In this document: positions 1 to 64,000 of the stretch, one piece after another
Position numbering within the stretch: the first letter of the stretch is position 1
Layout of the letters: each line of letters opens with the position of its first letter
NCBI GenBank assembly: GCA_964342815.1
Contig: CAYFHS010000003.1
Location: forward strand, 1-64,000
Source: an uncultured archaeon
GTDB lineage: Archaea; Thermoplasmatota; Penumbrarchaeia; JASLWR01
DNA: 64,000 nucleotides
Direction: 5' to 3'
Position numbers and translations under genes: made by a program
Notes under the pieces: model-generated
The model's database searches: none
The model's input: only the letters and a program-made list of their open reading frames with translations
What the model was told of the DNA's origin: nothing

Positions 1-55
1 GAACATTTGGACTGACTTCTTGGTAAAGACGTGCCAGAATGGGACGGCTTTACAC
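1..55 (+). repeat. Partial unit of the 65-bp double-hairpin repeat family, truncated by the window edge
   Basis: GAACATTTGGACTGACTTCTTGGTAAAGACGTGCCAGAATGGGACGGCTTTACAC matches 23013-23067 at 50/55 positions, in the same orientation. Confidence 0.9.
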
Positions 56-86
56 CTCAGGTTCAGTACCGCAGATCAGCTCACGG

Positions 87-1175
87 TTATTGAGGGGGAT
101 ATCCACCGAACATCTGCTGCTGCGGCATGGGTTGCTGACCGGGGAACTGTTGGCCGGGCGGCATCTGCTGTTGCGGCATGGGTTGCTGACCGGGAAACTG
201 TTGGCCGGGCGGCATCTGCTGCTGCGGCGTGGGTTGTTGGCCGGGGAACTGCTGTTCTGGCGGCATCTGCTGCTGCGGCATGGGCTGTTGGCCGGGGAAC
301 TGCTGCTCTGGCGGCATCTGCTGCTGGCCGGGGAACTGCTGTTCTGGCGGCATCTGCTGCTGTTCAGGAGCAGCTGGCTGCTCGGAAAGGAAAGATTCTA
401 GAGAATCGTCGCCATCGGCAGGTGTATCACTCTTTTCGGAAGACTTTGCTAGAAATCCGAGGATTCCACCCACCAAAAATACCAATGCGGCAGCTATCAG
501 GATATATGCACTGATCTCAAGGTCAGAAAAACCCATGCCGATGGCTCCGCCCGATACCAAACATGCCAGAACTCCCGTGGAACCCGGTATCATCTTATTT
601 GCTGTAAAATTGCCGGAATTGTACATAAACGCCGTAGCCAAACAAACAATTCCAAATATTGACGCTACCAGTAACAGTATTGAGGGGGTATCCACCACTG
701 TCGTAGCATCCCGAAGAAATAGCATTAATAGGGATACGAGCACGGCTGCTATACCAAGACCTGCCAGGATGGTAACTATCATCCACGTCTTTCCCTGTTC
801 ACCTGAAGCAGTTTCGGTAATCCCACCGGAAGGACCCGCATCCGGGGTGTCCATCATGGGCTGCTGGCCCGGCATCTGTGGCGGTTGATCCATCATGGGC
901 TGCTGACCAGGCATCTGTGGCGGTTGATCCATCATAGGCTGCTGGCCCGGCATCTGCTGCGGTTGATCCATCATGGGCTGCTGACCGGGCATCTGCTGTT
1001 GGGGTTGTCCCATCATGGGTTGTTGTCCAGGCATCTGCTGTTGGGGCTGCCCCATCATGGGCTGCTGTCCAGGCATCTGCTGTTGGGGTTGGGGCGCCTG
1101 GTATTGACCCACAGGAGCCACGGCCGATTGGTCGGGTGCCCCTTGATAGGGGCCCGCATAATTTCCTCCGTACAT
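87..1175 (-). CDS. Pro/Gln/Met-rich low-complexity membrane protein (362 aa) with 4 central TM segments
   Basis: N-terminal PQQQMPGQQPMM[G/D]Q repeats and C-terminal PQQQMPP[E/G]QQFPGQQP repeats flank four hydrophobic segments (e.g. TWMIVTILAGLGIAAVLVSLLMLFL). SD-like GGAAGTGG lies upstream and TATA-like TTAATATA at ~1217-1224 on the minus strand. Confidence 0.75.
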   Translation of the reverse strand: MYGGNYAGPYQGAPDQSAVAPVGQYQAPQPQQQMPGQQPMMGQPQQQMPGQQPMMGQPQQQMPGQQPMMDQPQQMPGQQPMMDQPPQMPGQQPMMDQPPQMPGQQPMMDTPDAGPSGGITETASGEQGKTWMIVTILAGLGIAAVLVSLLMLFLRDATTVVDTPSILLLVASIFGIVCLATAFMYNSGNFTANKMIPGSTGVLACLVSGGAIGMGFSDLEISAYILIAAALVFLVGGILGFLAKSSEKSDTPADGDDSLESFLSEQPAAPEQQQMPPEQQFPGQQQMPPEQQFPGQQPMPQQQMPPEQQFPGQQPTPQQQMPPGQQFPGQQPMPQQQMPPGQQFPGQQPMPQQQMFGGYPPQ

Positions 1176-1432
1176 GATAAACCACTTCCTCGTGTTTCAA
1201 GTTCGATAATAATAGCTTATATTAAAATCTTCTGCATCAAGTAGCTTCACTTGCTTCTAAGTCCCGTGTTTTTCACACAATTAGCCACAGAAAGTCGGGT
1301 GCAAAATACCTTCATTGCTTATTAAAATATTTATCGGAACTCAATGTTCATGTGCCAAATATTTCAGCTTGTTACGGTTATGAATATTACTTCATATAGA
1401 TACTATGGATTCGCCACCACGAAAACAGCATT

Positions 1433-4400
1433 TTAAACAATTATAGCATCAATTTGTGTCTTCATTTTCTTTAACATTTCCAGATCTTCTGTGGAAATTG
1501 TTACTTCCTCAACTGGCAACCCCAATAATGCATTTATTTTGTTTATTGTAATTGCATAGGCAGTTTCCTTTGCAAATATTCCTTTGTTGACAAAGTCCTT
1601 GTATAAAGAATATATCTTGTAGGTATTTTCCACAAAAACATCATAGTCCACTTCTTCAACCGGCTCATACATTTTCAGGGCCCCGGCAACCAGAATGGTA
1701 TAGTCCTGTAATGCCTGTACTATGGGTTTGGTCGCTTTCGTTAGTGCCAGTTCAGTTGCCTTATCCCCTTCTGCATATGCATCTCTTAGCGTAGCTTTCG
1801 CCCACCTATAGGCCTTCAGGGCAGATTCCTTCAATGGAGCCGCTTCCTGTGAATTCAAGACGCTATTGCCAACCAACTGCTCGATTGCAGCCCCCATCTT
1901 GGCCATCTTATCCTTTTGCATCCAACTGCCCAGGGTTTTAACAGATATTCCGCTACTTTCAATATCGTGGACACGGATTTTTGTTTTTTCGTAAACATCC
2001 GGTGTTACACTTGCCGAAGTAATACCTGCCACAGCGCAAAAGGCCGCTATGAAGGGGCTGTTGGATACACCCATTCCGCAGAATCCCACTTCCTTCCCCT
2101 GTCTGATGGCCTCGAAGATTATGGCCAACATCTGCTGCACTACGGACGGGTCTTCTTCATCATACACTGCCTGAAGTTTTGCAAGGTCTCGATCAGTCAT
2201 CAATACGCCCTGGGTCAAGTCGTTGCTGCCTATTGAGAATCCGTCAATTTGTCTCAAGAATGATCTTGGATTTTGACCAACCGAGGGTATTTCCGCCATC
2301 ACAAAGAGTTTTAGACCCTTATCCCCTCTTTCAATTCCGCTGGCTTGCAGGCTGGCAGTTGTTTCGATTAATTCCTGTTCCGTTCTGACAAATGGCAGCA
2401 TGATATGGAGGTTTATTGCACCATATTGATCCCGTGCCTTCTTGAAAGCCTCTGCTTCCCAGGCATCGATTCCCCTGGAAACCCCTCTGAAACCCAACAT
2501 GGGATTATCTTCGTCAGGTTCAAAAAGAGTTCCGCCCAGGAGACCTTGATATTCGTTGGATTTATAATCCGTGGTTCTGTAAATTACATCCTTTCCGTCG
2601 AATGCCTTGGCAAACAAAGCGATCTGCTGGGACAACATTTCAGTATAAAACTCATGGCCGCTTCCATAACCTGCAACCAGAAGTCTTATTTCAATTTCAA
2701 TCTTTGTTTTTTCAAGCACCTCCAACAGTTTCTCGCCGTTGTTCGCACCGCCTGTTCCATACATGGCGATCAAAAGATGTTCTTCTTCTGTTATTTCTTC
2801 AGAATTCTTTTCACACAGGGAACAAACAAGTTCTTTGATACCACCATTATTGATCAGTTCATAAAGGGAGTCAAATATGTTAGCATCATAGGCTTTGAGT
2901 GCCTGATAATGAACTCCAATGGCGCCGAGGACGAATTCGGCACGGAGAAGACCAACCTTGAAATCAGGTATATTTTTTAACTGACTCAGCTTCTTGGCAG
3001 CATTTACATCTGCCAATATCAGACCCACCGATGTATTTGTCGGATAGTTATTTTTGATTATGTTCGTATCAATGTCTTCACCCTTTTCTTCCAGGGCGAC
3101 AGAACCACTTATCAAATGCCCATTGGACCCGTCCACAGTTATTTCCTTTCCATCCAGCGATTTCAATAGATCAAGATCGCCCACACCGATTACCGCCGGG
3201 ATATTCAGTTCTCTTGAGGTTATGGCTGCATGTGAGGTTCTGCCCCCAACATTTGCTACGATTGCTCCGGCAATGTTCATCAATGGCAGAAAATCGGGAT
3301 CCGTCCTTTCTGCAACCAGAATATCTCCCTTCCTAAAATTCACAAATGCCTCTTTATTGATCTCATTGATGAATTTTACTTCACCGGTAGCAGCACCGGC
3401 AGATGCACCGTCCGCGGTCTTCAGGATAAGTTTATCCTTTACTGCAAGTTTCAATGCAGCATCGGTAACTTCTTTTTTCCTCATCGGAATGATGCCTGGG
3501 TATAATTCCATTACCTCATTCCAGTTCGTTTCCGGTCGAGCCTGGACCATATATATTCCGGAATCATCTATGGCAAATTCTATATCCATGTATTTTCCAT
3601 ATTTTTTATGAATAATCACTGCCATTCTAAGAATTTCATCTTCTTCCTCTTTACTGAGGACCCAGGAAATCCTTTCTTCCCCGGAGGTCTCGGTTTCATG
3701 TGAACCTACTCCGTCCTCGTTTCTGATGATCTTGATTTCTTTGGCTCCAAGCGTTCTAACCCTGAGTTTCCCATCAAATCCCCGGAGAATGTTATCGGGA
3801 GTTGTTAGTCCGCCGACCACCGATTCGCCTATTCCATAATTTACATCAATTTGAACTACCCCCGCCATTCCGGTATTGGTTTCAACTGTGAAAACGGTGC
3901 CGGCCTTGGTGGAATGGACCATTCTATGTAAAACCACGCTTACAGCAATATTATCAAAATCAAATGATCTCAGAGCTCTTGCTCTTGTGGCTGCCTCGTC
4001 AAATTGCTCACCTGCTTTTTTGGCTTTTACTCTCGCTTTCTCAATTGCCTTGTTTATCTGACTTATCCGGTACTCGAGAGACCTTACGTTAAATCCCGAT
4101 GCAAAGTCTCTTTGAACATGTTCAATCACATTGTCGGTACCATATATATACACATAAGTATCCTGTGCTCCAGCAAAAGCAGCATCATCGCTATCCTCTC
4201 CAACTGCAGAACTTCTCACCGCGACCTCAACATTTTCGATATTGGACCTATCACAAATATCCTTATATCCTGCAGCAATGTCACTTTTAATGTCCTCCGA
4301 CATTTCCACAGACAGTATGGCGATTTGTGCGGTAATGGACAGACTGATCTTTGCATCATACAATGCTGCCTCATCATTACCTTTTTCCGCCAATATTTTT

Positions 4401-4783
4401 TTGGTCTCTGCAATTTTGCTGTTGATGAACTGTCTTATGGTGATGCCTTTTTCTCCGGAGATCCCTTCAGAATGAACCTTTCTGTATTCTTTCCCTTTTT
4501 TGTAAACAAATTTTGGCTGTGATAAATCCTGACTGCCATATTCAGCAATTGCATTTTCTATGAATTGATTTAGGGTTATAAAATCAACAATGGCGTTATC
4601 GAGATGTTTATTGTAAGCGGTGGCAGATACCGCACAGAAGGCCGCGGTATTTACGCCCACCAAATTTTCCAGAATAGCCAAATTATAATTCTTTCCTCCG
4701 ACCAACTCCAGTCCGGTTCGTCCCAGTTTTTCTATTTCTGCACCCGAAAGAACATTTTTTTGTACAATTATACTTTTTTCCAT
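1433..4783 (-). CDS. ppsA: Phosphoenolpyruvate synthase / pyruvate,water dikinase, enlarged (1116 aa)
   Basis: Motifs GGKNYNL, VAVRSSA..ED...AFAGAQDT, VQARPET, GGRTSHAAI (phospho-His), GLLRAEF, FEPDEDNPMLGFRG, DGFSIGSNDLTQ and FCG. Start placed at the ATG at 4783 (MEKS) behind GAAGTGA; the ORF track extends to 4909. Confidence 0.93.
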   Translation of the reverse strand: MEKSIIVQKNVLSGAEIEKLGRTGLELVGGKNYNLAILENLVGVNTAAFCAVSATAYNKHLDNAIVDFITLNQFIENAIAEYGSQDLSQPKFVYKKGKEYRKVHSEGISGEKGITIRQFINSKIAETKKILAEKGNDEAALYDAKISLSITAQIAILSVEMSEDIKSDIAAGYKDICDRSNIENVEVAVRSSAVGEDSDDAAFAGAQDTYVYIYGTDNVIEHVQRDFASGFNVRSLEYRISQINKAIEKARVKAKKAGEQFDEAATRARALRSFDFDNIAVSVVLHRMVHSTKAGTVFTVETNTGMAGVVQIDVNYGIGESVVGGLTTPDNILRGFDGKLRVRTLGAKEIKIIRNEDGVGSHETETSGEERISWVLSKEEEDEILRMAVIIHKKYGKYMDIEFAIDDSGIYMVQARPETNWNEVMELYPGIIPMRKKEVTDAALKLAVKDKLILKTADGASAGAATGEVKFINEINKEAFVNFRKGDILVAERTDPDFLPLMNIAGAIVANVGGRTSHAAITSRELNIPAVIGVGDLDLLKSLDGKEITVDGSNGHLISGSVALEEKGEDIDTNIIKNNYPTNTSVGLILADVNAAKKLSQLKNIPDFKVGLLRAEFVLGAIGVHYQALKAYDANIFDSLYELINNGGIKELVCSLCEKNSEEITEEEHLLIAMYGTGGANNGEKLLEVLEKTKIEIEIRLLVAGYGSGHEFYTEMLSQQIALFAKAFDGKDVIYRTTDYKSNEYQGLLGGTLFEPDEDNPMLGFRGVSRGIDAWEAEAFKKARDQYGAINLHIMLPFVRTEQELIETTASLQASGIERGDKGLKLFVMAEIPSVGQNPRSFLRQIDGFSIGSNDLTQGVLMTDRDLAKLQAVYDEEDPSVVQQMLAIIFEAIRQGKEVGFCGMGVSNSPFIAAFCAVAGITSASVTPDVYEKTKIRVHDIESSGISVKTLGSWMQKDKMAKMGAAIEQLVGNSVLNSQEAAPLKESALKAYRWAKATLRDAYAEGDKATELALTKATKPIVQALQDYTILVAGALKMYEPVEEVDYDVFVENTYKIYSLYKDFVNKGIFAKETAYAITINKINALLGLPVEEVTISTEDLEMLKKMKTQIDAIIV

Positions 4784-5052
4784 GGCATTCACTTCTATTT
4801 CTGTTTTCTTGAGTTCAAAATTTTCAACGGTAAGTGGCGGAGTTAGTATAAAAAATTTAGCGGAATGTTGTTTGATTTGGATAGTAAGCCGGATTTCAAT
4901 CAGCCGCATTTGCCATGGAATGTTTGGGAAAATGAACTGGTGTGCTGTCGATCTTGCATTAGGTTTTAAATGTTAAATTGCATTTAAGGATATTTAAATG
5001 GTAGGATGATAAAAGGACTACCGAGTGAGATCATCCAAATTTCGACCTTCAA

Positions 5053-5463
5053 TTATTGTCCTAGATCATCAATTGCCTGCTTCAATCTCCATATCTTGAT
5101 TTTATCAGTTAGAACATCATGAAAATGTTCATCTCCAGAAATAATATCACATTCAAGAGCCAGGGCACAGGCAAGAATGGGAATATCGTCTGGATCAGAG
5201 ATCATTTTCGAAGCTTTATCCAGATAGTCCTGATATATTTCATCTTCAATCCAATTGATAAATAAGGATGAAATTATTTCATCGATCTCAGATTCCGTGA
5301 ACTGTAACTTCTTCCGAAGTATCATTTCCAATTCCTTTTTTACATAATAGGGGCTTAATATCTCAATCTTTTCTTCAATACCCAATAATAATATTTTTCC
5401 AGCATTGGAATCGATATTATAGATTCCTGAAAAAATAATATTAGTATCCAAAATATATCTCAT
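5053..5463 (-). CDS. PIN-domain (VapC-like) toxin
   Basis: N-terminal ILDTNII and C-terminal DPDD...LACA......ISGDEH supply the acidic PIN catalytic residues. Overlaps the upstream small ORF by 4 nt (ATGA). Confidence 0.85.
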   Translation of the reverse strand: MRYILDTNIIFSGIYNIDSNAGKILLLGIEEKIEILSPYYVKKELEMILRKKLQFTESEIDEIISSLFINWIEDEIYQDYLDKASKMISDPDDIPILACALALECDIISGDEHFHDVLTDKIKIWRLKQAIDDLGQ

Positions 5464-5660
5464 CCAATCAAGTCCATAAGCGAAAGGTCCAAATCTTTCA
5501 TTCGTGATTTTATTTTTTCACTGGATTTTATAAATCTTAGCTTTTTATGTTCGATAATTAACTTATGAACTACATCATCCATATTCCTAAAACCCTCATT
5601 GATTTTGATCATTGTCAGTTCCTTATGACTATTTTGGGATAGGGCGATCGTCGTTGTCAT
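5460..5660 (-). CDS. Putative antitoxin with an N-terminal ribbon-helix-helix-like DNA-binding region (66 aa)
   Basis: MTTTIALSQNSHKELTMIK...FRNMDDVVHKLI has the strand-helix-helix pattern of archaeal VapB-type antitoxins. Translationally coupled to the PIN gene. Confidence 0.7.
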   Translation of the reverse strand: MTTTIALSQNSHKELTMIKINEGFRNMDDVVHKLIIEHKKLRFIKSSEKIKSRMKDLDLSLMDLIG

Positions 5661-5674
5661 TTAACTCACTTCAT

Positions 5675-5692
5675 ATCTATAAATTTATAGAT
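5675..5692. promoter_or_regulatory. Perfect 18-bp palindrome over the TA promoter (probable autoregulatory operator)
   Basis: ATCTATAAATTTATAGAT is its own reverse complement, overlaps TATA-like sequence and lies 15-32 bp upstream of the antitoxin ATG. Confidence 0.7.
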
Positions 5693-5847
5693 TTATAACT
5701 TTTGTGCTAATGTTACTTCATTTTGAATTATTTGATACCTCATCCAAAACTGCGCCTATCGGTGAACTTCGGTCCCCTCCGATGCTTCAACTGTTCTTCA
5801 TTAGCAGCCACGCCGATTTCCCAAAATCATTTTTTATTATCCCTCCC

Positions 5848-8800
5848 CTACTCCACCTTAACCAACGCTTTTTCATCCGCCATCTTACCCGAAATATCTT
5901 CATTATCCTTCTCGTCCTCGTCGTACGAGGGAATGTCCTGAATGTTCTGTATGGCCACCATCTTTGAAATCCCGTCTTTGATGTAACACGCGTAAAGGTG
6001 GTCCGCGAAATTCATAATAATCTTGTGCAGCGATATCATTATGAACTGCGCAGAGGCAGAATTCTTCTTAATCATCTTCGCGATTACCTCGGAGTTGACC
6101 ATGTCGAGGTTCTGATCCACTTCATCGAGAACGTAGAACGGTGAAGGATCGTATCTCTGGAGAGCCAGAATAAATGCGATGGCCACCTGGGACTTCTCAC
6201 CACCGGAAAGGTATCTTATGTCTCTCATCTTCTTCCCCGGCGGTCTGGCCCTGATGATAAGACCGCCCTCGAAAGGCTCATCCTTGTTCTCCAGGTGGAG
6301 ATATCCCTCGCCGTTCCTGCAGATCTTTGGATATATTTCCTTGAAGTTTTCGTCGATGTGGGCAAAAACCTCCATCAGCTTTTCCTTTTTCTTCTTTTTT
6401 ACGTCCACCACCATTTTCGTCAGGGATTTTTCCTCAGCCACCAGTTTATCGTATTTTTCGGTTATCTCGTCCTTTCTCTGCTCCTCCCGGTCATATATCT
6501 CCAGGGCCACCATGTTCACCGGCTCCAGCCGTTCCATCTTTTTTTTAGAATCCGTTATGGTGTACTTCAGGTCGTCCTGCGAAGGATACGGCCCCTCTAT
6601 CTCGAAATCGTACCGGGCGATCTTGACCATGATCTCCCCTAGTTTCTCATTGCTATCGGATAACGCGGCGTTCTGGCCTATGATATAAGAATTCCTTCCC
6701 TCGATATGCACTGTAAGCCCGTTCCGTCTCCTATCCACCTCGCGCTTCTCCTCGTTTGCCTGGTCGATCTTCTGTTTTATCTCACGCATCTTCTCGTCCA
6801 GTTTGTCCGAAACGCTCCGCCTCATCTCCACCTCCTTGGATAATCTTGCAATCTCTTTATCCGCTTCTTTGGATATTTCATCCTGCTTACCCATGTTCTC
6901 AACGGCGGCCTGCTTGGTTTCCTTCACTTCTCCCAGGCGTTCCTCATAGACCTCGATCTTCGATGCCAATCCCTCGAGTCTTGCCTCGATACCACGGTTG
7001 CTTTCCAGAAGCTTTTCACGATCCTCCTTCAGCTTTTCCATCTTTGCCTTGAGCTTTTCAGGCACTACCTTCAAAGCATAGTTTTCCTTTTTCGAAATTG
7101 TTTTTCCCTTGGAACGGATCATCTCGTCCTTCTTCTCTATCTTCTCTGTGAGAACCGCCTGTTCGTCCCTTAGACCGGATATGTTGTCGGTCACACCCGT
7201 CTTCTCCTTGGTCATCCGCTCCAATCTGCTGGTGTATTCTCTTAAATTGACCTCAAGAGCCGACATATCGCCGTCCACTCGGCTCATATCCAGGGTAATC
7301 CCGGCGATCTCATCACCTATAGCTGTGAAATTCTCCACCTCTTCCTTTATCTTCCTTGTGATCTCATCCTGCTTGGCCGCAGCATCCTCCAGCTCCTTAC
7401 GCACCTCTCCGTACCTTGCATCGTCCTTTTTGCCGAATTTTATCAATTTCGCAAGACGGGAGCCGCCTGTCATGGCACCCCTCCTCTCTATGAGCTGACC
7501 GTCCAGCGTAACCAGCCTCACACCCCCCATGTATTGCCTGGCCGCTTCAAGGTCCTTTACCACCAATGTGTCGCCGAAAACATACCAGAAGGCTTTTCGG
7601 TATCTGTCATCATACTCCACGAGGTCCATGGCGAAACCGATCACTCCGGGTTTGTCCGCCACCATCAGCGCCTTTCCCCCGGCCCGGCCCCCTGTCATCT
7701 TGTTAAGGGGAAGGAAAGTTGCCCGCCCGTAGTTCCTTTTCTTCAGGAACTCGATAGCCCCGGAAGCGCTGGCGTCATTCTTCGTTACTATCGCCTGCAT
7801 CCCGCCACCGGCAGCGGTGGAAAGAGCGAGCTCGTATTCCTCGTCGACCCGTGCAAGCTGCGCTATGGTGCCGTGAATCCCCGAAAGTTTGTTATTCTCT
7901 CCCGCTTTCAGCACCATCTTCACTGCCCGTCCGTATCCCATCTCGTCGGCAGCACTTCTCTTTACTCTAAGTTTTTGATACTCCTGGTTGAGCCTGGAGA
8001 CAACTTTCTCCATGGCCTCACCTCTGTCCTTGAGGGCGACAATTTCAGCCCTTGCGGCAGATTGTCGTTTCTCAAGTTTCTTTCTCTTCTTTTTCGATTC
8101 AAGACGAAGCTTGGCTTTTTCGTCCAACTTCCATTTTATATCCCTTACCTCCATCATGAGGTTGTTTATTGTATCTTCCTCGTCACCCAGCTCTCCCAGG
8201 TGTCTGGTTATCCTGGCGTTCAACGCCTCGCTTTCCATAGCTAGAGAATGCCGCTCACTCACCGTGGTCTCCAGCTCCTTTTTTAATCTAAGCAGTTCTT
8301 CCTGCAGTTTCAGAAACCTGTTCGATGAGTCCTTCATGCTCTCGGAAAGTTCCTTGTACTCCCCATCTGCCTTTTCGAACCGTGTGCCATCGCGGGCAAG
8401 CCGTTTCGTCAGTTTATCCCGCTCATCAATCAACTTCGAAAATTCCTTATCGCCCTGAGCTATGTCCACCGTGTACTGTTCGAGCTGGAGTGCCAACTCA
8501 CCCCGCATTTCTTTGGCGTTCTCTTTTCGATCCTTTGCTTTCAAAAGATTCAACTGGTAGTCCTGGATCTCTTCGATCAGTCTTTTACTCTCCTCGTCAC
8601 CCATCTCATCCATTTTCCTTGCCAAATCCACGATTCCAAGACCCAGTTCTTTCTCCCTTTCAGCAAGAGTCTCTATCTCTCGTCTCGACGATCTTATCTC
8701 TTCTTTGTAACCTTTTATCAGCTCGTGAATGTTTTCGATAGATGCTTCGAGAGCTTGTTTTCTGGCGAATGCAAGGGTTGCCTTGGCTTTGGCCAGTTCC

Positions 8801-9480
8801 TCTTCGAACTTTCTGTATCTCAAAGCTCCATTTCGCTCTCTTTTTAACTGGCGCAAATGGCGGTCGATCTCACCAACTACCGCATCAAGTTCATCGAGAT
8901 GCTTCTTGACCTTTTCTTTCCGTTTGTTACTTTTATTGAGCGCTTCATCAAGACTGGTTATACCTGCCATATCGTCCAGTATCACCCGCCGCTGTTTTGG
9001 CGTGCTATCTGCAATATCGTTCACCGTTCCCTGCTGTACCACGTTATATCCATCGGAGGACAGTCTGGCCGCAGAGAAAATATTGTGAAATTCACCATGT
9101 GATGAAGCCCGCCCATTGATATAATAATAGGTTTTGACATCGGTAGGGCCCTTTCCCTTCTGTTTGATCTTCTTGGTGAATTTCACCACATCGGAATCAA
9201 CGTTTATCTTTCGGTCGTCGTTGGCGAAAATAAGTTTGACCTCGGCACTCTTTGCTCCCTTTCCTTTCTTGCCGCCGTCGAATATCAATCCCGCATAATT
9301 ATCTGCTCTCAGCTTCTTCGTCCTCTGGCCGCCTACCACGAATAAAAGAGCATCGGAAATATTGGATTTCCCGCTTCCATTTGGACCGCTGACCACAGTC
9401 AATCCTTGCGATAGTTTCACCACGATAGTCTGTTTTCCAAAAGATTTGAAATTCTTCATATATACTTCTTTTAGGTACAT
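5848..9480 (-). CDS. smc: Chromosome segregation protein SMC (1210 aa)
   Basis: Walker A GPNGSGKS, long coiled coils, hinge (GIHGTIAQL...GGGMQAIV...GRATFLPL), signature LSGGEKS and Walker B LDEVDQNLD. An alternative GTG start lies at 9489. Confidence 0.95.
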   Translation of the reverse strand: MYLKEVYMKNFKSFGKQTIVVKLSQGLTVVSGPNGSGKSNISDALLFVVGGQRTKKLRADNYAGLIFDGGKKGKGAKSAEVKLIFANDDRKINVDSDVVKFTKKIKQKGKGPTDVKTYYYINGRASSHGEFHNIFSAARLSSDGYNVVQQGTVNDIADSTPKQRRVILDDMAGITSLDEALNKSNKRKEKVKKHLDELDAVVGEIDRHLRQLKRERNGALRYRKFEEELAKAKATLAFARKQALEASIENIHELIKGYKEEIRSSRREIETLAEREKELGLGIVDLARKMDEMGDEESKRLIEEIQDYQLNLLKAKDRKENAKEMRGELALQLEQYTVDIAQGDKEFSKLIDERDKLTKRLARDGTRFEKADGEYKELSESMKDSSNRFLKLQEELLRLKKELETTVSERHSLAMESEALNARITRHLGELGDEEDTINNLMMEVRDIKWKLDEKAKLRLESKKKRKKLEKRQSAARAEIVALKDRGEAMEKVVSRLNQEYQKLRVKRSAADEMGYGRAVKMVLKAGENNKLSGIHGTIAQLARVDEEYELALSTAAGGGMQAIVTKNDASASGAIEFLKKRNYGRATFLPLNKMTGGRAGGKALMVADKPGVIGFAMDLVEYDDRYRKAFWYVFGDTLVVKDLEAARQYMGGVRLVTLDGQLIERRGAMTGGSRLAKLIKFGKKDDARYGEVRKELEDAAAKQDEITRKIKEEVENFTAIGDEIAGITLDMSRVDGDMSALEVNLREYTSRLERMTKEKTGVTDNISGLRDEQAVLTEKIEKKDEMIRSKGKTISKKENYALKVVPEKLKAKMEKLKEDREKLLESNRGIEARLEGLASKIEVYEERLGEVKETKQAAVENMGKQDEISKEADKEIARLSKEVEMRRSVSDKLDEKMREIKQKIDQANEEKREVDRRRNGLTVHIEGRNSYIIGQNAALSDSNEKLGEIMVKIARYDFEIEGPYPSQDDLKYTITDSKKKMERLEPVNMVALEIYDREEQRKDEITEKYDKLVAEEKSLTKMVVDVKKKKKEKLMEVFAHIDENFKEIYPKICRNGEGYLHLENKDEPFEGGLIIRARPPGKKMRDIRYLSGGEKSQVAIAFILALQRYDPSPFYVLDEVDQNLDMVNSEVIAKMIKKNSASAQFIMISLHKIIMNFADHLYACYIKDGISKMVAIQNIQDIPSYDEDEKDNEDISGKMADEKALVKVE

Positions 9481-9514
9481 ACCGGACACACCTGTTCGAG
9501 GAAATAGGATAGGA

Positions 9515-9521
9515 TATTTAA
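9515..9521 (-). promoter_or_regulatory. TATA-like box for smc
   Basis: TTAAATA on the minus strand 26-32 nt upstream of the GTG at 9489, consistent with a short-leader archaeal promoter. Confidence 0.4.
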
Positions 9522-9697
9522 GGTTCTTATGATTAGAATGTATATTTTGTTAATTTTCATTTTGTGAAAGGCCTGGATGACCTCTTGGCCGAACGCATCT
9601 GTATTTCTGCCTTGCTTTTTAAATAATTTTGCAGTGAAACCACAAAAGAAGAAAGATTTAATTAAGCAAAAGGGGATTTTTGAGGTAGGTAGTTCAA

Positions 9698-10249
9698 ATG
9701 CCTGAAATGCGAGAAAATCCGGTTCACGGTCAAAATATTTTCCGAGACCGTGCTGGAGTTATTGAATTCCCGTTCAAGATATTGATAATAGCACTGGTGC
9801 TTCTGATAACCGTTCCCTTGATACTCTCGGGGATGGAAAAATATACCATTGCACAGGATTACAACCGGACGGAGCGGGAGATGGTACGTATCAGGAATGC
9901 CATTGTTCAGGTTTATTCGCAGGGAGAGAACGCTTCGCTGGTACTCGAAGTGGAGCTGCCCGAGAGATTGGACTACGTGAAACTTGGCGATACGCTTGTG
10001 GTTAGGGACGGAAAAACTGGCGGATTCAGGGTCAACCCTTTTTCCAATGCAACCTATTACAGAATGGAAGGCGACGAAGAAGTTTCGGAATTCGTGAAGT
10101 ATTCGCTAAGGTCCGTGCCAGTGACCAACGAGAGTGGAGAGGGGGGATTACGTTTCGGCCCGGGGACGTCGAGGATAATGCTGACAAAATTGTTCGATCC
10201 CCGGATCGATATGTTCTTTATAAGAGCCGAGTATATTGTCAATGGTTAG
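9698..10249 (+). CDS. Type IV pilin-like / class III signal peptide-like protein (183 aa)
   Basis: Charged N-terminus ending DRAG followed by VIEFPFKILIIALVLLITVPLILSG (hydrophobic helix), then an amphipathic helix and a beta-rich tail. The cleavage motif is non-canonical. Confidence 0.55.
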   Translation: MPEMRENPVHGQNIFRDRAGVIEFPFKILIIALVLLITVPLILSGMEKYTIAQDYNRTEREMVRIRNAIVQVYSQGENASLVLEVELPERLDYVKLGDTLVVRDGKTGGFRVNPFSNATYYRMEGDEEVSEFVKYSLRSVPVTNESGEGGLRFGPGTSRIMLTKLFDPRIDMFFIRAEYIVNG

Positions 10250-10346
10250 AAGCTCGATAAAATCGAGGTTCGAAGCTTGACAATGTTTGCAGAATCGCAA
10301 GCCAGAGGGACCGATTCTGCTGAATCTAAAGTAAGGAACGATAAAT

Positions 10347-10871
10347 ATGCTTGATTGGGTCATATCCAAGATGGTGATGTCCGTGGCGGCAGTCACGCTG
10401 GTCATTATAAGTCTATTCTTCTTTTCCGAACTGGCTCGAGACAATCAGATCGCCGACACAAATATGCAGGATATTGCAGATCAGATCGCAGGGAGGATCA
10501 ACCAGGCAGTCATATTCCAGGGAGGCATAAGGCATAACATCACTTACAACCCAAAACCTGAAGCCCGAGGCCTGCACCTTCCACGCCACCTGAACGACCG
10601 GGATTATTACCTCGAGTTCACAAATGGAAGCGTGACGGTCATTCATGGGTCCGAGACAAGTACGGCTCTTTTTTCAGCCTACATTCACTTGTTTGACCCC
10701 GATCATCTTCCTGATGGTGAACTAAGTTCCGGAGATATTGCTTATCTTGATCAACAAAACCGGATGAAAACCATCATTTCAGGCGTGGACCTAGCCGTAG
10801 AGAACATTGCTAGGATTGTGGATGGACAATATACATACTTGACCTGCCTTTATGAGCTTGACCCGGCTTAA
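10347..10871 (+). CDS. N-terminally anchored pilin-like protein (174 aa)
   Basis: MLDWVISKMVMSVAAVTLVIISLFFF hydrophobic N-terminus, then helix ADQIAGRINQ and a beta-rich domain. SD-like AAGGA upstream. Confidence 0.5.
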   Translation: MLDWVISKMVMSVAAVTLVIISLFFFSELARDNQIADTNMQDIADQIAGRINQAVIFQGGIRHNITYNPKPEARGLHLPRHLNDRDYYLEFTNGSVTVIHGSETSTALFSAYIHLFDPDHLPDGELSSGDIAYLDQQNRMKTIISGVDLAVENIARIVDGQYTYLTCLYELDPA

Positions 10872-11039
10872 TTGGATTGAACTGAGCCGATTAGAATTAT
10901 TTTACGGCATCTGAAAAAATTGTCTTCTATGATTTTACCTCTCCCGGAATTTATCACTCATCATAAATTATATATGGGTAAAGATTATTAACCTACCGCT
11001 ATATCGGATATTGAACCGGTATGGGAAGGGTGAATTGCC

Positions 11040-11774
11040 ATGCTTCATATAGTAGGAAAGGTCGAGACCTTCAGAGAATTGGTCGATGTAGTGCTTACAG
11101 TCGTGGAGGAGGTGAAGTTGGTTTTCACCCCGGAAGGGATAAGGATAAGGACCGTTGACCCGGCCCATATTGCCATGGTGGACCTTACACTGGGTAAAGA
11201 AGCTTTCGATAAATACGAAGCGGAAGATATGGAAGTGGGCTTGAGCATGAACAAATTTGCAAAGGTGCTTGGCCTGGCGGAAGCGGGTACCGAAATAACT
11301 CTGAAGATAGAGAACGAGACAAATGAAGTAGTAATTACATTCGGGAACATAGAGCGAAAGATGGTGCTAATCGACACGGCAAACTTAACAGAGCCGAAGA
11401 TGCCCGACCTGAAACTTCCTGCCACTATTACCGTCCAGGCTCACGAGGTCCGGCAGGCCATAAAGATCTCCATGGATATTACGGATTATATAAGCATAAG
11501 GGTTGACGAGAATCGATTTATTCTGGAGAATTCGGGGGATACCGGTTCGGCAAAACTGGAACTGCCGAAAGAGAAACTGGAAGAACTGGAATGCGAAGGT
11601 CCGATAACTAGCATGTTTGCACTTGATTATTTCTCGAAGATGATCAAATCCATTAAGAAAAGTGAACTTGTAAGGATGCACTTGGGCAATGCCTATCCAA
11701 TAAAGGTGGAATTTACCATAGCCGACCAGAATGGTGTGGTGACATATCTCTTGGCCCCGCGGATAGAAAGTTGA
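11040..11774 (+). CDS. pcn: DNA polymerase sliding clamp PCNA
   Basis: 244 aa with IRTVDPAHIAMVDL, YPIKVEF and the C-terminal YLLAPRIE motif. Confidence 0.95.
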   Translation: MLHIVGKVETFRELVDVVLTVVEEVKLVFTPEGIRIRTVDPAHIAMVDLTLGKEAFDKYEAEDMEVGLSMNKFAKVLGLAEAGTEITLKIENETNEVVITFGNIERKMVLIDTANLTEPKMPDLKLPATITVQAHEVRQAIKISMDITDYISIRVDENRFILENSGDTGSAKLELPKEKLEELECEGPITSMFALDYFSKMIKSIKKSELVRMHLGNAYPIKVEFTIADQNGVVTYLLAPRIES

Positions 11775-11790
11775 ATACGGAGGCATAACT

Positions 11791-13215
11791 ATGACTCAAA
11801 CGGGTGATGATGCAACAACTGAAAAGAATCTGAAGAAATATAAAAATGCTTTAAGGATTGCCTATGAAGACGGGGTGATCATTCCGGAGGAAAAGGATTT
11901 CCTCGAACTGAAGAAAAAGAAACTCGAAATCACGGATAAACAGCATCTTCGATTGGAGATAGAGGTACTCCTTGAACTGGGTCGTCAGGCTCTTGACAGA
12001 GAAAGGCTGGACGAATCCATCGTTTTTATTAATCAAATAATAGAAAGAGGGGAGGCGGACCTTGAAATATATGAGCTTCTTACCTGTCTCAATGTAATGG
12101 GCGGAGATTACGAAAAGGGAAAGGAGTCTATGGAGAAATGTGTCGAACTGGCAGCCAAGGAAGAATCTGGCGAGGAAGTTCCCGAAGGACCGGTGTGCCC
12201 TGACTGCAGTACAAGCATAAGACATATCGAGCAGTACGACAGATGGTACTGTGATGCCTGTAAAAAATATCTATCAAAGGATTTCAAACCGGGTGGAGTT
12301 GAGGAGGAACCAAAGGTAGAGGAGCCAAAATCCGCGGAACCTGAGCCTGCACCGGCAGCCGAGGAAAAGGCAGCGGAACCCACTTGTCCCGACTGCACCG
12401 GAAAGATAAGACATGTTGCTCAATACGATCGATGGTACTGCGACGCCTGCAAGAAATATATGGCAAAGGATTTCAAACCTGGCGAGAAGAAAGAGGAACC
12501 TGCTGCAGCGCCCGTCGTGGAAGAAAAACCGGAACCTAAAGCAGCAGAACCCGAGCCGGAACCAAAAGCATCTGCGGAACCGGCCTGTCCGGATTGCAGC
12601 GGAAAGATAAGACATGTTGCCCAATATGATCGATGGTACTGCGACGCGTGCAAGAAATACATGGCGAAGGATTTCAAACCTGGCGAGAAGAAAGAGGAAC
12701 CTGCGGCGGCACCTGCTGCCGAACCAAAACCTGCTGAACCTAAAGCCGAACCAAAAGCAGCAGCAGAACCGGCCTGCCCGGATTGCAGTGGAAAGATCCG
12801 ACATATCGCTCAATACGACAGATATTACTGCGACGCGTGTAAAAAATATATGGCAAAGGATTTCAAGCCCGGTGAGAAAAAAGAAGCAGCTCCTGCGGCG
12901 GCGGCACCCGCTGTAGAAGAAAAACCTGAACCAAAGGCAGCAGCGGAACCGGCCTGTACTGACTGCGGCGGCAAGATAAGACATATTGCACAATACGACA
13001 GATGGTACTGCGATGCCTGCAAGAAATACATGGATAAGGGTTTCAAGCCCGGTGGGAAAAAAGAGGCAGCTCCGGCAGCCGCGGCACCACAACCAGAAGT
13101 AAAGAAAGACCCGGCCTGTACCGACTGCGGTGGCAAGATACGGCACATTGCACAGTATGACCGATGGTACTGCGACGCGTGTAAAAAATACATGCCAACA
13201 GGCTTCAAAGCTTGA
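11791..13215 (+). CDS. Protein with an N-terminal helical/TPR-like region and six tandem Zn-ribbon repeats (474 aa)
   Basis: Six copies of C[P/T]DCx2-3[K/S]IRH[I/V]xQYDR[W/Y]YCDACKKY separated by Ala/Pro/Glu/Lys linkers. N-terminal YKNALRIAYEDGVIIPEEKDFL helical motif. Starts 17 bp after the pcn stop. Confidence 0.8.
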   Translation: MTQTGDDATTEKNLKKYKNALRIAYEDGVIIPEEKDFLELKKKKLEITDKQHLRLEIEVLLELGRQALDRERLDESIVFINQIIERGEADLEIYELLTCLNVMGGDYEKGKESMEKCVELAAKEESGEEVPEGPVCPDCSTSIRHIEQYDRWYCDACKKYLSKDFKPGGVEEEPKVEEPKSAEPEPAPAAEEKAAEPTCPDCTGKIRHVAQYDRWYCDACKKYMAKDFKPGEKKEEPAAAPVVEEKPEPKAAEPEPEPKASAEPACPDCSGKIRHVAQYDRWYCDACKKYMAKDFKPGEKKEEPAAAPAAEPKPAEPKAEPKAAAEPACPDCSGKIRHIAQYDRYYCDACKKYMAKDFKPGEKKEAAPAAAAPAVEEKPEPKAAAEPACTDCGGKIRHIAQYDRWYCDACKKYMDKGFKPGGKKEAAPAAAAPQPEVKKDPACTDCGGKIRHIAQYDRWYCDACKKYMPTGFKA

Positions 13216-13232
13216 TCGAAATTATCCGTATC

Positions 13233-13259
13233 ATCCCCTATGCGGGGATTTTTTCTTTT
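13233..13259 (+). terminator. Hairpin plus T-tract, probable terminator of the pcn/Zn-ribbon transcript
   Basis: ATCCCC-TATGC-GGGGAT followed by TTTTTCTTTT, 18 bp after the stop codon. Confidence 0.55.
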
Positions 13260-13344
13260 ATCAAACGTGTAGTGTGAACTTTATCACTTGAAGAGTAGAG
13301 TCACGATATAATAAAGGAGAAAAATCGGAGTGAAACGGTCGTCT

Positions 13345-16300
13345 TTACTTAAATCCCGTTCCGCATTCGGGACATTTCCCCTTGCCCTTTCCGCACTCCA
13401 TGTGCATCACCTTCGAGCACTGGGGACACTTCAACCCCGACAAGCCCTTTTTGATAATTTTCTTGCAGTTAACACACAGAGACGGCCTCTTGATTCGCAG
13501 CAGGGAAGGCGTTACCAATGCGGATTCGATAGATTCTTCCTCTTCCTGTCCTCCAAGCAGCCCGATAATATCGTCAACGGTTTTGTCGATACCTTTTTCG
13601 GATTCTATTGGTGTGGAAATATCAAAATCCCGGCCGGGTCCATGGTCGTCCTCTCCATGGACTTCCCAACCCGCTTCATCAACTGCTTCTGTTTTACCCT
13701 CTTGCCCCAAATCTTCCCATTCCCTACTTTCCGGAGATTTTGCCTCGAAAACCGTATCCGCACCCTCCCCTGTGCTTTCAACATCCACAGAGTCTTCCTC
13801 TTCACCCAAACTTGTCCTTTCCACTACCGAATGCTCTTCACCCCAACTCGTCCTTTCCACGGTGGCTTCTTCAACAATCGACTCCACTTCACTAAAACTT
13901 GACCTTTCTGCTCCCGCTTCATCTACAATCATTCCACCTCCATCCCAACCATCGAATTCCTCGTCCGATGCTTCATCAACCGTTTCACCACCCCAGCTTG
14001 CCCCCTCTTCGGTCTGACCTTCCGTTCCCTTTTCGGCTGTATCCCAAGTTCCTTCATCCTCGGTTTGATCGACCGCTGCCTCCATCTCACTCCCCCAACG
14101 TTCACTTACATCTTCTTCCCCGCTCGCCTCTTCGACAAAATCAGCCTCCACGATAGTTCCGGCACCCTCCTTCCATAGTGCCATTTTGTCTTCCTCCGGC
14201 TCCTCCACCGGGTCGTAATAAGCTTCTTCCTCTGCTCCATCCCCCCAAGGATATTCCAGCTGCGGTGATTCTTGTACGGGGGAGTATTCTACAGGTCTTT
14301 CAGGGGATTCCTCGACTTCTTCCATCGGGAGTGGAACAAGGGCTTCCTCCACTTCAGGGATTTTCGTTTTTTCATCCTTCTTTCGCCTCTTCCTACCAAC
14401 AAAGAGAAACATACCCACTACCATTATTCCCACAATGATGAGACCGTACCAACCAAGGAAACCCAGTACACCAAATACAAAGGGGAGTGCCTCGGAAAGT
14501 GGAACCTGCACCGGTGCGATGTACTGAACGGTCAACGGCTCGATCCAGACATTGCTCACATTGTCAACCACCTTCATATATACAGTCTGTTTGCTGTTGG
14601 ATTCCTTGTCGAACCCATTTCCTCGGAAGTCCCATTTCTTTAAGCCGTCTTTGTAGGGAACCGAAATCCAGGTCGCGTTGTCATTACTTAAGAAATACTC
14701 TCGAACTCCGCTCCCGGCATCATTGACCTGATCGAAACCGACATTGACATAGAATTCTTCCGTCGAGACCGACCGGTCGGTGGATTTGCCGTTGATGGTG
14801 ATGACACCTGCAGGGGCTTTCTCATCCCTTTCGATCATGATGGTGAATTTGGCCATGTTGCTGACATTATCGAAGACCCTGAAATCGTAATAACCGTTAA
14901 TAACACTATTACTGGAGATGACGTACTGAACTGTCTTAACAGCTCTATGAATCTCTGAAAAAAACACAGGAAATTCGATCTCACCAAATCCTGCACCAAT
15001 ATCTTCCACGGAACGGGATTTGAAGATGATCGTGAAGTTCTGGTCCTCACTGAATCCCTTTCCATAATACAAGGTCAAACTCTTCGGGTCATAATGTATG
15101 TAATTACTCTTTTCCATTATTTCAACATATGCCGGATCCACCGACATCGTATTGTCACGCTTCACCGTGATAAGAACTTGTATGGAATTGTTCACATTGT
15201 CGAATATATAAAATGCCCGGCTCTCATTGAAAGTGGAACCCGGCTTCACGGTATAGTTACGATAAAAGTTTGAGGAACTATCCACATGCACGAAAGCATC
15301 GTCTGTGAATAAGGCCGGGACATCTATTCTGGAAATGCCGCTGCCGCCGTCGGTGATATTATTTATTGCAAGATCGAACCACTGGGTAGAATCAAAATCA
15401 GCGTACCAGAGCCATATCTTGTTCGCATCCCGATACTCGGGGTGAATATGCTCACTTTCCTCGAAGATCATAAATGAATCCATCCGGGGGGTGACGTCGT
15501 CGAGGGTTATGTTCAATGTCAAGGACCTGACATTCCCCACCCGGTCGTACAGAATGAACTCAACTGCCCCCGGGTGTTCATCCGATAAGTTAAGTGCATA
15601 AGGGTAAAACTCAGCGGAGCTGAAGGATTCCAAAGTTGAGAAAATGGTGGGATAATGGATTTCCAGGTAACCGCTGAGATCATCGGAAATATTTGTAAAA
15701 AATGCTGTGAACTCCTGGGATCTCCTGATAAATTCATTATTGTAATATAGGGTCAGGTTGCTGTAATGTAAAAATGTGGATGACTCCTCGATATCGAACT
15801 TGTCGAAAGTGGGTGCGGTGGTATCCTTGACGACCATGATTGGGAGAAGAAGAACGTTCCCCACGTTATCCACAACGGATAGGTTCACGCCGCCCGTCAG
15901 GTTCATGGTGTTTTCAATATTATATGTCAGCTCATATGGAAGCAGGTCATCGATCTCGGTGGAATCCCAGTTAAATATCCCCGGGAATATCCCCCGGTAC
16001 AATCCGCTGTCATTATCATCCGATGAGTCTATGGTGATTCTGAACCACTCCGCGGCGCTCATTCCATGGCTGTAGTAGAATATACCCGCGGTCTCGTCGT
16101 AGAACATAAAGGATGACGATTCGCTTATGTTAATAGTTCCCACGGGGGCCTCGATGTCCCTTATCACCTCGAGAGTAAGTATGAGTTGGTTATACGTTCG
16201 GTCGTAGATGGCGATATTAATGGTGCCGGTGTTGATAGATGCTATATTTACACCATATTCACAGGAGTAGGGAAAGATAGGATCGTCGGTAATCGACCTA

Positions 16301-19300
16301 TTGAAAGCCTCCGGGAACAGTACCCCGCCGACTCCGCTTAGATTATCAAGGGAGAATGGTATGGTGATTTCGAAACTCTCTTGCGCTTCCATGTCGTCTC
16401 CGTAATACAGGATACCGTTGAGATCAAAATGGATAAACTCGCTGCTCTCATTGACAGTGAAGGTTGCTTCCGGGGCTTCGGTGTCCCGGATCACCGTGAA
16501 GCTCCATTCAAACGAGTTGTTCACGAGATCGTGAATGTTGAATTCCAAGGTCCCGTTGAAAGTATCCGAGGAATCGACCTTATACAATATATTGTACGGC
16601 AGCACGGACGAAAAGTTATTCATCAGACCGAATTCTTTGGGACAATAAATACCGTAAAGACCGCTTCCGTTGTCGACCGAGCCGTTGAACTGTACGTAGA
16701 ATTCCTGTTCCGCAGACATTTTGTCGCTGTAATAGAAAATATTTCCATCTGGATCATAATACAGATATTTCGAGTCCTCCGCAACGAATTTTTTTATTAT
16801 ATAAGGTACCTCGGTATCCTTGCTAACATTGATGGTGAGATTGAAGTAATTACCCACATTGTCATAAACGGTTATGGTCAGAACTCCCTCGTAGCTATCG
16901 GTGAGATTTATTCCGTATGAAAATGTGAATGGAGCTCCTTTTATAACACCTTCCGACTGGCCGAAGGCGGACTGAAAGGTAACGTTTGCCACGTTGCTGA
17001 GCGCATCGGCAACGCCAAGGGCCGTAATGTTTATCAGCTGCTCTATGGACATTTTTTCACTGTAATACAGAATATTGTCGTCATGGTCGTAATAGACAAA
17101 GCTTGAGCTGTTGTCCCAGATCTCGAATCCGGAGGAAACCGGGTCCTGGTTATCCACTTTGAAATGTACTGTTATTACCACCGAGCGATTCGCCTTATCC
17201 CACAGGGTCACTTCAACATCCACGTCATTTTGACTCAAAGGTACGATATAGCTAATATTCCAGGGCGCTGTGGCGGTAAGCGGTGTGCTGCCGAAAGCGT
17301 TAGAGCCGGATATATTTTCCTTGTTCACCTCGGTCCACAGGAATGAAAGGGTCAAGTTCTGACCCGCGCCCATCCCTGCCAGAGAATTGAACCACACGTC
17401 CCCGCCTGCGGCTCCAAGTGATTCATTATAATAGAATTTCTTGGAGGAATTCACGTCGATATCGGTTATCACGGGATCGTGAAGGTCGATGGTTATCGTG
17501 TCGGTCAACGAGGCGAAATTGCCAACTCTGTCCACGGCATAGACGTAGAACGTGACGAGCCCCTCCGTCCCGTTGTCGCTGTCTCCCGACACGCTGACAT
17601 TGACGTTCCATGGGGATTGATCATCACCCAAACGGTGTTCCTTAAATCCCGAGCCTGCACCGTCACCGGTGCTGTCGGTCCAGGTTACCCATATACGGGT
17701 ACTGTTCGAGTATTCACCGACGCCTCCCGGACCGTCGGGTCTGCACAGCACATTTGTGGGTGCTGCAGGATCATCGTTGTCCACCTTGAAATTTATCACC
17801 ACGGTATCTGTGTTATTGGCCTTGTCCACGACCCATAGCACCAGAGAGAGGTCGCTGCCCTGTCCGGGCTGGACCGGGAAGGGGATCTTCCAGCCGTCAG
17901 CTCCGTTGAAATCGTCGTACTTCTGGCCCCCGAAAACGCTTGACACGTTCACCTTGTCCCTGTAAGGTTCGGTCCATGCAAAGGTGATTGTTATCGTCTG
18001 TCCTGCGCCTTCGCCTGCGTTGCTGTTGAACCACACGTCTCCGCCGTTTGTAGGATGGATCCCCGTGGTATAGTAGTACCTCGTCTTATCAGAGGAAACG
18101 CTTATGGCATCAATAGTGGGTGGCCCGGTATCCACAACGATCCAATCGCTCCCCACGGGACAGTAGTTGCCTACGTTATCGGCAACTGTCAAGTAGAACG
18201 TCTGATTTCCCTCGCCCCACGTCTCAGAATGATGACGGTTATCCAGGGTATCATTGACGGGATTGGGATTATTAATTTGTGCGTAATACAACTTGATATC
18301 GCTCCCTCCTTGATCGTCCATAACAGGCGTCCAATAGAGGAACACGAGGGCATCGTCATCATACTTGTAATAGGTCTGTTTGTCATCGGGATCGCATCTT
18401 ATGTTGATGGGTGTTTTAGGGGCATAGACGTCTCTCCTGACATTTACAACTGTTATGGCATAATTGTTTACCCGATCGTAGATGGTGACATTGATGGTCC
18501 CGTTGAAAATATTCTGTTTCTCGATGGAATAGCTCAGGTCGTAGCGTGAGCTGTAGGAGCTGTCGGTGGGACTGTCGCCGAAACGGTTCTCGCCCACGCC
18601 GCGGTAGAGACCGGCGGTGGCGTCGCTGCACTGGACCCTAATATCGAATTGCGGTTCGTTTACGGTGTTATTGTAGTAAAACACCTTCGAGGTGGAATTG
18701 TAATAAAGGTTATCATTATGAAGTACTTCGGACAAGCTGGTGGAGGTGACGGTTGGAGCGGTGGTGTCCAGGGTAACGTCGAACTGTATAGTTTTGCTTC
18801 TGCCGACATTATCGTACACCGTCACGGTATAGGTTCCGGCATCGTTACGGGCGACCTCGATACTGTAGTCGAGATAGTGGCCGGACTGATAGGAATTGTT
18901 GGTGGGCGTGTCTCCGAAAATGGTCGCTCCGTGGGACTGGTTCCGCCCGGACCCGGTATCGTCGAAGGTCACAATGAGCTGGAACATTATGGGGATGGAG
19001 CTGTTATAATAGAGATCCTTGCTCCCGCTGCTGTAATAGATGTTGCTGACGTTGGAGAGCTCGTTGATGTTGGGGATGGCAAGGTTATCGGGGTCGTTGG
19101 CATCGAAGTTGAAGGTCATGCTCGTGGAATTCATGTTGTTCACGTGGTCGTAGATATAGAGGGTTACAGTGATGTTTCCGGTACTGTCATCCCCCACGTC
19201 GTAGGCTATGTATGAGCCGCCGGTTCCTGCATTCTGGGAAAGATTATCGTCCCCGTCGTTACTGGAATCCCAGTCCATCTCGCCGCTGCCGAGACCGGAA

Positions 19301-22300
19301 CTGGCATCGGAATTGGTCCAGGTGAAATGGAAAAGGCCGTTCTGGATGATCTCGGGATCGAACCAATCCATTCCCCATCCGGTGAAGTCAGGAGTTTCCG
19401 TGAGGGCGAAATTGGAAAGGGACGGTTTGGCGTTATCGAGGGTAACGGTGAGGTTCGTTATATTCCAGTTACCGCAGTTGTCGGACACGTTAACTGTAAG
19501 CGAGCCGTCGCAGTTCTCGTCGACGTTTACGGTATATGTAAGCGACCAGTAATTACCGTTGGTGTAATCGGAATCGGTGGGCGAATTGCCAAAAGCGGTC
19601 TCACCGGATGCGTTCTGCCTGCCTGAACTATCCTCGTTATCTGTAGTACGTATCTCGAAGGTGTCGGACATGGCCTGGTCGCTGGAGAAGTACAGAGTAG
19701 AGCCGTTCCAGTAGACGTTATCGCCTGTAGTTACAACGGTACTTATAGTCAAAGTGGGTGCCGCGTTGTCTAGGATGACGGTTAGATTGTAAGTGCCGTT
19801 GTTCCCGCAGTTGTCGTATACAGTGATCGTGAGATTTCCAGTGCAAGTTTCTCCTTGGGAAATTGTGTATTGAACTTGCCAAACATTTCCATCGTAAGAA
19901 TTATCACTGGGTGATTCACTGAAGGCAGCTTCTCCTTCAGCCTTCTGACGCCCACAACCAGATTCGTCATCTGTGATGAATATCGTAAACGAATCGGTCA
20001 TTCCTTGATCATTTGAGTAATAAAAAAAATCATTATTACTATCAAAATATAGATTATCTGATGATTCAGATACAGTTAATAGTGACGGAACGGGTGCTTG
20101 ATTGTCTATTGTTACAGAAAGATTCGTTGTATTCGTATTTCCAACTTTATCAAATACAGTAATAATAATATTGTCTCCGTTACAGGTCTCTCCTTGATTG
20201 ATAGTATACTGAAGCTCCCACCATATACCACCATAATCATTGTCTGTGGGAGAATCTCCTAATTCAGTTTCACCCTCCGCTTTTAATCTCCCGCTCCCTC
20301 CTTCGTTATCTGTTACTCTGATAGTAAACGATTCACCCATAGCCTGATCATTAGAATAAAATAATACACTATTATCATAATTAATATAATTACTTGATTC
20401 ACCTATATTGCTTATTGCGACCCCAGGTACTTCCGTATCCCTGGTCACGTTGAACGTACAATTCGCGCTGTTGTTCACCATGTCGTAAAAGGTTATTGTA
20501 ATTACTCCCTGCCAGCTGTCGCCGTTGCCCACCTCGTCGTACTTCCCGAGCCATGCCGCGGGGGAGCCGTCGGGGTTCGGACTTCCAAGATTATTGGACG
20601 AGAAAGTGCAGTTAAAGAGACCTGCACCCGCATCCGTGGCCGTCCCCGTAACGTTGAAAGCCTGTTCTGCGCTCATCCGGTTGCTGTAAAAGATGGTGGT
20701 GCCGGATACATAGAGAAAATTGCTGTTCTCGTTGGCAGACAGTGAAGCTATGGCCGGGCCGGTGATATCGCGGGTGATGACGAAGGTTGAAGAATCCACG
20801 AACTGGTTCCCGCAAAGGTCGGTCACCGTTATCGTCAATGCGCCGCTGAAGCTGTCGCCGTTGTTAAAATAATATATCGCTGTGGCGTTATCGGATTTCT
20901 CGATTATCTGATCGGTCTGCTGGTCCACTCCCGGGCCCACCGAGTAGCTAACGTTCGATAGGTTGTAATTATCGGAAAAGCCGAAACTTATGGTAGCGTC
21001 CACCGGTCCGGCACCCATGCCGTTCCCGTAATATATCGTATTATCCGTGTTGTCGTTGGTGAGCAAAACGTAAAGGTACTTCGACGACTCATTCCAGTCC
21101 CCATCGGTTATCTGGGGCGCCGTGGTGTCCCTCACGAGAGTATAATTGAAAGTAGCCGTATTGTTCACCCGGTCATGTAATGTTATAGTCAAATTACCCT
21201 GTACGTTATCAGCCGAGCCAACGCTGTCGTATGTGCCGCTCCAGGAAGCCGCCGATTCGTCATCCGCCGGGCTGCCAAGGGCATTGCCGGGGAATACCAT
21301 CTTCCACAAGCCGGAAAGATTCTCCTCGGCATTCCCGGTGATTGTGAAAGACTGTGCATTCTGCATGTCGTCGCCGTAATATATCGTTGTTACATTGTAA
21401 TAGATAAAATGGCTGTTCTCCGTGACCGTGTGCGAGGTGATATTTGGGCCCCAGGTATCCCGGGTGCATGTGAGATTTACGTAACCGACGTTACCGGCCA
21501 TATCGATTAGTTTCACCATCACCGAGCTGTCGGTATCGCCTGCGCCGATGGAATAGGTGGCCGAGTCATACGGAGCATTGAGATCGTTGTTGGGCCCTTC
21601 ACCGAAACTGTTGCCAAACCGAACGCCGTACTCGTAGTTCTGCCACCCGGAGAACTGGGCTGAAATATTGAAATCCGCCTCGTGGTCGGTGTAATACAAT
21701 TCATCGTTCCCGCTGTCGTAATAGATAAAATCGAGATCAGACAATTCCGCGACAGATATGGTGCCGGTGGGTAAGGTGGTATTGCAGATCACCCAGTTGG
21801 ACATTACCACTTCCGTTGAATTATGGCCGGTCAAATCCACGGCGCATATGTAAAGAGTGTAGTTACCGTCATTATTCACAGTGTAATCGTCATCCTCGGC
21901 ATAATTTCCACCGGTCTGACCCCATGCCGTGCCGATACGGTAATGTGATATACCCGAACCGCCGGGGTCCGAAGCAGCATTCCAGCTCAGATCCACGATA
22001 AGATCGTCGTTGAAGTTGGATTGTGGGCCAAAGCCGTCACCCGGATTATCATTGGCATCCCCCGAGAACTGGAAATTTGAGGGGACTGCAGGTGCAACTG
22101 TATCGGCTTCCGTAACGGAAGAGCTTATGGCATTGGCGGGAACCTCGCCATAGGTGGAATTTATCGCAGACGCATTGATGGATATATTGAATTGAGTTCC
22201 GTTGCTGATTATTGCCGAAGTACGAATTATTATGTAGAAATTGGGTGTGGCAGGGTCGTTATTGGGGATGGTCACCCCGGGAGCAAAGCTGATAGTTAAA

Positions 22301-22743
22301 TTCCAGTATGTGCCGTTACCAGACCACTGTCCTACGGTGCCGGCTCTGACGTCCTCATCAGCCTGGAAACCCGCGCTGTTGCCGTTATCCTGGTAAATGG
22401 ATACACCGGAATCATTATCATTGGTCAGCGGGGCCAGGTCATCAGTTGGGTCGAAACCGGAAGCGTTGTAAAAAGTAATGTTTATCCAGTTTATATCGTT
22501 GTCGGCTCCCTGCGTATTATTGTGAGCGGTTATATTGAGCATGCAGACCTGAACGCTTGATTCGTTCACCCACCCGGGAGCCTCATCATCGGTGCTTATG
22601 GTAAGCTCGCCTTTTGCCTGGCCGCCAAGCATCATGAATACGATAAGAACGGCAATACCGGCTATTGTCAGGGAGATTACCCTGAGTAATCGAGGGGAGA
22701 ATATGGAAACGGATTCCCGCTTCACGGCAGCGTTTTGATACAT
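13345..22743 (-). CDS. Giant cell-surface protein (3132 aa): signal peptide, ~23 Ig-like repeats including 3 FnIII-like domains, TM helix, acidic cytoplasmic tail, C-terminal C4HC3 Zn finger
   Basis: N-terminal hydrophobic segment. Repeated ~100-aa units end in D-x-[V/C/A]-[G/N]-N...RDxxAP (about 23 such turns counted). Many N-x-S/T sequons. TM GVLGFLGWYGLIIVGIMVVGMFLFV is followed by RKRRKK. C-terminus CVNC-x12-CPQC-x4-H-x2-C-x6-CPEC. SD GAGGT upstream. Confidence 0.85.
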   Translation of the reverse strand: MYQNAAVKRESVSIFSPRLLRVISLTIAGIAVLIVFMMLGGQAKGELTISTDDEAPGWVNESSVQVCMLNITAHNNTQGADNDINWINITFYNASGFDPTDDLAPLTNDNDSGVSIYQDNGNSAGFQADEDVRAGTVGQWSGNGTYWNLTISFAPGVTIPNNDPATPNFYIIIRTSAIISNGTQFNISINASAINSTYGEVPANAISSSVTEADTVAPAVPSNFQFSGDANDNPGDGFGPQSNFNDDLIVDLSWNAASDPGGSGISHYRIGTAWGQTGGNYAEDDDYTVNNDGNYTLYICAVDLTGHNSTEVVMSNWVICNTTLPTGTISVAELSDLDFIYYDSGNDELYYTDHEADFNISAQFSGWQNYEYGVRFGNSFGEGPNNDLNAPYDSATYSIGAGDTDSSVMVKLIDMAGNVGYVNLTCTRDTWGPNITSHTVTENSHFIYYNVTTIYYGDDMQNAQSFTITGNAEENLSGLWKMVFPGNALGSPADDESAASWSGTYDSVGSADNVQGNLTITLHDRVNNTATFNYTLVRDTTAPQITDGDWNESSKYLYVLLTNDNTDNTIYYGNGMGAGPVDATISFGFSDNYNLSNVSYSVGPGVDQQTDQIIEKSDNATAIYYFNNGDSFSGALTITVTDLCGNQFVDSSTFVITRDITGPAIASLSANENSNFLYVSGTTIFYSNRMSAEQAFNVTGTATDAGAGLFNCTFSSNNLGSPNPDGSPAAWLGKYDEVGNGDSWQGVITITFYDMVNNSANCTFNVTRDTEVPGVAISNIGESSNYINYDNSVLFYSNDQAMGESFTIRVTDNEGGSGRLKAEGETELGDSPTDNDYGGIWWELQYTINQGETCNGDNIIITVFDKVGNTNTTNLSVTIDNQAPVPSLLTVSESSDNLYFDSNNDFFYYSNDQGMTDSFTIFITDDESGCGRQKAEGEAAFSESPSDNSYDGNVWQVQYTISQGETCTGNLTITVYDNCGNNGTYNLTVILDNAAPTLTISTVVTTGDNVYWNGSTLYFSSDQAMSDTFEIRTTDNEDSSGRQNASGETAFGNSPTDSDYTNGNYWSLTYTVNVDENCDGSLTVNVSDNCGNWNITNLTVTLDNAKPSLSNFALTETPDFTGWGMDWFDPEIIQNGLFHFTWTNSDASSGLGSGEMDWDSSNDGDDNLSQNAGTGGSYIAYDVGDDSTGNITVTLYIYDHVNNMNSTSMTFNFDANDPDNLAIPNINELSNVSNIYYSSGSKDLYYNSSIPIMFQLIVTFDDTGSGRNQSHGATIFGDTPTNNSYQSGHYLDYSIEVARNDAGTYTVTVYDNVGRSKTIQFDVTLDTTAPTVTSTSLSEVLHNDNLYYNSTSKVFYYNNTVNEPQFDIRVQCSDATAGLYRGVGENRFGDSPTDSSYSSRYDLSYSIEKQNIFNGTINVTIYDRVNNYAITVVNVRRDVYAPKTPINIRCDPDDKQTYYKYDDDALVFLYWTPVMDDQGGSDIKLYYAQINNPNPVNDTLDNRHHSETWGEGNQTFYLTVADNVGNYCPVGSDWIVVDTGPPTIDAISVSSDKTRYYYTTGIHPTNGGDVWFNSNAGEGAGQTITITFAWTEPYRDKVNVSSVFGGQKYDDFNGADGWKIPFPVQPGQGSDLSLVLWVVDKANNTDTVVINFKVDNDDPAAPTNVLCRPDGPGGVGEYSNSTRIWVTWTDSTGDGAGSGFKEHRLGDDQSPWNVNVSVSGDSDNGTEGLVTFYVYAVDRVGNFASLTDTITIDLHDPVITDIDVNSSKKFYYNESLGAAGGDVWFNSLAGMGAGQNLTLSFLWTEVNKENISGSNAFGSTPLTATAPWNISYIVPLSQNDVDVEVTLWDKANRSVVITVHFKVDNQDPVSSGFEIWDNSSSFVYYDHDDNILYYSEKMSIEQLINITALGVADALSNVANVTFQSAFGQSEGVIKGAPFTFSYGINLTDSYEGVLTITVYDNVGNYFNLTINVSKDTEVPYIIKKFVAEDSKYLYYDPDGNIFYYSDKMSAEQEFYVQFNGSVDNGSGLYGIYCPKEFGLMNNFSSVLPYNILYKVDSSDTFNGTLEFNIHDLVNNSFEWSFTVIRDTEAPEATFTVNESSEFIHFDLNGILYYGDDMEAQESFEITIPFSLDNLSGVGGVLFPEAFNRSITDDPIFPYSCEYGVNIASINTGTINIAIYDRTYNQLILTLEVIRDIEAPVGTINISESSSFMFYDETAGIFYYSHGMSAAEWFRITIDSSDDNDSGLYRGIFPGIFNWDSTEIDDLLPYELTYNIENTMNLTGGVNLSVVDNVGNVLLLPIMVVKDTTAPTFDKFDIEESSTFLHYSNLTLYYNNEFIRRSQEFTAFFTNISDDLSGYLEIHYPTIFSTLESFSSAEFYPYALNLSDEHPGAVEFILYDRVGNVRSLTLNITLDDVTPRMDSFMIFEESEHIHPEYRDANKIWLWYADFDSTQWFDLAINNITDGGSGISRIDVPALFTDDAFVHVDSSSNFYRNYTVKPGSTFNESRAFYIFDNVNNSIQVLITVKRDNTMSVDPAYVEIMEKSNYIHYDPKSLTLYYGKGFSEDQNFTIIFKSRSVEDIGAGFGEIEFPVFFSEIHRAVKTVQYVISSNSVINGYYDFRVFDNVSNMAKFTIMIERDEKAPAGVITINGKSTDRSVSTEEFYVNVGFDQVNDAGSGVREYFLSNDNATWISVPYKDGLKKWDFRGNGFDKESNSKQTVYMKVVDNVSNVWIEPLTVQYIAPVQVPLSEALPFVFGVLGFLGWYGLIIVGIMVVGMFLFVGRKRRKKDEKTKIPEVEEALVPLPMEEVEESPERPVEYSPVQESPQLEYPWGDGAEEEAYYDPVEEPEEDKMALWKEGAGTIVEADFVEEASGEEDVSERWGSEMEAAVDQTEDEGTWDTAEKGTEGQTEEGASWGGETVDEASDEEFDGWDGGGMIVDEAGAERSSFSEVESIVEEATVERTSWGEEHSVVERTSLGEEEDSVDVESTGEGADTVFEAKSPESREWEDLGQEGKTEAVDEAGWEVHGEDDHGPGRDFDISTPIESEKGIDKTVDDIIGLLGGQEEEESIESALVTPSLLRIKRPSLCVNCKKIIKKGLSGLKCPQCSKVMHMECGKGKGKCPECGTGFK

Positions 22744-22870
22744 TTAATTACCTCTGGAATACAAAAAATGATGTCGATCATTCAAGCGTTGGTTACGGCA
22801 ACGATAGGAATGACACAATAGGTTAACACAGACCGTTATATATTATTGTTTTCGTTTTAAGGATTTATAA

Positions 22871-23132
22871 GTAAAGTCAGGAACATTTTGTGTCTGACTT
22901 ATTGGTAAAGTCGAGCCAGAATGGGTTGGCTTTACACGTAAAGTCAGGAACATTTGGACTGACTTATTGGTAAAGTTGAGCCAGAATGGATTGGCTTTAC
23001 ACGTAAAGTCAGGAACATCTGGACTGACTTATTGGTAAAGTTGAGCCAGAATGGGACGGCTTTACACTTAAAGACGGGAACAAAGTGACTGTCTTCTTGG
23101 TAAAGTCGAGCCATAATGGGTTGGCTTTATAC
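22871..23132 (+). repeat. Tandem array of four degenerate 65-67-bp units, each made of two related hairpins beginning GTAAAG (non-CRISPR)
   Basis: Units at 22871-22937, 22938-23002, 23003-23067 and 23068-23132. Consensus GTAAAGTCAGGAACATTTGGACTGACTTATTG + GTAAAGT[C/T]GAGCCAGAATGGGTTGGCTTTACAC. Confidence 0.92.
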
Positions 23133-23271
23133 GATAATGATTTTTTGGAAAATCCGAGAGTAGGTAAATCCAAGTTTTCAGTTGACTCTTTTATTGTACT
23201 GGTATACTCAATTTAAAATAATTTTATTCTTCGGAGAAAATTTTTCCAGAGCATTTCGGTACGGAAAAAAA

Positions 23272-23301
23272 TTTAAATCAGCATATCAATGCAATCGGTT
23301 A
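23272..23301 (+). promoter_or_regulatory. Promoter segment (TATA-like TTTAAAT plus downstream sequence) duplicated upstream of both carboxypeptidase-regulatory-domain paralogs
   Basis: TTTAAATCAGCATATCAATGCAATCGGTTA here vs TTTAAATCATCATATCAATGCTATCCGTTA at 25140-25169 (27/30 identical). Confidence 0.65.
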
Positions 23302-23330
23302 GAACATTTATTTTTATCGGAGGAGATCCA

Positions 23331-25037
23331 ATGAAAAAAGGATTCATAAGCAATTATTGGAAAATATTACCAGCCATAATGATCGCTTTCGCGCTTCTCA
23401 TATCTGGAGTCGGTATGGTCGGCTCGGTTGAACCTAATGTTAACACCCGCGGCTCGGGTATGGTTTCGGGATATGTATACGATAATGAAACCGGAGAAGT
23501 TATTCCAGACGTTGAGATCGACCTTTCTCACAAAGAATCGGACCATTCCTACCAGGATTATTCGGATGATGCTGGTTATTACGAGTTCGATGATCTTGAT
23601 GCAGGAGAATACAGGATCAGAGGCGACGATGAAAGGTATTATTACCATAAAGAATATTTTTCTCTATCAGAAAGTGAAAATCGGGAACACGATATTTATC
23701 TTGATCCATATGAATGTACCATATTTGGAAATGTATATGATGCGGATTCGAACGATCCAATAGAAGGAGCAAGTGTTTATTTAAAAATTAAAGAGGATGA
23801 TTACTATTATTATTATCTCCATGAATATACGGATATTGAAGGTTTCTATGAGTTCTTCATGCCCCCTGGTGAATACAGAATTGATCTAAATGCATATGGT
23901 TATGAACGCACTAGCAGGATTATTGAAATAAAAGAAGGAGAAGAACTTCAAGAGGATTTTTTTCTCGTACCCCTTAGTACTATCTCCGGAATTCTCTATG
24001 ATGGCGGAACATCAGAGCCTTTGCCGAATATTGAGATTGATCTACTCGAAGACGGGTGGTGGTATAGTTATGATTATTCGAATGAAACCGGGAATTATTT
24101 GATTTACATGGAAGCAGGCGATTATGTCTTACGGGTCCGTGAGAGAGGGTATGAAGATTTCGAATATGATTTCGAGATCAAAGAGGATGAACACATTGTT
24201 TATGATATTTACCTTGAACCCGATCTAACAGTACTCTCCGGATATGTATATAACCTATCCTCAGGAGAAGCTATCGAAGGAGCGCGGGTAAGTGGAGATA
24301 ATTATGATACATGGGATCGGGATACGACCTATACCGATGAAAAGGGATATTATGAACTCTATCCCGGAGTAGGTGAAGTGAGCATCTCGGTTTCGAAAGA
24401 CGGTTATAAAAGCGAATATGATTCTATCACAATGGAGGAAGACGTTGCGCAAGAACGAGATTATTATCTCGATCCATATGAATCAAGCTTATTCGGTAAA
24501 GTGTATGACGAAGAAACATCAGAAACGATATCATACGTTTATGTGACGGTTCAAGGTGAAGATTTCTACGAAACCGACTATACAAATAGTAATGGCGAAT
24601 ACTTTATTTATTTAGACGCGGGCGAATACTCGGTAAGTGTCTCCGAAGGGGGCTATGTCACTTTTAAAACAGATATCACCGTCGAGGAATGGGAAGATTA
24701 TCAGCTCGACGTTTATCTGGTGCCATTCAACTGTAAGGTCTATGGATATATTACCAATGAGGATGGTGAAGCCATCGAGGATGCATACATTAACATCTAT
24801 AATGATAACTACAGCGATTATTATTATTCCGATGACGAAGGATACTATGAGTTCGAATGTCCTCCAAGCAGTGAGGTTGGCGAATATAACTTGCGTGTTC
24901 AAGCCACCGATTATCGACCATATCAAGAACAGTTCTGGTTGGACCAGGGAGAAGAACTTCAAATAGATGTCGAGATGCAGGCACAATGGTCACCAGGTTC
25001 CGTCTGGAACTGGATATGGGAACTGATATTCGGATAA
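23331..25037 (+). CDS. Secreted protein with 6 carboxypeptidase-regulatory-like (transthyretin-like beta-sandwich) domains (568 aa)
   Basis: Signal peptide MKKGF...LLISGVGMVGS. Six repeats of the form ISGxVYD...PIxGAxV......T(D/N)xxGxYxxxxxxGxYxIxVxxxGY. Ends QWSPGSVWNWIWELIFG. SD GGAGGAG; the ORF track start at 23289 is probably too far upstream. Confidence 0.8.
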   Translation: MKKGFISNYWKILPAIMIAFALLISGVGMVGSVEPNVNTRGSGMVSGYVYDNETGEVIPDVEIDLSHKESDHSYQDYSDDAGYYEFDDLDAGEYRIRGDDERYYYHKEYFSLSESENREHDIYLDPYECTIFGNVYDADSNDPIEGASVYLKIKEDDYYYYYLHEYTDIEGFYEFFMPPGEYRIDLNAYGYERTSRIIEIKEGEELQEDFFLVPLSTISGILYDGGTSEPLPNIEIDLLEDGWWYSYDYSNETGNYLIYMEAGDYVLRVRERGYEDFEYDFEIKEDEHIVYDIYLEPDLTVLSGYVYNLSSGEAIEGARVSGDNYDTWDRDTTYTDEKGYYELYPGVGEVSISVSKDGYKSEYDSITMEEDVAQERDYYLDPYESSLFGKVYDEETSETISYVYVTVQGEDFYETDYTNSNGEYFIYLDAGEYSVSVSEGGYVTFKTDITVEEWEDYQLDVYLVPFNCKVYGYITNEDGEAIEDAYINIYNDNYSDYYYSDDEGYYEFECPPSSEVGEYNLRVQATDYRPYQEQFWLDQGEELQIDVEMQAQWSPGSVWNWIWELIFG

Positions 25038-25139
25038 TAATGAGAGTAATCGGTACTAATATACTGATTCGATACTCGTCTTCGCAGGTTTATTATTGTG
25101 CAGTATCTTTTTACTATGCAGTCCGAATATGAAAATCTT

Positions 25140-25169
25140 TTTAAATCATCATATCAATGCTATCCGTTA
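25140..25169 (+). promoter_or_regulatory. Second copy of the duplicated promoter segment
   Basis: 27/30 identical to 23272-23301, and at a similar distance from its start codon. Confidence 0.65.
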
Positions 25170-25202
25170 TACTCTTGTTTTTCAATTGCAGAGGATGATT
25201 CA

Positions 25203-26669
25203 ATGAGAAAAGAACTAATAATCAATTTCCGAAAAATTTTACCGGGTATAATGATCACTCTCTCAATTCTCATATCGGGAGCAGGTATGGTCGGATCGGT
25301 AGAACCCAAGAATACCACCCGTAGTTCGGGTACCGTTTCGGGATATATATACGACCAGATAAGCGGAGAACCAATAGAAAATAATACAGAAGTAATTATC
25401 GAAGGGTATGACGAGAATGGGGATTATTATTCAAGTTACCATTATCCGGATTCTGATGCCTATTACATCTTTTACCTCCAAACAGGAGATTATGAATTAA
25501 AGGTATCCGGGTATAATTATATCAGCAAAAATGAAGGGATAAAATTAAACGAGGGGGAAAAAATCGAGTTAGATTTCCATCTTGAACCCGTCTGTTCTAT
25601 CTCTGGAGTTGTGTATAATAACGAAACTGATGAACCAATTTCAGACATAATAGTTGAGCTATTGCAATATTTTATTCCGAGTTTGTGGTATCGTTATGGT
25701 AATTATTCAACGAATGAAATGGGAGAATATTTCTTTATTATGGAACCCGAAGAATATTGGGTTCGTATTACAGAAGATGGCTATAAGGATTCTTCTGAAG
25801 AGTTTACCGTTGAAGAAGGAGATCATATTATCTATGATATATATTTAGATGTGGATTATACAGTATTATCAGGTTATATCTATGATCAATCCTCAGAGGA
25901 GCCCATCGAGAACGCGAGCATAATGATCTATAATAATGATCGTTGGTACAGCACCTCCGTAACCTCTGACGAGAATGGATATTACGAAGCGTATCCTGAA
26001 AGTGGGGAATCCAGTATAACCGTGGTAAAGGACGGTTATAAAGATCATTACGATACAGTAACGATGGAGAAAGATATTCCCTTAAAGCGCAATTACCATT
26101 TGAAACCATATAATTCCATGATCTATGGGACCGTATTCGACGAAGATACTTCTGATACAATGGAATCGGTCTACATACAAATTGAAGGTAAAGATTTCTA
26201 TGATTCCACAATGTCGGATGAGAATGGCGAATACCATTTCTATCTGGACGGCGGTGACTATCAAATAACCTGTTCTGCAAATGAATATAGCACTTACAAA
26301 AATACCATAACCATTGAGAGTGGAGTGGAGTATCAGCTTGACATATATTTATCTCCTTATGATTCAAAAGTTTTCGGATATGTTAGCGATGAGGATGGCA
26401 ATTATTTATTTGGGGCCTACGTGAGAATTTCAAGCAATTATTACGAGGATACTGACTATACAATAAGTGACGGTTATTACGAATTCATCGTCCCTCCCAG
26501 TGAGGAATCCGGAGAATATACGTTACAGGTTTCAGCTGACGGATATCGCGAATACGAAGAATCATTCTGGCTGGATCAGGGTCAAGAACTGCAGATCGAC
26601 GTGGAGCTGCAGGAACAATGGTCCCCTGGCTCGGTCTTTGCCTGGATATGGGAAATTATATTCGGTTAG
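25203..26669 (+). CDS. Paralogous secreted protein with 5 carboxypeptidase-regulatory-like domains (488 aa)
   Basis: Signal peptide MRKELII...LISGAGMVGSVEP is nearly identical to the upstream paralog. Five repeats; ends QWSPGSVFAWIWEIIFG. SD GAGGATG. Confidence 0.8.
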   Translation: MRKELIINFRKILPGIMITLSILISGAGMVGSVEPKNTTRSSGTVSGYIYDQISGEPIENNTEVIIEGYDENGDYYSSYHYPDSDAYYIFYLQTGDYELKVSGYNYISKNEGIKLNEGEKIELDFHLEPVCSISGVVYNNETDEPISDIIVELLQYFIPSLWYRYGNYSTNEMGEYFFIMEPEEYWVRITEDGYKDSSEEFTVEEGDHIIYDIYLDVDYTVLSGYIYDQSSEEPIENASIMIYNNDRWYSTSVTSDENGYYEAYPESGESSITVVKDGYKDHYDTVTMEKDIPLKRNYHLKPYNSMIYGTVFDEDTSDTMESVYIQIEGKDFYDSTMSDENGEYHFYLDGGDYQITCSANEYSTYKNTITIESGVEYQLDIYLSPYDSKVFGYVSDEDGNYLFGAYVRISSNYYEDTDYTISDGYYEFIVPPSEESGEYTLQVSADGYREYEESFWLDQGQELQIDVELQEQWSPGSVFAWIWEIIFG

Positions 26670-26678
26670 TTATAAGAA

Positions 26679-28922
26679 TCAATCCCATTCCATATCTTCC
26701 TCTAAGGGACTTACCTCGATAACCTCTGCGTACTCTACTTTTTTCTTCTTTCCCCCCAATATAAGCCAGAGCACAATGATGGCAATCACCAGTCCCACTA
26801 CTACCATTATTATTGTAATAGTGTTATCCCCCGATTTCGAAGGAACCGATTGTGTCTTTCCAGGTTTTTCATCCACGTATAAGGACAGCTCCCCGTTTCT
26901 GGGATATCTTACTTCGTCGATACCATCGCTGAACTTGAAGTAAAAGATATGATCTCCAGCAGATAAAGTACCGCTTTTTGTGAAAACCACGCCTCCGATA
27001 TAGTCATTTCCGGCCTCCGTCATATCATATTCATTGCCGTCGATCACTACTTTGAATATCTGCGGAGCTTGGTCGTCCTCATCGAGATAGGTGATGGAAA
27101 AGCTAAACTTGGTCTCTTCATCACCGGTTTCCGGCTCAATATCCCAATACTTCAACCTCGGCACCCGATTTTCCACTATCTCTATTACCGGTCCCTTGAA
27201 GGTACCCGTCACCGGGAGGCGTACCGTTGTAATACCATCGCTGCATTCGAAATGGTATTCGTGGGATCCTTCCAAAAGTGATCGGGAATAAATAAAATTC
27301 TTACCCTCCGACCAGGTCCCGTTTCCAGGCGTCATAAGATATTCCAGCTCATCGATGAATACCTTGCAGAATTGGGCCGGATCGCCTTCCGGGTCCCGGT
27401 AATCCACCGTGAATGAAAAATCGGTGGAAAGGTCCCCTTCCTCCGGCTTCACCTTGGGCATGGATAGCTCAGGAGGATAATTATCCGGGTCCACTATGGG
27501 GCCTGAAATGATGCTGGAGTCCGGAAAACGGGACGTGCTTTCCCCGTCATCGGCGAAAAAATAGTAATGGTGATTGCCAGAGCTAAGATTGCTTGAAAAT
27601 TCCAGCTTGACCTCCTCTTTCCAATCCGGAACAGAAGGAAGTTCAATAGAAAAATCCTCTCCATCGATGTATACGCTCGCAGCCGTGGGTGCATCTCCCT
27701 CGATATCGGAATAATACACTAAATAGGAAAAAACAGTATCGGTGGTCCCGCTGGACGGTGTAACCTTCCCGTTTGTAAGAATGGGAGGATCGTTCACCGA
27801 GATAACCGTGATGTTCAATGTTGACGTGGCGTTTATTTCGCTTATGCCGTCGCTGGCAGAGAACGTCACAGAATCGGTCCCGTACCAGTTCAGAGGCGGG
27901 GTCAGGTTGACCATTCCCGCATCTATGGTAACCGAAACATGGGTTGGTTCATCATGTGAAAAAATGAGAGGATCGTCATTAGGATCTGAAAAATAACTAT
28001 TGAGATCAATGGTTTCATCAGGGATGTCTTCCTGCATCGTCAGATCATCCATTGGGGTAGTGAGCAGAGGAGGCTCGTTATGGGCCCATCGGGTAAGTTC
28101 CCTCTCGCCCTTCAACACGGGAGCCCGTACACCTTCGGATTCCCACTCCTCTTCTTTAACGATGTATGAAACCTCGGGGGAATACCAGTAGGAGGTATAA
28201 TTCTGCACGTTATTTTTATCGCTTCTCCAGACTGAATAGGTGAAGAACGTACCCAGGCTTATGTTTATATTCTCTTCCTCACGGACCCGGAATATAAAAG
28301 AGAGGTCTTCTTCATCCATTTCTATGTCGGGATTGTCGTCGGTGGTTGTGGTTGTATGCCGCGTATAGTGGGTATCAAATTCCCACCATTTGCCCTTTTC
28401 AAGCGGGAACTTGAAGTCCATGCGGGGCGGTTGATATGTTTCTACAACATCCTCCTTCCTGGTTATCGATGGATTATCGATCTGAGTCGTTGTTTCTTTT
28501 TCGGTCTTGATTAGTGCAAGATCGGCTGTTCTCAGAAAATAATAACCCGAAAAGTCGATGGACCCGGTGTAGTCCCCCGAATCTAATGTTCCATGACCGC
28601 TCAGGGATATTCGATATGCTTCATACTCAAATCCGCCTAAGTTTAGATCCTGAATAGCCTCTACGGCCTGTGTTTCGGTTCCCTGGAACGTTGTTCCTTG
28701 ATCATTTTCATATTCATAATCATATGTCCAGCTCATGGAAACATCCAACGTGGGGACTGATGCCGCACGGGTATCGGAGGCGCGGGTCGGGGAGGGAATA
28801 CCAATCCTGACGTTATTATCGTGATCTGGTATCGACAGGACCGTCATCAGCGGTCCGATAATCAAGAGTATTGATACGATGGTCACTAGTTCCCGCGTAT
28901 CTTTTTTACTCATTGCACACAT
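26679..28922 (-). CDS. Membrane-anchored surface protein with cadherin/Ig-like domains (~747 aa)
   Basis: N-terminal hydrophobic segment. Cadherin-like NEPP...EDIP...DLNSYFSDPNDDPL...VNDPP. Three repeats of FS[Y/F]xVxYxDxEGDxP....V.IDG. C-terminal TM followed by KKKK. SD GGAGTGA; exact start uncertain (28913-28943). Confidence 0.75.
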   Translation of the reverse strand: MCAMSKKDTRELVTIVSILLIIGPLMTVLSIPDHDNNVRIGIPSPTRASDTRAASVPTLDVSMSWTYDYEYENDQGTTFQGTETQAVEAIQDLNLGGFEYEAYRISLSGHGTLDSGDYTGSIDFSGYYFLRTADLALIKTEKETTTQIDNPSITRKEDVVETYQPPRMDFKFPLEKGKWWEFDTHYTRHTTTTTDDNPDIEMDEEDLSFIFRVREEENINISLGTFFTYSVWRSDKNNVQNYTSYWYSPEVSYIVKEEEWESEGVRAPVLKGERELTRWAHNEPPLLTTPMDDLTMQEDIPDETIDLNSYFSDPNDDPLIFSHDEPTHVSVTIDAGMVNLTPPLNWYGTDSVTFSASDGISEINATSTLNITVISVNDPPILTNGKVTPSSGTTDTVFSYLVYYSDIEGDAPTAASVYIDGEDFSIELPSVPDWKEEVKLEFSSNLSSGNHHYYFFADDGESTSRFPDSSIISGPIVDPDNYPPELSMPKVKPEEGDLSTDFSFTVDYRDPEGDPAQFCKVFIDELEYLMTPGNGTWSEGKNFIYSRSLLEGSHEYHFECSDGITTVRLPVTGTFKGPVIEIVENRVPRLKYWDIEPETGDEETKFSFSITYLDEDDQAPQIFKVVIDGNEYDMTEAGNDYIGGVVFTKSGTLSAGDHIFYFKFSDGIDEVRYPRNGELSLYVDEKPGKTQSVPSKSGDNTITIIMVVVGLVIAIIVLWLILGGKKKKVEYAEVIEVSPLEEDMEWD

Positions 28923-28994
28923 AATCTCATTCACTCCTAACAATGCCTATTAAAATAATAATATGATATATAAACTTGTTCGAACAATAGATTG

Positions 28995-29169
28995 TTCATC
29001 CGCAGGAATCCTCTTCGAAACCAGCCACCGTTTGGTGGCGGAAGAGAAGGGGAAGCATGCGTTTCCGAGGATGAAGCCCGCAGATTTATCCGTAGAAAAC
29101 CCGTCTCGGGTTTTCGAGGATGCAGATGCATCTTTTGATGCATCGGAACGTATGTGGGCATCTGTGGGT
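28995..29169 (+). ncRNA. Candidate structured non-coding RNA, family not recognised
   Basis: Nested stems: TTCATCC/GGATGAA, CTCTTC/GAAGAG, GCCACC/GGTGGC, GCCCGCAGAT/ATCTGTGGGT, GAAAACCCG/CGGGTTTTC, GATGCATC/GATGCATC. G-U pairs favour the + strand. TATATAAA at 28967-28974 lies ~25 nt upstream. Confidence 0.5.
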
Positions 29170-29235
29170 GATTCATCGGTTGGTTCTCCTTTCCTGTGTG
29201 ACTGTCGATATTAATTCTTTGGGTTACGTTTAAAC

Positions 29236-29331
29236 TTGTCGGCAGTTTGCCGACAAAGGGGGCAATGCCCCATATTTGTTGTTATTTTGTTATTTTAATT
29301 CGGGCCTGCGTGGCTTTTTTGCCGCAGGCCC
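29236..29331. other. Cluster of three GC-rich hairpins with T-rich spacers (terminator-like or RNA 3-prime domain)
   Basis: TTGTCGGCA-GTT-TGCCGACAA (29236-29256), GGGGC-AAT-GCCCC (29259-29271), and GGGCCTGCG(T)GGC-T6-GCCGCAGGCCC (29302-29331). Confidence 0.55.
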
Positions 29332-29454
29332 TCAAGATAATATAATATCTGAAATATAATCCCATATTGTACCCGCGGATAAATTAAAATAGAACGTTGC
29401 TATTTTTGTAATATGCCATTACTCCTTGCAGTAAGGTCGAAATGAGGTATCCAA

Positions 29455-31965
29455 TTGATAGTGTTTAACAAAATTCATGTGCGGTTTTTATCACTCTTGG
29501 TTCTTTTCTTTCTTGTTTCTTACGCAATCGCATCAGGCATTCCATTTCGGCAATGGGAAACCGGCACTTCTCTCACTTTACCGGTAGATGAATTTCAAGA
29601 ATCCAGTCCCGGGCGCTCGGATGAATATCATGACGTGAATATTTACCTGAAGGGCGACCTGTCCATGGATACTCAGGCACCCACTAACAACACTGCTTCA
29701 ATTACACGTCTGGCTGACGGCGAATCGGTGGAGTTCGCTACTTCACGTTCACTTTACGGCGACCTCCCGGTAAAGGGAATGACAGATGGTGACAAGAATG
29801 GATTCAAGCTATTTCTACGCACCATCTACGCTGGCAATACCGAATCTTCCGTGACCATAAAGATCTACGACGGCGATATTGAGGTGGCTTCTTCGACCTT
29901 CTTCGACCGGGACCCCTGGCCAGATCAGAAAATAATATTCTACAACAAAGACGTTGCTCCCCAGAATCTATACACTTTCCAGCAGGGAAACCACATTCGA
30001 ATAAAGGTTAACGCTTCAGTGAAGGAAGGTCCTCTGAGCGGGACTGTGGCTATCAGCTACGATGGCCAGAGAGAGCCCACTAACAGCCGCCTATCCCTTT
30101 TTACCAACCAGATCGCCAGCGTAGAACATGATACCTACCGGGACGACGTGAAGACAGAGTCATTCGAGCCGAATCTCCCCGACGGCAAACGGTACCTTGA
30201 TGTAAATGGTGAGATAGAGGATATAATGGGGGATTACGACATCTCATCTGTAGATATCCTCGTATACGACCCGGAGATGAACGAGGTGGGAAACGCCTCC
30301 GCAGAGCTGGACCGGGGAACCGAGGATGCAGCAGTGTCATTTCGTGCTAGATGGGAATACGACAGCGGTAATCCGGCAGGGCGATATACCATCAAGGTCA
30401 CTATTACAGATAACAGCATGAACGAAATGAATTCCACTTTGCAGTTCGACATGGCGAATTACGGGGTTATGATCACCAGCAGTGAATATGAAAAATCGGG
30501 AATGGCTGACAGTCATATCACTTTCACCATCACTGTGAGGAACACCGGCGGTCTGGACGATACTTATGCATTCGACTGCACGGTCTACCCATCTTTCTGG
30601 GATTGCACAATGGAGGACGGGGTGAGTGTTTCAGCAGGATCTGAAGTTCAGACAGAGTTACGGATAAAGGTTCCTTCCAATTCCAACGAGGGGGATCTTG
30701 CCACTGTTGAACTTTCCGCCGTCTCCGAAAGCGAGCCCGGTATAAGTGGAACACTTCCGGAACCGATAACGGTAACTGCCATCACCGAGTACATGTTCAC
30801 GGTGGAATTGAATGACGAGGCGGAACAGGCTGTGGATAACGGAAAAACTGTTTTGTACGGGTTCACCGTATCCAACGTCGGCGATAAGGATGATTCCATT
30901 ATAATGGAAGTGCCCCAAGCAGAGGTCGACTGGAATGTAGAGGTATCGGGAGACGTCGTACGGACTTCCCCCGAAGGAATTTATCCGGAAAGTTATCAGG
31001 TGGAGATGGAGAAAAACGATGAAAAGGAGCTGACCGTGGAGATAACTGCACCGGAGACACCTACCAACAACGTCCGTAATGTTCTTGATATCGTATTCAC
31101 CTCTGCAAATGAATCCTTGATGAGCTTATCCTTTACATTGATTACGACCACACCCACAAGCATCCAAGAGCAATTGGTCTTCAAAGAGGGGATTACAGAG
31201 GCCACCAGCGAGTATGACGGGAGCACGAAGACATTTGAAACCGTATCCTTCAAAATAGTTATTGAGAATCCGGGAAACAGCGAATGGCGGGTAGACCTCG
31301 ATGTGGAGATAGAGGATGAAGCTTTGGACTGGTTCGTAGAATGGCCGGTCTCTGTCTCCTTACCCCCAAATGCGGAAAAGATGATATCGGTGGAAATAAC
31401 GCCATCATCAGACGCGCTTGCCAGCGATATTGGATTGGAGTTCGTGGTTAATGGAAAGATAAGGGGCAGGGAAGGAGCTTCGGCAGGGGCATCGCGATCA
31501 TTATACGTGAAGGTAGGGCAGTATTTCTCCATTGGATTGAATCTTAAAGGGGACTCTGAAAAAACGGTTCGTAATGATGGTAGCTCGGTATCGTTCCAGG
31601 TAGAAGTGAGAAATACCGGTAACGGCAGGGATACCATATCGCTGAGATCCAAGGACGACAGCGGTTGGAGGATAAGTATATCGGACGAAGAAGTCTCATT
31701 GATGCCAGGAGGCAGAAAGACGATAACGGTCACGGTCACGGCTTCGGATGGGATCAAGGACGGGGATGTAAAAAAGATCATCATTGAGGCGTCCACCGGT
31801 GAGAAAGTGTCCCGACAGGTGAGCTTAAAGGTATATGTGGAGATAGGTCTCAAAGAGCATTTTTCCGAATTGATTAGGGATAAGATAGTCTGGATAATTA
31901 TGGCAATGTTCCTGGTTGTGGTCTATCTGTTTATCAGGACCATGAGAACGCTTGGAAAAAGATAA
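29455..31965 (+). CDS. Membrane-anchored surface protein with tandem CARDB/NEW3-like Ig domains (836 aa)
   Basis: Signal peptide. Repeats of FxxxVxNxGxxxDx[Y/I]...WxxxxxxxxVSLxxGxxxxxxVx[I/V]. C-terminal TM IVWIIMAMFLVVVYLFI. TTG/GTG start behind GAGGT. Confidence 0.75.
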   Translation: MIVFNKIHVRFLSLLVLFFLVSYAIASGIPFRQWETGTSLTLPVDEFQESSPGRSDEYHDVNIYLKGDLSMDTQAPTNNTASITRLADGESVEFATSRSLYGDLPVKGMTDGDKNGFKLFLRTIYAGNTESSVTIKIYDGDIEVASSTFFDRDPWPDQKIIFYNKDVAPQNLYTFQQGNHIRIKVNASVKEGPLSGTVAISYDGQREPTNSRLSLFTNQIASVEHDTYRDDVKTESFEPNLPDGKRYLDVNGEIEDIMGDYDISSVDILVYDPEMNEVGNASAELDRGTEDAAVSFRARWEYDSGNPAGRYTIKVTITDNSMNEMNSTLQFDMANYGVMITSSEYEKSGMADSHITFTITVRNTGGLDDTYAFDCTVYPSFWDCTMEDGVSVSAGSEVQTELRIKVPSNSNEGDLATVELSAVSESEPGISGTLPEPITVTAITEYMFTVELNDEAEQAVDNGKTVLYGFTVSNVGDKDDSIIMEVPQAEVDWNVEVSGDVVRTSPEGIYPESYQVEMEKNDEKELTVEITAPETPTNNVRNVLDIVFTSANESLMSLSFTLITTTPTSIQEQLVFKEGITEATSEYDGSTKTFETVSFKIVIENPGNSEWRVDLDVEIEDEALDWFVEWPVSVSLPPNAEKMISVEITPSSDALASDIGLEFVVNGKIRGREGASAGASRSLYVKVGQYFSIGLNLKGDSEKTVRNDGSSVSFQVEVRNTGNGRDTISLRSKDDSGWRISISDEEVSLMPGGRKTITVTVTASDGIKDGDVKKIIIEASTGEKVSRQVSLKVYVEIGLKEHFSELIRDKIVWIIMAMFLVVVYLFIRTMRTLGKR

Positions 31966-32032
31966 ATTGCCAACGCCATCCACTTTTCACACCACTATTG
32001 ACCGGAATTAATTACGATTAACTTTTAAACTT

Positions 32033-32755
32033 ATGGAAGGAACGAGCATGGACGCCGGTAGTGTGATCCAATATATCTTATCGGGTAATAATGAATTCGT
32101 CGAGTCACGCTGCGGGGATTATTTCCTTCAGCACATGAATGGACAAAATCCTTTCATCACGCTCATTAGCTGTTCGGATTCCAGGGTGCAGCCAAGCGTC
32201 CTACTTCCCGATGCCGTGGACAAAATATTCGCCATTGAAAACATCGGTAACCAGATATCCACGGCAGAAGGGTCTGTCGATTACGGCATATATCATCTCA
32301 AAACCCCCGTACTGCTTGTACTTGGTCATTCCGACTGCGGGGCGGTAAAAGCAGTTATGGCGGGATACGGGGAAGAACCGAGGCCGATAAAGGACGAACT
32401 TGACCGCCTGAAGCAGGCCATTTCACTTGTGAGGTCACCACCTGACAAGTTAGGCGAGCCATCAGGGTCGCCTTTACCAACGGATATGGAAAGCTATCCC
32501 CGAAAGATGCTTCTGAACAATATTATTAAGAACGTGGACTACCAGGTTGGAGTCGGAATTGAAAAATACGGCGAGCTCGTGCGCGACGGAAGCCTGACGG
32601 TAGTGGGGGCGTTCTACGATTTCAGGAACGAACTTGGTGAAGGATACGGGCGGTTGATCATCATCAATGTCAACGGAGAGACCGATAGCAGCAAGATCGA
32701 AAGCTCACCGGTGTTTGCCGATCCGGAAAATGATCTCATTTTCCAAGTAGTCTGA
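32033..32755 (+). CDS. Beta-class carbonic anhydrase
   Basis: Zn-ligand motifs LISCSDSRV and VLGHSDCGAV, plus IENIGNQ and VGAFYD. Confidence 0.9.
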   Translation: MEGTSMDAGSVIQYILSGNNEFVESRCGDYFLQHMNGQNPFITLISCSDSRVQPSVLLPDAVDKIFAIENIGNQISTAEGSVDYGIYHLKTPVLLVLGHSDCGAVKAVMAGYGEEPRPIKDELDRLKQAISLVRSPPDKLGEPSGSPLPTDMESYPRKMLLNNIIKNVDYQVGVGIEKYGELVRDGSLTVVGAFYDFRNELGEGYGRLIIINVNGETDSSKIESSPVFADPENDLIFQVV

Positions 32756-32790
32756 TGAATTAATAATTAAAAAAGGATGCGAGATGCACA

Positions 32791-33210
32791 ATGAACCTTG
32801 TTGAGACCGAGAACGCGCCCCAATGCAAGATAGAAACGGCGGTGGAATACGCCAGGAAAAGAAAGAGGCTGCATCGGAACTGCGAGCGCTGTTATTTCAT
32901 ACACATTTATCTGGATCGAAATAATCGGAGCATCCGAGAGCTGAAAAGATTTCTCGGCGAAAGAAATTTCAAGGCCGATTTTTCGCACAAACCCATTGTT
33001 TCTATCAGGTGCGACGAGCTGGAGCTGGACGAGCTGTACAACGAGTATCTTCTGTGCACTGAAGAACCCTACTCGGTACACTGCAAGATAATATGGAAAG
33101 TGGCCTGTCCCCGCCTGAGAAAGGAATGTCCGAGACTGTTCAGGTCACAACAGGATCTATCCTACGAGACTGAAACGGGATCGGTTGCACAGCTGGAAGA
33201 ATTTTTGTAG
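32791..33210 (+). CDS. Hypothetical Cys-rich protein (139 aa)
   Basis: ATG start 36 bp after the carbonic anhydrase stop, filling the gap before the convergent giant gene. Eight Cys including CERC and C-x6-C. No family recognised. Confidence 0.45.
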   Translation: MNLVETENAPQCKIETAVEYARKRKRLHRNCERCYFIHIYLDRNNRSIRELKRFLGERNFKADFSHKPIVSIRCDELELDELYNEYLLCTEEPYSVHCKIIWKVACPRLRKECPRLFRSQQDLSYETETGSVAQLEEFL

Positions 33211-33289
33211 TAAATATCATAGAATTCAACAATAAGATTGCATTTCACCAATGGAAATCAGCATATCGACTTGGGACTATTTCCACGCC

Positions 33290-36200
33290 CTACAAACTCT
33301 TAATAACCGCCTTCGATTTACAGTACGGGCATACCGCCACCGCCGGGGTTTTGGCGATCTTTGCCACATAGCTTTTAGAGCATTTCGGGCAGGTAAGTTT
33401 TACCTTCTTGGGTTTCGGGGCCTCCTCCGCTGCCGGCTCGGGAGCTGGTTCTTCCGGGGCCTCCGGCGCTATCTCTTCCGCGTCCTCGAGACCCTCCTTC
33501 AGCTCGGTGGCCATCTTGATGGCCTTTTCGAACTGACCCTTCTTGTACAGTTTCGTCGCATCTGATAGAAGTCCCTGAGCCGTCTTCACGATCCCTGGAT
33601 CGATCTTGTCCTTTCTGTCGTTGAAGGTAAACACCGCGTCCTCGAGAACCATCTTCGCTATGGACATGCGCCGCACGTTGATCTTCTTCTTCATTTTCTT
33701 CATCAAGCCTTCAAGAAGCGCCTTCGCATCCTCGAACTCCTCGTTTTCCACCATGCCCCCCACCTTCTGAAGCTCTTCGAGCTCTGCAGCCACGTCCGCT
33801 GCGATTCCCTCTGCAGTTTCCCCGTATTTGATTGCTTCCTGTTGCAGCTCGTCCACCTCGTCCCGGATCTTCATCTTGGCCTTCAGATCGTCTATGGTCC
33901 CTTTGAACAGTTCGTGTTTCTCTTCCATCAGGTCGAATTCTTCGGCATGGAAATGGTCCCGGATCTCGTCCACCGCATTGACTATCATTTCTTTGTACTG
34001 ATCGCTGAACAGATCATTCGACTCCAGTTCATCCAGGAAATCCTCCAGTTCATCCAGCAGGTCCCGGAGAACATCCTTTCTCCTATGGCCCCATATGGCG
34101 CGAACGCTAACCCTCAAGCGGCTGCTTTTATCGTGGGCACTTACGTAATCTTCGTCATCCATGGCATTCAATATCTCCGAGAACAGTTCCTCCTCTTCGT
34201 TCACCTCGACTCCCTTCTCCCGCAGCCGATCCATTATCCGATCGATCTCCTTGATGTTCTCCTTGGCCTCTGGTTTTATCTTGTCCTCGAAAAGACTGCT
34301 TACGAAAGCTTCCAGCTCCTTCATGGTAGCCTCCAATTCGTCCATGGATTCATCCTCGAGCTGTTCTTTGGCAGCCGTAACCAGCTCGGTACCGGTGGAA
34401 ACATCGATATCAAGTTTAGTAATGGATGAAAGCTGCGTTTCCATGTCGTTGATCCCTATGGTGTGCTTTTCGATTGCCCACTGTTTTTCGTATTCACCCT
34501 TCATATCGTAGTACGCCTCGATCTTGCGCTCCATCTCTTCGGCGTCTCCTTCCGTGCTTGCGTTCAGTGCTTCGTCCAGAAGCGATTCCAGCTCATCGTA
34601 ATCACCAATGGCGGTCATCTTGTACTCGTTGAAATCCGCAAAGGCCAGCTCCAGCTTCGAGGTGGCCTTTTCTTTTTTCTGGATGCCTATCTTCTCCTCT
34701 ATAGCAGCTCTGAGGGGTTCTATCAGTTTCATAGCACCGAGATACCGGCCCTCCTGATTCAGCGTCTCAATGGAAATGAGGCTCATGGATTCATCCTCCA
34801 TATCCGCCCCTTCCTCCTCTGCTGCCTCGATAAGCCCGGACATCTCACGAATGTGCTGGGGAATTACCTCGATGAGCTTTACCTCGATCTGCTCTTTCAC
34901 CTGGGCGTTGAGCTTCTCCGTAAGCTCCATGGCATCTGCAAGACGCCTGCTCTCCAAATAACGCTCGGCCCGGCTTATCCCGTCTTCCATGACGCCTATG
35001 TCGATGCCCAGTTCACCGCAGTCCACCATCAGCATCTCAGTGTTCCGCAGCATTATCCGTATTTTCCCCTCATCCACACCCTCCCGCTTTTCCCGAGCCG
35101 ATCCTATTGCCCTCTTCGCAAGATCGTCCGCTATGACGTAATTTCCATCCTGGAAAGCCGAGATGGCCTTGAAAATATAGGCTTCGATCTCGAATATGTC
35201 GAATCCCATCTCTTTGGTCGACTCCAGTTCCTCTTTCGCCCTGGTGATATTGGCTTCCACTTCCCCAATGGCCCTATTTTCCCGGTTCTCATCCAGCAAG
35301 GTCTGGATCTCGCCCAGCAGTACCATGCACCCCTCGGGATTCCCTGCGGCCAGATTGTCTTTTGCCCTTCCCATCAATTCCTCGAAAGCTGACATGTCCT
35401 CTATGATTTCCCGGTTCTCTTTCACAACCTGCTCTGTTTCCGATAGAAGGCCCTGCGCCTTTTCCATTAGCAGTTCCCCCACCGTCCCGATCAGACTCTC
35501 ATGCACTTCGAGAAGCGTGGTTATGGCTCCCTCGAGGTCCCCTTCTTCCTTGCGGGTCACAGCTTCCTCGTAACCTTTTTCCTCCTCGCTTACCTCGATT
35601 CCGTTCTCCTTTCCGCGAGCGATGAGATCCCCCGCCTCTTTTACCAGAGACCGGAACTCGTCTTCCAGCTTGATCTTTGCCATCAGCCCCTCGAGTATCT
35701 CCCGGAGATCCCCGAGCTTATCCTCCGCCACCAGGAACTCTCCGCTGTCGAAAAGCTCATGGACCTCTGCCACCTTGCCCCTGATATCCGCCTTGTATTC
35801 CTCTGAGAGATACGGTTTGGTATCCAAAACGCCTATGAACGAGTCGAACTCCTTCAACTGTGAACCGACCCGGGTCTCCGCTCTTGATAGCTTTACTGTG
35901 CGAACCATTTCTTCCATCCGGTTAACTGTAACTACTGTCTCATTGTATTTCCCCTCGTCGAAATGAGCCTGGGCTTTTATCATGTCACCCTCCAGTTCCT
36001 CTGTGTCCATCCCCGCCTCCTCTGCCTCGGCAATGAAATCCATGGCTCTGGTCAGTCTTTCCGTTGCAAGCTCCATGAGGTCTTCCTGCTCAAGTGCAAG
36101 GATCATGGACCTTGCTTCCTCCACGTGCTCGATGCAGCTTATGAACTCCCCTTTCCCGTTCTCCTCCACAGCCTTCTCTACCAGTTCCGCAACCCCGCCG

Positions 36201-39200
36201 AGTTCAAGTGGTCCACCGCTCTTTTCCTCCATAGCCGCTCGGATCTCTTCAAGAGCTATCCGAGCATTTTCCTCAAGTGAGTTCTGCCACACTTCAGTCA
36301 GGAGACTTCTGGCCTTCTCCGCCAGTTCCATAGATTTCTCGAATTTCTTCCTCTTTAGGAGGGCTCTTGCCTCGAAAGCGAGCTTCCTGCTGTCTCGAAT
36401 ATCCAATTTTTTCTGTGAGGCCTGCCGGACGATCCGGTCCACGTCTGCAAGGACGCTTCCGATCCCGGTCTTAAAGAATTCCTGACGTTTTTGCCCCAGA
36501 CGCTCTTCCACCCTCAGCATCAACTGGATACCTTTTACGTAGTTCTCTTCTTTAAGTGCAACCAGTACCTTCCTGAACAGCGTTTCTTCCTCGGTCAGGT
36601 CCACTTCTCTTTCTTTCAGGTATTTGAAGGATATTTTCAGGCTTGTGATGTGCTGTTTCGCGATATCTTTCGCAGGTGCTTTTCCAGCATCATTTATGAT
36701 CTCCAGGACCTGGTTCCGGAGTTCTCTCGCCGGCTCGAGCTGCCCCTCGCCAATGTTCTCTTTGATACTGTTGACCAGTTCCTCGGCAACCGCCAGAACG
36801 ATACCTATCTCATTGAAGGCCATAAGCTCTTTCGCAAGCCGTTCGACCTCCTTCGGATAGGCATCAATAAGTACGTTGGAGTACTTTTCCTCGGCCGTAA
36901 AGAACTCTTCAAGGAAACTTTCAGCACTCTCGAAGTCGCTGGAGTCCGAGGCAGCCGTTGCCGATGACAACAGGTCCTTAAGCTCGGTTATATCCATATC
37001 CAATCCCGGCATCTCCAGGATCTCCTTCTCCAGAACCGTCACCTTGTCCATAGCCCGGACCAACCTGTCTCCGCCCGCTCTCCTTCGGTAAAGATGTATC
37101 TTGTTAGCCAAGGAGGTTTCAATACCTTTCACCGTGCTCATGGCCTCATAATATTTTCCCAAATCCTTCAGTCGTTCAACTCGGGCAAGGACGGATGTGT
37201 CCTCCCGGATGTCAAGATTCAGTTCACGCGCCGTATCCATGAGGGGAGAAAGTTTTACCATTTCAGCCCGGATATCACTCTTCAATCTAGCATTCAGAGA
37301 CTGTCGTACCGTACCCTGCGTTTCTTTGGCCACCTCTCGGGCCTCCCTGAACCGACCCTGGCCGAAATGCTCTTCCATTTCCCCCAGCGCTTGCCGGGCG
37401 AAGGACACTTCCAGATCCAGTTTCTCAGCTTCTTCCACCATGGCTCGTACGTTTTCTATCTCCGCCGACGCATTATTTCTGGAATACTCATTCTGGGCGG
37501 TAAGAAGGGCAGATTTCGCTTCTCCAGCATACTTTGCCGATCTTTCAAAATTGCCTTTTTCGAGATTTCTTTTTGCATTGGCAACCATGTCCTCCACGGC
37601 AACCATGTCAACCTCCAGTTCCATCTCGTCTATCATGAGTTCCTGTACGACACCGAGGGCGGCGGTGGTGAAATCCCTGTAATGATGCTGCTTGGCCGTT
37701 TGGAACATTTCCTTTGCCTGGCTTGCATGTTCCGCAGCCAACTGGAAATCCCCATTCTCAAAATGATGTTGACCCTCTGCCAGCTTGCTCTCCATCACTG
37801 CAGTGTCAAGACCCAGTTCGCCACCTTCACCCAGAAGCGTTCTGGTCTCTGCTAGCAGTTCGGACACGTCTTCCGTGAAGTGGCGGTCCCTCTGGGCAAT
37901 AAGGCTTTCATGGGCCTTCTTCGTCAGTTGGATGGCGGCTATGAAATCCTGATCCTTTATGGCGCCAACAACGTCCTTTAGCATCTCATCCTCTCGGGAA
38001 GTATCTATCCCATCTGCCTTCATCTCCCCGAAAAGTTTTTTTATTTCCACGATGTGCCGCTTGGCGAGCTCTCGGGCATCCACCGTCTTGGCATGCTTCA
38101 CATAATCTTCCAAATGCGGGATATTTTCCTCTATGGAGGCGATATCGTTTTCTTGAACCCCTTCCATTATTATGGACAGAAGTTCAAGTCCCTTCGATGC
38201 ATCCAGACCCAACTCTCCGAGTTGGATCACACTATCGCTGAGCTCTTCAATCCGGTCCTGGAAATCCTTGACCTTCATCTCTCCCAGATACTGCTCGATC
38301 ACAACATCGAATTGTCTGAGTAAAGCATCGGCAGCATCTAGATTTTTATTTCCCACTGCCTCCTGGCTCGACAGCAGCATCCCCTTCAGGTCACTCAGAT
38401 CCTGACCAAGGGTTTTTTCCAGTTCCTCGAGAGTTGAGATCTTTTCGCTGATCTTGCGGGTTGTAGCCTCTTCCTGCATATTCTCGATCTCTTCGAGTAC
38501 GGACATCTTAAGTTTTATTAGAGTCGAAACAGCCTCAGTATAGTTGCCCGCTTTTTTCAATTCCTCGATGCCAGCTAGCTGGTTCCTTTCGTTGTCGGTG
38601 TCAGCTCCCGTTTCTTGGAACTGTGCCAGAATTCCTGAAAACTCTTCATATTCCGCCTCATAACTTACCTGTAATTTCGTGTTTATCTTTTCGGTCAGTT
38701 CCGATCTGGAAGCAATGGCGAGCGCATAGCTCACCTCCAGCTCGCCCTCCTTCAGTGATTCCTGCGCCATGGCGATCTTTTCCTCGATGGGACCAAGGTC
38801 CAGGCCCATCTCCGAACTTTCACCCATCATATTCCAAACAGCAGATATTAGAGCGGAAGTATCCCTCTTCAGATATTTTTCTTCGGCTTCGGAAAGTAAT
38901 TTAGCAGCCTCTTCGGCATCGTTAAAGGCTTCTTCAAAAGAACCTTCTTCGAAGCTTGTCTGGGCATTTATCAATATTTCTTCTGCTGAACTGAGTTCCA
39001 GACCGAGCTCTCCGCACCTGGTGTGAACAATCTTCGCTGTCTCGATAGCTTTTGCGGCTCGTTCTCTCAACGAATCCCCACGGCTTCGTGAAATTTCTCC
39101 TGCAACTTCCTCTATCAGGACATAAGCTTCTCTTATCATTGAATCGTTAAAGAGTGAAGTGGCATTCGCGAACTTCTCTTCCACAACCGCAGTTGGGACT

Positions 39201-42200
39201 CCCAGAGATTTCAGATCAAACAGCATTCTCTCCGCAAGCTCCGCAGTTGCCAGGTATTTCTCGCGGAAATGTTCGTCAAATACTGCATCAAGATTCACTT
39301 TTGCCTCTTTTGCCAGGTTTGAAGCCTCTTCCAGTTTCCCCTCACTAAGCTCCGCGTGTGCGTTCCCGACAATGTCCTCCACCGCCGCGACATCCAGACC
39401 CAATTCCTTTGCCTCTGCAAGGCGGTTTGCTGTGTCCTCCAGCAGAAGGTCGGCGTTGCTCTCCAAGTGCTTCTTTCTGGAATCGGACAATCTCTTCTTG
39501 ACCTGTACGGCAGCGTGGCAGGCGGACACGAAATCCCTTGCTTTCACGGCGCCCAGTACTTCGCTGAAAATCTCACCGTTGGACTCCATCTCCACTCCCA
39601 GTCCTTTGACCTCAACGAGAAGGGTTTTGGCTTCTCCGAGATGTACCTTTGCTATTTCCTTGGCCTGGACATTTGCCGCGGATTCCTTGAAGTCGCCAAG
39701 TCGCGATATGATATCCTCCATAATGCCAAAGCGGTTTTCCGAGATGCTCGACCTTGCCTCGGAGATCATGCCAATCCCCGGGGAAATATCAAGACCCACT
39801 TCCCGGTAGCTTTCGAAGATCTCCTGAAATCCGTCCAGTTCATCCTGATATTTGCGTGCCAGCAGTATGTTGCTTTGATCCTCTCTCATATGGGAGAAAG
39901 AATCGAGATGCTCCTCGAGAGCCGCATGATCCTCGGCCGTTATCGCCTCTCTCGCCTTAATGAGATGGGCCCCAAGAGCCTCGGATTCATCCCCCGTCAT
40001 CTCCTGGAACTGTTTGAAAGCCAATTCCGCTTCTGATAGCTTTTGAGCATTCTTGAGTCCCATACCTTCCTTATGTTTGTTTGAAAGTGATATACCGACC
40101 GCTCCCACCAGCTCTACCGCCTCTCCATACCGCCCCTCTTCTCTGAGAACTGACACGGGTCCCAATCGTTCCAGTTCATCTCGGACCTCCATCCCGAATT
40201 CCATTGATCTTTGTACTATTTGGTTTACTTCATCTGTCTTCTCTGCAAGGATGTCTTCCCATCTCAGACGTATTCTCTCTCGTACAAGAGCGACTGCTCT
40301 ACCTACAATATCATGAGACTCCCCGTAATTCTCCTCCACAAGAAGATTGCGGCCGGTCTCCATCATACTGAGCACGTCGTCCAGATCGATCCCGCCCATT
40401 TCTTCGGCCTCGTGAATTAGTTTGTCCAATTCCGCGAGAGTACTGTGCGCTCGCTCTTCATAGTATGCATCGAGAGCAGCGGATACCACCTTTCGGCTTT
40501 CGAGGAGAAGCTCACAACCTGTCAGGAAGTCACTGTTCTTGATGGAAATAACTGCCTGACGGAAGGTCCCCTCCACATCTCCCGCTTCCACCCCCGATTC
40601 CTTCATATCGGTCATCAATTTCTTTGTCTCGGCAAAAAGTGTTCGAGCCATCTCTTTCGCACCCTCGCCCCTCGCCTCATCCAGCAGTTTTTCCACCACT
40701 GCCAAACCTTCGCCGGTTCGCCCCAGGTTCTCCGAAGAGATGTCATTTCTTATTCCGGCGATGAATTCTGCAGCCTCGGTCAGCTCGATACCAACTGAAG
40801 CCAGCCGTGTCATATCTTCCTCAAGCACTATGAGCCTGCTGCTGTATGAGTCGCTCATGTACTCCCTCTTGGAGGATTCCAGGTCGGCATGGAACGATTC
40901 AAGTATGGAGTTTACTGCGGTGTGATCGCTTTCTAGAAGTGCTTTTGATGCTGTTTCCAGGTGTCCATGAAGTTCTTCGTAAACCTTCCCGGTCATTTCT
41001 TCCAGGTCAGCCAGTGACCGGGCCGAAACATCGATCTTTTCGAGGTTGTCTGTGCGGTTCATGTCTTCGGTCTTTTCCAGCAGGGAACGCTTTACTTCAC
41101 CAATGATTCCAAGGGCCTCCTGGAATTTCCACCCGTCCTTAAGGGCTTCGATCTCGGATATTCTGGAGGACTCTTCATCAATATCTATGGACATGGCCCG
41201 TACCTCTTCCAACACCGGCTCCAGTAAAGTGAGTTCGGACACCACGGTCTCCCACCGTTTCTTTCCTATCCTTACCCCCAGCTCGTCAATTATGAGCATG
41301 GAGTTTTCTAGGGCTGCATCGAACAGGCCCTCGTCATATGCGGCTCTTGCCTCCGATTCGGATGGTTGAAGATCGGAAACGTCGATTTCCAGTTCAATGG
41401 CTTCGGACATGCTTGCATGGAGATCTTTGATAGCCCGAGATGACTGTTCGGTGTGATATTTCGTCTCTGCCGCATTTAGTTTTGATTTTATATTGATAAG
41501 AATACGGCAGGCATCGGTGAATCTCTCCTCAACCACGTGGGTCCGCACCTCGCGGAAAAGAGCTTTCTCCTCCTGGAGATCGACTCCATGATCGCCCAGG
41601 TATGAGAATAATTTCATAGCCTCCCCTGCGTGTTTCTTGGCGAGTTTTCTTGCAGTAACGGTCCTTCCCTCGTGAACGATGCTTTCAAGTTTCCCAAGAA
41701 TTGTTTCCGCAGCTTCAAATCTCTGGAAGTTCAGTTCCGAGCCAACATTTGCGAGGAGTTCTTCGGTTGCGGTAACATCGATGCCTGCATCACCAAGTGC
41801 GGTGACTTCGCCCGTAAGCATATCAAGGCGTTGGTAATAGGCGGAAAGAGCAGCTTTTCTTTTGCTCTCCTTTAATAACTCTTCGAATTCGTCTATTTTG
41901 CTGTCAACCGCTACGTGATCTCCCACCTCAATTGCCTCGCGGGCGGCATTGAGGGCAGCCTCCATACCAGGATGCTCCTCACTCGTCTCGCTGGTGTGTT
42001 CATCCAATTTCGCCATTGCGTCGGATAGTCTTCGAGAATTAATCTCACTCCTGCTAAGGTCTATTTTCTCCGTGATAGATTCCCTGATCTCCCGGCCCAA
42101 AGTTATTATCTCATTGTAAGCGCCGTCGTTCCTCAGCTGGTTCATACGTGCAAACCGACCCTCATGTTCGCCAACGTCCACTGAGTACTTCCCGGCCTCC

Positions 42201-45200
42201 CTCATCAAGCTCTCGATTGCGGCGATCTCGGAATCAGCTCCCTCCAGTTCTTTCCCCCCAATCATTTCAACAAGGGTTTCCCTGGCCTGATCGATGAGTT
42301 CCTGTGCGCTCTCGTACTCCCCGTCCTCGAAATGGATATTGGCGTATTCCAGCATTGTTTCGATAGAAACAGTATCAAGGCCAAGCTCCACAGATTTTTC
42401 CATCAGCTTTCTTGCGGTTTCAAATGAGGTAGTGGTTATCTCCTCTATACGCGTTTTCTTTGTAGACAGGAAAAGGTCGTTGGTCTCACGGGCCATGCGT
42501 TCGGCCTCCTCCAGATTTCCTTCATTCACCAGGCCGTAGGCATCGGCTATTTCAACCGCCATGGAAGCGGTGTCGATACCCAGCTCAGCACCTTCCTTCA
42601 GGGCTTCCTCCACACCCTCGATCATAACAAATACACTTTTCTTGCGGTATTCTTCTTTTAGATATTCCGCCCTTTCCACCGTGGTCCGGGCTGTTTCTTC
42701 CGATTTGGGATAGTCTTTCCACTCGTAGAATACCCTCGCTTCACCCAGGGACTTCTCCACAGCTGCTGTTTCTACGTCCAATTTCCGGATCTCTTCAAGT
42801 GAATTTTCCGCAGCCGCCAGTGCTTCCTCGGCCCTTGATCTTTGATATTCCGTTTCCTTTTTCCTCAGCATCTCGGTGGCTCCGTCGGCCATCTTGCAGG
42901 CTTTTACGAAGTCACCCTCCTTGATTTTGGAAAGAACTTCCCCAAAGTGCTTCTTTTCTTCATCCAGTTCGAGATCCAGTTCCGTCAGTTTATCGAAGAG
43001 GCCCTTTGCCGTTGCGATCCTATCTCTCGCGGCATCCTTTGCAGTCACTTTCCGAGCATGCTCGATACCCTGATCTATAAGCACCAGAGTCTCCTCCAGG
43101 ACCTCGAAATCATGACTGGAGATGAGTTGCGATGCCTGCGATACCAGATCGAATATATCGGTCAGTTCGATACCTATCTCAGTTATCGCTGCAATTTCGG
43201 GTTCCCTTGAACGTAGATCAACGCGATAATTATCTGCCCTGCGGTCCCCTTCATATCCCGCCAAGGCCTCGTCAAACATTCCAAGGTGCTCTTTGGCTCC
43301 CTCGTAGTCGTTATCTTCAAGCGACATTGTGGCGTTCTCGATGAAACCTTCAAGATCAGGATAATCCTTTTCGGTAATCTCCATAAAGGCGCCGAGGTTT
43401 TCCTTGGCAGTTATCACAGCCTGCTCTGTCAATTCCCTTGTGCGGCCACGCATGGCTTCGTCCAGAGCAGGCCTTTCATTCCGGAGGAGATCGATGGCTT
43501 TGCGAAGATCCCCCGCTTGCTGACACTCTCCAGCCATGGCCAGGGCGTCTGTTACATTATCCAGAACCAGATCCAATTTACGGGCTGCTTCCAATCCGGA
43601 CTCCATTTGAGCTCTTTCATCATCCAAAATTTCTTTCAGTCTGACATTCAGCATCTCCCGAAGTGCTGCGGCTGTGGCCCGTGAAAGCGTAAATGCCTGA
43701 GGATATAATTTCTCTTCCAGAAATTCCCGGGCCTCCTTGCTGCTTTCAAGAATTTCGTCAAGGGATAGATCCACCTCTCTCGCCTCGATGATGAAATAGT
43801 CCACTTTTTCAAGTTCCGACTCGGTTGCTTCAACATAGTAATTTTTCCGTTTTTCAACAAGCAGTTTTTCCGATCGTTGGGTCAATCCAGCGCCCTTTAC
43901 AAACTCACCCGCTTTGATGTCGGTTATGGCTTCTCTGAACAGCCGGTTCTCTTCTTCCAGGTCCACACCTGTCTCCTTCAGCTCTGCAATCAGCTCTTTT
44001 GCCCGGATGAAATGTTTCTTCGCAAGTTTCTTGGCTTCCACTGAACTTGCTCGATCAATAACGGTTTCTATATCCGACAGTTTGGTCTCGATCCCTTTAA
44101 ACACGAAAGTTTCTGCATTCTCTTTTGCTATCCTTAGTAAATCATGGACATTTTCAAGAGAAAGACCAATGTTCTCGAGCTCACCGACCTCTTTCTCCAT
44201 TTCCTCCAATCTGGCGGCATATCCTTCGGCCATGTGGCGGTTATTGTGTCCTTCCTTCGCCTCCAAGAACTCATCTATGAACCCCTCCATCGCCTCGTAA
44301 TCCTCCCTGTTAAGAGCGGCCCCGGCCGAATCCAGAAGAGAATCCAGGTCCTGGTAGGCTCCACCGGTTTCCTCCTTGAACGATTCTAGTGAATCCATGA
44401 TCTCCCGAAGTTTTTCAGTGTTCAGCTCCCGCCGCCGGTCTCCAACGCTATTTGCAACAGAATCATAGCACTCTTTCAGTACGATGAGAATCTCCGGATA
44501 CCGTTTTTCCGTTCTCAGGTCCATTGTGGCGGAGAGTCGTTCCCTCTCAGCCTTCATATCGACACCAAGGCCAACTCCTTCTTCCATGACCCTTGCAAGC
44601 TCCCCGGTCCGCTCTTCTATGACCGTAAGATATCGTTTCTCCATGGTGCTTTCGAGCGTCGAAATGGTGTCCCCCGCCAGTTCTTCAGCCTCGTCGAATT
44701 TCTCGCTGTCGAAGCTGCTTTTCAGCTGGGCAAGGTTTCTTTCAGGGACGCTTACGTCCATATCCAGTTCTCCAGCCTCGGAGATCAGATTCTGAAGCCG
44801 GTCCATGGAGCCCGTCAACATCTCTTGCTGGAATTCCTTTCGTTTTTCATCATACTCCTGCTTTGCCTGGCCCACCATCAGGAGTGCGTTGTCGAAATCC
44901 TCTTCCTCGAAATGCTCCATTGCCTTTGAATGTATCTTTTCTATTGAAATCACGTCGGTGATACGCTTTCCTGCATCTCCCAGCATTCCCTCCAGGCTCT
45001 GGATGGCCGCCACGGCTTTATTTCTAGAATGATCCTTTTTCACTCCGTCAAGTTTCTCCCGCACCGAACGGGTCAACTGTATACTTTTCAGGAAATCGCG
45101 GGTCTTGATGGCACCAAGTATCTCCCGAAAAACAGCTTCTTCGCTGGTAAGATCGATTCCGAGCCTCTTCAATTTGGTCAGCAGTTTGTTCGTTTCCGTG

Positions 45201-48200
45201 AAGTTGGATTTTGCTATCTGTTTCGCTTTCACAGACTTGGCTTCATCTATGATCCCGTCCAGTTCGTCCATGACCGCCTTGGCATCCTCGAATCTCTCCT
45301 CGTTGATGGCTACTCTTGCGGTCCCGGAAAGCTCGTCGGTATCGGCTAGTTCGATACCCACGTCCCTTATCGCACCCAGCTCTTCTTCTATTCCTCCAAT
45401 TCTCTCGTTATGTACTTTCATGAGATGTGAGATATAGAGCATTTCTCTTGCTTTATCGAATTCCATTAACGAAGGAACCAGGTCAGTGTAGTTCTTTTCA
45501 ACCAGCATTTCTTTGGCTTCGTCAAGCTGGGAATGCAGGTCAGGATAGTTTACCCCAGTTTCAAATTCCAATTCCTCCAGCGCTTCCTTTGCTCCCTCGA
45601 ATCTTTCCTCATTCATTTCAAAGGTTCTCTCTTCGATCTTAACTATGGCTGATGATATTGCATTTTCCAGCAGTGAGATAATTTCTCGGTATCGTTCTTT
45701 CTCCCTCAGCCGGTCCGCTTCCGCAAGACTTACCTTCTCCGCCTCAATATTGGCATCGATCTTCAGTGCTTCCGCGGCAATGCTCTCGAACTTATCCGCT
45801 TTCCCTTCGATAATAACCAGAAGCTCGGTGTTGATGGCGGCCTGAAGCCCTAAACTGCATTCCAAAGCCAAGCCGTGAGCTTCCTCGAATTCCCCATCCT
45901 CGTAACTCTCTCTCACCCTCTCATCCAGCTCGGTAAATGCCGTCACGTTTAGCTCCAGTTCGGCTGCTTCGCCCATGAATTTTTTAATATTGTTCACTGT
46001 CTCTTCGGTACTCCCTCTGTAATACTCTTTGCGGGCTTCAGCCATGGACTCCCCAGCTTCAAGGAACAGCTGACATGCTGAAACGAAATCCCTGCCCTTT
46101 ATTGAAGCGATAGCCTTCTTGAACAATATATCGAACTCCTCCACCACAAGGTCCAATTCCTTCAATTCCCCGAGAACTGACTTTGTTGAGAGGAAATGTT
46201 TTTTCGCCAGGTTTTTGGCACCTACGTTTCTTACCTCCAATAGACCTTCCCGGATACTAGCTATATCATCGATGACCATTTCGAATTCGTATGATTCCAT
46301 ATGTTCTCGGGTCGTACCTACCAATTCCTCCACGGAACTTAGATCCAATCCCAGCTCAGCCAGGGGCGGCACCTCGCCCTCCAGTTCTTCGATCTCACCC
46401 TTATATTTTGTGAAGAGGTATTTTCGATTTTCATCCTCCTTGGTGGTCCGGAACCGTTCAAGTAATTCTTCGAAGACGGTATAGTCCTTTTCTTCCAATG
46501 CTTTCCCCGCGGAGGCTGCCAATTCATCGAGATCAGGATACTCGCCGCCAGTCTCTTCTGAGAAATTTTCCAGAGATTCCATGGTCTCCTCCAGTTTTCC
46601 CGCATTGACCTCTGCAATCTTCAATTCGTACTTTTGCTTGGTGGCACTCCGCAGTTGCCCAACTCTGATAATACAATCCCTGTAACTGCCTTCCGCCCTC
46701 ATATTCTCCACGGAGGTCAATCCATCTTCTTCCTCCCGTATGTCCGTCTCAATTCCACGGGCACTATCCATTTCTTCCTCAAGCCCTGTGATCTCGTCAT
46801 TAAGACGTGTGATCTGTTCCCCGTCGATTTCTCTCCGGAGTTCTCGCATTGAGTTCTCGCTCAGCTCTTGAGCCTCCTGAAACTCTTTCTGATCGTATAA
46901 TGAACGTATATTTCTAAGATCGTCCTTTACAGCGGAAATATCCACCTCGAACTCGGAGGCTTCTCCGATCATTGTTTTCAGTTTTTTGAGTACTGCGTCG
47001 GTGTTCTCCTTGAAATGCGCTTGCCGCAGCAGATGATAATCCTTTCGTCCCTGTTCCGCCATGTCTATTGCCCGCTCGTAATGTCCTTCGTCAAAAAGGG
47101 AGGCGGTAAGGCCACGGGTTTCCTGTATCTTTCCAGTGTCCAGTCCCAGTTCGTTCCCTTCTACCAACACCTCATCGAGCTGGGCAAGGCTCCTCTGCCC
47201 TTTCTCCATGAAATGATCCCTTCGCTGGGCAGAGTATTTCTCCTCGGCCTCCCGCGTAAGTTCCATCACCCTTTCATGATCTCCCTCCTGGAAGTATGAT
47301 TCGGCATCGGCGATCAAGGTCTCAACGTCTTGCATATCCAGTTCAAGTTCATACCCCTCTTTTGTTTTATCCCGGACCTTCTCAAGAGCATCCTCGGCCC
47401 TCTTTTTCCAGTACGCCGTCCTCCTTTCCTTGAAATCCGAACGAGCGGCATCCACTGATTGAATTGATTTCTCATAATCGGCCTCGTCGTATTCATCCTC
47501 GGCCCTTTCAAGACATTCATGGATGAACTCCAGGTCCAGGTCCACCCCTTCTATCACCATGTCCTTTGACCACTCCAGCTCCTCCTCCGCCCTCTCCTTG
47601 TAATATTGCTCCCGGGCATTCTCGGCCATCTCCACAGCCTGCCTCGTCAGGCGGCAGGCGGTAACGAAGTCCTTGGATTTGATGGCTGCAATAGCACGCT
47701 GGAAGGCTTTGTTCTCTTCTTCCAACTTAAGCTCTTTCCCCTTCAGTTCCGTTAGAAGTTTCTTTGTTTTAATAAAATGATTTTTGGCAAGTTCTTTCGC
47801 CTGCTCCGTTTTAGCGTTCTCTATTTGCTCTTCGATCTTTTCGAGGGTTGCCTCGGTTTCCGTAAAATCGAAATTATCAACGTTCTCTTTCACTGTTTCA
47901 AGGAGTTCAATTGCGGGCGTAAGGGTCAGCCCCAATTCTTTAAGTTCTTCCGACTCGCGAAGGAGCTCTTTAGCCTTCTTATCGTATCTATCCGCCAGAT
48001 ATTGCTGGTAATGATCAGCCTTGGCTTTACGGAATTCCTGGATAATGGAATCCTGGCTGCTGTAATCCACCTCGTTGAAAGCATTTTCCGCCGATTCGAG
48101 GAATTCCCACAGATCGTCGTAATTCATATCGGTCTCTTCCTCAAGAGCTTCAAGTTCCTCCCGGACCTTTCCCACTTTTTCGGAATTGATCTCTTTCATT

Positions 48201-51200
48201 TTTGCAGCAATTTTTTCCTCGATGGATTTCATGCTGTGGTCCAATAAATCGATAATGTCGTTGTATTTCTTTTGCTGCTTCAGTTCTTCCACATTCTGAA
48301 GTCCCTGGCGCTCGGGCACGACATCCACATCCAAACCAAGGGCTTCGTCCATTATTTTTGCCAAAACCTCGGCTTTCTTTCCTATGTTCTCCAGTAATTT
48401 TTCCTCAATTGAAGCTGCAAGATCTGAGTTGGCGCCCTCTGATTTTTCCAGCATATCCTCATAACTCTCCTCGTCATAATCCCGCTTCATTTCGCTCAGG
48501 ATATCCTGGAACTCATCCACATCTATCCACAGCTCGCCGGCCTGGGTCAACATCGATTTCATCAATTCCATGGATTTTGAAGCCTTTTCCCGGAAATATT
48601 CACACCTATCTTTCGCGTAGCTTGATCGTGCCTCTTCGATCAGCTTGAAAGCTTCCTCGTAATCCTCTTCTTCGTAACACTTCATGGCCTCTTCATGAAG
48701 TTCTTCCACCCTGGTCACGTCGATTTCCAATTCACGGCCTTCGTCCATGGAAGCCTCAACGTTCCCAATGATCTGTGAGGATTTTTCCCGGTAATGATCG
48801 CGTTTGGCATTCAATAAACCCGCTCTTGCTTCCAGAGTAAGTCGAATACCAGTCACATAATCTCGGTTTCTTACCGCCACCAGTACTTCCTTGAAGATCT
48901 TGTTCTCTCTTTTCACGTCCACTGCCAGTTTTTTCATTTCAGTGAAAAGTTTGTTTGTGACACCTATGACCTCTTTGGCCCGCATCTTTGCCTTTACGTC
49001 CCTTGCTTCTGTGATCTCATGTTCCAGTTCGGTCAATCCTTCCGTTACAGCGTTGAAATCACGGTCCTCTATGCTTTCCCGAACTTCACTTGATATCCCT
49101 GCGGTCTTCATGTCCACCCCGAGTTTTGAAAGGTCTTCCGCAACAGCATCCAGCTCATCGATCTTTGCTGTATATTTCCCCACCAGATAAACGGCATTGT
49201 GTTCAGTCCTTGCATCCGCGAACTCCGCCAGAATAGCATCCAGTTCGTCGTATTCAATGCCTTCAAGCGCTTTTCGGGCTTCATCCAGCATCCCCCGCAG
49301 ATCCCCATAGTCATTCCCGGTTTCTTCTTTCAGCTCATCAAGTTCGGCCGCAGCATCATCCAGCTTATCGGAATTTATTTCAGCGAGGCGCGCAGCAATC
49401 TGTTGTTCCGCCAGAACCCTGATGTCCACGATCTGCTCCAGAGCCTTTCGATATTCTCTTTCGTCCCTTAATTCATCAACTGCCGACAGCCTTGCGATTC
49501 CTTCGGTCATGTCCGCCCCCAGTCCCTTACCTTTGTTTATAAGGGAGCTCAGAGCATCTTTACCCTGCGATATAAGCTCCAGGTATCTGTTTGTTATCTT
49601 ATCCGTGAGATCCACCATAATTTTCTCAGCCATTTTCCACGATTTAAGGTATTTTCCCTGGTCGAAGAATTCGTTAGCCTCGTTAATTTCCTCTTCCAGC
49701 TCGGAAAAATCGATAGCGAGACCGGCTTCCACCTCCATTAGATTCTCCACCTCATCCATGGTCCTGGTTGCATTCTCTTTCTCGTAGGCTTTCCTACCTT
49801 CCTCGGCCTTTTCCTTTGCCGCATTCATGGAGTTGTTGGCGTTTTCCAGCTCGCCCTTTTCGGTGAAGTACTTCGATTTGTAGAACAATCCCTCGGCCTT
49901 CGATGTATCTATATCCAGTTTCTCGTTTTCAGAGATGTATTCCCAGAGCCGGTCGAGAGCCGCTTCCAGTTCTTCCCGGTGTGACTTCTCCCTGCTGAGC
50001 TCCATGGAACTCATCAGGTCTTCAGAAAGCGATTGGGCCTCATCGAATTTTCTTCCGTCAATCAGCTCCTGGATCTCGGAAATACGGGTTTCCACCATAT
50101 CCTTGTCTCTCAGGGTTTCACGATAGATCTCGAAGGTCTCGCCGGCTTTCTCAAACGAGGTAACTGCCTTTTTCTCATTCAATTCCTCGATCTTTTCCAA
50201 AAGGTAGCTCCGGGTGTCCTCCAGAAGTGCGAAGAGCTCCTGGTACTTCCCTTCGCCGAGCAGCTCACCCGCCTCATTCATGTCCTTTTCATCATCCTCA
50301 ACATCTATATCCAGCCCCCTAGCCTCTTCTAACAGTTTTTCCAGCTCGGTCATCTTTGAGCGGGCATCCTTTGTCTTTTCAATGTCCAGTTTTGTGTTAT
50401 TTTCCAGTTCTTTGAATTCATCGATCAGTTTAAGAAATTCATCGGTTTTCCTCGCTTCCAGTGCCTCTTCGGCGTCCTCAAGCACCCTTCCCATATCCTT
50501 TGCGTACAGATCTGGAAAATCATCTAATTGACGGAGGCTTTCGATAAATTCCCTGGCCTTTTTAATTGTTAAAGAATGTTCCTCGCTCTGGCGCTCCAGC
50601 CGTAATTTTTCACAAAGATCACGTACCTCTGATGAGATGCTTGTGCCCTTTATGAAGTCACCCTGCCTCATTGCCCTCCTTGCCTGTCTAAGAAGCTGCC
50701 TGCTATCTGTTACATCAATATTCAGTACCAGGGTTTCTTCGACAATCTCCTCTGCCTGACCGAAATTTTCCCATGCCAGATCTCGAATCTTCACCCGTCG
50801 TATGTCTTTCATGATATCACTAAGGCGTGCCAAACCTTCCTTCGCATCGTCCAAACGCTTTTCTGTTAACGCCTCATCCACTTCCTCCAAAATCTTCCTT
50901 GGAACCGAAACGTCCAGCCCCACTCCTTCGAACTCATCCAACTGGCTCTCAAACTCGTTTATCTCGCTAGAATACTTTTTCTGAGATAGACTCCTAACAA
51001 ATCTCTCTTTGCTGGTGTGAAAATCTTCCAGTATCTTTGTAAAACCCTTTCTATTTCCTTTGGCTAATGCTTTATCCGCTTTCTCCATGAGCGTGTTTAA
51101 GTCATCCGACTCGAGCCCCGCGGTCTTCTCAAGATTCTCCAATCCTTCACGAGCGTTATCTAGAGCCCTTTGATCATTCTTTTTCTCGATGGAGGAAATT

Positions 51201-54200
51201 GCTTCCAGTAGAACTTTGGTGGCTTCTTCGTATCTTCCTTCCTCCTTCATCTTTCTGAGGCCGGATAAGATCCTGGAATCGTTCCTTGTGTCCACCCCAA
51301 GTTTTTCGGCTCCTTTTAGAAGCGTAATCACCTTTTTTCCCTGCAATTCCATCTTCTCCTTGAAGGTGGAATCTATAAGAATAGTGAGTGCTTCTTTCGT
51401 TTTACCGGCAATGGTGGAGGCTCTATCAAATTCACCGTTTTTGTAGGCTTCTTCTGCTTGTTCCATTATGAGCTTATGTTCATCCACCTCCAGCCATAGT
51501 CCCACGGCCTTTTCCATCAACCCCGTTGTTCCTTTCAACAATACGAAAACCTCTGCTTTCCTGAATTCGTCTTTGGCTCTTGCCAGTATTACACTTATCT
51601 CTTCCTGTCTTGCCTCTTCCGCAAAACCCTCCGCTTCCGAAATCAGGCTTTCCAGGACATCTGTTGGAAGATCATTGCTTTCCGCCTCACCCTTAATGGC
51701 TCTTATTTCGTCCACGAGCACTGCTGCTGCGCTTTTATCGAGAGCCATTCTGCTCTTCATAGCGCCATCCAGGGCCATTGTGGCGTATTTTTTCCCATTT
51801 TCGTAGTCCCGTTTCTCCAGATAATAGGTTGCCTTGTAATATATCGCTTCCACCCGTGCCGTGTCACCATCCAGTTCCTGGGTCTCTTGAATGAGCTTGT
51901 CCGAACTGCGCAACAATTCCCTAATCTCCTGCTCCCACTGCTCCAATCTCGTTCCCTCGATCTCTTTGAGAATACTTTGTGACAGTTCCAAGGATTTTTC
52001 GTATTCCTCGGCATCCAGATCTTGCTGTGCTCGGTCAAGTTGTGAAGCTATCAAGCTGTGGTCTTCCAGGATATCCCTGTACTCTTCGAACCTCTCCGTA
52101 GCATCATGGAGCAATGCCCTGCATTCATCACGCTGACGGAGGTCGAGCTTGCTCAACATTGACTCGTAAACTTCTTTCAGAAGCGGGATAGTCTCATCAA
52201 GCTCATAATTGTTCAGTAATTCGTCGATATCGTCCAGAATATCGTTCTCGGCCTCGATATCTATTGATAATTCTGACGCACTTTGTGTAAGGTCATTTAC
52301 TTTTTCCATTAACACAACGATCTCGCCGGCCTTTTTCTTCTCACCTACCATTTCCTCTTCGGCATCGGTCAGTTCACTCAAAGATCTCTGGGCTTCATCA
52401 AGCTCGTTTGATTCCAGGCTGGTTTCAACCGTTTCCATTATACTTTTTAATTCATTCACTCTTTCCGGTGCAATATGGGGATGGTCCTTTATAATTTGGA
52501 ACAGGTCTTTGGCTTCCTTTAGCCTGGTTCCAACCTCTTTTGCAGTATAGCGCTTGTCCTTTTTCAACAATAATTTTCTGCTCTTTATGGCAAGTTTGCA
52601 AGCTTTCAGGTAATCATCGCCCTTAATGGCATGAACAATCTCATTGAAGAGTTCCTTGTCCGTATCCAGTTCGGTTCCCCGCTCTATCAATCTCTTGAAC
52701 AACATATTGATCTCTTTTACTATCAGTCCAGTCCTCTTTTTAACCCGTTTAGTAATAATATCTCCGTATAGCGGTTCCAGTTCCGATAATGTTTCTTCCA
52801 GATCATCGAAAAGTTCTTCCGAAAGGAGCGTTTCCGCTTTCTCAATCAGGGGGACTGCATCATTGAGGTCGATTCCGAGAGAATTGAGGGATTCCACCCC
52901 ATTTTTTAGTTTTTGGACCTTCGCCGTATAATTTTCCCTTTTATAGTCGGCATCGTAACCGCCTTTTATCCGGTAAAAATCATTGAGTATACTGCCCATT
53001 TTGTCGTAATCCCCGTCATCCAGGGCCGAAGATACCATGTCCAGAAGTCCCCCTAGATCTTCAAACTGCCTTCCTGTCGCTTTCTCGAGAGCCAACAGCT
53101 CATCCTCTGCCTTTTCGAGCAGCTTTTCATTTGCCGAAACTTCGTGGTCTTCCAACTTCTTTTCAAGAGTTCTTTTTAATTCCTTCATAATTTCTATCGC
53201 TTCATCATACTCCTTCGCATCCCTCAGCTTCTCTATCTCATACATCCCTTTCATTTCATCGGAAATGTCCATCTTCATCTCACGGGCTTTCTCAGACAGG
53301 GCTGCTAGTTCATCGTATCTGAATTGATATATTTCCATTTGTTTTTCATTTAGCATCCTGGCAAGTCCAGTCCTGGCCTCCAAGGACAGTTCCTTTGCAC
53401 CAACGTAATCCCCATCTGCAAAAAGGCTTTTAGCCTTGTCCGCTTTTTCTGGAAAATCACCAGTATCAAGCCACAATTCCGTGGCCTTGGACTGTAGTAC
53501 TTTCACATCGTCGAGTAGCTTTGAGACTATCTTCTTCCGAGCTCCAGTTCTTAAATCGACCAATCCCCTTTCCACTTCCTGGGCCAAACGATAAGCTTCG
53601 AGATTATCGCTGGTGGCGAAAGCTTCCCTGGCTTTCTCCATGGTGACTTCAAGTTCCTCCACATCGATTCCCTTTTCCTTCATCCGTTCCAGGAGGTTTC
53701 CGCTGGTTTCCATTTGATCTGTGGCCAATTTTCCTGCCCGGTCCCCCTTTGCTTCACTGATAACTGCATCCAGTTCGGCGATACTGGCATCCACCCGCTC
53801 AAAATCTTTCGCGGATATGCTCTTTCTAGCTTCGGATATGACTTCTCCCACGTCGGTGAGATCAATGTTCATTTGGGTTATTGCGTCAATTTCCGATTCC
53901 CTTTGTTCCAGGTCCCGATCGTATTTGGCGATCCGTAACTCAAGCTTTTGCTGGTCCCAGGCTTCATTGAAACGGTCCAGATTTGATTCCACTTCATCAT
54001 AATCTTCTTTTTCCAGAGCATCAAAGGCCAAGTCACGGAACTCCTGCATGTCCGGGAAGGCCATCCGGGCCTCCTTTTGAAAAAGCGTGAGTTCTCTTGA
54101 TGCCCTGCGCAGCCTCTGAGTACAGTTCCTTCTCCTCCGTATCCTCATCCCTTCATTGAGAGATTTCTTATGCTTCTTTATTGTGTTGATGGCTGCGATA

Positions 54201-55114
54201 TATCCTTCAGTCCGGATCAGCTCGTCAATGCGTGAAGCGGCCTTTCGTTCCTTATCCACTCCAACCCCCATCTCCCGGGCCTTTTCAGTAAGGGTGATGA
54301 ATTCCTGAAGTTCCGAATTTAAAAGCTCCGCGTTCTTTCGATCCCGGGCCTCTTTGAGAATCGTTTCCAAGCTTCCCGCCTTTTCCAGAAACTCCTTGAA
54401 TTCTTCACTTTCATAGTGCACCCCAAGGGCGGTGAAGCGGGTCTCGATATCATCTGTTACGAGACCAAGAACCCTTGTCTCCTCCAGGGATTTCTCTATA
54501 CTGGAGAGCTTTAAAGCGGCCTTGTTCTTTAAAAATTCTTTCTGTTTGCTGCGGACAATTTTCAATGTGGAATGACTTAATTCCAGTGCTTCTTCATATT
54601 CCTGCTTCTCAAGCTGTTTGCGTGTTTTTTCGATAATGGAGACTGTGACCGAAACGTCCATCCCCATCTCGCGATTCTCATCCACCAGTTTCTCAGTCTC
54701 ATCCAGTAGGTCACCCACCTCTGAAGAGTATCGTTCGTGTCTGATTTCATGGATCCGATCCATCACTTCGAAGGACTCGTCCAGTGAAGATTCATATTTT
54801 TTCTCACCCAACAATGACTTTGCTTCAGCAATATGTTCTTCAATGATGGCAATGTCCTCAATGATCTTTCTGTTATCCTTCAAGTATTCCTTGGCTTCAT
54901 CGAGTTTGTTTTCAGCTTTCACCATAAGCCTGGCATCTAGGTTATCCAGGGCATCGGCCCATTTTCCAAATTTTGTATTGCCCGAAGCCAAGATCTCTTG
55001 TATCTTGGTCGCGATCTGATCTCGGGTCAGCCATTGGTCATCGATCTGAATGGTCTCTTTACGCCTCTTTGGTGGAGAGCGCGATCTATTTTTTTTCTCG
55101 TTTCCATCGGTCAT
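33290..55114 (-). CDS. Giant (~7274 aa) cytoplasmic alpha-helical repeat protein with ~66-aa units in 331-aa super-repeats and a C-terminal Zn ribbon
   Basis: Uninterrupted 21.8-kb ORF, Glu/Lys/Leu/Ala-rich, with a recurring helix-[G]x[D]-helix-[G/D]x[Y/F]xxA-helix pattern. No signal peptide or TM segment seen. Ends CPKC-x16-CPYC. ATG at 55114 (MTDG); the ORF track uses a TTG at 55123. Confidence 0.9.
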   Translation of the reverse strand: MTDGNEKKNRSRSPPKRRKETIQIDDQWLTRDQIATKIQEILASGNTKFGKWADALDNLDARLMVKAENKLDEAKEYLKDNRKIIEDIAIIEEHIAEAKSLLGEKKYESSLDESFEVMDRIHEIRHERYSSEVGDLLDETEKLVDENREMGMDVSVTVSIIEKTRKQLEKQEYEEALELSHSTLKIVRSKQKEFLKNKAALKLSSIEKSLEETRVLGLVTDDIETRFTALGVHYESEEFKEFLEKAGSLETILKEARDRKNAELLNSELQEFITLTEKAREMGVGVDKERKAASRIDELIRTEGYIAAINTIKKHKKSLNEGMRIRRRRNCTQRLRRASRELTLFQKEARMAFPDMQEFRDLAFDALEKEDYDEVESNLDRFNEAWDQQKLELRIAKYDRDLEQRESEIDAITQMNIDLTDVGEVISEARKSISAKDFERVDASIAELDAVISEAKGDRAGKLATDQMETSGNLLERMKEKGIDVEELEVTMEKAREAFATSDNLEAYRLAQEVERGLVDLRTGARKKIVSKLLDDVKVLQSKATELWLDTGDFPEKADKAKSLFADGDYVGAKELSLEARTGLARMLNEKQMEIYQFRYDELAALSEKAREMKMDISDEMKGMYEIEKLRDAKEYDEAIEIMKELKRTLEKKLEDHEVSANEKLLEKAEDELLALEKATGRQFEDLGGLLDMVSSALDDGDYDKMGSILNDFYRIKGGYDADYKRENYTAKVQKLKNGVESLNSLGIDLNDAVPLIEKAETLLSEELFDDLEETLSELEPLYGDIITKRVKKRTGLIVKEINMLFKRLIERGTELDTDKELFNEIVHAIKGDDYLKACKLAIKSRKLLLKKDKRYTAKEVGTRLKEAKDLFQIIKDHPHIAPERVNELKSIMETVETSLESNELDEAQRSLSELTDAEEEMVGEKKKAGEIVVLMEKVNDLTQSASELSIDIEAENDILDDIDELLNNYELDETIPLLKEVYESMLSKLDLRQRDECRALLHDATERFEEYRDILEDHSLIASQLDRAQQDLDAEEYEKSLELSQSILKEIEGTRLEQWEQEIRELLRSSDKLIQETQELDGDTARVEAIYYKATYYLEKRDYENGKKYATMALDGAMKSRMALDKSAAAVLVDEIRAIKGEAESNDLPTDVLESLISEAEGFAEEARQEEISVILARAKDEFRKAEVFVLLKGTTGLMEKAVGLWLEVDEHKLIMEQAEEAYKNGEFDRASTIAGKTKEALTILIDSTFKEKMELQGKKVITLLKGAEKLGVDTRNDSRILSGLRKMKEEGRYEEATKVLLEAISSIEKKNDQRALDNAREGLENLEKTAGLESDDLNTLMEKADKALAKGNRKGFTKILEDFHTSKERFVRSLSQKKYSSEINEFESQLDEFEGVGLDVSVPRKILEEVDEALTEKRLDDAKEGLARLSDIMKDIRRVKIRDLAWENFGQAEEIVEETLVLNIDVTDSRQLLRQARRAMRQGDFIKGTSISSEVRDLCEKLRLERQSEEHSLTIKKAREFIESLRQLDDFPDLYAKDMGRVLEDAEEALEARKTDEFLKLIDEFKELENNTKLDIEKTKDARSKMTELEKLLEEARGLDIDVEDDEKDMNEAGELLGEGKYQELFALLEDTRSYLLEKIEELNEKKAVTSFEKAGETFEIYRETLRDKDMVETRISEIQELIDGRKFDEAQSLSEDLMSSMELSREKSHREELEAALDRLWEYISENEKLDIDTSKAEGLFYKSKYFTEKGELENANNSMNAAKEKAEEGRKAYEKENATRTMDEVENLMEVEAGLAIDFSELEEEINEANEFFDQGKYLKSWKMAEKIMVDLTDKITNRYLELISQGKDALSSLINKGKGLGADMTEGIARLSAVDELRDEREYRKALEQIVDIRVLAEQQIAARLAEINSDKLDDAAAELDELKEETGNDYGDLRGMLDEARKALEGIEYDELDAILAEFADARTEHNAVYLVGKYTAKIDELDAVAEDLSKLGVDMKTAGISSEVRESIEDRDFNAVTEGLTELEHEITEARDVKAKMRAKEVIGVTNKLFTEMKKLAVDVKRENKIFKEVLVAVRNRDYVTGIRLTLEARAGLLNAKRDHYREKSSQIIGNVEASMDEGRELEIDVTRVEELHEEAMKCYEEEDYEEAFKLIEEARSSYAKDRCEYFREKASKSMELMKSMLTQAGELWIDVDEFQDILSEMKRDYDEESYEDMLEKSEGANSDLAASIEEKLLENIGKKAEVLAKIMDEALGLDVDVVPERQGLQNVEELKQQKKYNDIIDLLDHSMKSIEEKIAAKMKEINSEKVGKVREELEALEEETDMNYDDLWEFLESAENAFNEVDYSSQDSIIQEFRKAKADHYQQYLADRYDKKAKELLRESEELKELGLTLTPAIELLETVKENVDNFDFTETEATLEKIEEQIENAKTEQAKELAKNHFIKTKKLLTELKGKELKLEEENKAFQRAIAAIKSKDFVTACRLTRQAVEMAENAREQYYKERAEEELEWSKDMVIEGVDLDLEFIHECLERAEDEYDEADYEKSIQSVDAARSDFKERRTAYWKKRAEDALEKVRDKTKEGYELELDMQDVETLIADAESYFQEGDHERVMELTREAEEKYSAQRRDHFMEKGQRSLAQLDEVLVEGNELGLDTGKIQETRGLTASLFDEGHYERAIDMAEQGRKDYHLLRQAHFKENTDAVLKKLKTMIGEASEFEVDISAVKDDLRNIRSLYDQKEFQEAQELSENSMRELRREIDGEQITRLNDEITGLEEEMDSARGIETDIREEEDGLTSVENMRAEGSYRDCIIRVGQLRSATKQKYELKIAEVNAGKLEETMESLENFSEETGGEYPDLDELAASAGKALEEKDYTVFEELLERFRTTKEDENRKYLFTKYKGEIEELEGEVPPLAELGLDLSSVEELVGTTREHMESYEFEMVIDDIASIREGLLEVRNVGAKNLAKKHFLSTKSVLGELKELDLVVEEFDILFKKAIASIKGRDFVSACQLFLEAGESMAEARKEYYRGSTEETVNNIKKFMGEAAELELNVTAFTELDERVRESYEDGEFEEAHGLALECSLGLQAAINTELLVIIEGKADKFESIAAEALKIDANIEAEKVSLAEADRLREKERYREIISLLENAISSAIVKIEERTFEMNEERFEGAKEALEELEFETGVNYPDLHSQLDEAKEMLVEKNYTDLVPSLMEFDKAREMLYISHLMKVHNERIGGIEEELGAIRDVGIELADTDELSGTARVAINEERFEDAKAVMDELDGIIDEAKSVKAKQIAKSNFTETNKLLTKLKRLGIDLTSEEAVFREILGAIKTRDFLKSIQLTRSVREKLDGVKKDHSRNKAVAAIQSLEGMLGDAGKRITDVISIEKIHSKAMEHFEEEDFDNALLMVGQAKQEYDEKRKEFQQEMLTGSMDRLQNLISEAGELDMDVSVPERNLAQLKSSFDSEKFDEAEELAGDTISTLESTMEKRYLTVIEERTGELARVMEEGVGLGVDMKAERERLSATMDLRTEKRYPEILIVLKECYDSVANSVGDRRRELNTEKLREIMDSLESFKEETGGAYQDLDSLLDSAGAALNREDYEAMEGFIDEFLEAKEGHNNRHMAEGYAARLEEMEKEVGELENIGLSLENVHDLLRIAKENAETFVFKGIETKLSDIETVIDRASSVEAKKLAKKHFIRAKELIAELKETGVDLEEENRLFREAITDIKAGEFVKGAGLTQRSEKLLVEKRKNYYVEATESELEKVDYFIIEAREVDLSLDEILESSKEAREFLEEKLYPQAFTLSRATAAALREMLNVRLKEILDDERAQMESGLEAARKLDLVLDNVTDALAMAGECQQAGDLRKAIDLLRNERPALDEAMRGRTRELTEQAVITAKENLGAFMEITEKDYPDLEGFIENATMSLEDNDYEGAKEHLGMFDEALAGYEGDRRADNYRVDLRSREPEIAAITEIGIELTDIFDLVSQASQLISSHDFEVLEETLVLIDQGIEHARKVTAKDAARDRIATAKGLFDKLTELDLELDEEKKHFGEVLSKIKEGDFVKACKMADGATEMLRKKETEYQRSRAEEALAAAENSLEEIRKLDVETAAVEKSLGEARVFYEWKDYPKSEETARTTVERAEYLKEEYRKKSVFVMIEGVEEALKEGAELGIDTASMAVEIADAYGLVNEGNLEEAERMARETNDLFLSTKKTRIEEITTTSFETARKLMEKSVELGLDTVSIETMLEYANIHFEDGEYESAQELIDQARETLVEMIGGKELEGADSEIAAIESLMREAGKYSVDVGEHEGRFARMNQLRNDGAYNEIITLGREIRESITEKIDLSRSEINSRRLSDAMAKLDEHTSETSEEHPGMEAALNAAREAIEVGDHVAVDSKIDEFEELLKESKRKAALSAYYQRLDMLTGEVTALGDAGIDVTATEELLANVGSELNFQRFEAAETILGKLESIVHEGRTVTARKLAKKHAGEAMKLFSYLGDHGVDLQEEKALFREVRTHVVEERFTDACRILINIKSKLNAAETKYHTEQSSRAIKDLHASMSEAIELEIDVSDLQPSESEARAAYDEGLFDAALENSMLIIDELGVRIGKKRWETVVSELTLLEPVLEEVRAMSIDIDEESSRISEIEALKDGWKFQEALGIIGEVKRSLLEKTEDMNRTDNLEKIDVSARSLADLEEMTGKVYEELHGHLETASKALLESDHTAVNSILESFHADLESSKREYMSDSYSSRLIVLEEDMTRLASVGIELTEAAEFIAGIRNDISSENLGRTGEGLAVVEKLLDEARGEGAKEMARTLFAETKKLMTDMKESGVEAGDVEGTFRQAVISIKNSDFLTGCELLLESRKVVSAALDAYYEERAHSTLAELDKLIHEAEEMGGIDLDDVLSMMETGRNLLVEENYGESHDIVGRAVALVRERIRLRWEDILAEKTDEVNQIVQRSMEFGMEVRDELERLGPVSVLREEGRYGEAVELVGAVGISLSNKHKEGMGLKNAQKLSEAELAFKQFQEMTGDESEALGAHLIKAREAITAEDHAALEEHLDSFSHMREDQSNILLARKYQDELDGFQEIFESYREVGLDISPGIGMISEARSSISENRFGIMEDIISRLGDFKESAANVQAKEIAKVHLGEAKTLLVEVKGLGVEMESNGEIFSEVLGAVKARDFVSACHAAVQVKKRLSDSRKKHLESNADLLLEDTANRLAEAKELGLDVAAVEDIVGNAHAELSEGKLEEASNLAKEAKVNLDAVFDEHFREKYLATAELAERMLFDLKSLGVPTAVVEEKFANATSLFNDSMIREAYVLIEEVAGEISRSRGDSLRERAAKAIETAKIVHTRCGELGLELSSAEEILINAQTSFEEGSFEEAFNDAEEAAKLLSEAEEKYLKRDTSALISAVWNMMGESSEMGLDLGPIEEKIAMAQESLKEGELEVSYALAIASRSELTEKINTKLQVSYEAEYEEFSGILAQFQETGADTDNERNQLAGIEELKKAGNYTEAVSTLIKLKMSVLEEIENMQEEATTRKISEKISTLEELEKTLGQDLSDLKGMLLSSQEAVGNKNLDAADALLRQFDVVIEQYLGEMKVKDFQDRIEELSDSVIQLGELGLDASKGLELLSIIMEGVQENDIASIEENIPHLEDYVKHAKTVDARELAKRHIVEIKKLFGEMKADGIDTSREDEMLKDVVGAIKDQDFIAAIQLTKKAHESLIAQRDRHFTEDVSELLAETRTLLGEGGELGLDTAVMESKLAEGQHHFENGDFQLAAEHASQAKEMFQTAKQHHYRDFTTAALGVVQELMIDEMELEVDMVAVEDMVANAKRNLEKGNFERSAKYAGEAKSALLTAQNEYSRNNASAEIENVRAMVEEAEKLDLEVSFARQALGEMEEHFGQGRFREAREVAKETQGTVRQSLNARLKSDIRAEMVKLSPLMDTARELNLDIREDTSVLARVERLKDLGKYYEAMSTVKGIETSLANKIHLYRRRAGGDRLVRAMDKVTVLEKEILEMPGLDMDITELKDLLSSATAASDSSDFESAESFLEEFFTAEEKYSNVLIDAYPKEVERLAKELMAFNEIGIVLAVAEELVNSIKENIGEGQLEPARELRNQVLEIINDAGKAPAKDIAKQHITSLKISFKYLKEREVDLTEEETLFRKVLVALKEENYVKGIQLMLRVEERLGQKRQEFFKTGIGSVLADVDRIVRQASQKKLDIRDSRKLAFEARALLKRKKFEKSMELAEKARSLLTEVWQNSLEENARIALEEIRAAMEEKSGGPLELGGVAELVEKAVEENGKGEFISCIEHVEEARSMILALEQEDLMELATERLTRAMDFIAEAEEAGMDTEELEGDMIKAQAHFDEGKYNETVVTVNRMEEMVRTVKLSRAETRVGSQLKEFDSFIGVLDTKPYLSEEYKADIRGKVAEVHELFDSGEFLVAEDKLGDLREILEGLMAKIKLEDEFRSLVKEAGDLIARGKENGIEVSEEEKGYEEAVTRKEEGDLEGAITTLLEVHESLIGTVGELLMEKAQGLLSETEQVVKENREIIEDMSAFEELMGRAKDNLAAGNPEGCMVLLGEIQTLLDENRENRAIGEVEANITRAKEELESTKEMGFDIFEIEAYIFKAISAFQDGNYVIADDLAKRAIGSAREKREGVDEGKIRIMLRNTEMLMVDCGELGIDIGVMEDGISRAERYLESRRLADAMELTEKLNAQVKEQIEVKLIEVIPQHIREMSGLIEAAEEEGADMEDESMSLISIETLNQEGRYLGAMKLIEPLRAAIEEKIGIQKKEKATSKLELAFADFNEYKMTAIGDYDELESLLDEALNASTEGDAEEMERKIEAYYDMKGEYEKQWAIEKHTIGINDMETQLSSITKLDIDVSTGTELVTAAKEQLEDESMDELEATMKELEAFVSSLFEDKIKPEAKENIKEIDRIMDRLREKGVEVNEEEELFSEILNAMDDEDYVSAHDKSSRLRVSVRAIWGHRRKDVLRDLLDELEDFLDELESNDLFSDQYKEMIVNAVDEIRDHFHAEEFDLMEEKHELFKGTIDDLKAKMKIRDEVDELQQEAIKYGETAEGIAADVAAELEELQKVGGMVENEEFEDAKALLEGLMKKMKKKINVRRMSIAKMVLEDAVFTFNDRKDKIDPGIVKTAQGLLSDATKLYKKGQFEKAIKMATELKEGLEDAEEIAPEAPEEPAPEPAAEEAPKPKKVKLTCPKCSKSYVAKIAKTPAVAVCPYCKSKAVIKSL

Positions 55115-55503
55115 GGTCAACACTTCGGTCTGTTGGGTGACTTTGAGAGTTATGGGTGGGATTATTATGATGGGTCAGTCACTATTGAATTATTGGCGAG
55201 AAGCTGGAATCCTCATAGTAGTTATAATCTCCTAGAGATTAGCCTACTATCGGGTAATTCTGCTCTATTACCAATATAATATAATAATATGCGGTAGATT
55301 ATTCCAAGATAGATAACAATTTATAACAAAAATCTCTCGAATATATTTTAAATTAAAATATAATTGACTGGATTATACCGGCGGAAACACAGCATAAATT
55401 ATAAATATGCCAGATTTGTTAATTTGGATCAATTTTTTCCATGGCAAAAGCGACTTTCAGAACCTTAATATAAAGAATTCCACAAAGATCAATCGGTGAA
55501 ATC

Positions 55504-56598
55504 ATGGGCATCCCCGTGGCAAGGATATTCGACAAGTATAGGGCCGTAGTTGATGATAAAGAAGACGGCAACCGGCTTTACGGCAAACATTGTTTTGGTC
55601 AACCCCAGTCCGGCGGAGGCACTATCCTCACACTCATCGAGGCTGCGTACTTGGTGGAACGAAATAAACTTTCAGTTATCATTCACGGCCATCCGGTGGA
55701 TTTTTCTCAATTTATCGATTACATAGTGAGCAGGACCGATACTGATTTCCACCATTATGTAGCCTACCGTGACCTTAAAAATCGGGGATTTATAGTGAAA
55801 TTCACCTCCCCCTTCGATTTTTCCCTATACCCCGGCGGCAGTTCCATTCGGAGAAATCCTTCGAAGAAATACGTTGATGTCTTTTCTGAGCGGCACCGTT
55901 TCATACCGAAAAACATGTATGAAAAAGCAAAGAAAAGCCGTGAATTGAGAAAGATCTATCTCGTACAGGTAGTGGATGAGGAAGGAGATATTACATACTA
56001 TGAAATATCCATAACCGATCCCAGGGGCAATATTCCACACATCTCACCCGGAAATAAAGTAAAAGGAATACTGCTGGGAGGTAGTCTGGTGGTTTTCGAT
56101 AAGGAAAAGCTAAGATCCCTTTTCGAGAGGGAGTTCTTCGGCCAGGTCCGGGAATCATCCCACCAGTTATCACTTGTTGAGGCCGCATTTCTCCTGAAGA
56201 ATAACATTCTCGACATATCAATCAACGATCCCGAGGACTGCAGACGAGAGTTAGAAGGATCAATAAGCTTCGAAGAGTATATGGATTACGGGCAGAAATA
56301 TGAAAGCGATCTCCCGGAAAGATACAGGTTATATGAAGAGCTGAAAGGCCGTGATTTCATCGTGAAGACAGGTTTCAAATATGGGGCCAATTTCAGAGGA
56401 TACGGGGATGACCCGGAAGAGAATCATGCTGAATACCTTTTTCATTTTCTTCCGTCAAAAACAGGGAAGAACTGGCCGGATATCTCGAGAAGCGTAAGAG
56501 TGGCTCACGGTGTCCGAAAGAAAATGATATTCGTCTTCTCGGGGAATAATGAAACGATGAAGTACCTGATGGTTAAAAGGGTGAAACCGAGTTGCTGA
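55504..56598 (+). CDS. endA: tRNA-intron lyase (tRNA splicing endonuclease), two-domain alpha2 type
   Basis: Internal duplication (LTLIEAAYL / LSLVEAAFL; LKNRGFIVK / LKGRDFIVK). Catalytic-domain motifs VKTGFKYGANFRGY, HAEYL and RVAHGVRKKM. Confidence 0.92.
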   Translation: MGIPVARIFDKYRAVVDDKEDGNRLYGKHCFGQPQSGGGTILTLIEAAYLVERNKLSVIIHGHPVDFSQFIDYIVSRTDTDFHHYVAYRDLKNRGFIVKFTSPFDFSLYPGGSSIRRNPSKKYVDVFSERHRFIPKNMYEKAKKSRELRKIYLVQVVDEEGDITYYEISITDPRGNIPHISPGNKVKGILLGGSLVVFDKEKLRSLFEREFFGQVRESSHQLSLVEAAFLLKNNILDISINDPEDCRRELEGSISFEEYMDYGQKYESDLPERYRLYEELKGRDFIVKTGFKYGANFRGYGDDPEENHAEYLFHFLPSKTGKNWPDISRSVRVAHGVRKKMIFVFSGNNETMKYLMVKRVKPSC

Positions 56599-56725
56599 GG
56601 ATAACAGGGTCTCAGATTCTACTTAAATAATTACTTTGCCAGACCGATATATATAAATAATGATATGTGGTGTTAGTGCTTTTGATTTTGGAGATTATCA
56701 ATTACTGGACTTTCCGAGGGTGTTC

Positions 56726-58087
56726 ATGAATATAATCATATCCGGCGCCGGCGAGGTGGGCTACAGCATAGCGGAAACACTTTCCAGAGTGGGGCATGAA
56801 ATAACTGTGATCGAGCCGGACTGTACCGTGGTGGACAACTGCGGTGGACTTGATTCCAGACTTATCTGCGGTAACGGGGCCAAAGCCGAGATAATCGAGA
56901 GCGCTGGTGCCAGGGAGGCCGATTTCTATTTCGGTCTCAGCGCCGATGATGAGGCTAACATGCTGGGTTGCGTAATAGCAAAGTCCATGGGATGCACCAC
57001 GCTCGCAAGAATCAACAGTTTGAAATATATCTCAGATCCCGTCTCGAAAAAGTTTGCTCCCATAGGAATCGACATTGCCATCTCGCCAAAACTGGTCGTG
57101 GCCGATAAGATAGCTAAGATCATCGTGATTCCGGCCCTTGTCAACCGAACATCAATGGCAAAGGGCAAGATGATGCTGGTGGAGGCGAAGGTTCATCCGG
57201 GCTCCCCAATCTGCCATAATGCCATACTGAACACAAAACTTCCAAAGGGTTTGATGATAGGGGCAATATTCCGCGGAGCCCATGTAATAATTCCTGACGG
57301 CAAGACGATAATCAGAAAGGACGACCACCTGGTGATGGTCATAGACTCGCCGGACAAGATGAAAAATATCGAGCGGTTGATGGGGGAAGTTCATGGAAAG
57401 AAGAGAAAACGCATTGAAAGGGTTATGATCGTGGGTGCCAATGACATGGCGATCCACCTCGCCAAACTATTGGAGGAGAAGGACGTTCGGGTAACCCTTA
57501 TTGAGAAACGAAAGGACAAGTGTCTTAAGGCAGCCCAGAAATTGAGAAAAACGGTTGTCATAGAGGGAGAGCCTACCGACAAGAAACTGCTTCTCGAGGA
57601 GGGAATGGAGCAGATGGATGCTGTGGTTGCCATGACCCGCAGCGAGGAGTTCAACATACTCATCGCACTCCTTGCGAAGATTTACGAGATCCCCAAGGTT
57701 ATGTCGCTTCTGTACAGGACCTCGCTTAAACCAATGATGGAAACCGTGGGAATCGATTTTGCGGCGTCCGTCAAACATTTAACCATCGAGGCTGTGTTAA
57801 AAGAGATAGAGCAGCTGGATATACTGCGAACAGTTACTCTTCATGGGGGGGAGCTCATGGTTTTCGAGACAAAGGTGGCCAAACGTTCCCGGGCGGCGGG
57901 TAAAAAGATCAAGGACATCCGTCTTCCCCGCGGCGTGCTCATCGTCGGTATATTCCGCAAGGGTAAAACCCTGATTCCAGGAGGCGACGATCAGGTTTTG
58001 AAGGGAGATCGGGTAATAATATTCTGCTTCCAGGAAATGATGGAACAGATCAACCGGTTGTTCAGGGGAAAGGGATTGATCCTATGA
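56726..58087 (+). CDS. trkA: Trk system K+ uptake protein TrkA (two RCK_N/RCK_C pairs, 453 aa)
   Basis: MNIIISGAGEVG Rossmann motif, a second MIVGANDMA, and RCK_C motifs IFRGAHVIIPDG and IFRKGKTLIPGGD. Start at the ATG at 56726 behind GAGGGTG. Confidence 0.93.
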   Translation: MNIIISGAGEVGYSIAETLSRVGHEITVIEPDCTVVDNCGGLDSRLICGNGAKAEIIESAGAREADFYFGLSADDEANMLGCVIAKSMGCTTLARINSLKYISDPVSKKFAPIGIDIAISPKLVVADKIAKIIVIPALVNRTSMAKGKMMLVEAKVHPGSPICHNAILNTKLPKGLMIGAIFRGAHVIIPDGKTIIRKDDHLVMVIDSPDKMKNIERLMGEVHGKKRKRIERVMIVGANDMAIHLAKLLEEKDVRVTLIEKRKDKCLKAAQKLRKTVVIEGEPTDKKLLLEEGMEQMDAVVAMTRSEEFNILIALLAKIYEIPKVMSLLYRTSLKPMMETVGIDFAASVKHLTIEAVLKEIEQLDILRTVTLHGGELMVFETKVAKRSRAAGKKIKDIRLPRGVLIVGIFRKGKTLIPGGDDQVLKGDRVIIFCFQEMMEQINRLFRGKGLIL

Positions 58088-59592
58088 GATGGCGCGTGGT
58101 CATGGGGAACATCGGTACCGTGATAAAATTCTATTCTTTTGCAATGTTCATACCATTACTTGTATCCTTGCTATACTGGGAGGAACCACTGGTAAAGGGT
58201 TTCTATCCAATGAATGCGTTGATATTCCTGTTCCTTATTTTATTCTCCATCACCATCGGATTACTGCTTGAACGCGTGGGCATGCCTTCAGATTTTTCCG
58301 ATACCGAAGCATTAGCCATCGTTTCCCTGAGTTGGCTGGTAATTGCCCTCATAAGCACCCTCCCATTCATCCTCAGCGGTATGATACCCGGTTTCACTAA
58401 CGCCTTCTTTGAATCCATGTCGGGACTTACCACCACCGGTGCAACTATTCTCAAGATACCTTCAGGCACAAATTACCTTGATAATTTCGATCACAGCGTA
58501 ATGTTATGGAGAGCTTTGATCCAATGGCTGGGGGGCATGGGAGTCATCGTCCTTTCCGTGGCAATTCTCGCAAGATTCACACGGGGAGGTATTAAGCTTC
58601 TCCGTGCGGAATCTCCGGGGCCCACCCTAAGCAGATTGAAACCCAAGATAACCCACACTGCAAAGGTAATGTGGCTCGTATACTGCGGTTTTTCTCTCGC
58701 CGAGTTCATTATGCTCTACATATGCGGTATGAACGCATATGAAGCACTCTACCATACATTTACCACAATGGCCAGCGGGGGCTTCTCATCGAGAGTGGGT
58801 TCATTGGGAGAGTTTTCCGCCTTGACTCAATGGATAATAACCTTCTTCATGATCGTTGCCGGTGTCAATTTCGCCCTGTTGTACTATTCGTTCAGGGGTA
58901 AGGTCAGGGATATGCTGAAGGATGCGGAGTTCCGGCTGTATATAGGAGTTTTCCTTGTATCTGCCGCAGTCATTTCAATAAGCATTTACGATGCTCAGAA
59001 AGGTATCCCTAGCGCGGTTCGCCACTCTGCGTTCCAGACCGCTTCCATATTGAGCACCACCGGATACACCACCGTGGACTTTGATGCTTGGCCCGACTTT
59101 GCGCGCATGATACTTCTCGTTCTGATGTTCATTGGAGGTTCAGCCGGTTCTACCGGTGGGGGCATCAAGAACATTAGAATACTGATAATACTGAAGATAA
59201 TGTGGCGAAAATTCAGGAAATTAGGGCGGGAGAGAATGGTTCTACCCATCAAGGTGGCTGGTACGCTGGTTCCCGAAACTCTTCTTGATAACATAACTAC
59301 CTTTTTTTTACTTTACATCCTGCTGTTCGTTGCGGGGACCGGAGTCATAGTTGCCATGGGCCTGGACCTCGTGTCAGGTGCATCTGCCGTAGCTGCGTCC
59401 CTTGGAAATGTCGGGCCCGGTTTGGGAACTGTCGGACCTGTGAAAAACTATGCTTTCATATCCAGCGGAGGCAAGATATTACTGGCTGTATTGATGTGGG
59501 TGGGCCGCCTGGAAATTTTTACCGTCCTCGCTATATTCAATCCTGGGATATACAAAAGGGAGCCCACTTATAGTATGAGAAGACAAATATGA
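58084..59592 (+). CDS. trkH: Trk system K+ uptake membrane protein TrkH
   Basis: Pore-loop motifs FESMSGLTTTGAT, WLGGMG, TTMASGGFS, STTGY, FIGGSAGSTGGGIK, GNVGPG and MWVGRLE. ATGA overlap with trkA. Confidence 0.94.
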   Translation: MRWRVVMGNIGTVIKFYSFAMFIPLLVSLLYWEEPLVKGFYPMNALIFLFLILFSITIGLLLERVGMPSDFSDTEALAIVSLSWLVIALISTLPFILSGMIPGFTNAFFESMSGLTTTGATILKIPSGTNYLDNFDHSVMLWRALIQWLGGMGVIVLSVAILARFTRGGIKLLRAESPGPTLSRLKPKITHTAKVMWLVYCGFSLAEFIMLYICGMNAYEALYHTFTTMASGGFSSRVGSLGEFSALTQWIITFFMIVAGVNFALLYYSFRGKVRDMLKDAEFRLYIGVFLVSAAVISISIYDAQKGIPSAVRHSAFQTASILSTTGYTTVDFDAWPDFARMILLVLMFIGGSAGSTGGGIKNIRILIILKIMWRKFRKLGRERMVLPIKVAGTLVPETLLDNITTFFLLYILLFVAGTGVIVAMGLDLVSGASAVAASLGNVGPGLGTVGPVKNYAFISSGGKILLAVLMWVGRLEIFTVLAIFNPGIYKREPTYSMRRQI

Positions 59593-59737
59593 ACTGAGAA
59601 GGTTGGATAAACACCTGGATCGAAGCCGTTCACACTGCACTGGCCGCTCTGAAGAACTTTTATGCAATAATATTAAATATTTGGTATTCATCTCTATTAG
59701 TACCATTAATAATATAAATTCTATTAGGAAGGGATTC

Positions 59738-62700
59738 ATGTTGAAATTGTATTCGATCGCAGTATTAATCACATTGCTTTTTCCCGGTATGGCGTTATTT
59801 ATAGCAATGGGGATAGAAGCACCTAGCGTGTGGACCGAGAATGGTTTTTCCAGCGGTACCGGGCGTAATGTTTACATCAACCCTCACGACGAGATACGGC
59901 TGGCAACCGTGGAAAAGGAGATCGAAGACGATCTTATGGACTCGAACGATATAAAGATAATTCAAAATCTTTCACACGACACGCAGGAGGGTAAGATCGA
60001 CGTTATCAAGACAGAGACTTTTCACGGCGGAGCGAATTCCGAATACGGTAAAAAGATACGTCCCACTACCGATGGAGGATACATAATTGTGGGGTCCACC
60101 GAATCCGAGGGTTCCGGTAACAGCGATGTCTGGCTCATTAAAACAGATGAAAATGGCGATAGGCTGTGGTCGAAGACCTTCGGTGGAAGCCAGTACGATT
60201 ACGGGAAGGATGTCAGGCAGACGGCTGACGGAGGATATGTGATAACTGGCAATACCTACTCGTACGGGAACGGCGGCCATGATGTTTGGCTTATACGGAC
60301 CGATGGTAACGGTGATCTGCTCTGGGAAGAGACTTATGGCGGCGGTGGAAACGAATACGGGGAAGGAGTTTGCGAAACAACGGACGGCAGTATAATTATC
60401 ACGGGATGCGATTACCACGGCGGGGACGATCCTTGGAGTGAATTATATATCATTAAGACCAATGCCCAGGGTAGTGTGCTATGGAGCAGCACTTATGGAA
60501 ATTGGGGAGACTTCAGTTGGGGCCTTTCGGTTATAGAGACGAAAGACGGACAGTATGCGGTGGTGGGTTTTACTGAATCGTACGGTAATGGTCGTAAAGA
60601 CATTTGGCTGTTAAAGTTCAATCAGAATGGAAACTTTAGATGGCACGGAACATATGGTGGAAGCGGTTTCGAGAGAGGTTTTTCGCTTCAGGAGACCGCT
60701 GACGAAGGTTTGATATTGGTAGGATATACCTCCTCGTATGGAAATGGAGGGAACGATGTCTGGCTCGTAAAAACGGACAAGAACGGCCAGGAGATGTGGA
60801 ACCGGGAGTATGGCGGTGAGAAGGATGATGAGGGTTACAGCGTAAGGGTAACTGCCGATGGAGGTTACATCATATCGGGCGGCACCTGGTCATCCGGGGC
60901 GGGGAACAGAGACGTGTGGATCATCAGGACCGACAATAATGGAATGAAATTATGGGACCGGACCTATGGAGGGGGCAGCACCGATTACAGTGAATCCATT
61001 GGCACGGCAGCCGACGGCGGTTACATGATCCTGGCTACATCATACTCCTTCGGGGCTGGGAAATACGATATCTGGTTGATAAGAACTGATAGCGCGGGGA
61101 CCTGCCAGTTCACCCAGGGGCTTCTTGTATCCACCAATCTTCTCGGATCGAGTGCCGCGTTCCTGGATAAGTTCGAATATTCCTGTTCGATACCCAATGG
61201 AACTCAGCTGCTGGCCAGTTTTTCCCAAGATAATATCACTTGGTATGATAGCGATGGAATTATCCACGGGAAAGACGGACTTACGGATGGAGCGTGGTGG
61301 CTGAATTTATCCGGGTTGAAGTGGAATACTTCTTCATTCTACTACAGAATAGAATTCCGCTCACCGAATTCCGAAAGTCCTGTTCTTAATAGTGTACGTG
61401 TGTTATACGGAGAATTTTATCCTTCGGGAGATTACGAATCGGCATTCTTCGATAACGATGAATATCTCATATCCTGGAAATGGCTCACCTGGACCGAAAC
61501 CCGACCTCCGAGCACACGGCTTGCCTTTCAACTTCGCAGCTCTCCGACCTTGGACGGAATTTCGGCTGAATCGTTTCTGGGACCGGACGGTAGTTCATCT
61601 TCGTACTACACAAACTCAGGAATGGACATCTGGGAAGGACATCATTACCACCGATGGCTGCAGTACAAGGTCTATCTTGAAACCGAAGATTTATCCACAA
61701 GTCCAGTGGTTGCCGATATCATGATCTCCTATAACGTGCTACCCAGGGTGGAAGTTGCAACTCCTGAAGGCGTTCAGAACGGAAATATCGAGATCGATTA
61801 TCTCCTCTATGACGGGGACTCGGATGATATTGACATCATTGTACAGTATCGTATCGGATATTCTTCTTATCGGGAAGCCACCCTCGCAGCCGGGAGCGAA
61901 GGGACCGATGGTCTATTTTCCAAACCTGGAGGTGTGCAGCATTCGTTCATTTGGGACTCATCAAGCGACCTCGGGAAGGTTGATGAGGATAATGTCTTCA
62001 TAAAGATCACTCCATCGGACGAGGAAACCGGCACACCATCCACCACTGTGAGGTTCACCGTGGATAACAAAGCACCGGATTTCATCTCAATCTTCCCAAC
62101 GGATCACGTAAATTCGAGAAAGGTAAAGATTGTGGTGGAGACAGATGAGAATGCTTTGATGAGATGGAGCGAGGCAAATCAGAGCTATGAGCTTATGACA
62201 AACCAGTTCACGGAGGGAGAGGGCGAAACAAGGCATACCGTAACTGTAAATGCCCGGGAGGGGATAAACACTATTTATGTTAGTGCCACGGATTCCTTTG
62301 AAAATTCCCAGACCTACGGAACCCATATCGAATTTACAGTTGATACGAAAGCACCTGAGAACATAACAATATTGATCAACAACGGTAACAAGTATACGAA
62401 TTCAACATGGGTCACCATAACTATTATAGACACCAGAGCGGCCTTGGACGCATACGAGATAAGAATGAGCAATGACCAGGATTTTCCCGATGTCCCTTGG
62501 GATTCCTTCACAAGTACAGACACATCTGACGGTGTGTCAAACTGGACAAGTAGTGACTTGTCAAGCGAGCGCATGTGGAACCTCACTCCCGTAGACGGGC
62601 GCAAAGCGGTATATGTGGAACTGAAAGATGAAGGTGGAAACGTGGCATTATTCCAGGGAAGCATCATACTGGATACCACACCACCCATATTTCTGGTCAC

Positions 62701-63928
62701 AGGTCCCGATACCGAGCAGGACTCATTGATGGTGAATATAACCGTTACCACCAACGAGGAAGCCTTTCTCCGCTGGTCGTCAGTGGATGTCGGTTATTAT
62801 TCTATGACGAATCTATTCGAAAAGGGAGAAGGGACTGCCATCCATTCCACATTGGTCAATGCATCCAACGGAAACAACACTTTGTTCATTTCCGCCTTGG
62901 ATCTTAACGGAAACGCAATGTCGTCGGGGATAGCTCTCAACTTCAGGGTAAACGCCAAGAACGGAGGTGATGGTTCGGGGAAAGGCGATGGAGAAAACCA
63001 GAGTGAGGGGAGTGGAATCAACTGGAAATGCTGGATAATCGTTCTGATAATCCTAAATCTGATACTGTTCATTATTTTGGTCATTAACAGAAGGCGAAAA
63101 AAACTTGCGGAAAAAAAGGATGCCGAGGAACCCCGACGGGTTCGGAAAGAGGCGCTGCTGGCATCGCTTCATGCGGGAGGAACTCCTGCAATTTCGGGAG
63201 GCGATTCCACCGATTTCAGCTACAATGTTCAGGCACCTCCGTCGTATACGGTTGGAAAAACGTACCTTCCACCAGTACAACAGGGTATCCTGCCTCGAGT
63301 CGCTTCCTCATCGGCACCGCAGCCCCCGTCTGCAGCGGAGGTAGAAGCGAGATATGCAGCGCAAGCAGGCCCGAGCGTTTCCGGTGCTACTGCAATCGTA
63401 CCTATCGATAAACCAGCGGTGATCGCAGCAAGTGCTCCTGCCAAGCAGGTCACCGCCCCCCCAAGCCCGCAACCAATGATCGCAGCAAAAACCCCCGAGG
63501 TTCCAAAAGAACTGGAAGACGTGTGGAATTTCGCGAAAACACCCCCCCCGGACACCAAAAAGGTCACGCCCTGGGCAGGGGTGTCAGCCGGGCGGCCCGG
63601 AGAAAGTCCATACGATAAAAGTACCCTAAATGAGAGTGGAAAACGGAAGGAAGCTACCCCGGACCTGAGCTCGCTGCTTTCGGAGCTTAGAAAGGATATC
63701 CCCACCCGCAAATCCCCGGTGGAAAGCCCAAGCCCCGCTGCATCCCCACCAAAAGTCAAAGCAAAGGTCGGAAGATATGCAGACAAGATATCTCACAGTA
63801 TAGATTTCATTCTGGACAAGTACGAAGAGAAGGAAGAAGAAACGGAGGAGAAAAGTAACAAGAAACCGCTGGCGAGCATCCCTATAAGGAGGATAGCCAT
63901 CACAAGGAGGAGAAATACGAAATTTTGA
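59738..63928 (+). CDS. Surface protein: 7-bladed beta-propeller, Ig-like domains, TM helix, Pro-rich cytoplasmic tail (~1396 aa)
   Basis: Signal peptide MLKLYSIAVLITLLF. Seven repeats of TxDGGYxIxGxTxSxGxGxxDVWLIKTDxNGxxxWxxT[F/Y]GG. DTxxP Ig repeats. TM CWIIVLIILNLILFIILVI followed by RRRKK. The ORF track start at 59603 is probably too far upstream. Confidence 0.8.
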   Translation: MLKLYSIAVLITLLFPGMALFIAMGIEAPSVWTENGFSSGTGRNVYINPHDEIRLATVEKEIEDDLMDSNDIKIIQNLSHDTQEGKIDVIKTETFHGGANSEYGKKIRPTTDGGYIIVGSTESEGSGNSDVWLIKTDENGDRLWSKTFGGSQYDYGKDVRQTADGGYVITGNTYSYGNGGHDVWLIRTDGNGDLLWEETYGGGGNEYGEGVCETTDGSIIITGCDYHGGDDPWSELYIIKTNAQGSVLWSSTYGNWGDFSWGLSVIETKDGQYAVVGFTESYGNGRKDIWLLKFNQNGNFRWHGTYGGSGFERGFSLQETADEGLILVGYTSSYGNGGNDVWLVKTDKNGQEMWNREYGGEKDDEGYSVRVTADGGYIISGGTWSSGAGNRDVWIIRTDNNGMKLWDRTYGGGSTDYSESIGTAADGGYMILATSYSFGAGKYDIWLIRTDSAGTCQFTQGLLVSTNLLGSSAAFLDKFEYSCSIPNGTQLLASFSQDNITWYDSDGIIHGKDGLTDGAWWLNLSGLKWNTSSFYYRIEFRSPNSESPVLNSVRVLYGEFYPSGDYESAFFDNDEYLISWKWLTWTETRPPSTRLAFQLRSSPTLDGISAESFLGPDGSSSSYYTNSGMDIWEGHHYHRWLQYKVYLETEDLSTSPVVADIMISYNVLPRVEVATPEGVQNGNIEIDYLLYDGDSDDIDIIVQYRIGYSSYREATLAAGSEGTDGLFSKPGGVQHSFIWDSSSDLGKVDEDNVFIKITPSDEETGTPSTTVRFTVDNKAPDFISIFPTDHVNSRKVKIVVETDENALMRWSEANQSYELMTNQFTEGEGETRHTVTVNAREGINTIYVSATDSFENSQTYGTHIEFTVDTKAPENITILINNGNKYTNSTWVTITIIDTRAALDAYEIRMSNDQDFPDVPWDSFTSTDTSDGVSNWTSSDLSSERMWNLTPVDGRKAVYVELKDEGGNVALFQGSIILDTTPPIFLVTGPDTEQDSLMVNITVTTNEEAFLRWSSVDVGYYSMTNLFEKGEGTAIHSTLVNASNGNNTLFISALDLNGNAMSSGIALNFRVNAKNGGDGSGKGDGENQSEGSGINWKCWIIVLIILNLILFIILVINRRRKKLAEKKDAEEPRRVRKEALLASLHAGGTPAISGGDSTDFSYNVQAPPSYTVGKTYLPPVQQGILPRVASSSAPQPPSAAEVEARYAAQAGPSVSGATAIVPIDKPAVIAASAPAKQVTAPPSPQPMIAAKTPEVPKELEDVWNFAKTPPPDTKKVTPWAGVSAGRPGESPYDKSTLNESGKRKEATPDLSSLLSELRKDIPTRKSPVESPSPAASPPKVKAKVGRYADKISHSIDFILDKYEEKEEETEEKSNKKPLASIPIRRIAITRRRNTKF

Positions 63929-64000
63929 TAATATCAGCACGCTCATAGAACTGGTTCCTCAAAGGAAACCCTGGAGCATCTAGTACGGATTTATTAATCC

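Follow-up and report, generated by a model that had tools for sequence, protein, structure and literature searches.

A 65-bp double-hairpin unit dispersed through an archaeal genome: a probable non-autonomous transposon of the PATE/REP type

The tandem array of double hairpins at positions 22871-23132 of the window, by which we mean the whole 64,000-nucleotide stretch of DNA that was analysed, very probably represents one site of insertion of a hairpin repeat that is mobile, dispersed and non-autonomous. The unit family is lineage-restricted, carries no transposase and is inserted precisely at sites that resemble a junction between two units, CTTTACAN^GTAAAG (a caret marks the junction here and below). 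For the reading as a whole, a non-autonomous single-strand hairpin transposon of the PATE or REP type, we arrived at a compromise figure of roughly 60%; taken separately, a mechanism of the Y1/HUH single-strand type stands at about even odds. The window is C3:1-64000 of the host genome (G000; 4.35 Mb in 116 contigs, 88.9% complete), and the genomes compared with it include a sister species (G001), a representative of another genus of the same family (G003) and a further family member (G002). The window is archaeal and encodes a two-domain tRNA-splicing endonuclease, whose nearest clusters, mostly from Thermoplasmatota, offer a lead, and a lead only, towards an assignment to that group.

Direct reading bore out the basic architecture given by the first-pass annotation, four head-to-tail units (67 + 65 + 65 + 65 bp) that each hold two hairpins, and Tandem Repeats Finder reported the same array at 22864-23133 with a period of 65, 4.1 copies and 87% matches. 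In each unit hairpin A, whose arms AAGTCAG and CTGACTT enclose a loop of 11 nt, comes first, then hairpin B and finally AC. Hairpin B is built of GTAAAG plus 7 nt, a 5-nt loop, and 7 nt plus CTTTAC; with up to three mismatches allowed, this pattern occurs four times in the window and in 0 of 100 shuffles. The array occupies a 545-bp gap between two divergent genes. The features are as follows.

1-55, + strand: partial unit at the very start of the contig, model positions 11-65
13345-22743, - strand: ORF of 3132 aa, a surface protein, left neighbour of the array
22836-22842, no strand: TTATATA box, in a stretch identical in the array-less sister species, part of an older divergent promoter region
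22861-22870, no strand: left flank of the array (GGATTTATAA), fused straight to the equivalent of 23133 in the sister species
22871-22937, + strand: unit 1, 67 bp, hairpin A at 22871-22904 (loop longer by 2 nt) and hairpin B at 22905-22937; nhmmer E 1.3e-16
22938-23002, + strand: unit 2, 65 bp, A1-type hairpin A plus hairpin B
23003-23067, + strand: unit 3, 65 bp, A1-type hairpin A plus hairpin B
23068-23132, + strand: unit 4, 65 bp, hairpin A of the A2 subfamily (AAGACGG/CTGTCTT), hairpin B of the rare subtype of unit 1, with the end CTTTATAC
23133-23147, no strand: right flank of the array, starting GATAATG; in the sister species the insertion sequence ISx abuts the equivalent of 23147
23289-25037, + strand: ORF of 582 aa, a surface protein with carboxypeptidase-regulatory-like repeats, right neighbour of the array

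Units 1 and 4 have a common hairpin-B subtype that is absent elsewhere in the genome, and unit 4 in addition carries the second hairpin-A subfamily. Hence the array did not arise by simple duplication but is a mosaic.

An iterated nhmmer profile recovered 81 unit matches at about 42 loci of the host genome, the partial unit at window positions 1-55 included, where the first-pass annotation had reckoned with the possibility of just two loci. These high-copy, intergenic, imperfect palindromes in mosaic clusters have the REP/BIME-like architecture that it had proposed. The tandem structure of the array would in itself suit an ordinary local duplication of a terminator or operator, but this explanation is refuted by the genome-wide census, with its 81 units, its many loci and its second species, and is further at odds with a unit 4 whose hairpin-A subfamily differs from that of units 1 to 3; we give it virtually no credence. 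Many copies are identical 65-mers (up to four each), and a locus holds one to five units, nearly always head to tail, with inverted pairs at two loci. At least 16 of the matches touch contig ends, which indicates that the units break the assembly. A run of N at C16:42415-42515 lies within a mosaic repeat locus beside two units and leaves that locus incompletely readable.

Outside the host genome the family is rare. The other-genus relative carries a diverged form with about 80% identity and was the sole positive among 40 relatives searched; no units were found in the sister species, in the further family member or in the rest of the 40. A search for the hairpin-B pattern in about 185,000 species, each represented by a single genome, returned 18 matches, all in one archaeal MAG resembling that relative, and one further match that is apparently due to chance. 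No genuine units were found in metagenome and viral collections: the hairpin-B pattern had zero matches in viral contigs, and a looser architecture pattern gave two matches in metagenome contigs that are chance-like and lack hairpin complementarity. Counts of GTAAAG-N17-23-CTTTAC agree with this distribution (45 in G000, 31 in G003, 3 in G001 and 0 in G002, with 3 to 8 in controls). In four marine runs the array had a summed depth 15-150 times as high as its flanks, and among their DNA contigs there was none spanning the array and no empty-site allele. No RNA run was found to contain the locus.

The most direct evidence for insertion comes from the sister species, whose genome aligns at 82-85% up to window position 22870 and then resumes directly at 23133. 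Three loci could be read as clean empty sites in this way.

Window locus: GGATTTATAA^GATAATG in the sister species, GGATTTATAA, 262 bp and GATAATG in the host
C3:68497: GAATAATCCA^GGCAAT in the sister species
C2:218227: GGGTAAAAC^GTAAAT in the sister species

At all three the inserted block starts with GTAAAG and ends with CTTTACAC, and no target duplication was observed between host and sister species. MITEs were rejected on these grounds, since the three empty sites show no duplication and the ends are the foot of a hairpin, not inverted repeats of the transposon type. At a fourth locus a mosaic of about 505 bp in the host is matched by 30 bp in the sister species, and the sites on C6, C5, C11 and C32 are unreadable as empty sites because the intergenic DNA of the sister species is too diverged or rearranged. 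At the single-unit sites C1:148204 and C16:36636 the sister species (L071 and L063) has other sequence of similar length, clearly a hairpin pair at the C1 site and possibly one at the C16 site, which suggests intergenic hot spots colonised by differing repeat families.

Over all loci the left flank reads CTTtACAn with 5.0 bits and the right flank GTaAAg with 5.6 bits, against 0.5 bits (maximum 1.2) for random sets of 8-mers. As both flanks together spell CTTtACAn^GTaAAg, the preferred target resembles the junction between two units. Each inserted unit would thus end in a target-like site and so make a new preferred site, and such regeneration would account for the stacks of one to five units and for the mosaics with GTAAAG modules. 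Read on the - strand, the flank directly before the element is TTNNC at the three empty sites (ATTATC, ATTGCC and ATTTAC), while the + strand equivalent lies 2 nt away.

The units are not uniform. In the host genome hairpin A falls into two covarying subfamilies, AAGTCAG/CTGACTT and AAGACGG/CCGTCTT or CTGTCTT. The stem AAGACGG/CTGTCTT of unit 4 had been read as a local compensatory mutation; the sequence is as reported, but it represents the second subfamily, which occurs at no fewer than 13 other places. In the other-genus relative hairpin A takes further forms, among them one with the stem AAGATGG/CCATCTT and one whose stem is longer and contains a bulged A, and its tag is GTGAAG, against GTAAAG in the host. 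Hairpin B comes in several subtypes, and at ten loci nested hairpins between GTAAAG and GCCAGAATGGG make it 40 to 200 nt longer. The extra segment of this long form is flanked by GTGCC repeats, and the short hairpin B could therefore be derived from it by deletion between the two repeats. Further modules likewise start with GTAAAG, one of them, of about 270 nt, being bounded by GTAAAG and CTTTAC.

Pairing in the stems is maintained despite this diversity. Among 33 distinct units of both genomes, standard pairs were present in 91.8% of cells, compared with 20-46% when partners were slid by one to three columns. Covariation, which the first-pass annotation had expected to see in a larger set of copies, was indeed found there: four pairs vary in both partners, three in stem A (A-T/T-A, C-G/T-A and A-T/G-C) and one in stem B (A-T/T-A), and the observed score was reached by no shuffle, a statistic that overstates independence because the copies are related. 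As stem variants coexist inside single arrays, shape would be what is recognised and not sequence. The purine-purine mismatch of stem B (alignment columns 43/53), earlier described as constant, is so in 26 of 26 distinct rows of the host type (G.G in 13, A.G in 8, G.A in 5) but not in the main subfamily of the other-genus relative, where seven rows have a G-C pair. The abundant subtype TTGAACC...GGGACGG carries an extra A.A mismatch, so that pairing in stem B is not strictly maintained.

The two strands are not equivalent. Wobbles lie on the + strand, as had been noted for the array and as the larger set confirmed (51 G.T cells versus 10 A.C cells), and with DNA parameters the + orientation is the more stable one in 27 of 27 distinct units (-12.0 versus -7.6 kcal/mol). 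For the whole array the folding energy is -47.1 kcal/mol on the + strand (z = -6.75, with 0 of 200 shuffles as good) and -32.9 kcal/mol on the - strand (z = -4.87). Within the unit, hairpin A begins 3 nt from the 5' end and hairpin B stops 2 nt before the 3' end.

A strand bias of this kind would also be expected if the units were small structured RNA genes or a processed small-RNA array made from the + strand, and RNA folding favours the same orientation in 26 of 27 units; the covarying stems and the large multi-hairpin modules of about 270 nt at some loci point the same way. We nevertheless consider this very unlikely. The copies are present or absent between sister species with exact borders, occur one to five to a locus and are spread over 42 loci in random orientation to their neighbours. 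No Rfam family reached its gathering threshold in the window, and near the array only noise with E > 2 was seen. The first-pass annotation had also pointed to the TTATATA sequence upstream of unit 1; its position is correct, but the stretch is identical in the array-less sister species, so that the box is older than the insertion and belongs to the flank. The suggestion of a processed small-RNA array with a promoter of its own is not supported in view of three results, the older box, the random orientation and the missing Rfam match.

All loci are intergenic. About nine lie in convergent gaps and four, the array in the window among them, in divergent gaps, and in unidirectional gaps about six loci are sense and about six antisense; the orientation of the units is thus random relative to neighbouring transcription. 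A link to giant surface-protein genes was considered and is not relied upon, as about 13 of 26 internal loci neighbour a gene of more than 800 aa where 28-33% are expected, a weak excess and a weak association. The array simply sits in a divergent promoter gap, and we attribute no host function to it. That the units might be immobile relics whose transposase has been lost and which the host retains or has put to use, for example as bidirectional terminators, as hairpins that stabilise mRNA or as sites for nucleoid proteins, seems unlikely to us. Loss of a transposase has a precedent in the CGTC-type REPs of bacteria, for which it has been proposed (PMC3733652), and no transposase was found in the host genome; many loci lie downstream of genes or in convergent gaps, and two sites have other sequence of similar length in the sister species, clearly two hairpins at one of them. 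Relics of this sort are, however, difficult to reconcile with identical 65-mers in up to four copies each, which speak for recent amplification, with the absence of any orientation preference, or with four loci in divergent promoter gaps, the array in the window included.

The search for an enzyme gave a mixed picture. In agreement with the first-pass annotation, no partner enzyme was found in the 64-kb window. Profile searches and tblastn with three Y1 proteins of relatives detected no Y1_Tnp (PF01797, 0 matches) and no TnpB in the host assembly; a weak tblastn match of a Y1 protein at C5:22471 was dismissed as noise. An IS110-family transposase on C110 (1579 bp) was also set aside, since this contig has 63% GC against 45% for the genome and is probably a binning contaminant. 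Nor did the neighbours of the units supply a mobile-element gene, which had been looked for beside the copies: the proteins near units in both unit-bearing genomes are syntenic housekeeping genes and a nine-member small-protein family, none of them consistently adjacent. This family of paralogues of about 165 aa (C11:46595-47092, C14:79005-79502, C33, C5, C1, C30, C15 and C3:96371-96856) possibly comprises winged-helix DNA-binding proteins, judged by eye; it is also present in the other-genus relative, and two of its members lie within 3 kb of unit loci.

Y1 genes are present in the sister species and in the other-genus relative. ISx is an element of about 750 nt with a single IS200-type TnpA of 163 aa, which matches solved IS200/IS605 transposases such as 2ec2 and ISHp608. 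The sister species has about 20 copies, many at contig ends, and the other-genus relative one full copy and a few ends; there is no ISx in the host genome, not even a fragment, and none in the further family member. Left junctions of ISx read N-TTTAC^TTAAAAA in six of seven cases and TTGAC in the seventh, and ten right ends stop at GTAGTTTAC^N. The junctions thus read TTTAC on both ends, from which it follows that ISx inserts 3' of this motif and also carries it at its own end. Both ISx hairpins are preceded on the 5' side by AACG. One copy in the sister species (L040, last 88 nt of C122) lies 15 nt from the empty site of the array, abutting the equivalent of window 23147/23148. The single PF01797 match of the other-genus relative is of the IS200 type (DHAH ... 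YIERQ motifs) and is flanked by its own ends and not by units, so that no REPtron, that is a Y1 gene flanked by units, was found there. A second Y1 element has a full copy in the sister species (G001:C65, L075), and the host genome, in which no Y1 gene was found, contains two mini derivatives of it that consist of left and right ends (about 160-185 nt; C40:4941-5125 and C36:42977-43132) and resemble PATE-like remnants.

These findings bear in two directions on a Y1/HUH mechanism. The host assembly lacks Y1_Tnp, TnpB and any ISx fragment, and Y1 presence does not track the units: the host genome has units and no Y1, the sister species about 20 ISx copies and no units, the other-genus relative both, and the further family member neither. 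Moreover, the palindromes at the two ends of IS200/IS605 elements are as a rule alike, whereas hairpins A and B differ from each other. Neither ISx nor the second Y1 element has hairpins related in sequence to A and B; all that they share with these is the layout AAxG-stem-loop-stem-N1-3-TTTAC. Since its hairpins differ and its presence does not track the units, the TnpA of ISx itself is a doubtful candidate for the mover. A Y1 enzyme supplied in trans remains the best candidate in our view, with a roughly equal chance of being right or wrong.

According to the mechanism that we favour, the element would move as folded single-stranded DNA through a peel-and-paste reaction of an IS200/IS605-type HUH (Y1) enzyme acting in trans. 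In every module the hairpin is preceded directly by AAAG, which could serve as the guide, and its 3' foot contains TTAC, which could be the cleavage and target site, as in IS608. Read on the - strand, every unit stands directly 3' of TTNNC and itself ends in CTTTAC, the rule seen for ISx; on this model an enzyme would cleave after ...GACTTTAC and join the end to a TTTAC target. The + strand is the better folder, whereas the end and target rule fits without a 2-nt offset on the - strand, which suits the logic of the insertion sites better, and either of the two may be the active strand. As to the Y1 gene missing from the assembly, the copies may be recently amplified orphans, or the gene may lie in the unassembled 11%.

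Two further possibilities take the place of such an enzyme. Insertion without duplication at a palindromic, junction-like site, together with the tyrosine recombinases present in the host genome, might suggest double-strand sites, with CTTTAC-AC-GTAAAG as the core for an Xer-like or integron-like tyrosine recombinase or for a dimeric DNA-binding protein that inserts or amplifies units. We regard this as distinctly unlikely, given that the spacer between the arms is just 2 nt, that a double-stranded circle of 65 bp is implausibly small and that the units do not bound gene cassettes; two stem variants in one array indicate that a shape is recognised, the strand asymmetry of the wobbles is unexpected in duplex sites, and none of the tyrosine recombinases is restricted to the two genomes that bear units. 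The other possibility, something of a long shot, is that the unit of 65 nt amounts to a minimal single-strand transposon, self-targeting, whose copies have built up in a genome devoid of Y1/HUH enzymes and are moved by an undescribed enzyme or by a host replication or repair activity on GTAAAG-footed hairpins, or that the unit has been domesticated; if the latter were true, archaeal genomes would have a REP-like system of their own, independent of RAYTs.

The closest archaeal precedent for the units is provided by the PATEs of Haloquadratum walsbyi and other haloarchaea, which go back to IS200/IS605-type transposons (PMC3119063). In PATEs the palindromes lie close to the ends, inverted repeats are lacking and the target is not duplicated; they occur in terminal-only forms of 52 bp and as nested insertions, and undergo repeat-mediated deletion of their core; strain-specific insertions are known in Haloquadratum despite broken IS200-type transposase genes (PMC3119063). 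The unit resembles them in being archaeal, too short at 65 bp for a transposase, free of terminal inverted repeats and equipped with palindromes near both termini, and also in the lack of target duplication, in nested elements and in having long and short forms that may be connected by loss of the DNA between short direct repeats (GTGCC here). Unlike for PATEs, no resident insertion sequence with matching palindromes was found, the two palindromes of the unit differ from each other, head-to-tail arrays reach five units, every module has GTAAAG/CTTTAC feet, and the host is a marine Thermoplasmatota.

With bacterial REP, BIME and REPIN sequences the unit shares short, intergenic, imperfect hairpins and a conserved tag 5' of the stem (PMC3733652, PMC6006769, PMC3479197), as well as subfamilies in which the two arms of the stem change in complementary fashion, many G.T pairs, mosaic clusters and a lineage-restricted, patchy distribution. 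As in some REPs ('double-foot'), the 3' end repeats the tag in reverse-complement form. However, the tag of the unit is GTAAAG, in hairpin B paired with CTTTAC, whereas the REP tag is an unpaired GT[AG]G; units are mostly arranged head to tail, whereas REPs mostly form head-to-head and tail-to-tail dimers; and neither a RAYT gene nor a REPtron was found with the units. All GTAG REP families surveyed belong to bacterial phyla (PMC3733652). IS608 is cut and inserted 3' of TTAC; AAAG, directly next to the hairpin foot on its 5' side, reads this site as a guide, and the reaction neither adds nor removes DNA (PMC3201880). The unit shares with IS608 and the IS200/IS605 group subterminal hairpins, the AAAG guide, the TTAC target and duplication-free insertion (PMC3201880, PMC5027513), and the sister species and the other-genus relative carry an insertion sequence of this group with the target TTTAC. 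It differs from IS608 in its length of 65 nt without a gene and in the distance from cleavage site to hairpin, which is 1 to 4 nt and not 10 and 19. CRISPR arrays were dismissed, as conservation extends over the whole unit and unique spacers are absent. The same holds for integron attC sites and cassettes, since units abut without an ORF between them, are dispersed and have no co-occurring recombinase. The attC consensus is 5' RYYYAAC ... GTTRRRY 3', and the polarity of the feet in the unit is reversed (5' GTAAAG ... CTTTAC 3').

A REP/PATE kind of element is already known, and the present case, tidy and experimentally tractable as it is, involves no new principle. It adds a REP/PATE-like hairpin repeat family in a marine Thermoplasmatota-type archaeon, exact empty sites in a sister species, a two-flank target logo, the IS608-type reading of AAAG and TTAC, an IS200-type element specific for TTTAC and the comparison with PATEs. 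Clear borders, clear empty sites and an IS608-like signature make the units readily accessible to in vitro tests with short oligonucleotides. The two sister species, one with about 20 IS200-type copies and no units and the other with at least 80 units and no transposase found, together provide a natural experiment on the mutual replacement of transposases and their miniature derivatives.

Some coding features of the window may be recorded separately. It contains two giant ORFs, of 3132 aa (13345-22743, - strand) and 7277 aa (33290-55123, - strand), and a crude ORF call for the whole genome gave 434 ORFs above 800 aa, 89 of them above 1500 aa. A 474-aa ORF has several zinc-finger and zinc-ribbon matches that are weak and below threshold. 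In-frame coding tandem repeats were observed at 12217-13089, within this ORF, with units of 180 and 189 bp, and at 111-1091, with units of 51 and 39 bp.

Follow-up and report, generated by a model that had tools for sequence, protein, structure and literature searches.

The window analyzed in this study, a 64,000-nucleotide stretch from a metagenome-assembled archaeal genome, carries on its minus strand a gene of 21.8 kb for a giant protein, the parts of which were located as follows together with the intergenic region upstream.

33290–55114, minus strand: coding sequence of the giant protein, an open frame that starts with the ATG at 55114, encodes 7,274 aa and ends with the stop codon at 33290–33292
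33293–33412, minus strand: C-terminal, lysine-rich C4 zinc ribbon (KKVKL-CPxC ... PAxAxCPYC ... IK), recognized from invariant Cys residues and a model
33413–33481, minus strand: Pro/Glu/Ala-rich flexible linker from the putative rod to the zinc ribbon (pLDDT about 40, no secondary structure)
33482–55048, minus strand: array of ~109 repeat units, each 66 aa long (67 aa in type A), from a unit HMM, the register and the unit types
44759–45154, minus strand: units 50–51, the best-conserved internal units, about 46–47% along the chain (68% and 56% identity to the ortholog that is 40% identical overall)
45554–46558, minus strand: one complete five-unit super-repeat, ORF residues 2856–3190, modeled with AlphaFold2 on alignment A1 (pLDDT 92.1)
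55049–55114, minus strand: basic N-terminal tail of about 22 residues (MTDGNEKKNRSRSPPKRRKE) preceding the first helical unit, from the translation
55115–55503, no strand assigned: AT-rich intergenic region that separates the giant gene from a divergent tRNA-intron endonuclease gene (sequence; Pfam for the neighbor), likely the promoter region

The frame for a 7,274-aa protein reported in the initial annotation was confirmed and is intact. Counted from a GTG, the frame (33290–55123, minus strand) is open across 7,277 codons, and the ATG at 55114 agrees with the start of the orthologs P0003 and P0005; translation across the 21.8 kb gave zero stops and zero frameshifts, and the calculated mass of the product is ~830 kDa. 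The origin of the sequence in a metagenome-assembled genome (88.9% complete, 116 contigs) would suit the view that the ORF is an assembly artifact or a decaying, non-functional repeat. However, five orthologs from other assemblies (7,274, 7,274, 7,400, 7,686 and about 7,018 aa) are collinear with the giant protein, the intact copies that were assembled independently being 72%, 70%, 40% and about 32% identical to it, and near-identical DNA repeats able to mislead an assembler are absent from the gene, in which no DNA repeat is longer than about 33–41 nt and the copies are 63–82% identical to the reference copy. The mis-assembly that had been named earlier as a possible fault is excluded by the collinear orthologs, and with the unbroken frame also counting against an artifact we give that explanation practically no credence. 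The identical protein was recorded from five contigs. Judged by its sequence, the gene is real and expressed-looking, and it belongs to an uncultured marine Thermoplasmatota archaeon. Synonymous sites were saturated at 72% protein identity, and dN/dS was therefore set aside.

Periodicity within the protein was evaluated by self-BLAST, in which 3,213 offsets gave a best period of 66.15 aa. Offsets lying within 3 aa of a multiple of this period made up 45% of the total, where chance would give 10.6%, and the highest individual offset peak was at 330; these values bear out the unit of ~66 aa and the super-repeat of 331 aa proposed in the initial annotation. A self-trained unit HMM located 97 units at a spacing of 66 or 67 aa, a result that needed 13 iterations, the initial generic version having caught 21–48 units. 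Gaps that are two or three units long raise this count from 97 to 108, and the helix pattern of the unit runs on to about ORF residue 7214 in the C-terminal model; the resulting figure of about 108–109 units agrees with the 105–110 originally claimed. Unit types were resolved by seeded iterative typing, after hierarchical clustering had failed to separate them, and the array consists of about 15 super-repeats with the unit order A-B-C(1-4)-D-E. This order recovers the five unit types described at the outset as recurring in a fixed sequence with variable numbers of extra units between them. The mean unit-to-unit BLOSUM score was +10.8, whereas shuffled units gave −24 ± 12, and similarity peaked at lag 5.

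The same array had been laid out by means of 15 occurrences of a marker motif, and each of the 15 coordinates was found to translate to the opening loop of an independently typed A unit. Six of the 15 markers match TGxx[YF]x[DE]L strictly, and the remaining ones are degenerate versions of it. Expressed in units, the consecutive spacings are 5.0, 9.85, 9.06, 5.98, 7.96, 5.0, 6.0, 5.0, 6.99, 5.0, 5.02, 7.99, 7.08 and 12.04, which upholds the claim that they lie near integer multiples of ~66 aa with a minimum of five units. Relatives, in which a search for variation in the number of super-repeats had been suggested, have gained or lost 2, 6 or about 10 units at a time, which fits the super-repeat as a duplication module. 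The A-B-C(n)-D-E grammar would most simply be the trace of growth by duplication of blocks of five to six units that was later frozen.

In the AlphaFold2 model of the super-repeat, every unit is made up of a 15-residue helix and a 43-residue helix, and this pattern holds throughout the models obtained (pLDDT 92.1 and 85.4). The predicted 66-residue unit would begin with a 5-residue G-h-D-h loop, followed by the 15-residue helix, a tight turn formed by a 'g-d-Y/F-x-x-A' motif, and the 43-residue helix. Each bundle would combine the latter half of a long helix with the short helix that comes after it and the front half of the following long helix, so that neighboring bundles would share one continuous helix in the arrangement of a spectrin-type rod; about 109 uninterrupted bundles are predicted between the N-terminal tail and the flexible linker. 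The giant protein is predicted to be a chain of three-helix bundles, as the initial annotation had supposed, linked by continuous long helices. If straight, such a rod would have a contour length of roughly 0.35 micrometer, with a unit rise of ~3.2–3.5 nm taken from helix lengths and not from coordinates. Neither a two-stranded coiled coil nor disorder, the outcomes that had been named against bundles, was predicted. An uninterrupted heptad helix of the kind found in SMC arms or CCRP-type proteins was rejected, since the helices are broken every 66 residues by the conserved G-h-D-h loop and the turn. TPR, a 34-residue helix-turn-helix solenoid, was likewise rejected on account of the predicted helices of 15 and 43 residues and the 66-aa period, the only match being a sub-threshold one to ANAPC3 (21 bits vs. 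a cut-off of 27.2). The 'gdYxxA' turn of the unit is TPR-turn-like and nothing further.

Searches of Pfam, NCBIfam and PDB sequence families gave no match to the giant protein. When both halves of the protein were compared with Pfam and NCBIfam, only sub-threshold noise was obtained (Aca2_YdiL, Mga, ANAPC3, Cdc6_lid, DUF4379, EccE, SAXB), and the PDB sequence profile search returned nothing meaningful, the best match being to a PPR protein, with E 9e-4 and an aligned length of 20 residues. At the level of structure, single bundles (66-residue windows of the model) superimposed on solved three-helix bundles with Z 9–10.5 and rmsd 1.3–2.6 Å, while a Foldseek search of the PDB with the super-repeat model gave no match at E ≤ 1e-3. 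The multi-unit fold matches were BB0323 (Z 11.4), EzrA (Z 10.4 and 8.0) and EbhA (Z 7.9); Z values of 8–11 are within the range that helical repeats reach through common arrangement alone. In the ESM Atlas the first named cluster was EzrA with a score of 0.80, which we took as a lead only.

The predicted architecture is shared with the spectrin-repeat rods of spectrin, alpha-actinin, dystrophin and the nesprins (PF00435), in which antiparallel three-helix bundles also follow one another in series through a shared continuous helix to give a long rod in the cytoplasm. However, spectrin repeats measure about 106 aa and have helices of similar length, whereas the unit described here is 66–67 aa long with a middle helix of 15 residues. 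Unlike spectrins, the giant is archaeal, carries about 109 units per chain and has no PF00435 match at E ≤ 0.1 on either protein half; its only end domain is the zinc ribbon, the CH, EF-hand, PH and SH3 domains that end spectrin rods being absent.

EzrA (PDB 4uxv, 4uy3; PF06160), which regulates FtsZ in bacteria, is a spectrin-like, cytoplasmic protein of triple-helical bundles joined by continuous helices, as predicted for the giant. It is built of five ~100-aa repeats with a membrane helix at the N-terminus and a four-helix bundle at the C-terminus, forms a 12-nm semicircle, and shows that chains of serial bundles are able to bend into arcs (PMC4243239). None of these parts, neither the membrane helix nor the five ~100-aa repeats nor the four-helix bundle, was found in the giant by the C-terminal model and hydropathy. 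The two EzrA alignments (Z 10.4 over 131 residues with rmsd 13.2 Å; Z 8.0 over 294 residues with rmsd 22.5 Å) are in the chance-like helical range, and an rmsd of 22.5 Å over 294 residues suggests that the shape of the giant is not that of EzrA. A cell-division scaffold in which an EzrA-like rod binds FtsZ would draw on EzrA being among the best multi-unit fold matches and the first named ESM Atlas cluster. We consider this role very unlikely: none of the three ftsZ genes of the genome, which map to contigs C10, C38 and C2, is near the giant or its paralogs, the giant is 13 times the length of EzrA and is without the membrane anchor and four-helix bundle, Pfam gave no EzrA match, and the PDB profile search returned no EzrA chain at E ≤ 1.

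The two other multi-unit matches are to rods that lie outside the cytoplasm. Ebh/EbhA of Staphylococcus aureus (PDB 2dgj), a serial helical-bundle rod of which 227 residues were aligned to the giant with Z 7.9, is a secreted, membrane-anchored surface protein built from 126-residue FIVAR-GA modules; the N-terminal domain of Borrelia BB0323 (PDB 6rjw), also made of serial bundles (147 residues aligned, Z 11.4), belongs to a periplasmic lipoprotein. Neither showed a sequence relationship to the giant in the Pfam and PDB profile searches. In keeping with the original statement that the protein has neither signal peptide nor transmembrane segment, a scan for transmembrane segments found none (maximum 19-residue Kyte-Doolittle mean 1.42, with no window above 1.6), and no signal peptide or anchor, hydrophobic or amphipathic, was detected in a protein whose N-terminus is basic and polar. 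Cys4 zinc ribbons are typical of the reducing cytoplasm. Because it combines the lack of a hydrophobic segment with a C-terminal Cys4 zinc ribbon, we infer from the sequence that the giant is cytoplasmic. An Ebh-like adhesin or other surface fiber, exported via an unrecognized route, would be in line with the EbhA fold match and with the other giant surface proteins encoded in the window; the absence of any export or anchoring signal, the cytoplasmic character of the ribbon, and the occurrence of a TM-like segment in only three of the 153 family sequences inspected (150 listed matches and three found earlier) make it highly improbable.

With a net charge of −646, the giant protein is strongly acidic, yet both of its ends are basic. 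The R/K-R-E-T-I entry into the first unit, also basic, is conserved among orthologs. At the other end the linker differs in length between orthologs, while the four Cys residues of the zinc ribbon and the Pro residues flanking them are invariant in five sequences, and the ribbon with its surrounding residues is the most invariant part outside the repeats. The model of the ribbon has four short strands. Searched alone against Pfam, the ribbon matched generic families below threshold only, the best being DUF4379 (23.9 bits vs. a cut-off of 24.5), and its weak nearest PDB matches include RNA polymerase subunit P at E 0.12, which is not significant. Zinc ribbons often bind nucleic acids, and Thermoplasmatota include lineages that lack a cell wall, to which an internal skeleton could be useful. 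The distribution of charge, the invariance of the ribbon, its RNA polymerase-like, non-significant match and these general considerations are consistent with a tether of the nucleoid or membrane, in which tail and ribbon would bind DNA, RNA or acidic lipids and the rod would separate the bound parts or form a spectrin-like skeleton beneath the membrane. The tether is, in our estimate, distinctly unlikely, as the ribbon has no above-threshold match to a DNA-binding or lipid-binding family and the protein has no amphipathic or hydrophobic anchor; an SMC gene lies in the window about 24 kb from the giant but is unlinked in the other genus.

The 40% ortholog aligned in one HSP of 7,282 columns with 33 gap positions and keeps all 108 units, the core indels in the MAFFT alignment being just 1–4 aa. 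Since MAFFT and BLAST differed in where they placed the extra units of P0006, unit-type strings were used for comparison; these were identical in three orthologs (108 units), and the others differed by whole units (+6, +6, −4), giving a range of 104 to 114. The irregular pattern of C-unit number per super-repeat is conserved down to 32–40% identity. We lean, somewhat beyond even chances, toward a cytoplasmic, spectrin-like structural protein: a semi-rigid, strongly acidic rod or spacer whose number of units would be under selection and which would be fastened to a partner by its two basic ends, the zinc ribbon in particular. Counting against a fixed unit count is the range of 104 to 114, and counting against a plain spacer is a conserved basic stripe on type-B units, which hints at periodic sites that a spacer would not need. 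Genomic context adds no support for any role, the giant gene standing alone. A search for conserved neighbors, which had been suggested with the first description, was unproductive: gene order is fully preserved inside the genus and not at all in the other one, so guilt by association is uninformative.

The basic stripe could supply the partner sites in an alternative reading of the protein as a molecular ruler or a scaffold for periodic docking, in which each of the roughly 15 super-repeats would offer one such site at fixed intervals of the rod and the unit count would define a cellular dimension. Type-B units bear Lys/Arg at unit positions 43, 47, 54 and 61, and the 40% ortholog has kept 36 of 38 such residues, vs. 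55% for all Lys/Arg; type-B units and the C unit that follows are also less acidic (net charge −4 and −3) than types A and D (−7 to −9). The occurrence of exactly 108 units in three lineages and the conserved C-unit pattern would likewise suit a ruler. Several observations point the other way. Intervals between markers range irregularly from 5 to 12 units, at odds with a regular lattice of partners; no unit type stands out by its per-unit identity (A 0.36, B 0.38, C 0.43, D 0.37, E 0.41); positions conserved between orthologs have a core-like spacing of 3–4 residues; and the consensus basic positions of the other unit types are well retained too, so that such positions may be structural salt bridges. 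With the remaining orthologs at 104–114 units and no linked partner gene in the neighborhoods compared, we regard a ruler or docking scaffold as unlikely. A cell-scale cytoskeletal strut or ruler of ~0.35 micrometer, with 108 bundles fixing a dimension or spacing in the cell and the conserved but irregularly spaced type-B stripes serving as docking sites, is to our minds a minor possibility of the same order.

The initial annotation had likened the protein to titin and nebulin. As in those filament-length giants, several ordered unit types form a higher-order repeat; however, titin/nebulin super-repeats are regular and matched to the period of a partner filament, whereas those of the giant vary from 5 to 12 units. 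Titin is composed of Ig/Fn3 domains and nebulin of single helices, folds unlike that predicted for the giant. From that interpretation, the predicted chain of bundles, the unit count and the cytoplasmic location stood; a ruler of the titin/nebulin type is unlikely.

Few archaeal proteins exceed 5,000 residues; halomucins and PKS/NRPS enzymes are the ones discussed in a survey (PMC11573180). The literature on archaeal giant, spectrin-like or Prok-RING proteins was consulted and the family was not found described; its sequence clusters number over a thousand, and no curated library has a name for it. Serial spectrin-like repeats have been described as unique to spectrins and EzrA (PMC4243239), a picture that would be broadened by a large family of archaeal proteins with a shorter unit. 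In the giant, the succession of units was preserved as sequence identity fell to 40%. Should the rod prove to be a skeleton or ruler, it would offer a handle on how the cell interior is organized in uncultured planktonic archaea, and a true ruler would be a prokaryotic counterpart of titin/nebulin-type rulers, made from a new 66-residue repeat. Protein designers may find the regular, confidently predicted 66-residue module useful.

The A1 profile retrieved 1,058 representative clusters at E ≤ 1e-3, nearly all of them archaeal. By sequence comparison the giant is the largest member of this big, unnamed archaeal protein family, forming the longest class at 7.0–7.7 thousand aa; among the matches listed, length modes were near 1.5, 2.4 and 3.1 thousand. 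Scans of metagenome contigs, with the single protein and then with alignment A2, found no relative, and a same-genus MAG, ETNP2_MAG_1 from the oxygen-minimum zone of the Eastern Tropical North Pacific, was the sole return from the genome contig scan. The Thermoplasmatota helical-repeat family resembles the giant in its apparently cytoplasmic character and in a terminal zinc finger that is often present, a CxxC...CxxC pair occurring in 74 of the 153 sequences inspected. P0007, a protein of 4,348 aa that has Prok-RING_1 and a CARDB-like domain, matched the giant at E 2e-25, and the unit HMM finds 48 units in it. Thermoplasmatota giants of this class share a homologous unit of ~62–66 aa with the G-h-D-h loop and the 'gdY/FxxA' turn, but P0007-type relatives have uniform units of 62–64 aa and lack the five-type grammar, and the giant, unlike P0007, ends in a linker and a single C4 ribbon with no RING-like finger and no Ig-like or beta domain. 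Prok-RING_1 scored below cut-off both in P0007 and in the C35 pair, where the second gene carries it. Paralogs in the same genome, on contigs C35 and C1, have both the 66-aa spacing and the A-B-C-D-E grammar in common with the giant.

The giant, an intact and conserved cytoplasmic gene product of a large unnamed family, is built from 66-aa units that follow a five-type grammar; its architecture is frozen, and it bears terminal zinc fingers. Translation gave a frame of 7,277 codons without a stop (33290..55123, minus strand). Since the orthologues start (MTDGNEKK or MTNGYEKK) at an ATG lying three codons inside this frame, the protein is assigned 7,274 aa and positions 33290-55114, in agreement with the initial annotation. 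It is acidic and helical in composition (E 15.8%, L 11.0%, A 9.4%, K 8.1%, D 7.1%; P is only 0.8% and C only 0.3%) and carries a net charge of -646. Hydropathy averaged over 19 residues peaked at only 1.42, indicating that the giant lacks a membrane segment and a signal peptide, as had been suggested; its export is the less likely explanation compared with the rod discussed below. Along the gene (33290-55114), G+C climbs steadily from ~0.43-0.45 at the 5' end to 0.52 at the 3' end, and the GC and AT skews of the plus strand are strongly negative throughout.

Self-BLAST with 150-residue windows yielded 3,213 off-diagonal matches (median identity 23.5%), with a best-fitting period of 66.15 aa; 45% of the offsets fell within 3 aa of a multiple of this period (10.6% expected), the highest individual peak being at 330. 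The ~66-aa unit and 331-aa super-repeat proposed at first reading were thereby recovered. When printed in 66-residue rows, the protein displayed a fixed register in which a G-h-D-h loop leads into a short helix and a 'g-d-Y/F-x-x-A' turn into a long one. A self-trained unit HMM converged on 97 units spaced by 66 or 67 aa, or 108 once gaps of two or three unit lengths were filled, a total lying within the earlier estimate of roughly 105-110. The mean score between any two units was +10.8 versus -24 ± 12 for shuffled units, with the maximum at lag 5. Seeded typing resolved the array into repeated A-B-C(1-4)-D-E, upholding the view that five unit types recur in fixed order with variable extra units. 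Because type A exceeds the other types by one residue, the super-repeat measures 4 x 66 + 67 = 331. All 15 marker positions listed initially landed on A units, 5 to 12 units apart, but the strict marker motif was matched by only six of them.

An assembly artefact was considered and ruled out, given that the gene has no long direct DNA repeats (the longest are ~33-41 nt; identity to the reference copy is 63-82%), that the identical protein is recorded from five contigs, and that orthologues come from independent assemblies. The mis-assembly that was to have overturned the initial reading was thus not borne out by these intact orthologues.

Orthologues of the giant (length, identity)
P0003, from genome G001 of the same genus: 7,274 aa, 71-73%
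P0004, N-terminally cut: 7,400 aa, 70%
P0005: 7,274 aa, 40%
P0006: 7,686 aa, 32%
Orthologue in genome G003: about 7,018 aa, 33-37%

BLAST aligned the giant with P0005 in a single HSP that spans 7,282 columns and includes 33 gap positions; between residues 20 and 7219, the only indels placed by MAFFT were of 1-4 residues. The unit-type strings of the giant, P0003 and P0005 are identical (108 units each); the count is 114 in P0006 and 104 in G003. A tandem duplication of 395 aa (six units) in P0004 and about ten extra units in P0006 both map to giant ORF residues about 1203-1800, a hot spot for block duplication, and the D-E pair of giant units 57-58 is absent from both P0006 and G003. Comparison of the strings indicates that the array is ancient, that its units are orthologous one by one and that change proceeds by whole units. 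The series of C units per super-repeat in the core (2, 4, 1, 2, 1, 3, 1, 1, 4, 3) is kept across orthologues.

AlphaFold2 was run on one super-repeat aligned with 19 internal and orthologous copies (alignment A1); the model has a mean pLDDT of 92.1 and strictly repeats a helix of 15 residues, a turn of 3, a helix of 43 and a loop of 5. Foldseek returned no significant match for this model. Using an exhaustive aligner, consecutive 66-residue windows (about 46-111, 112-177, 175-247 and 246-335) superposed on solved three-helix bundles (Z 9-10.5, rmsd 1.3-2.6 A), and longer stretches on BB0323 (Z 11.4), EzrA (Z 10.4, 8.0) and EbhA (Z 7.9); as helical repeats easily reach such Z scores, these matches denote fold class only, not homology. 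In the ESM Atlas, unnamed Thermoplasmatota clusters ranked on top, and the first named cluster, EzrA at 0.80, is a lead only. The helix pattern and superpositions suggest that in each bundle a short helix packs with halves of the two long helices on either side of it: the second half of the preceding one and the first half of the following one. We therefore predict with good confidence that the giant consists of serial three-helix bundles with shared helices, in line with the chain of small bundles first envisaged. Adjoining bundles would be joined via one long helix, the spectrin-type connectivity described for spectrins and EzrA (PMC4243239). Since two bundles share each 43-residue helix of about 6.4 nm, the rise would be ~3.2-3.5 nm per unit, and the contour length of 109 units about 0.35 micrometre if the chain is straight, as estimated from helix lengths.

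In the model of the C-terminal 450 residues (alignment A2, pLDDT 85.4), the unit helix pattern runs on to ORF residue about 7214 and is followed by a disordered Pro/Glu/Ala linker (pLDDT about 40) and a four-stranded mini-domain with an invariant CPxC...CPxC; no special domain besides this ribbon was observed there. The ribbon is lysine-rich, its Cys, Pro and several flanking residues being invariant in the orthologue alignment, and only generic zinc-ribbon models fit, every match being sub-threshold. The N-terminal tail, KKNRSRSPPKRRKE, is also basic. On balance, we lean towards an acidic rod, semi-rigid and fixed in its number of units, which would be attached through its basic ends; a nucleoid or membrane tether is less likely.

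Identity to P0005 is rather uniform from end to end (0.20-0.68 per unit; 0.36-0.43 by unit type), highest in units 50-51 and the last ~ten units, and within units it follows the 3-4-residue rhythm typical of helix cores. Type B, with the motif V-x-A-K-x-L-A-K-x-h-F ... K-x-L ... L-K, and the C unit right after it are the least acidic. At the four positions of the type-B stripe (43, 47, 54 and 61), Lys/Arg is kept in P0005 in 36/38 cases versus 561/1,022 for all Lys/Arg; consensus basic positions of the other types are also well kept. These stripes and the conserved irregular super-repeat pattern speak for a ruler or periodic-docking scaffold, a role we nevertheless regard as improbable, considering that the spacing is irregular, the conservation is of the core type, and units are gained and lost in blocks.

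Searching 1.84 billion proteins with the A1 profile identified 1,058 representative clusters at E <= 1e-3 (194 at E <= 1e-30). Lengths cluster near 1.45-1.55, 2.2-2.4 and 3.0-3.2 thousand residues, and among these matches only the giant's orthologues exceed 7,000. In the 153 sequences inspected (150 listed matches and three found earlier), a CxxC...CxxC pair lay within the last 120 residues of 55 and the first 120 of 16, and three had a TM-like segment. Our literature search found no paper on this family. The source genome also holds paralogues.

Paralogues in the source genome
Contig C35: 3,835 + 1,373 aa, Prok-RING_1-like end
Contig C1: 1,480, 645 and 1,707 aa, zinc-ribbon end
Contigs C12 and C14: further paralogues

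The 66-aa spacing and D-E-A-B-C order are common to the C35 and C1 genes and the relatives P0010 and P0012, so the five-type grammar predates the paralogue duplications. The RING-ended relative P0007 has uniform, homologous units of 62-64 aa. When the C-terminal 350 residues, which are specific to the orthologues, were searched against 37 genomes of the class, the 7,000-residue form was confined to the source family (4/4 genomes, the source genome included), though G002, from another genus of this family, carries instead tandem genes of 3,282 and 2,745 codons (L020:2469-12314 and L021:339-8573; G002:C18:10469-29073), both ending in the giant's linker and CPxC...CPxC ribbon.

Around the giant lie archaeal housekeeping genes (SMC, PCNA, tRNA-intron endonuclease, TrkA/TrkH, beta-carbonic anhydrase), a context kept within the genus and gone in the next. 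The three FtsZ/tubulin-family genes of the source genome (C10:33316-33795, C38:38989-39468, C2:332957-333448) all lie on other contigs, none near the giant or its paralogues. Gene context is consequently uninformative on function, and an EzrA-like role in division is less likely than the rod, the ftsZ genes being unlinked to the giant.

Other genes in the window
87-1175, minus strand: 362-aa membrane protein with Gln/Pro-rich short tandem repeats (PGQQPMM...) on either flank
11791-13215, plus strand: 474-aa protein, helical in its N-terminal part, then with ~seven zinc-ribbon repeats (CPDC...CDAC) in tandem, spaced by linkers rich in Pro/Ala/Glu/Lys; Pfam zinc-finger matches weak only
13345-22743, minus strand: second giant ORF, 3,132 aa, with a membrane helix at the N-terminus, a large surface-type region rich in Asn/Thr/Gly (no Pfam match) and a C-terminal Cys-rich RING-like finger
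59603-63928, plus strand: 1,441-aa protein with a hydrophobic segment at the N-terminus, many ~40-aa beta-propeller-like repeats ('DVWLIKTD.NG..W') and a Pro-rich basic tail; no Pfam match

Giant proteins with a zinc-finger tail seem to recur in the source archaeon.
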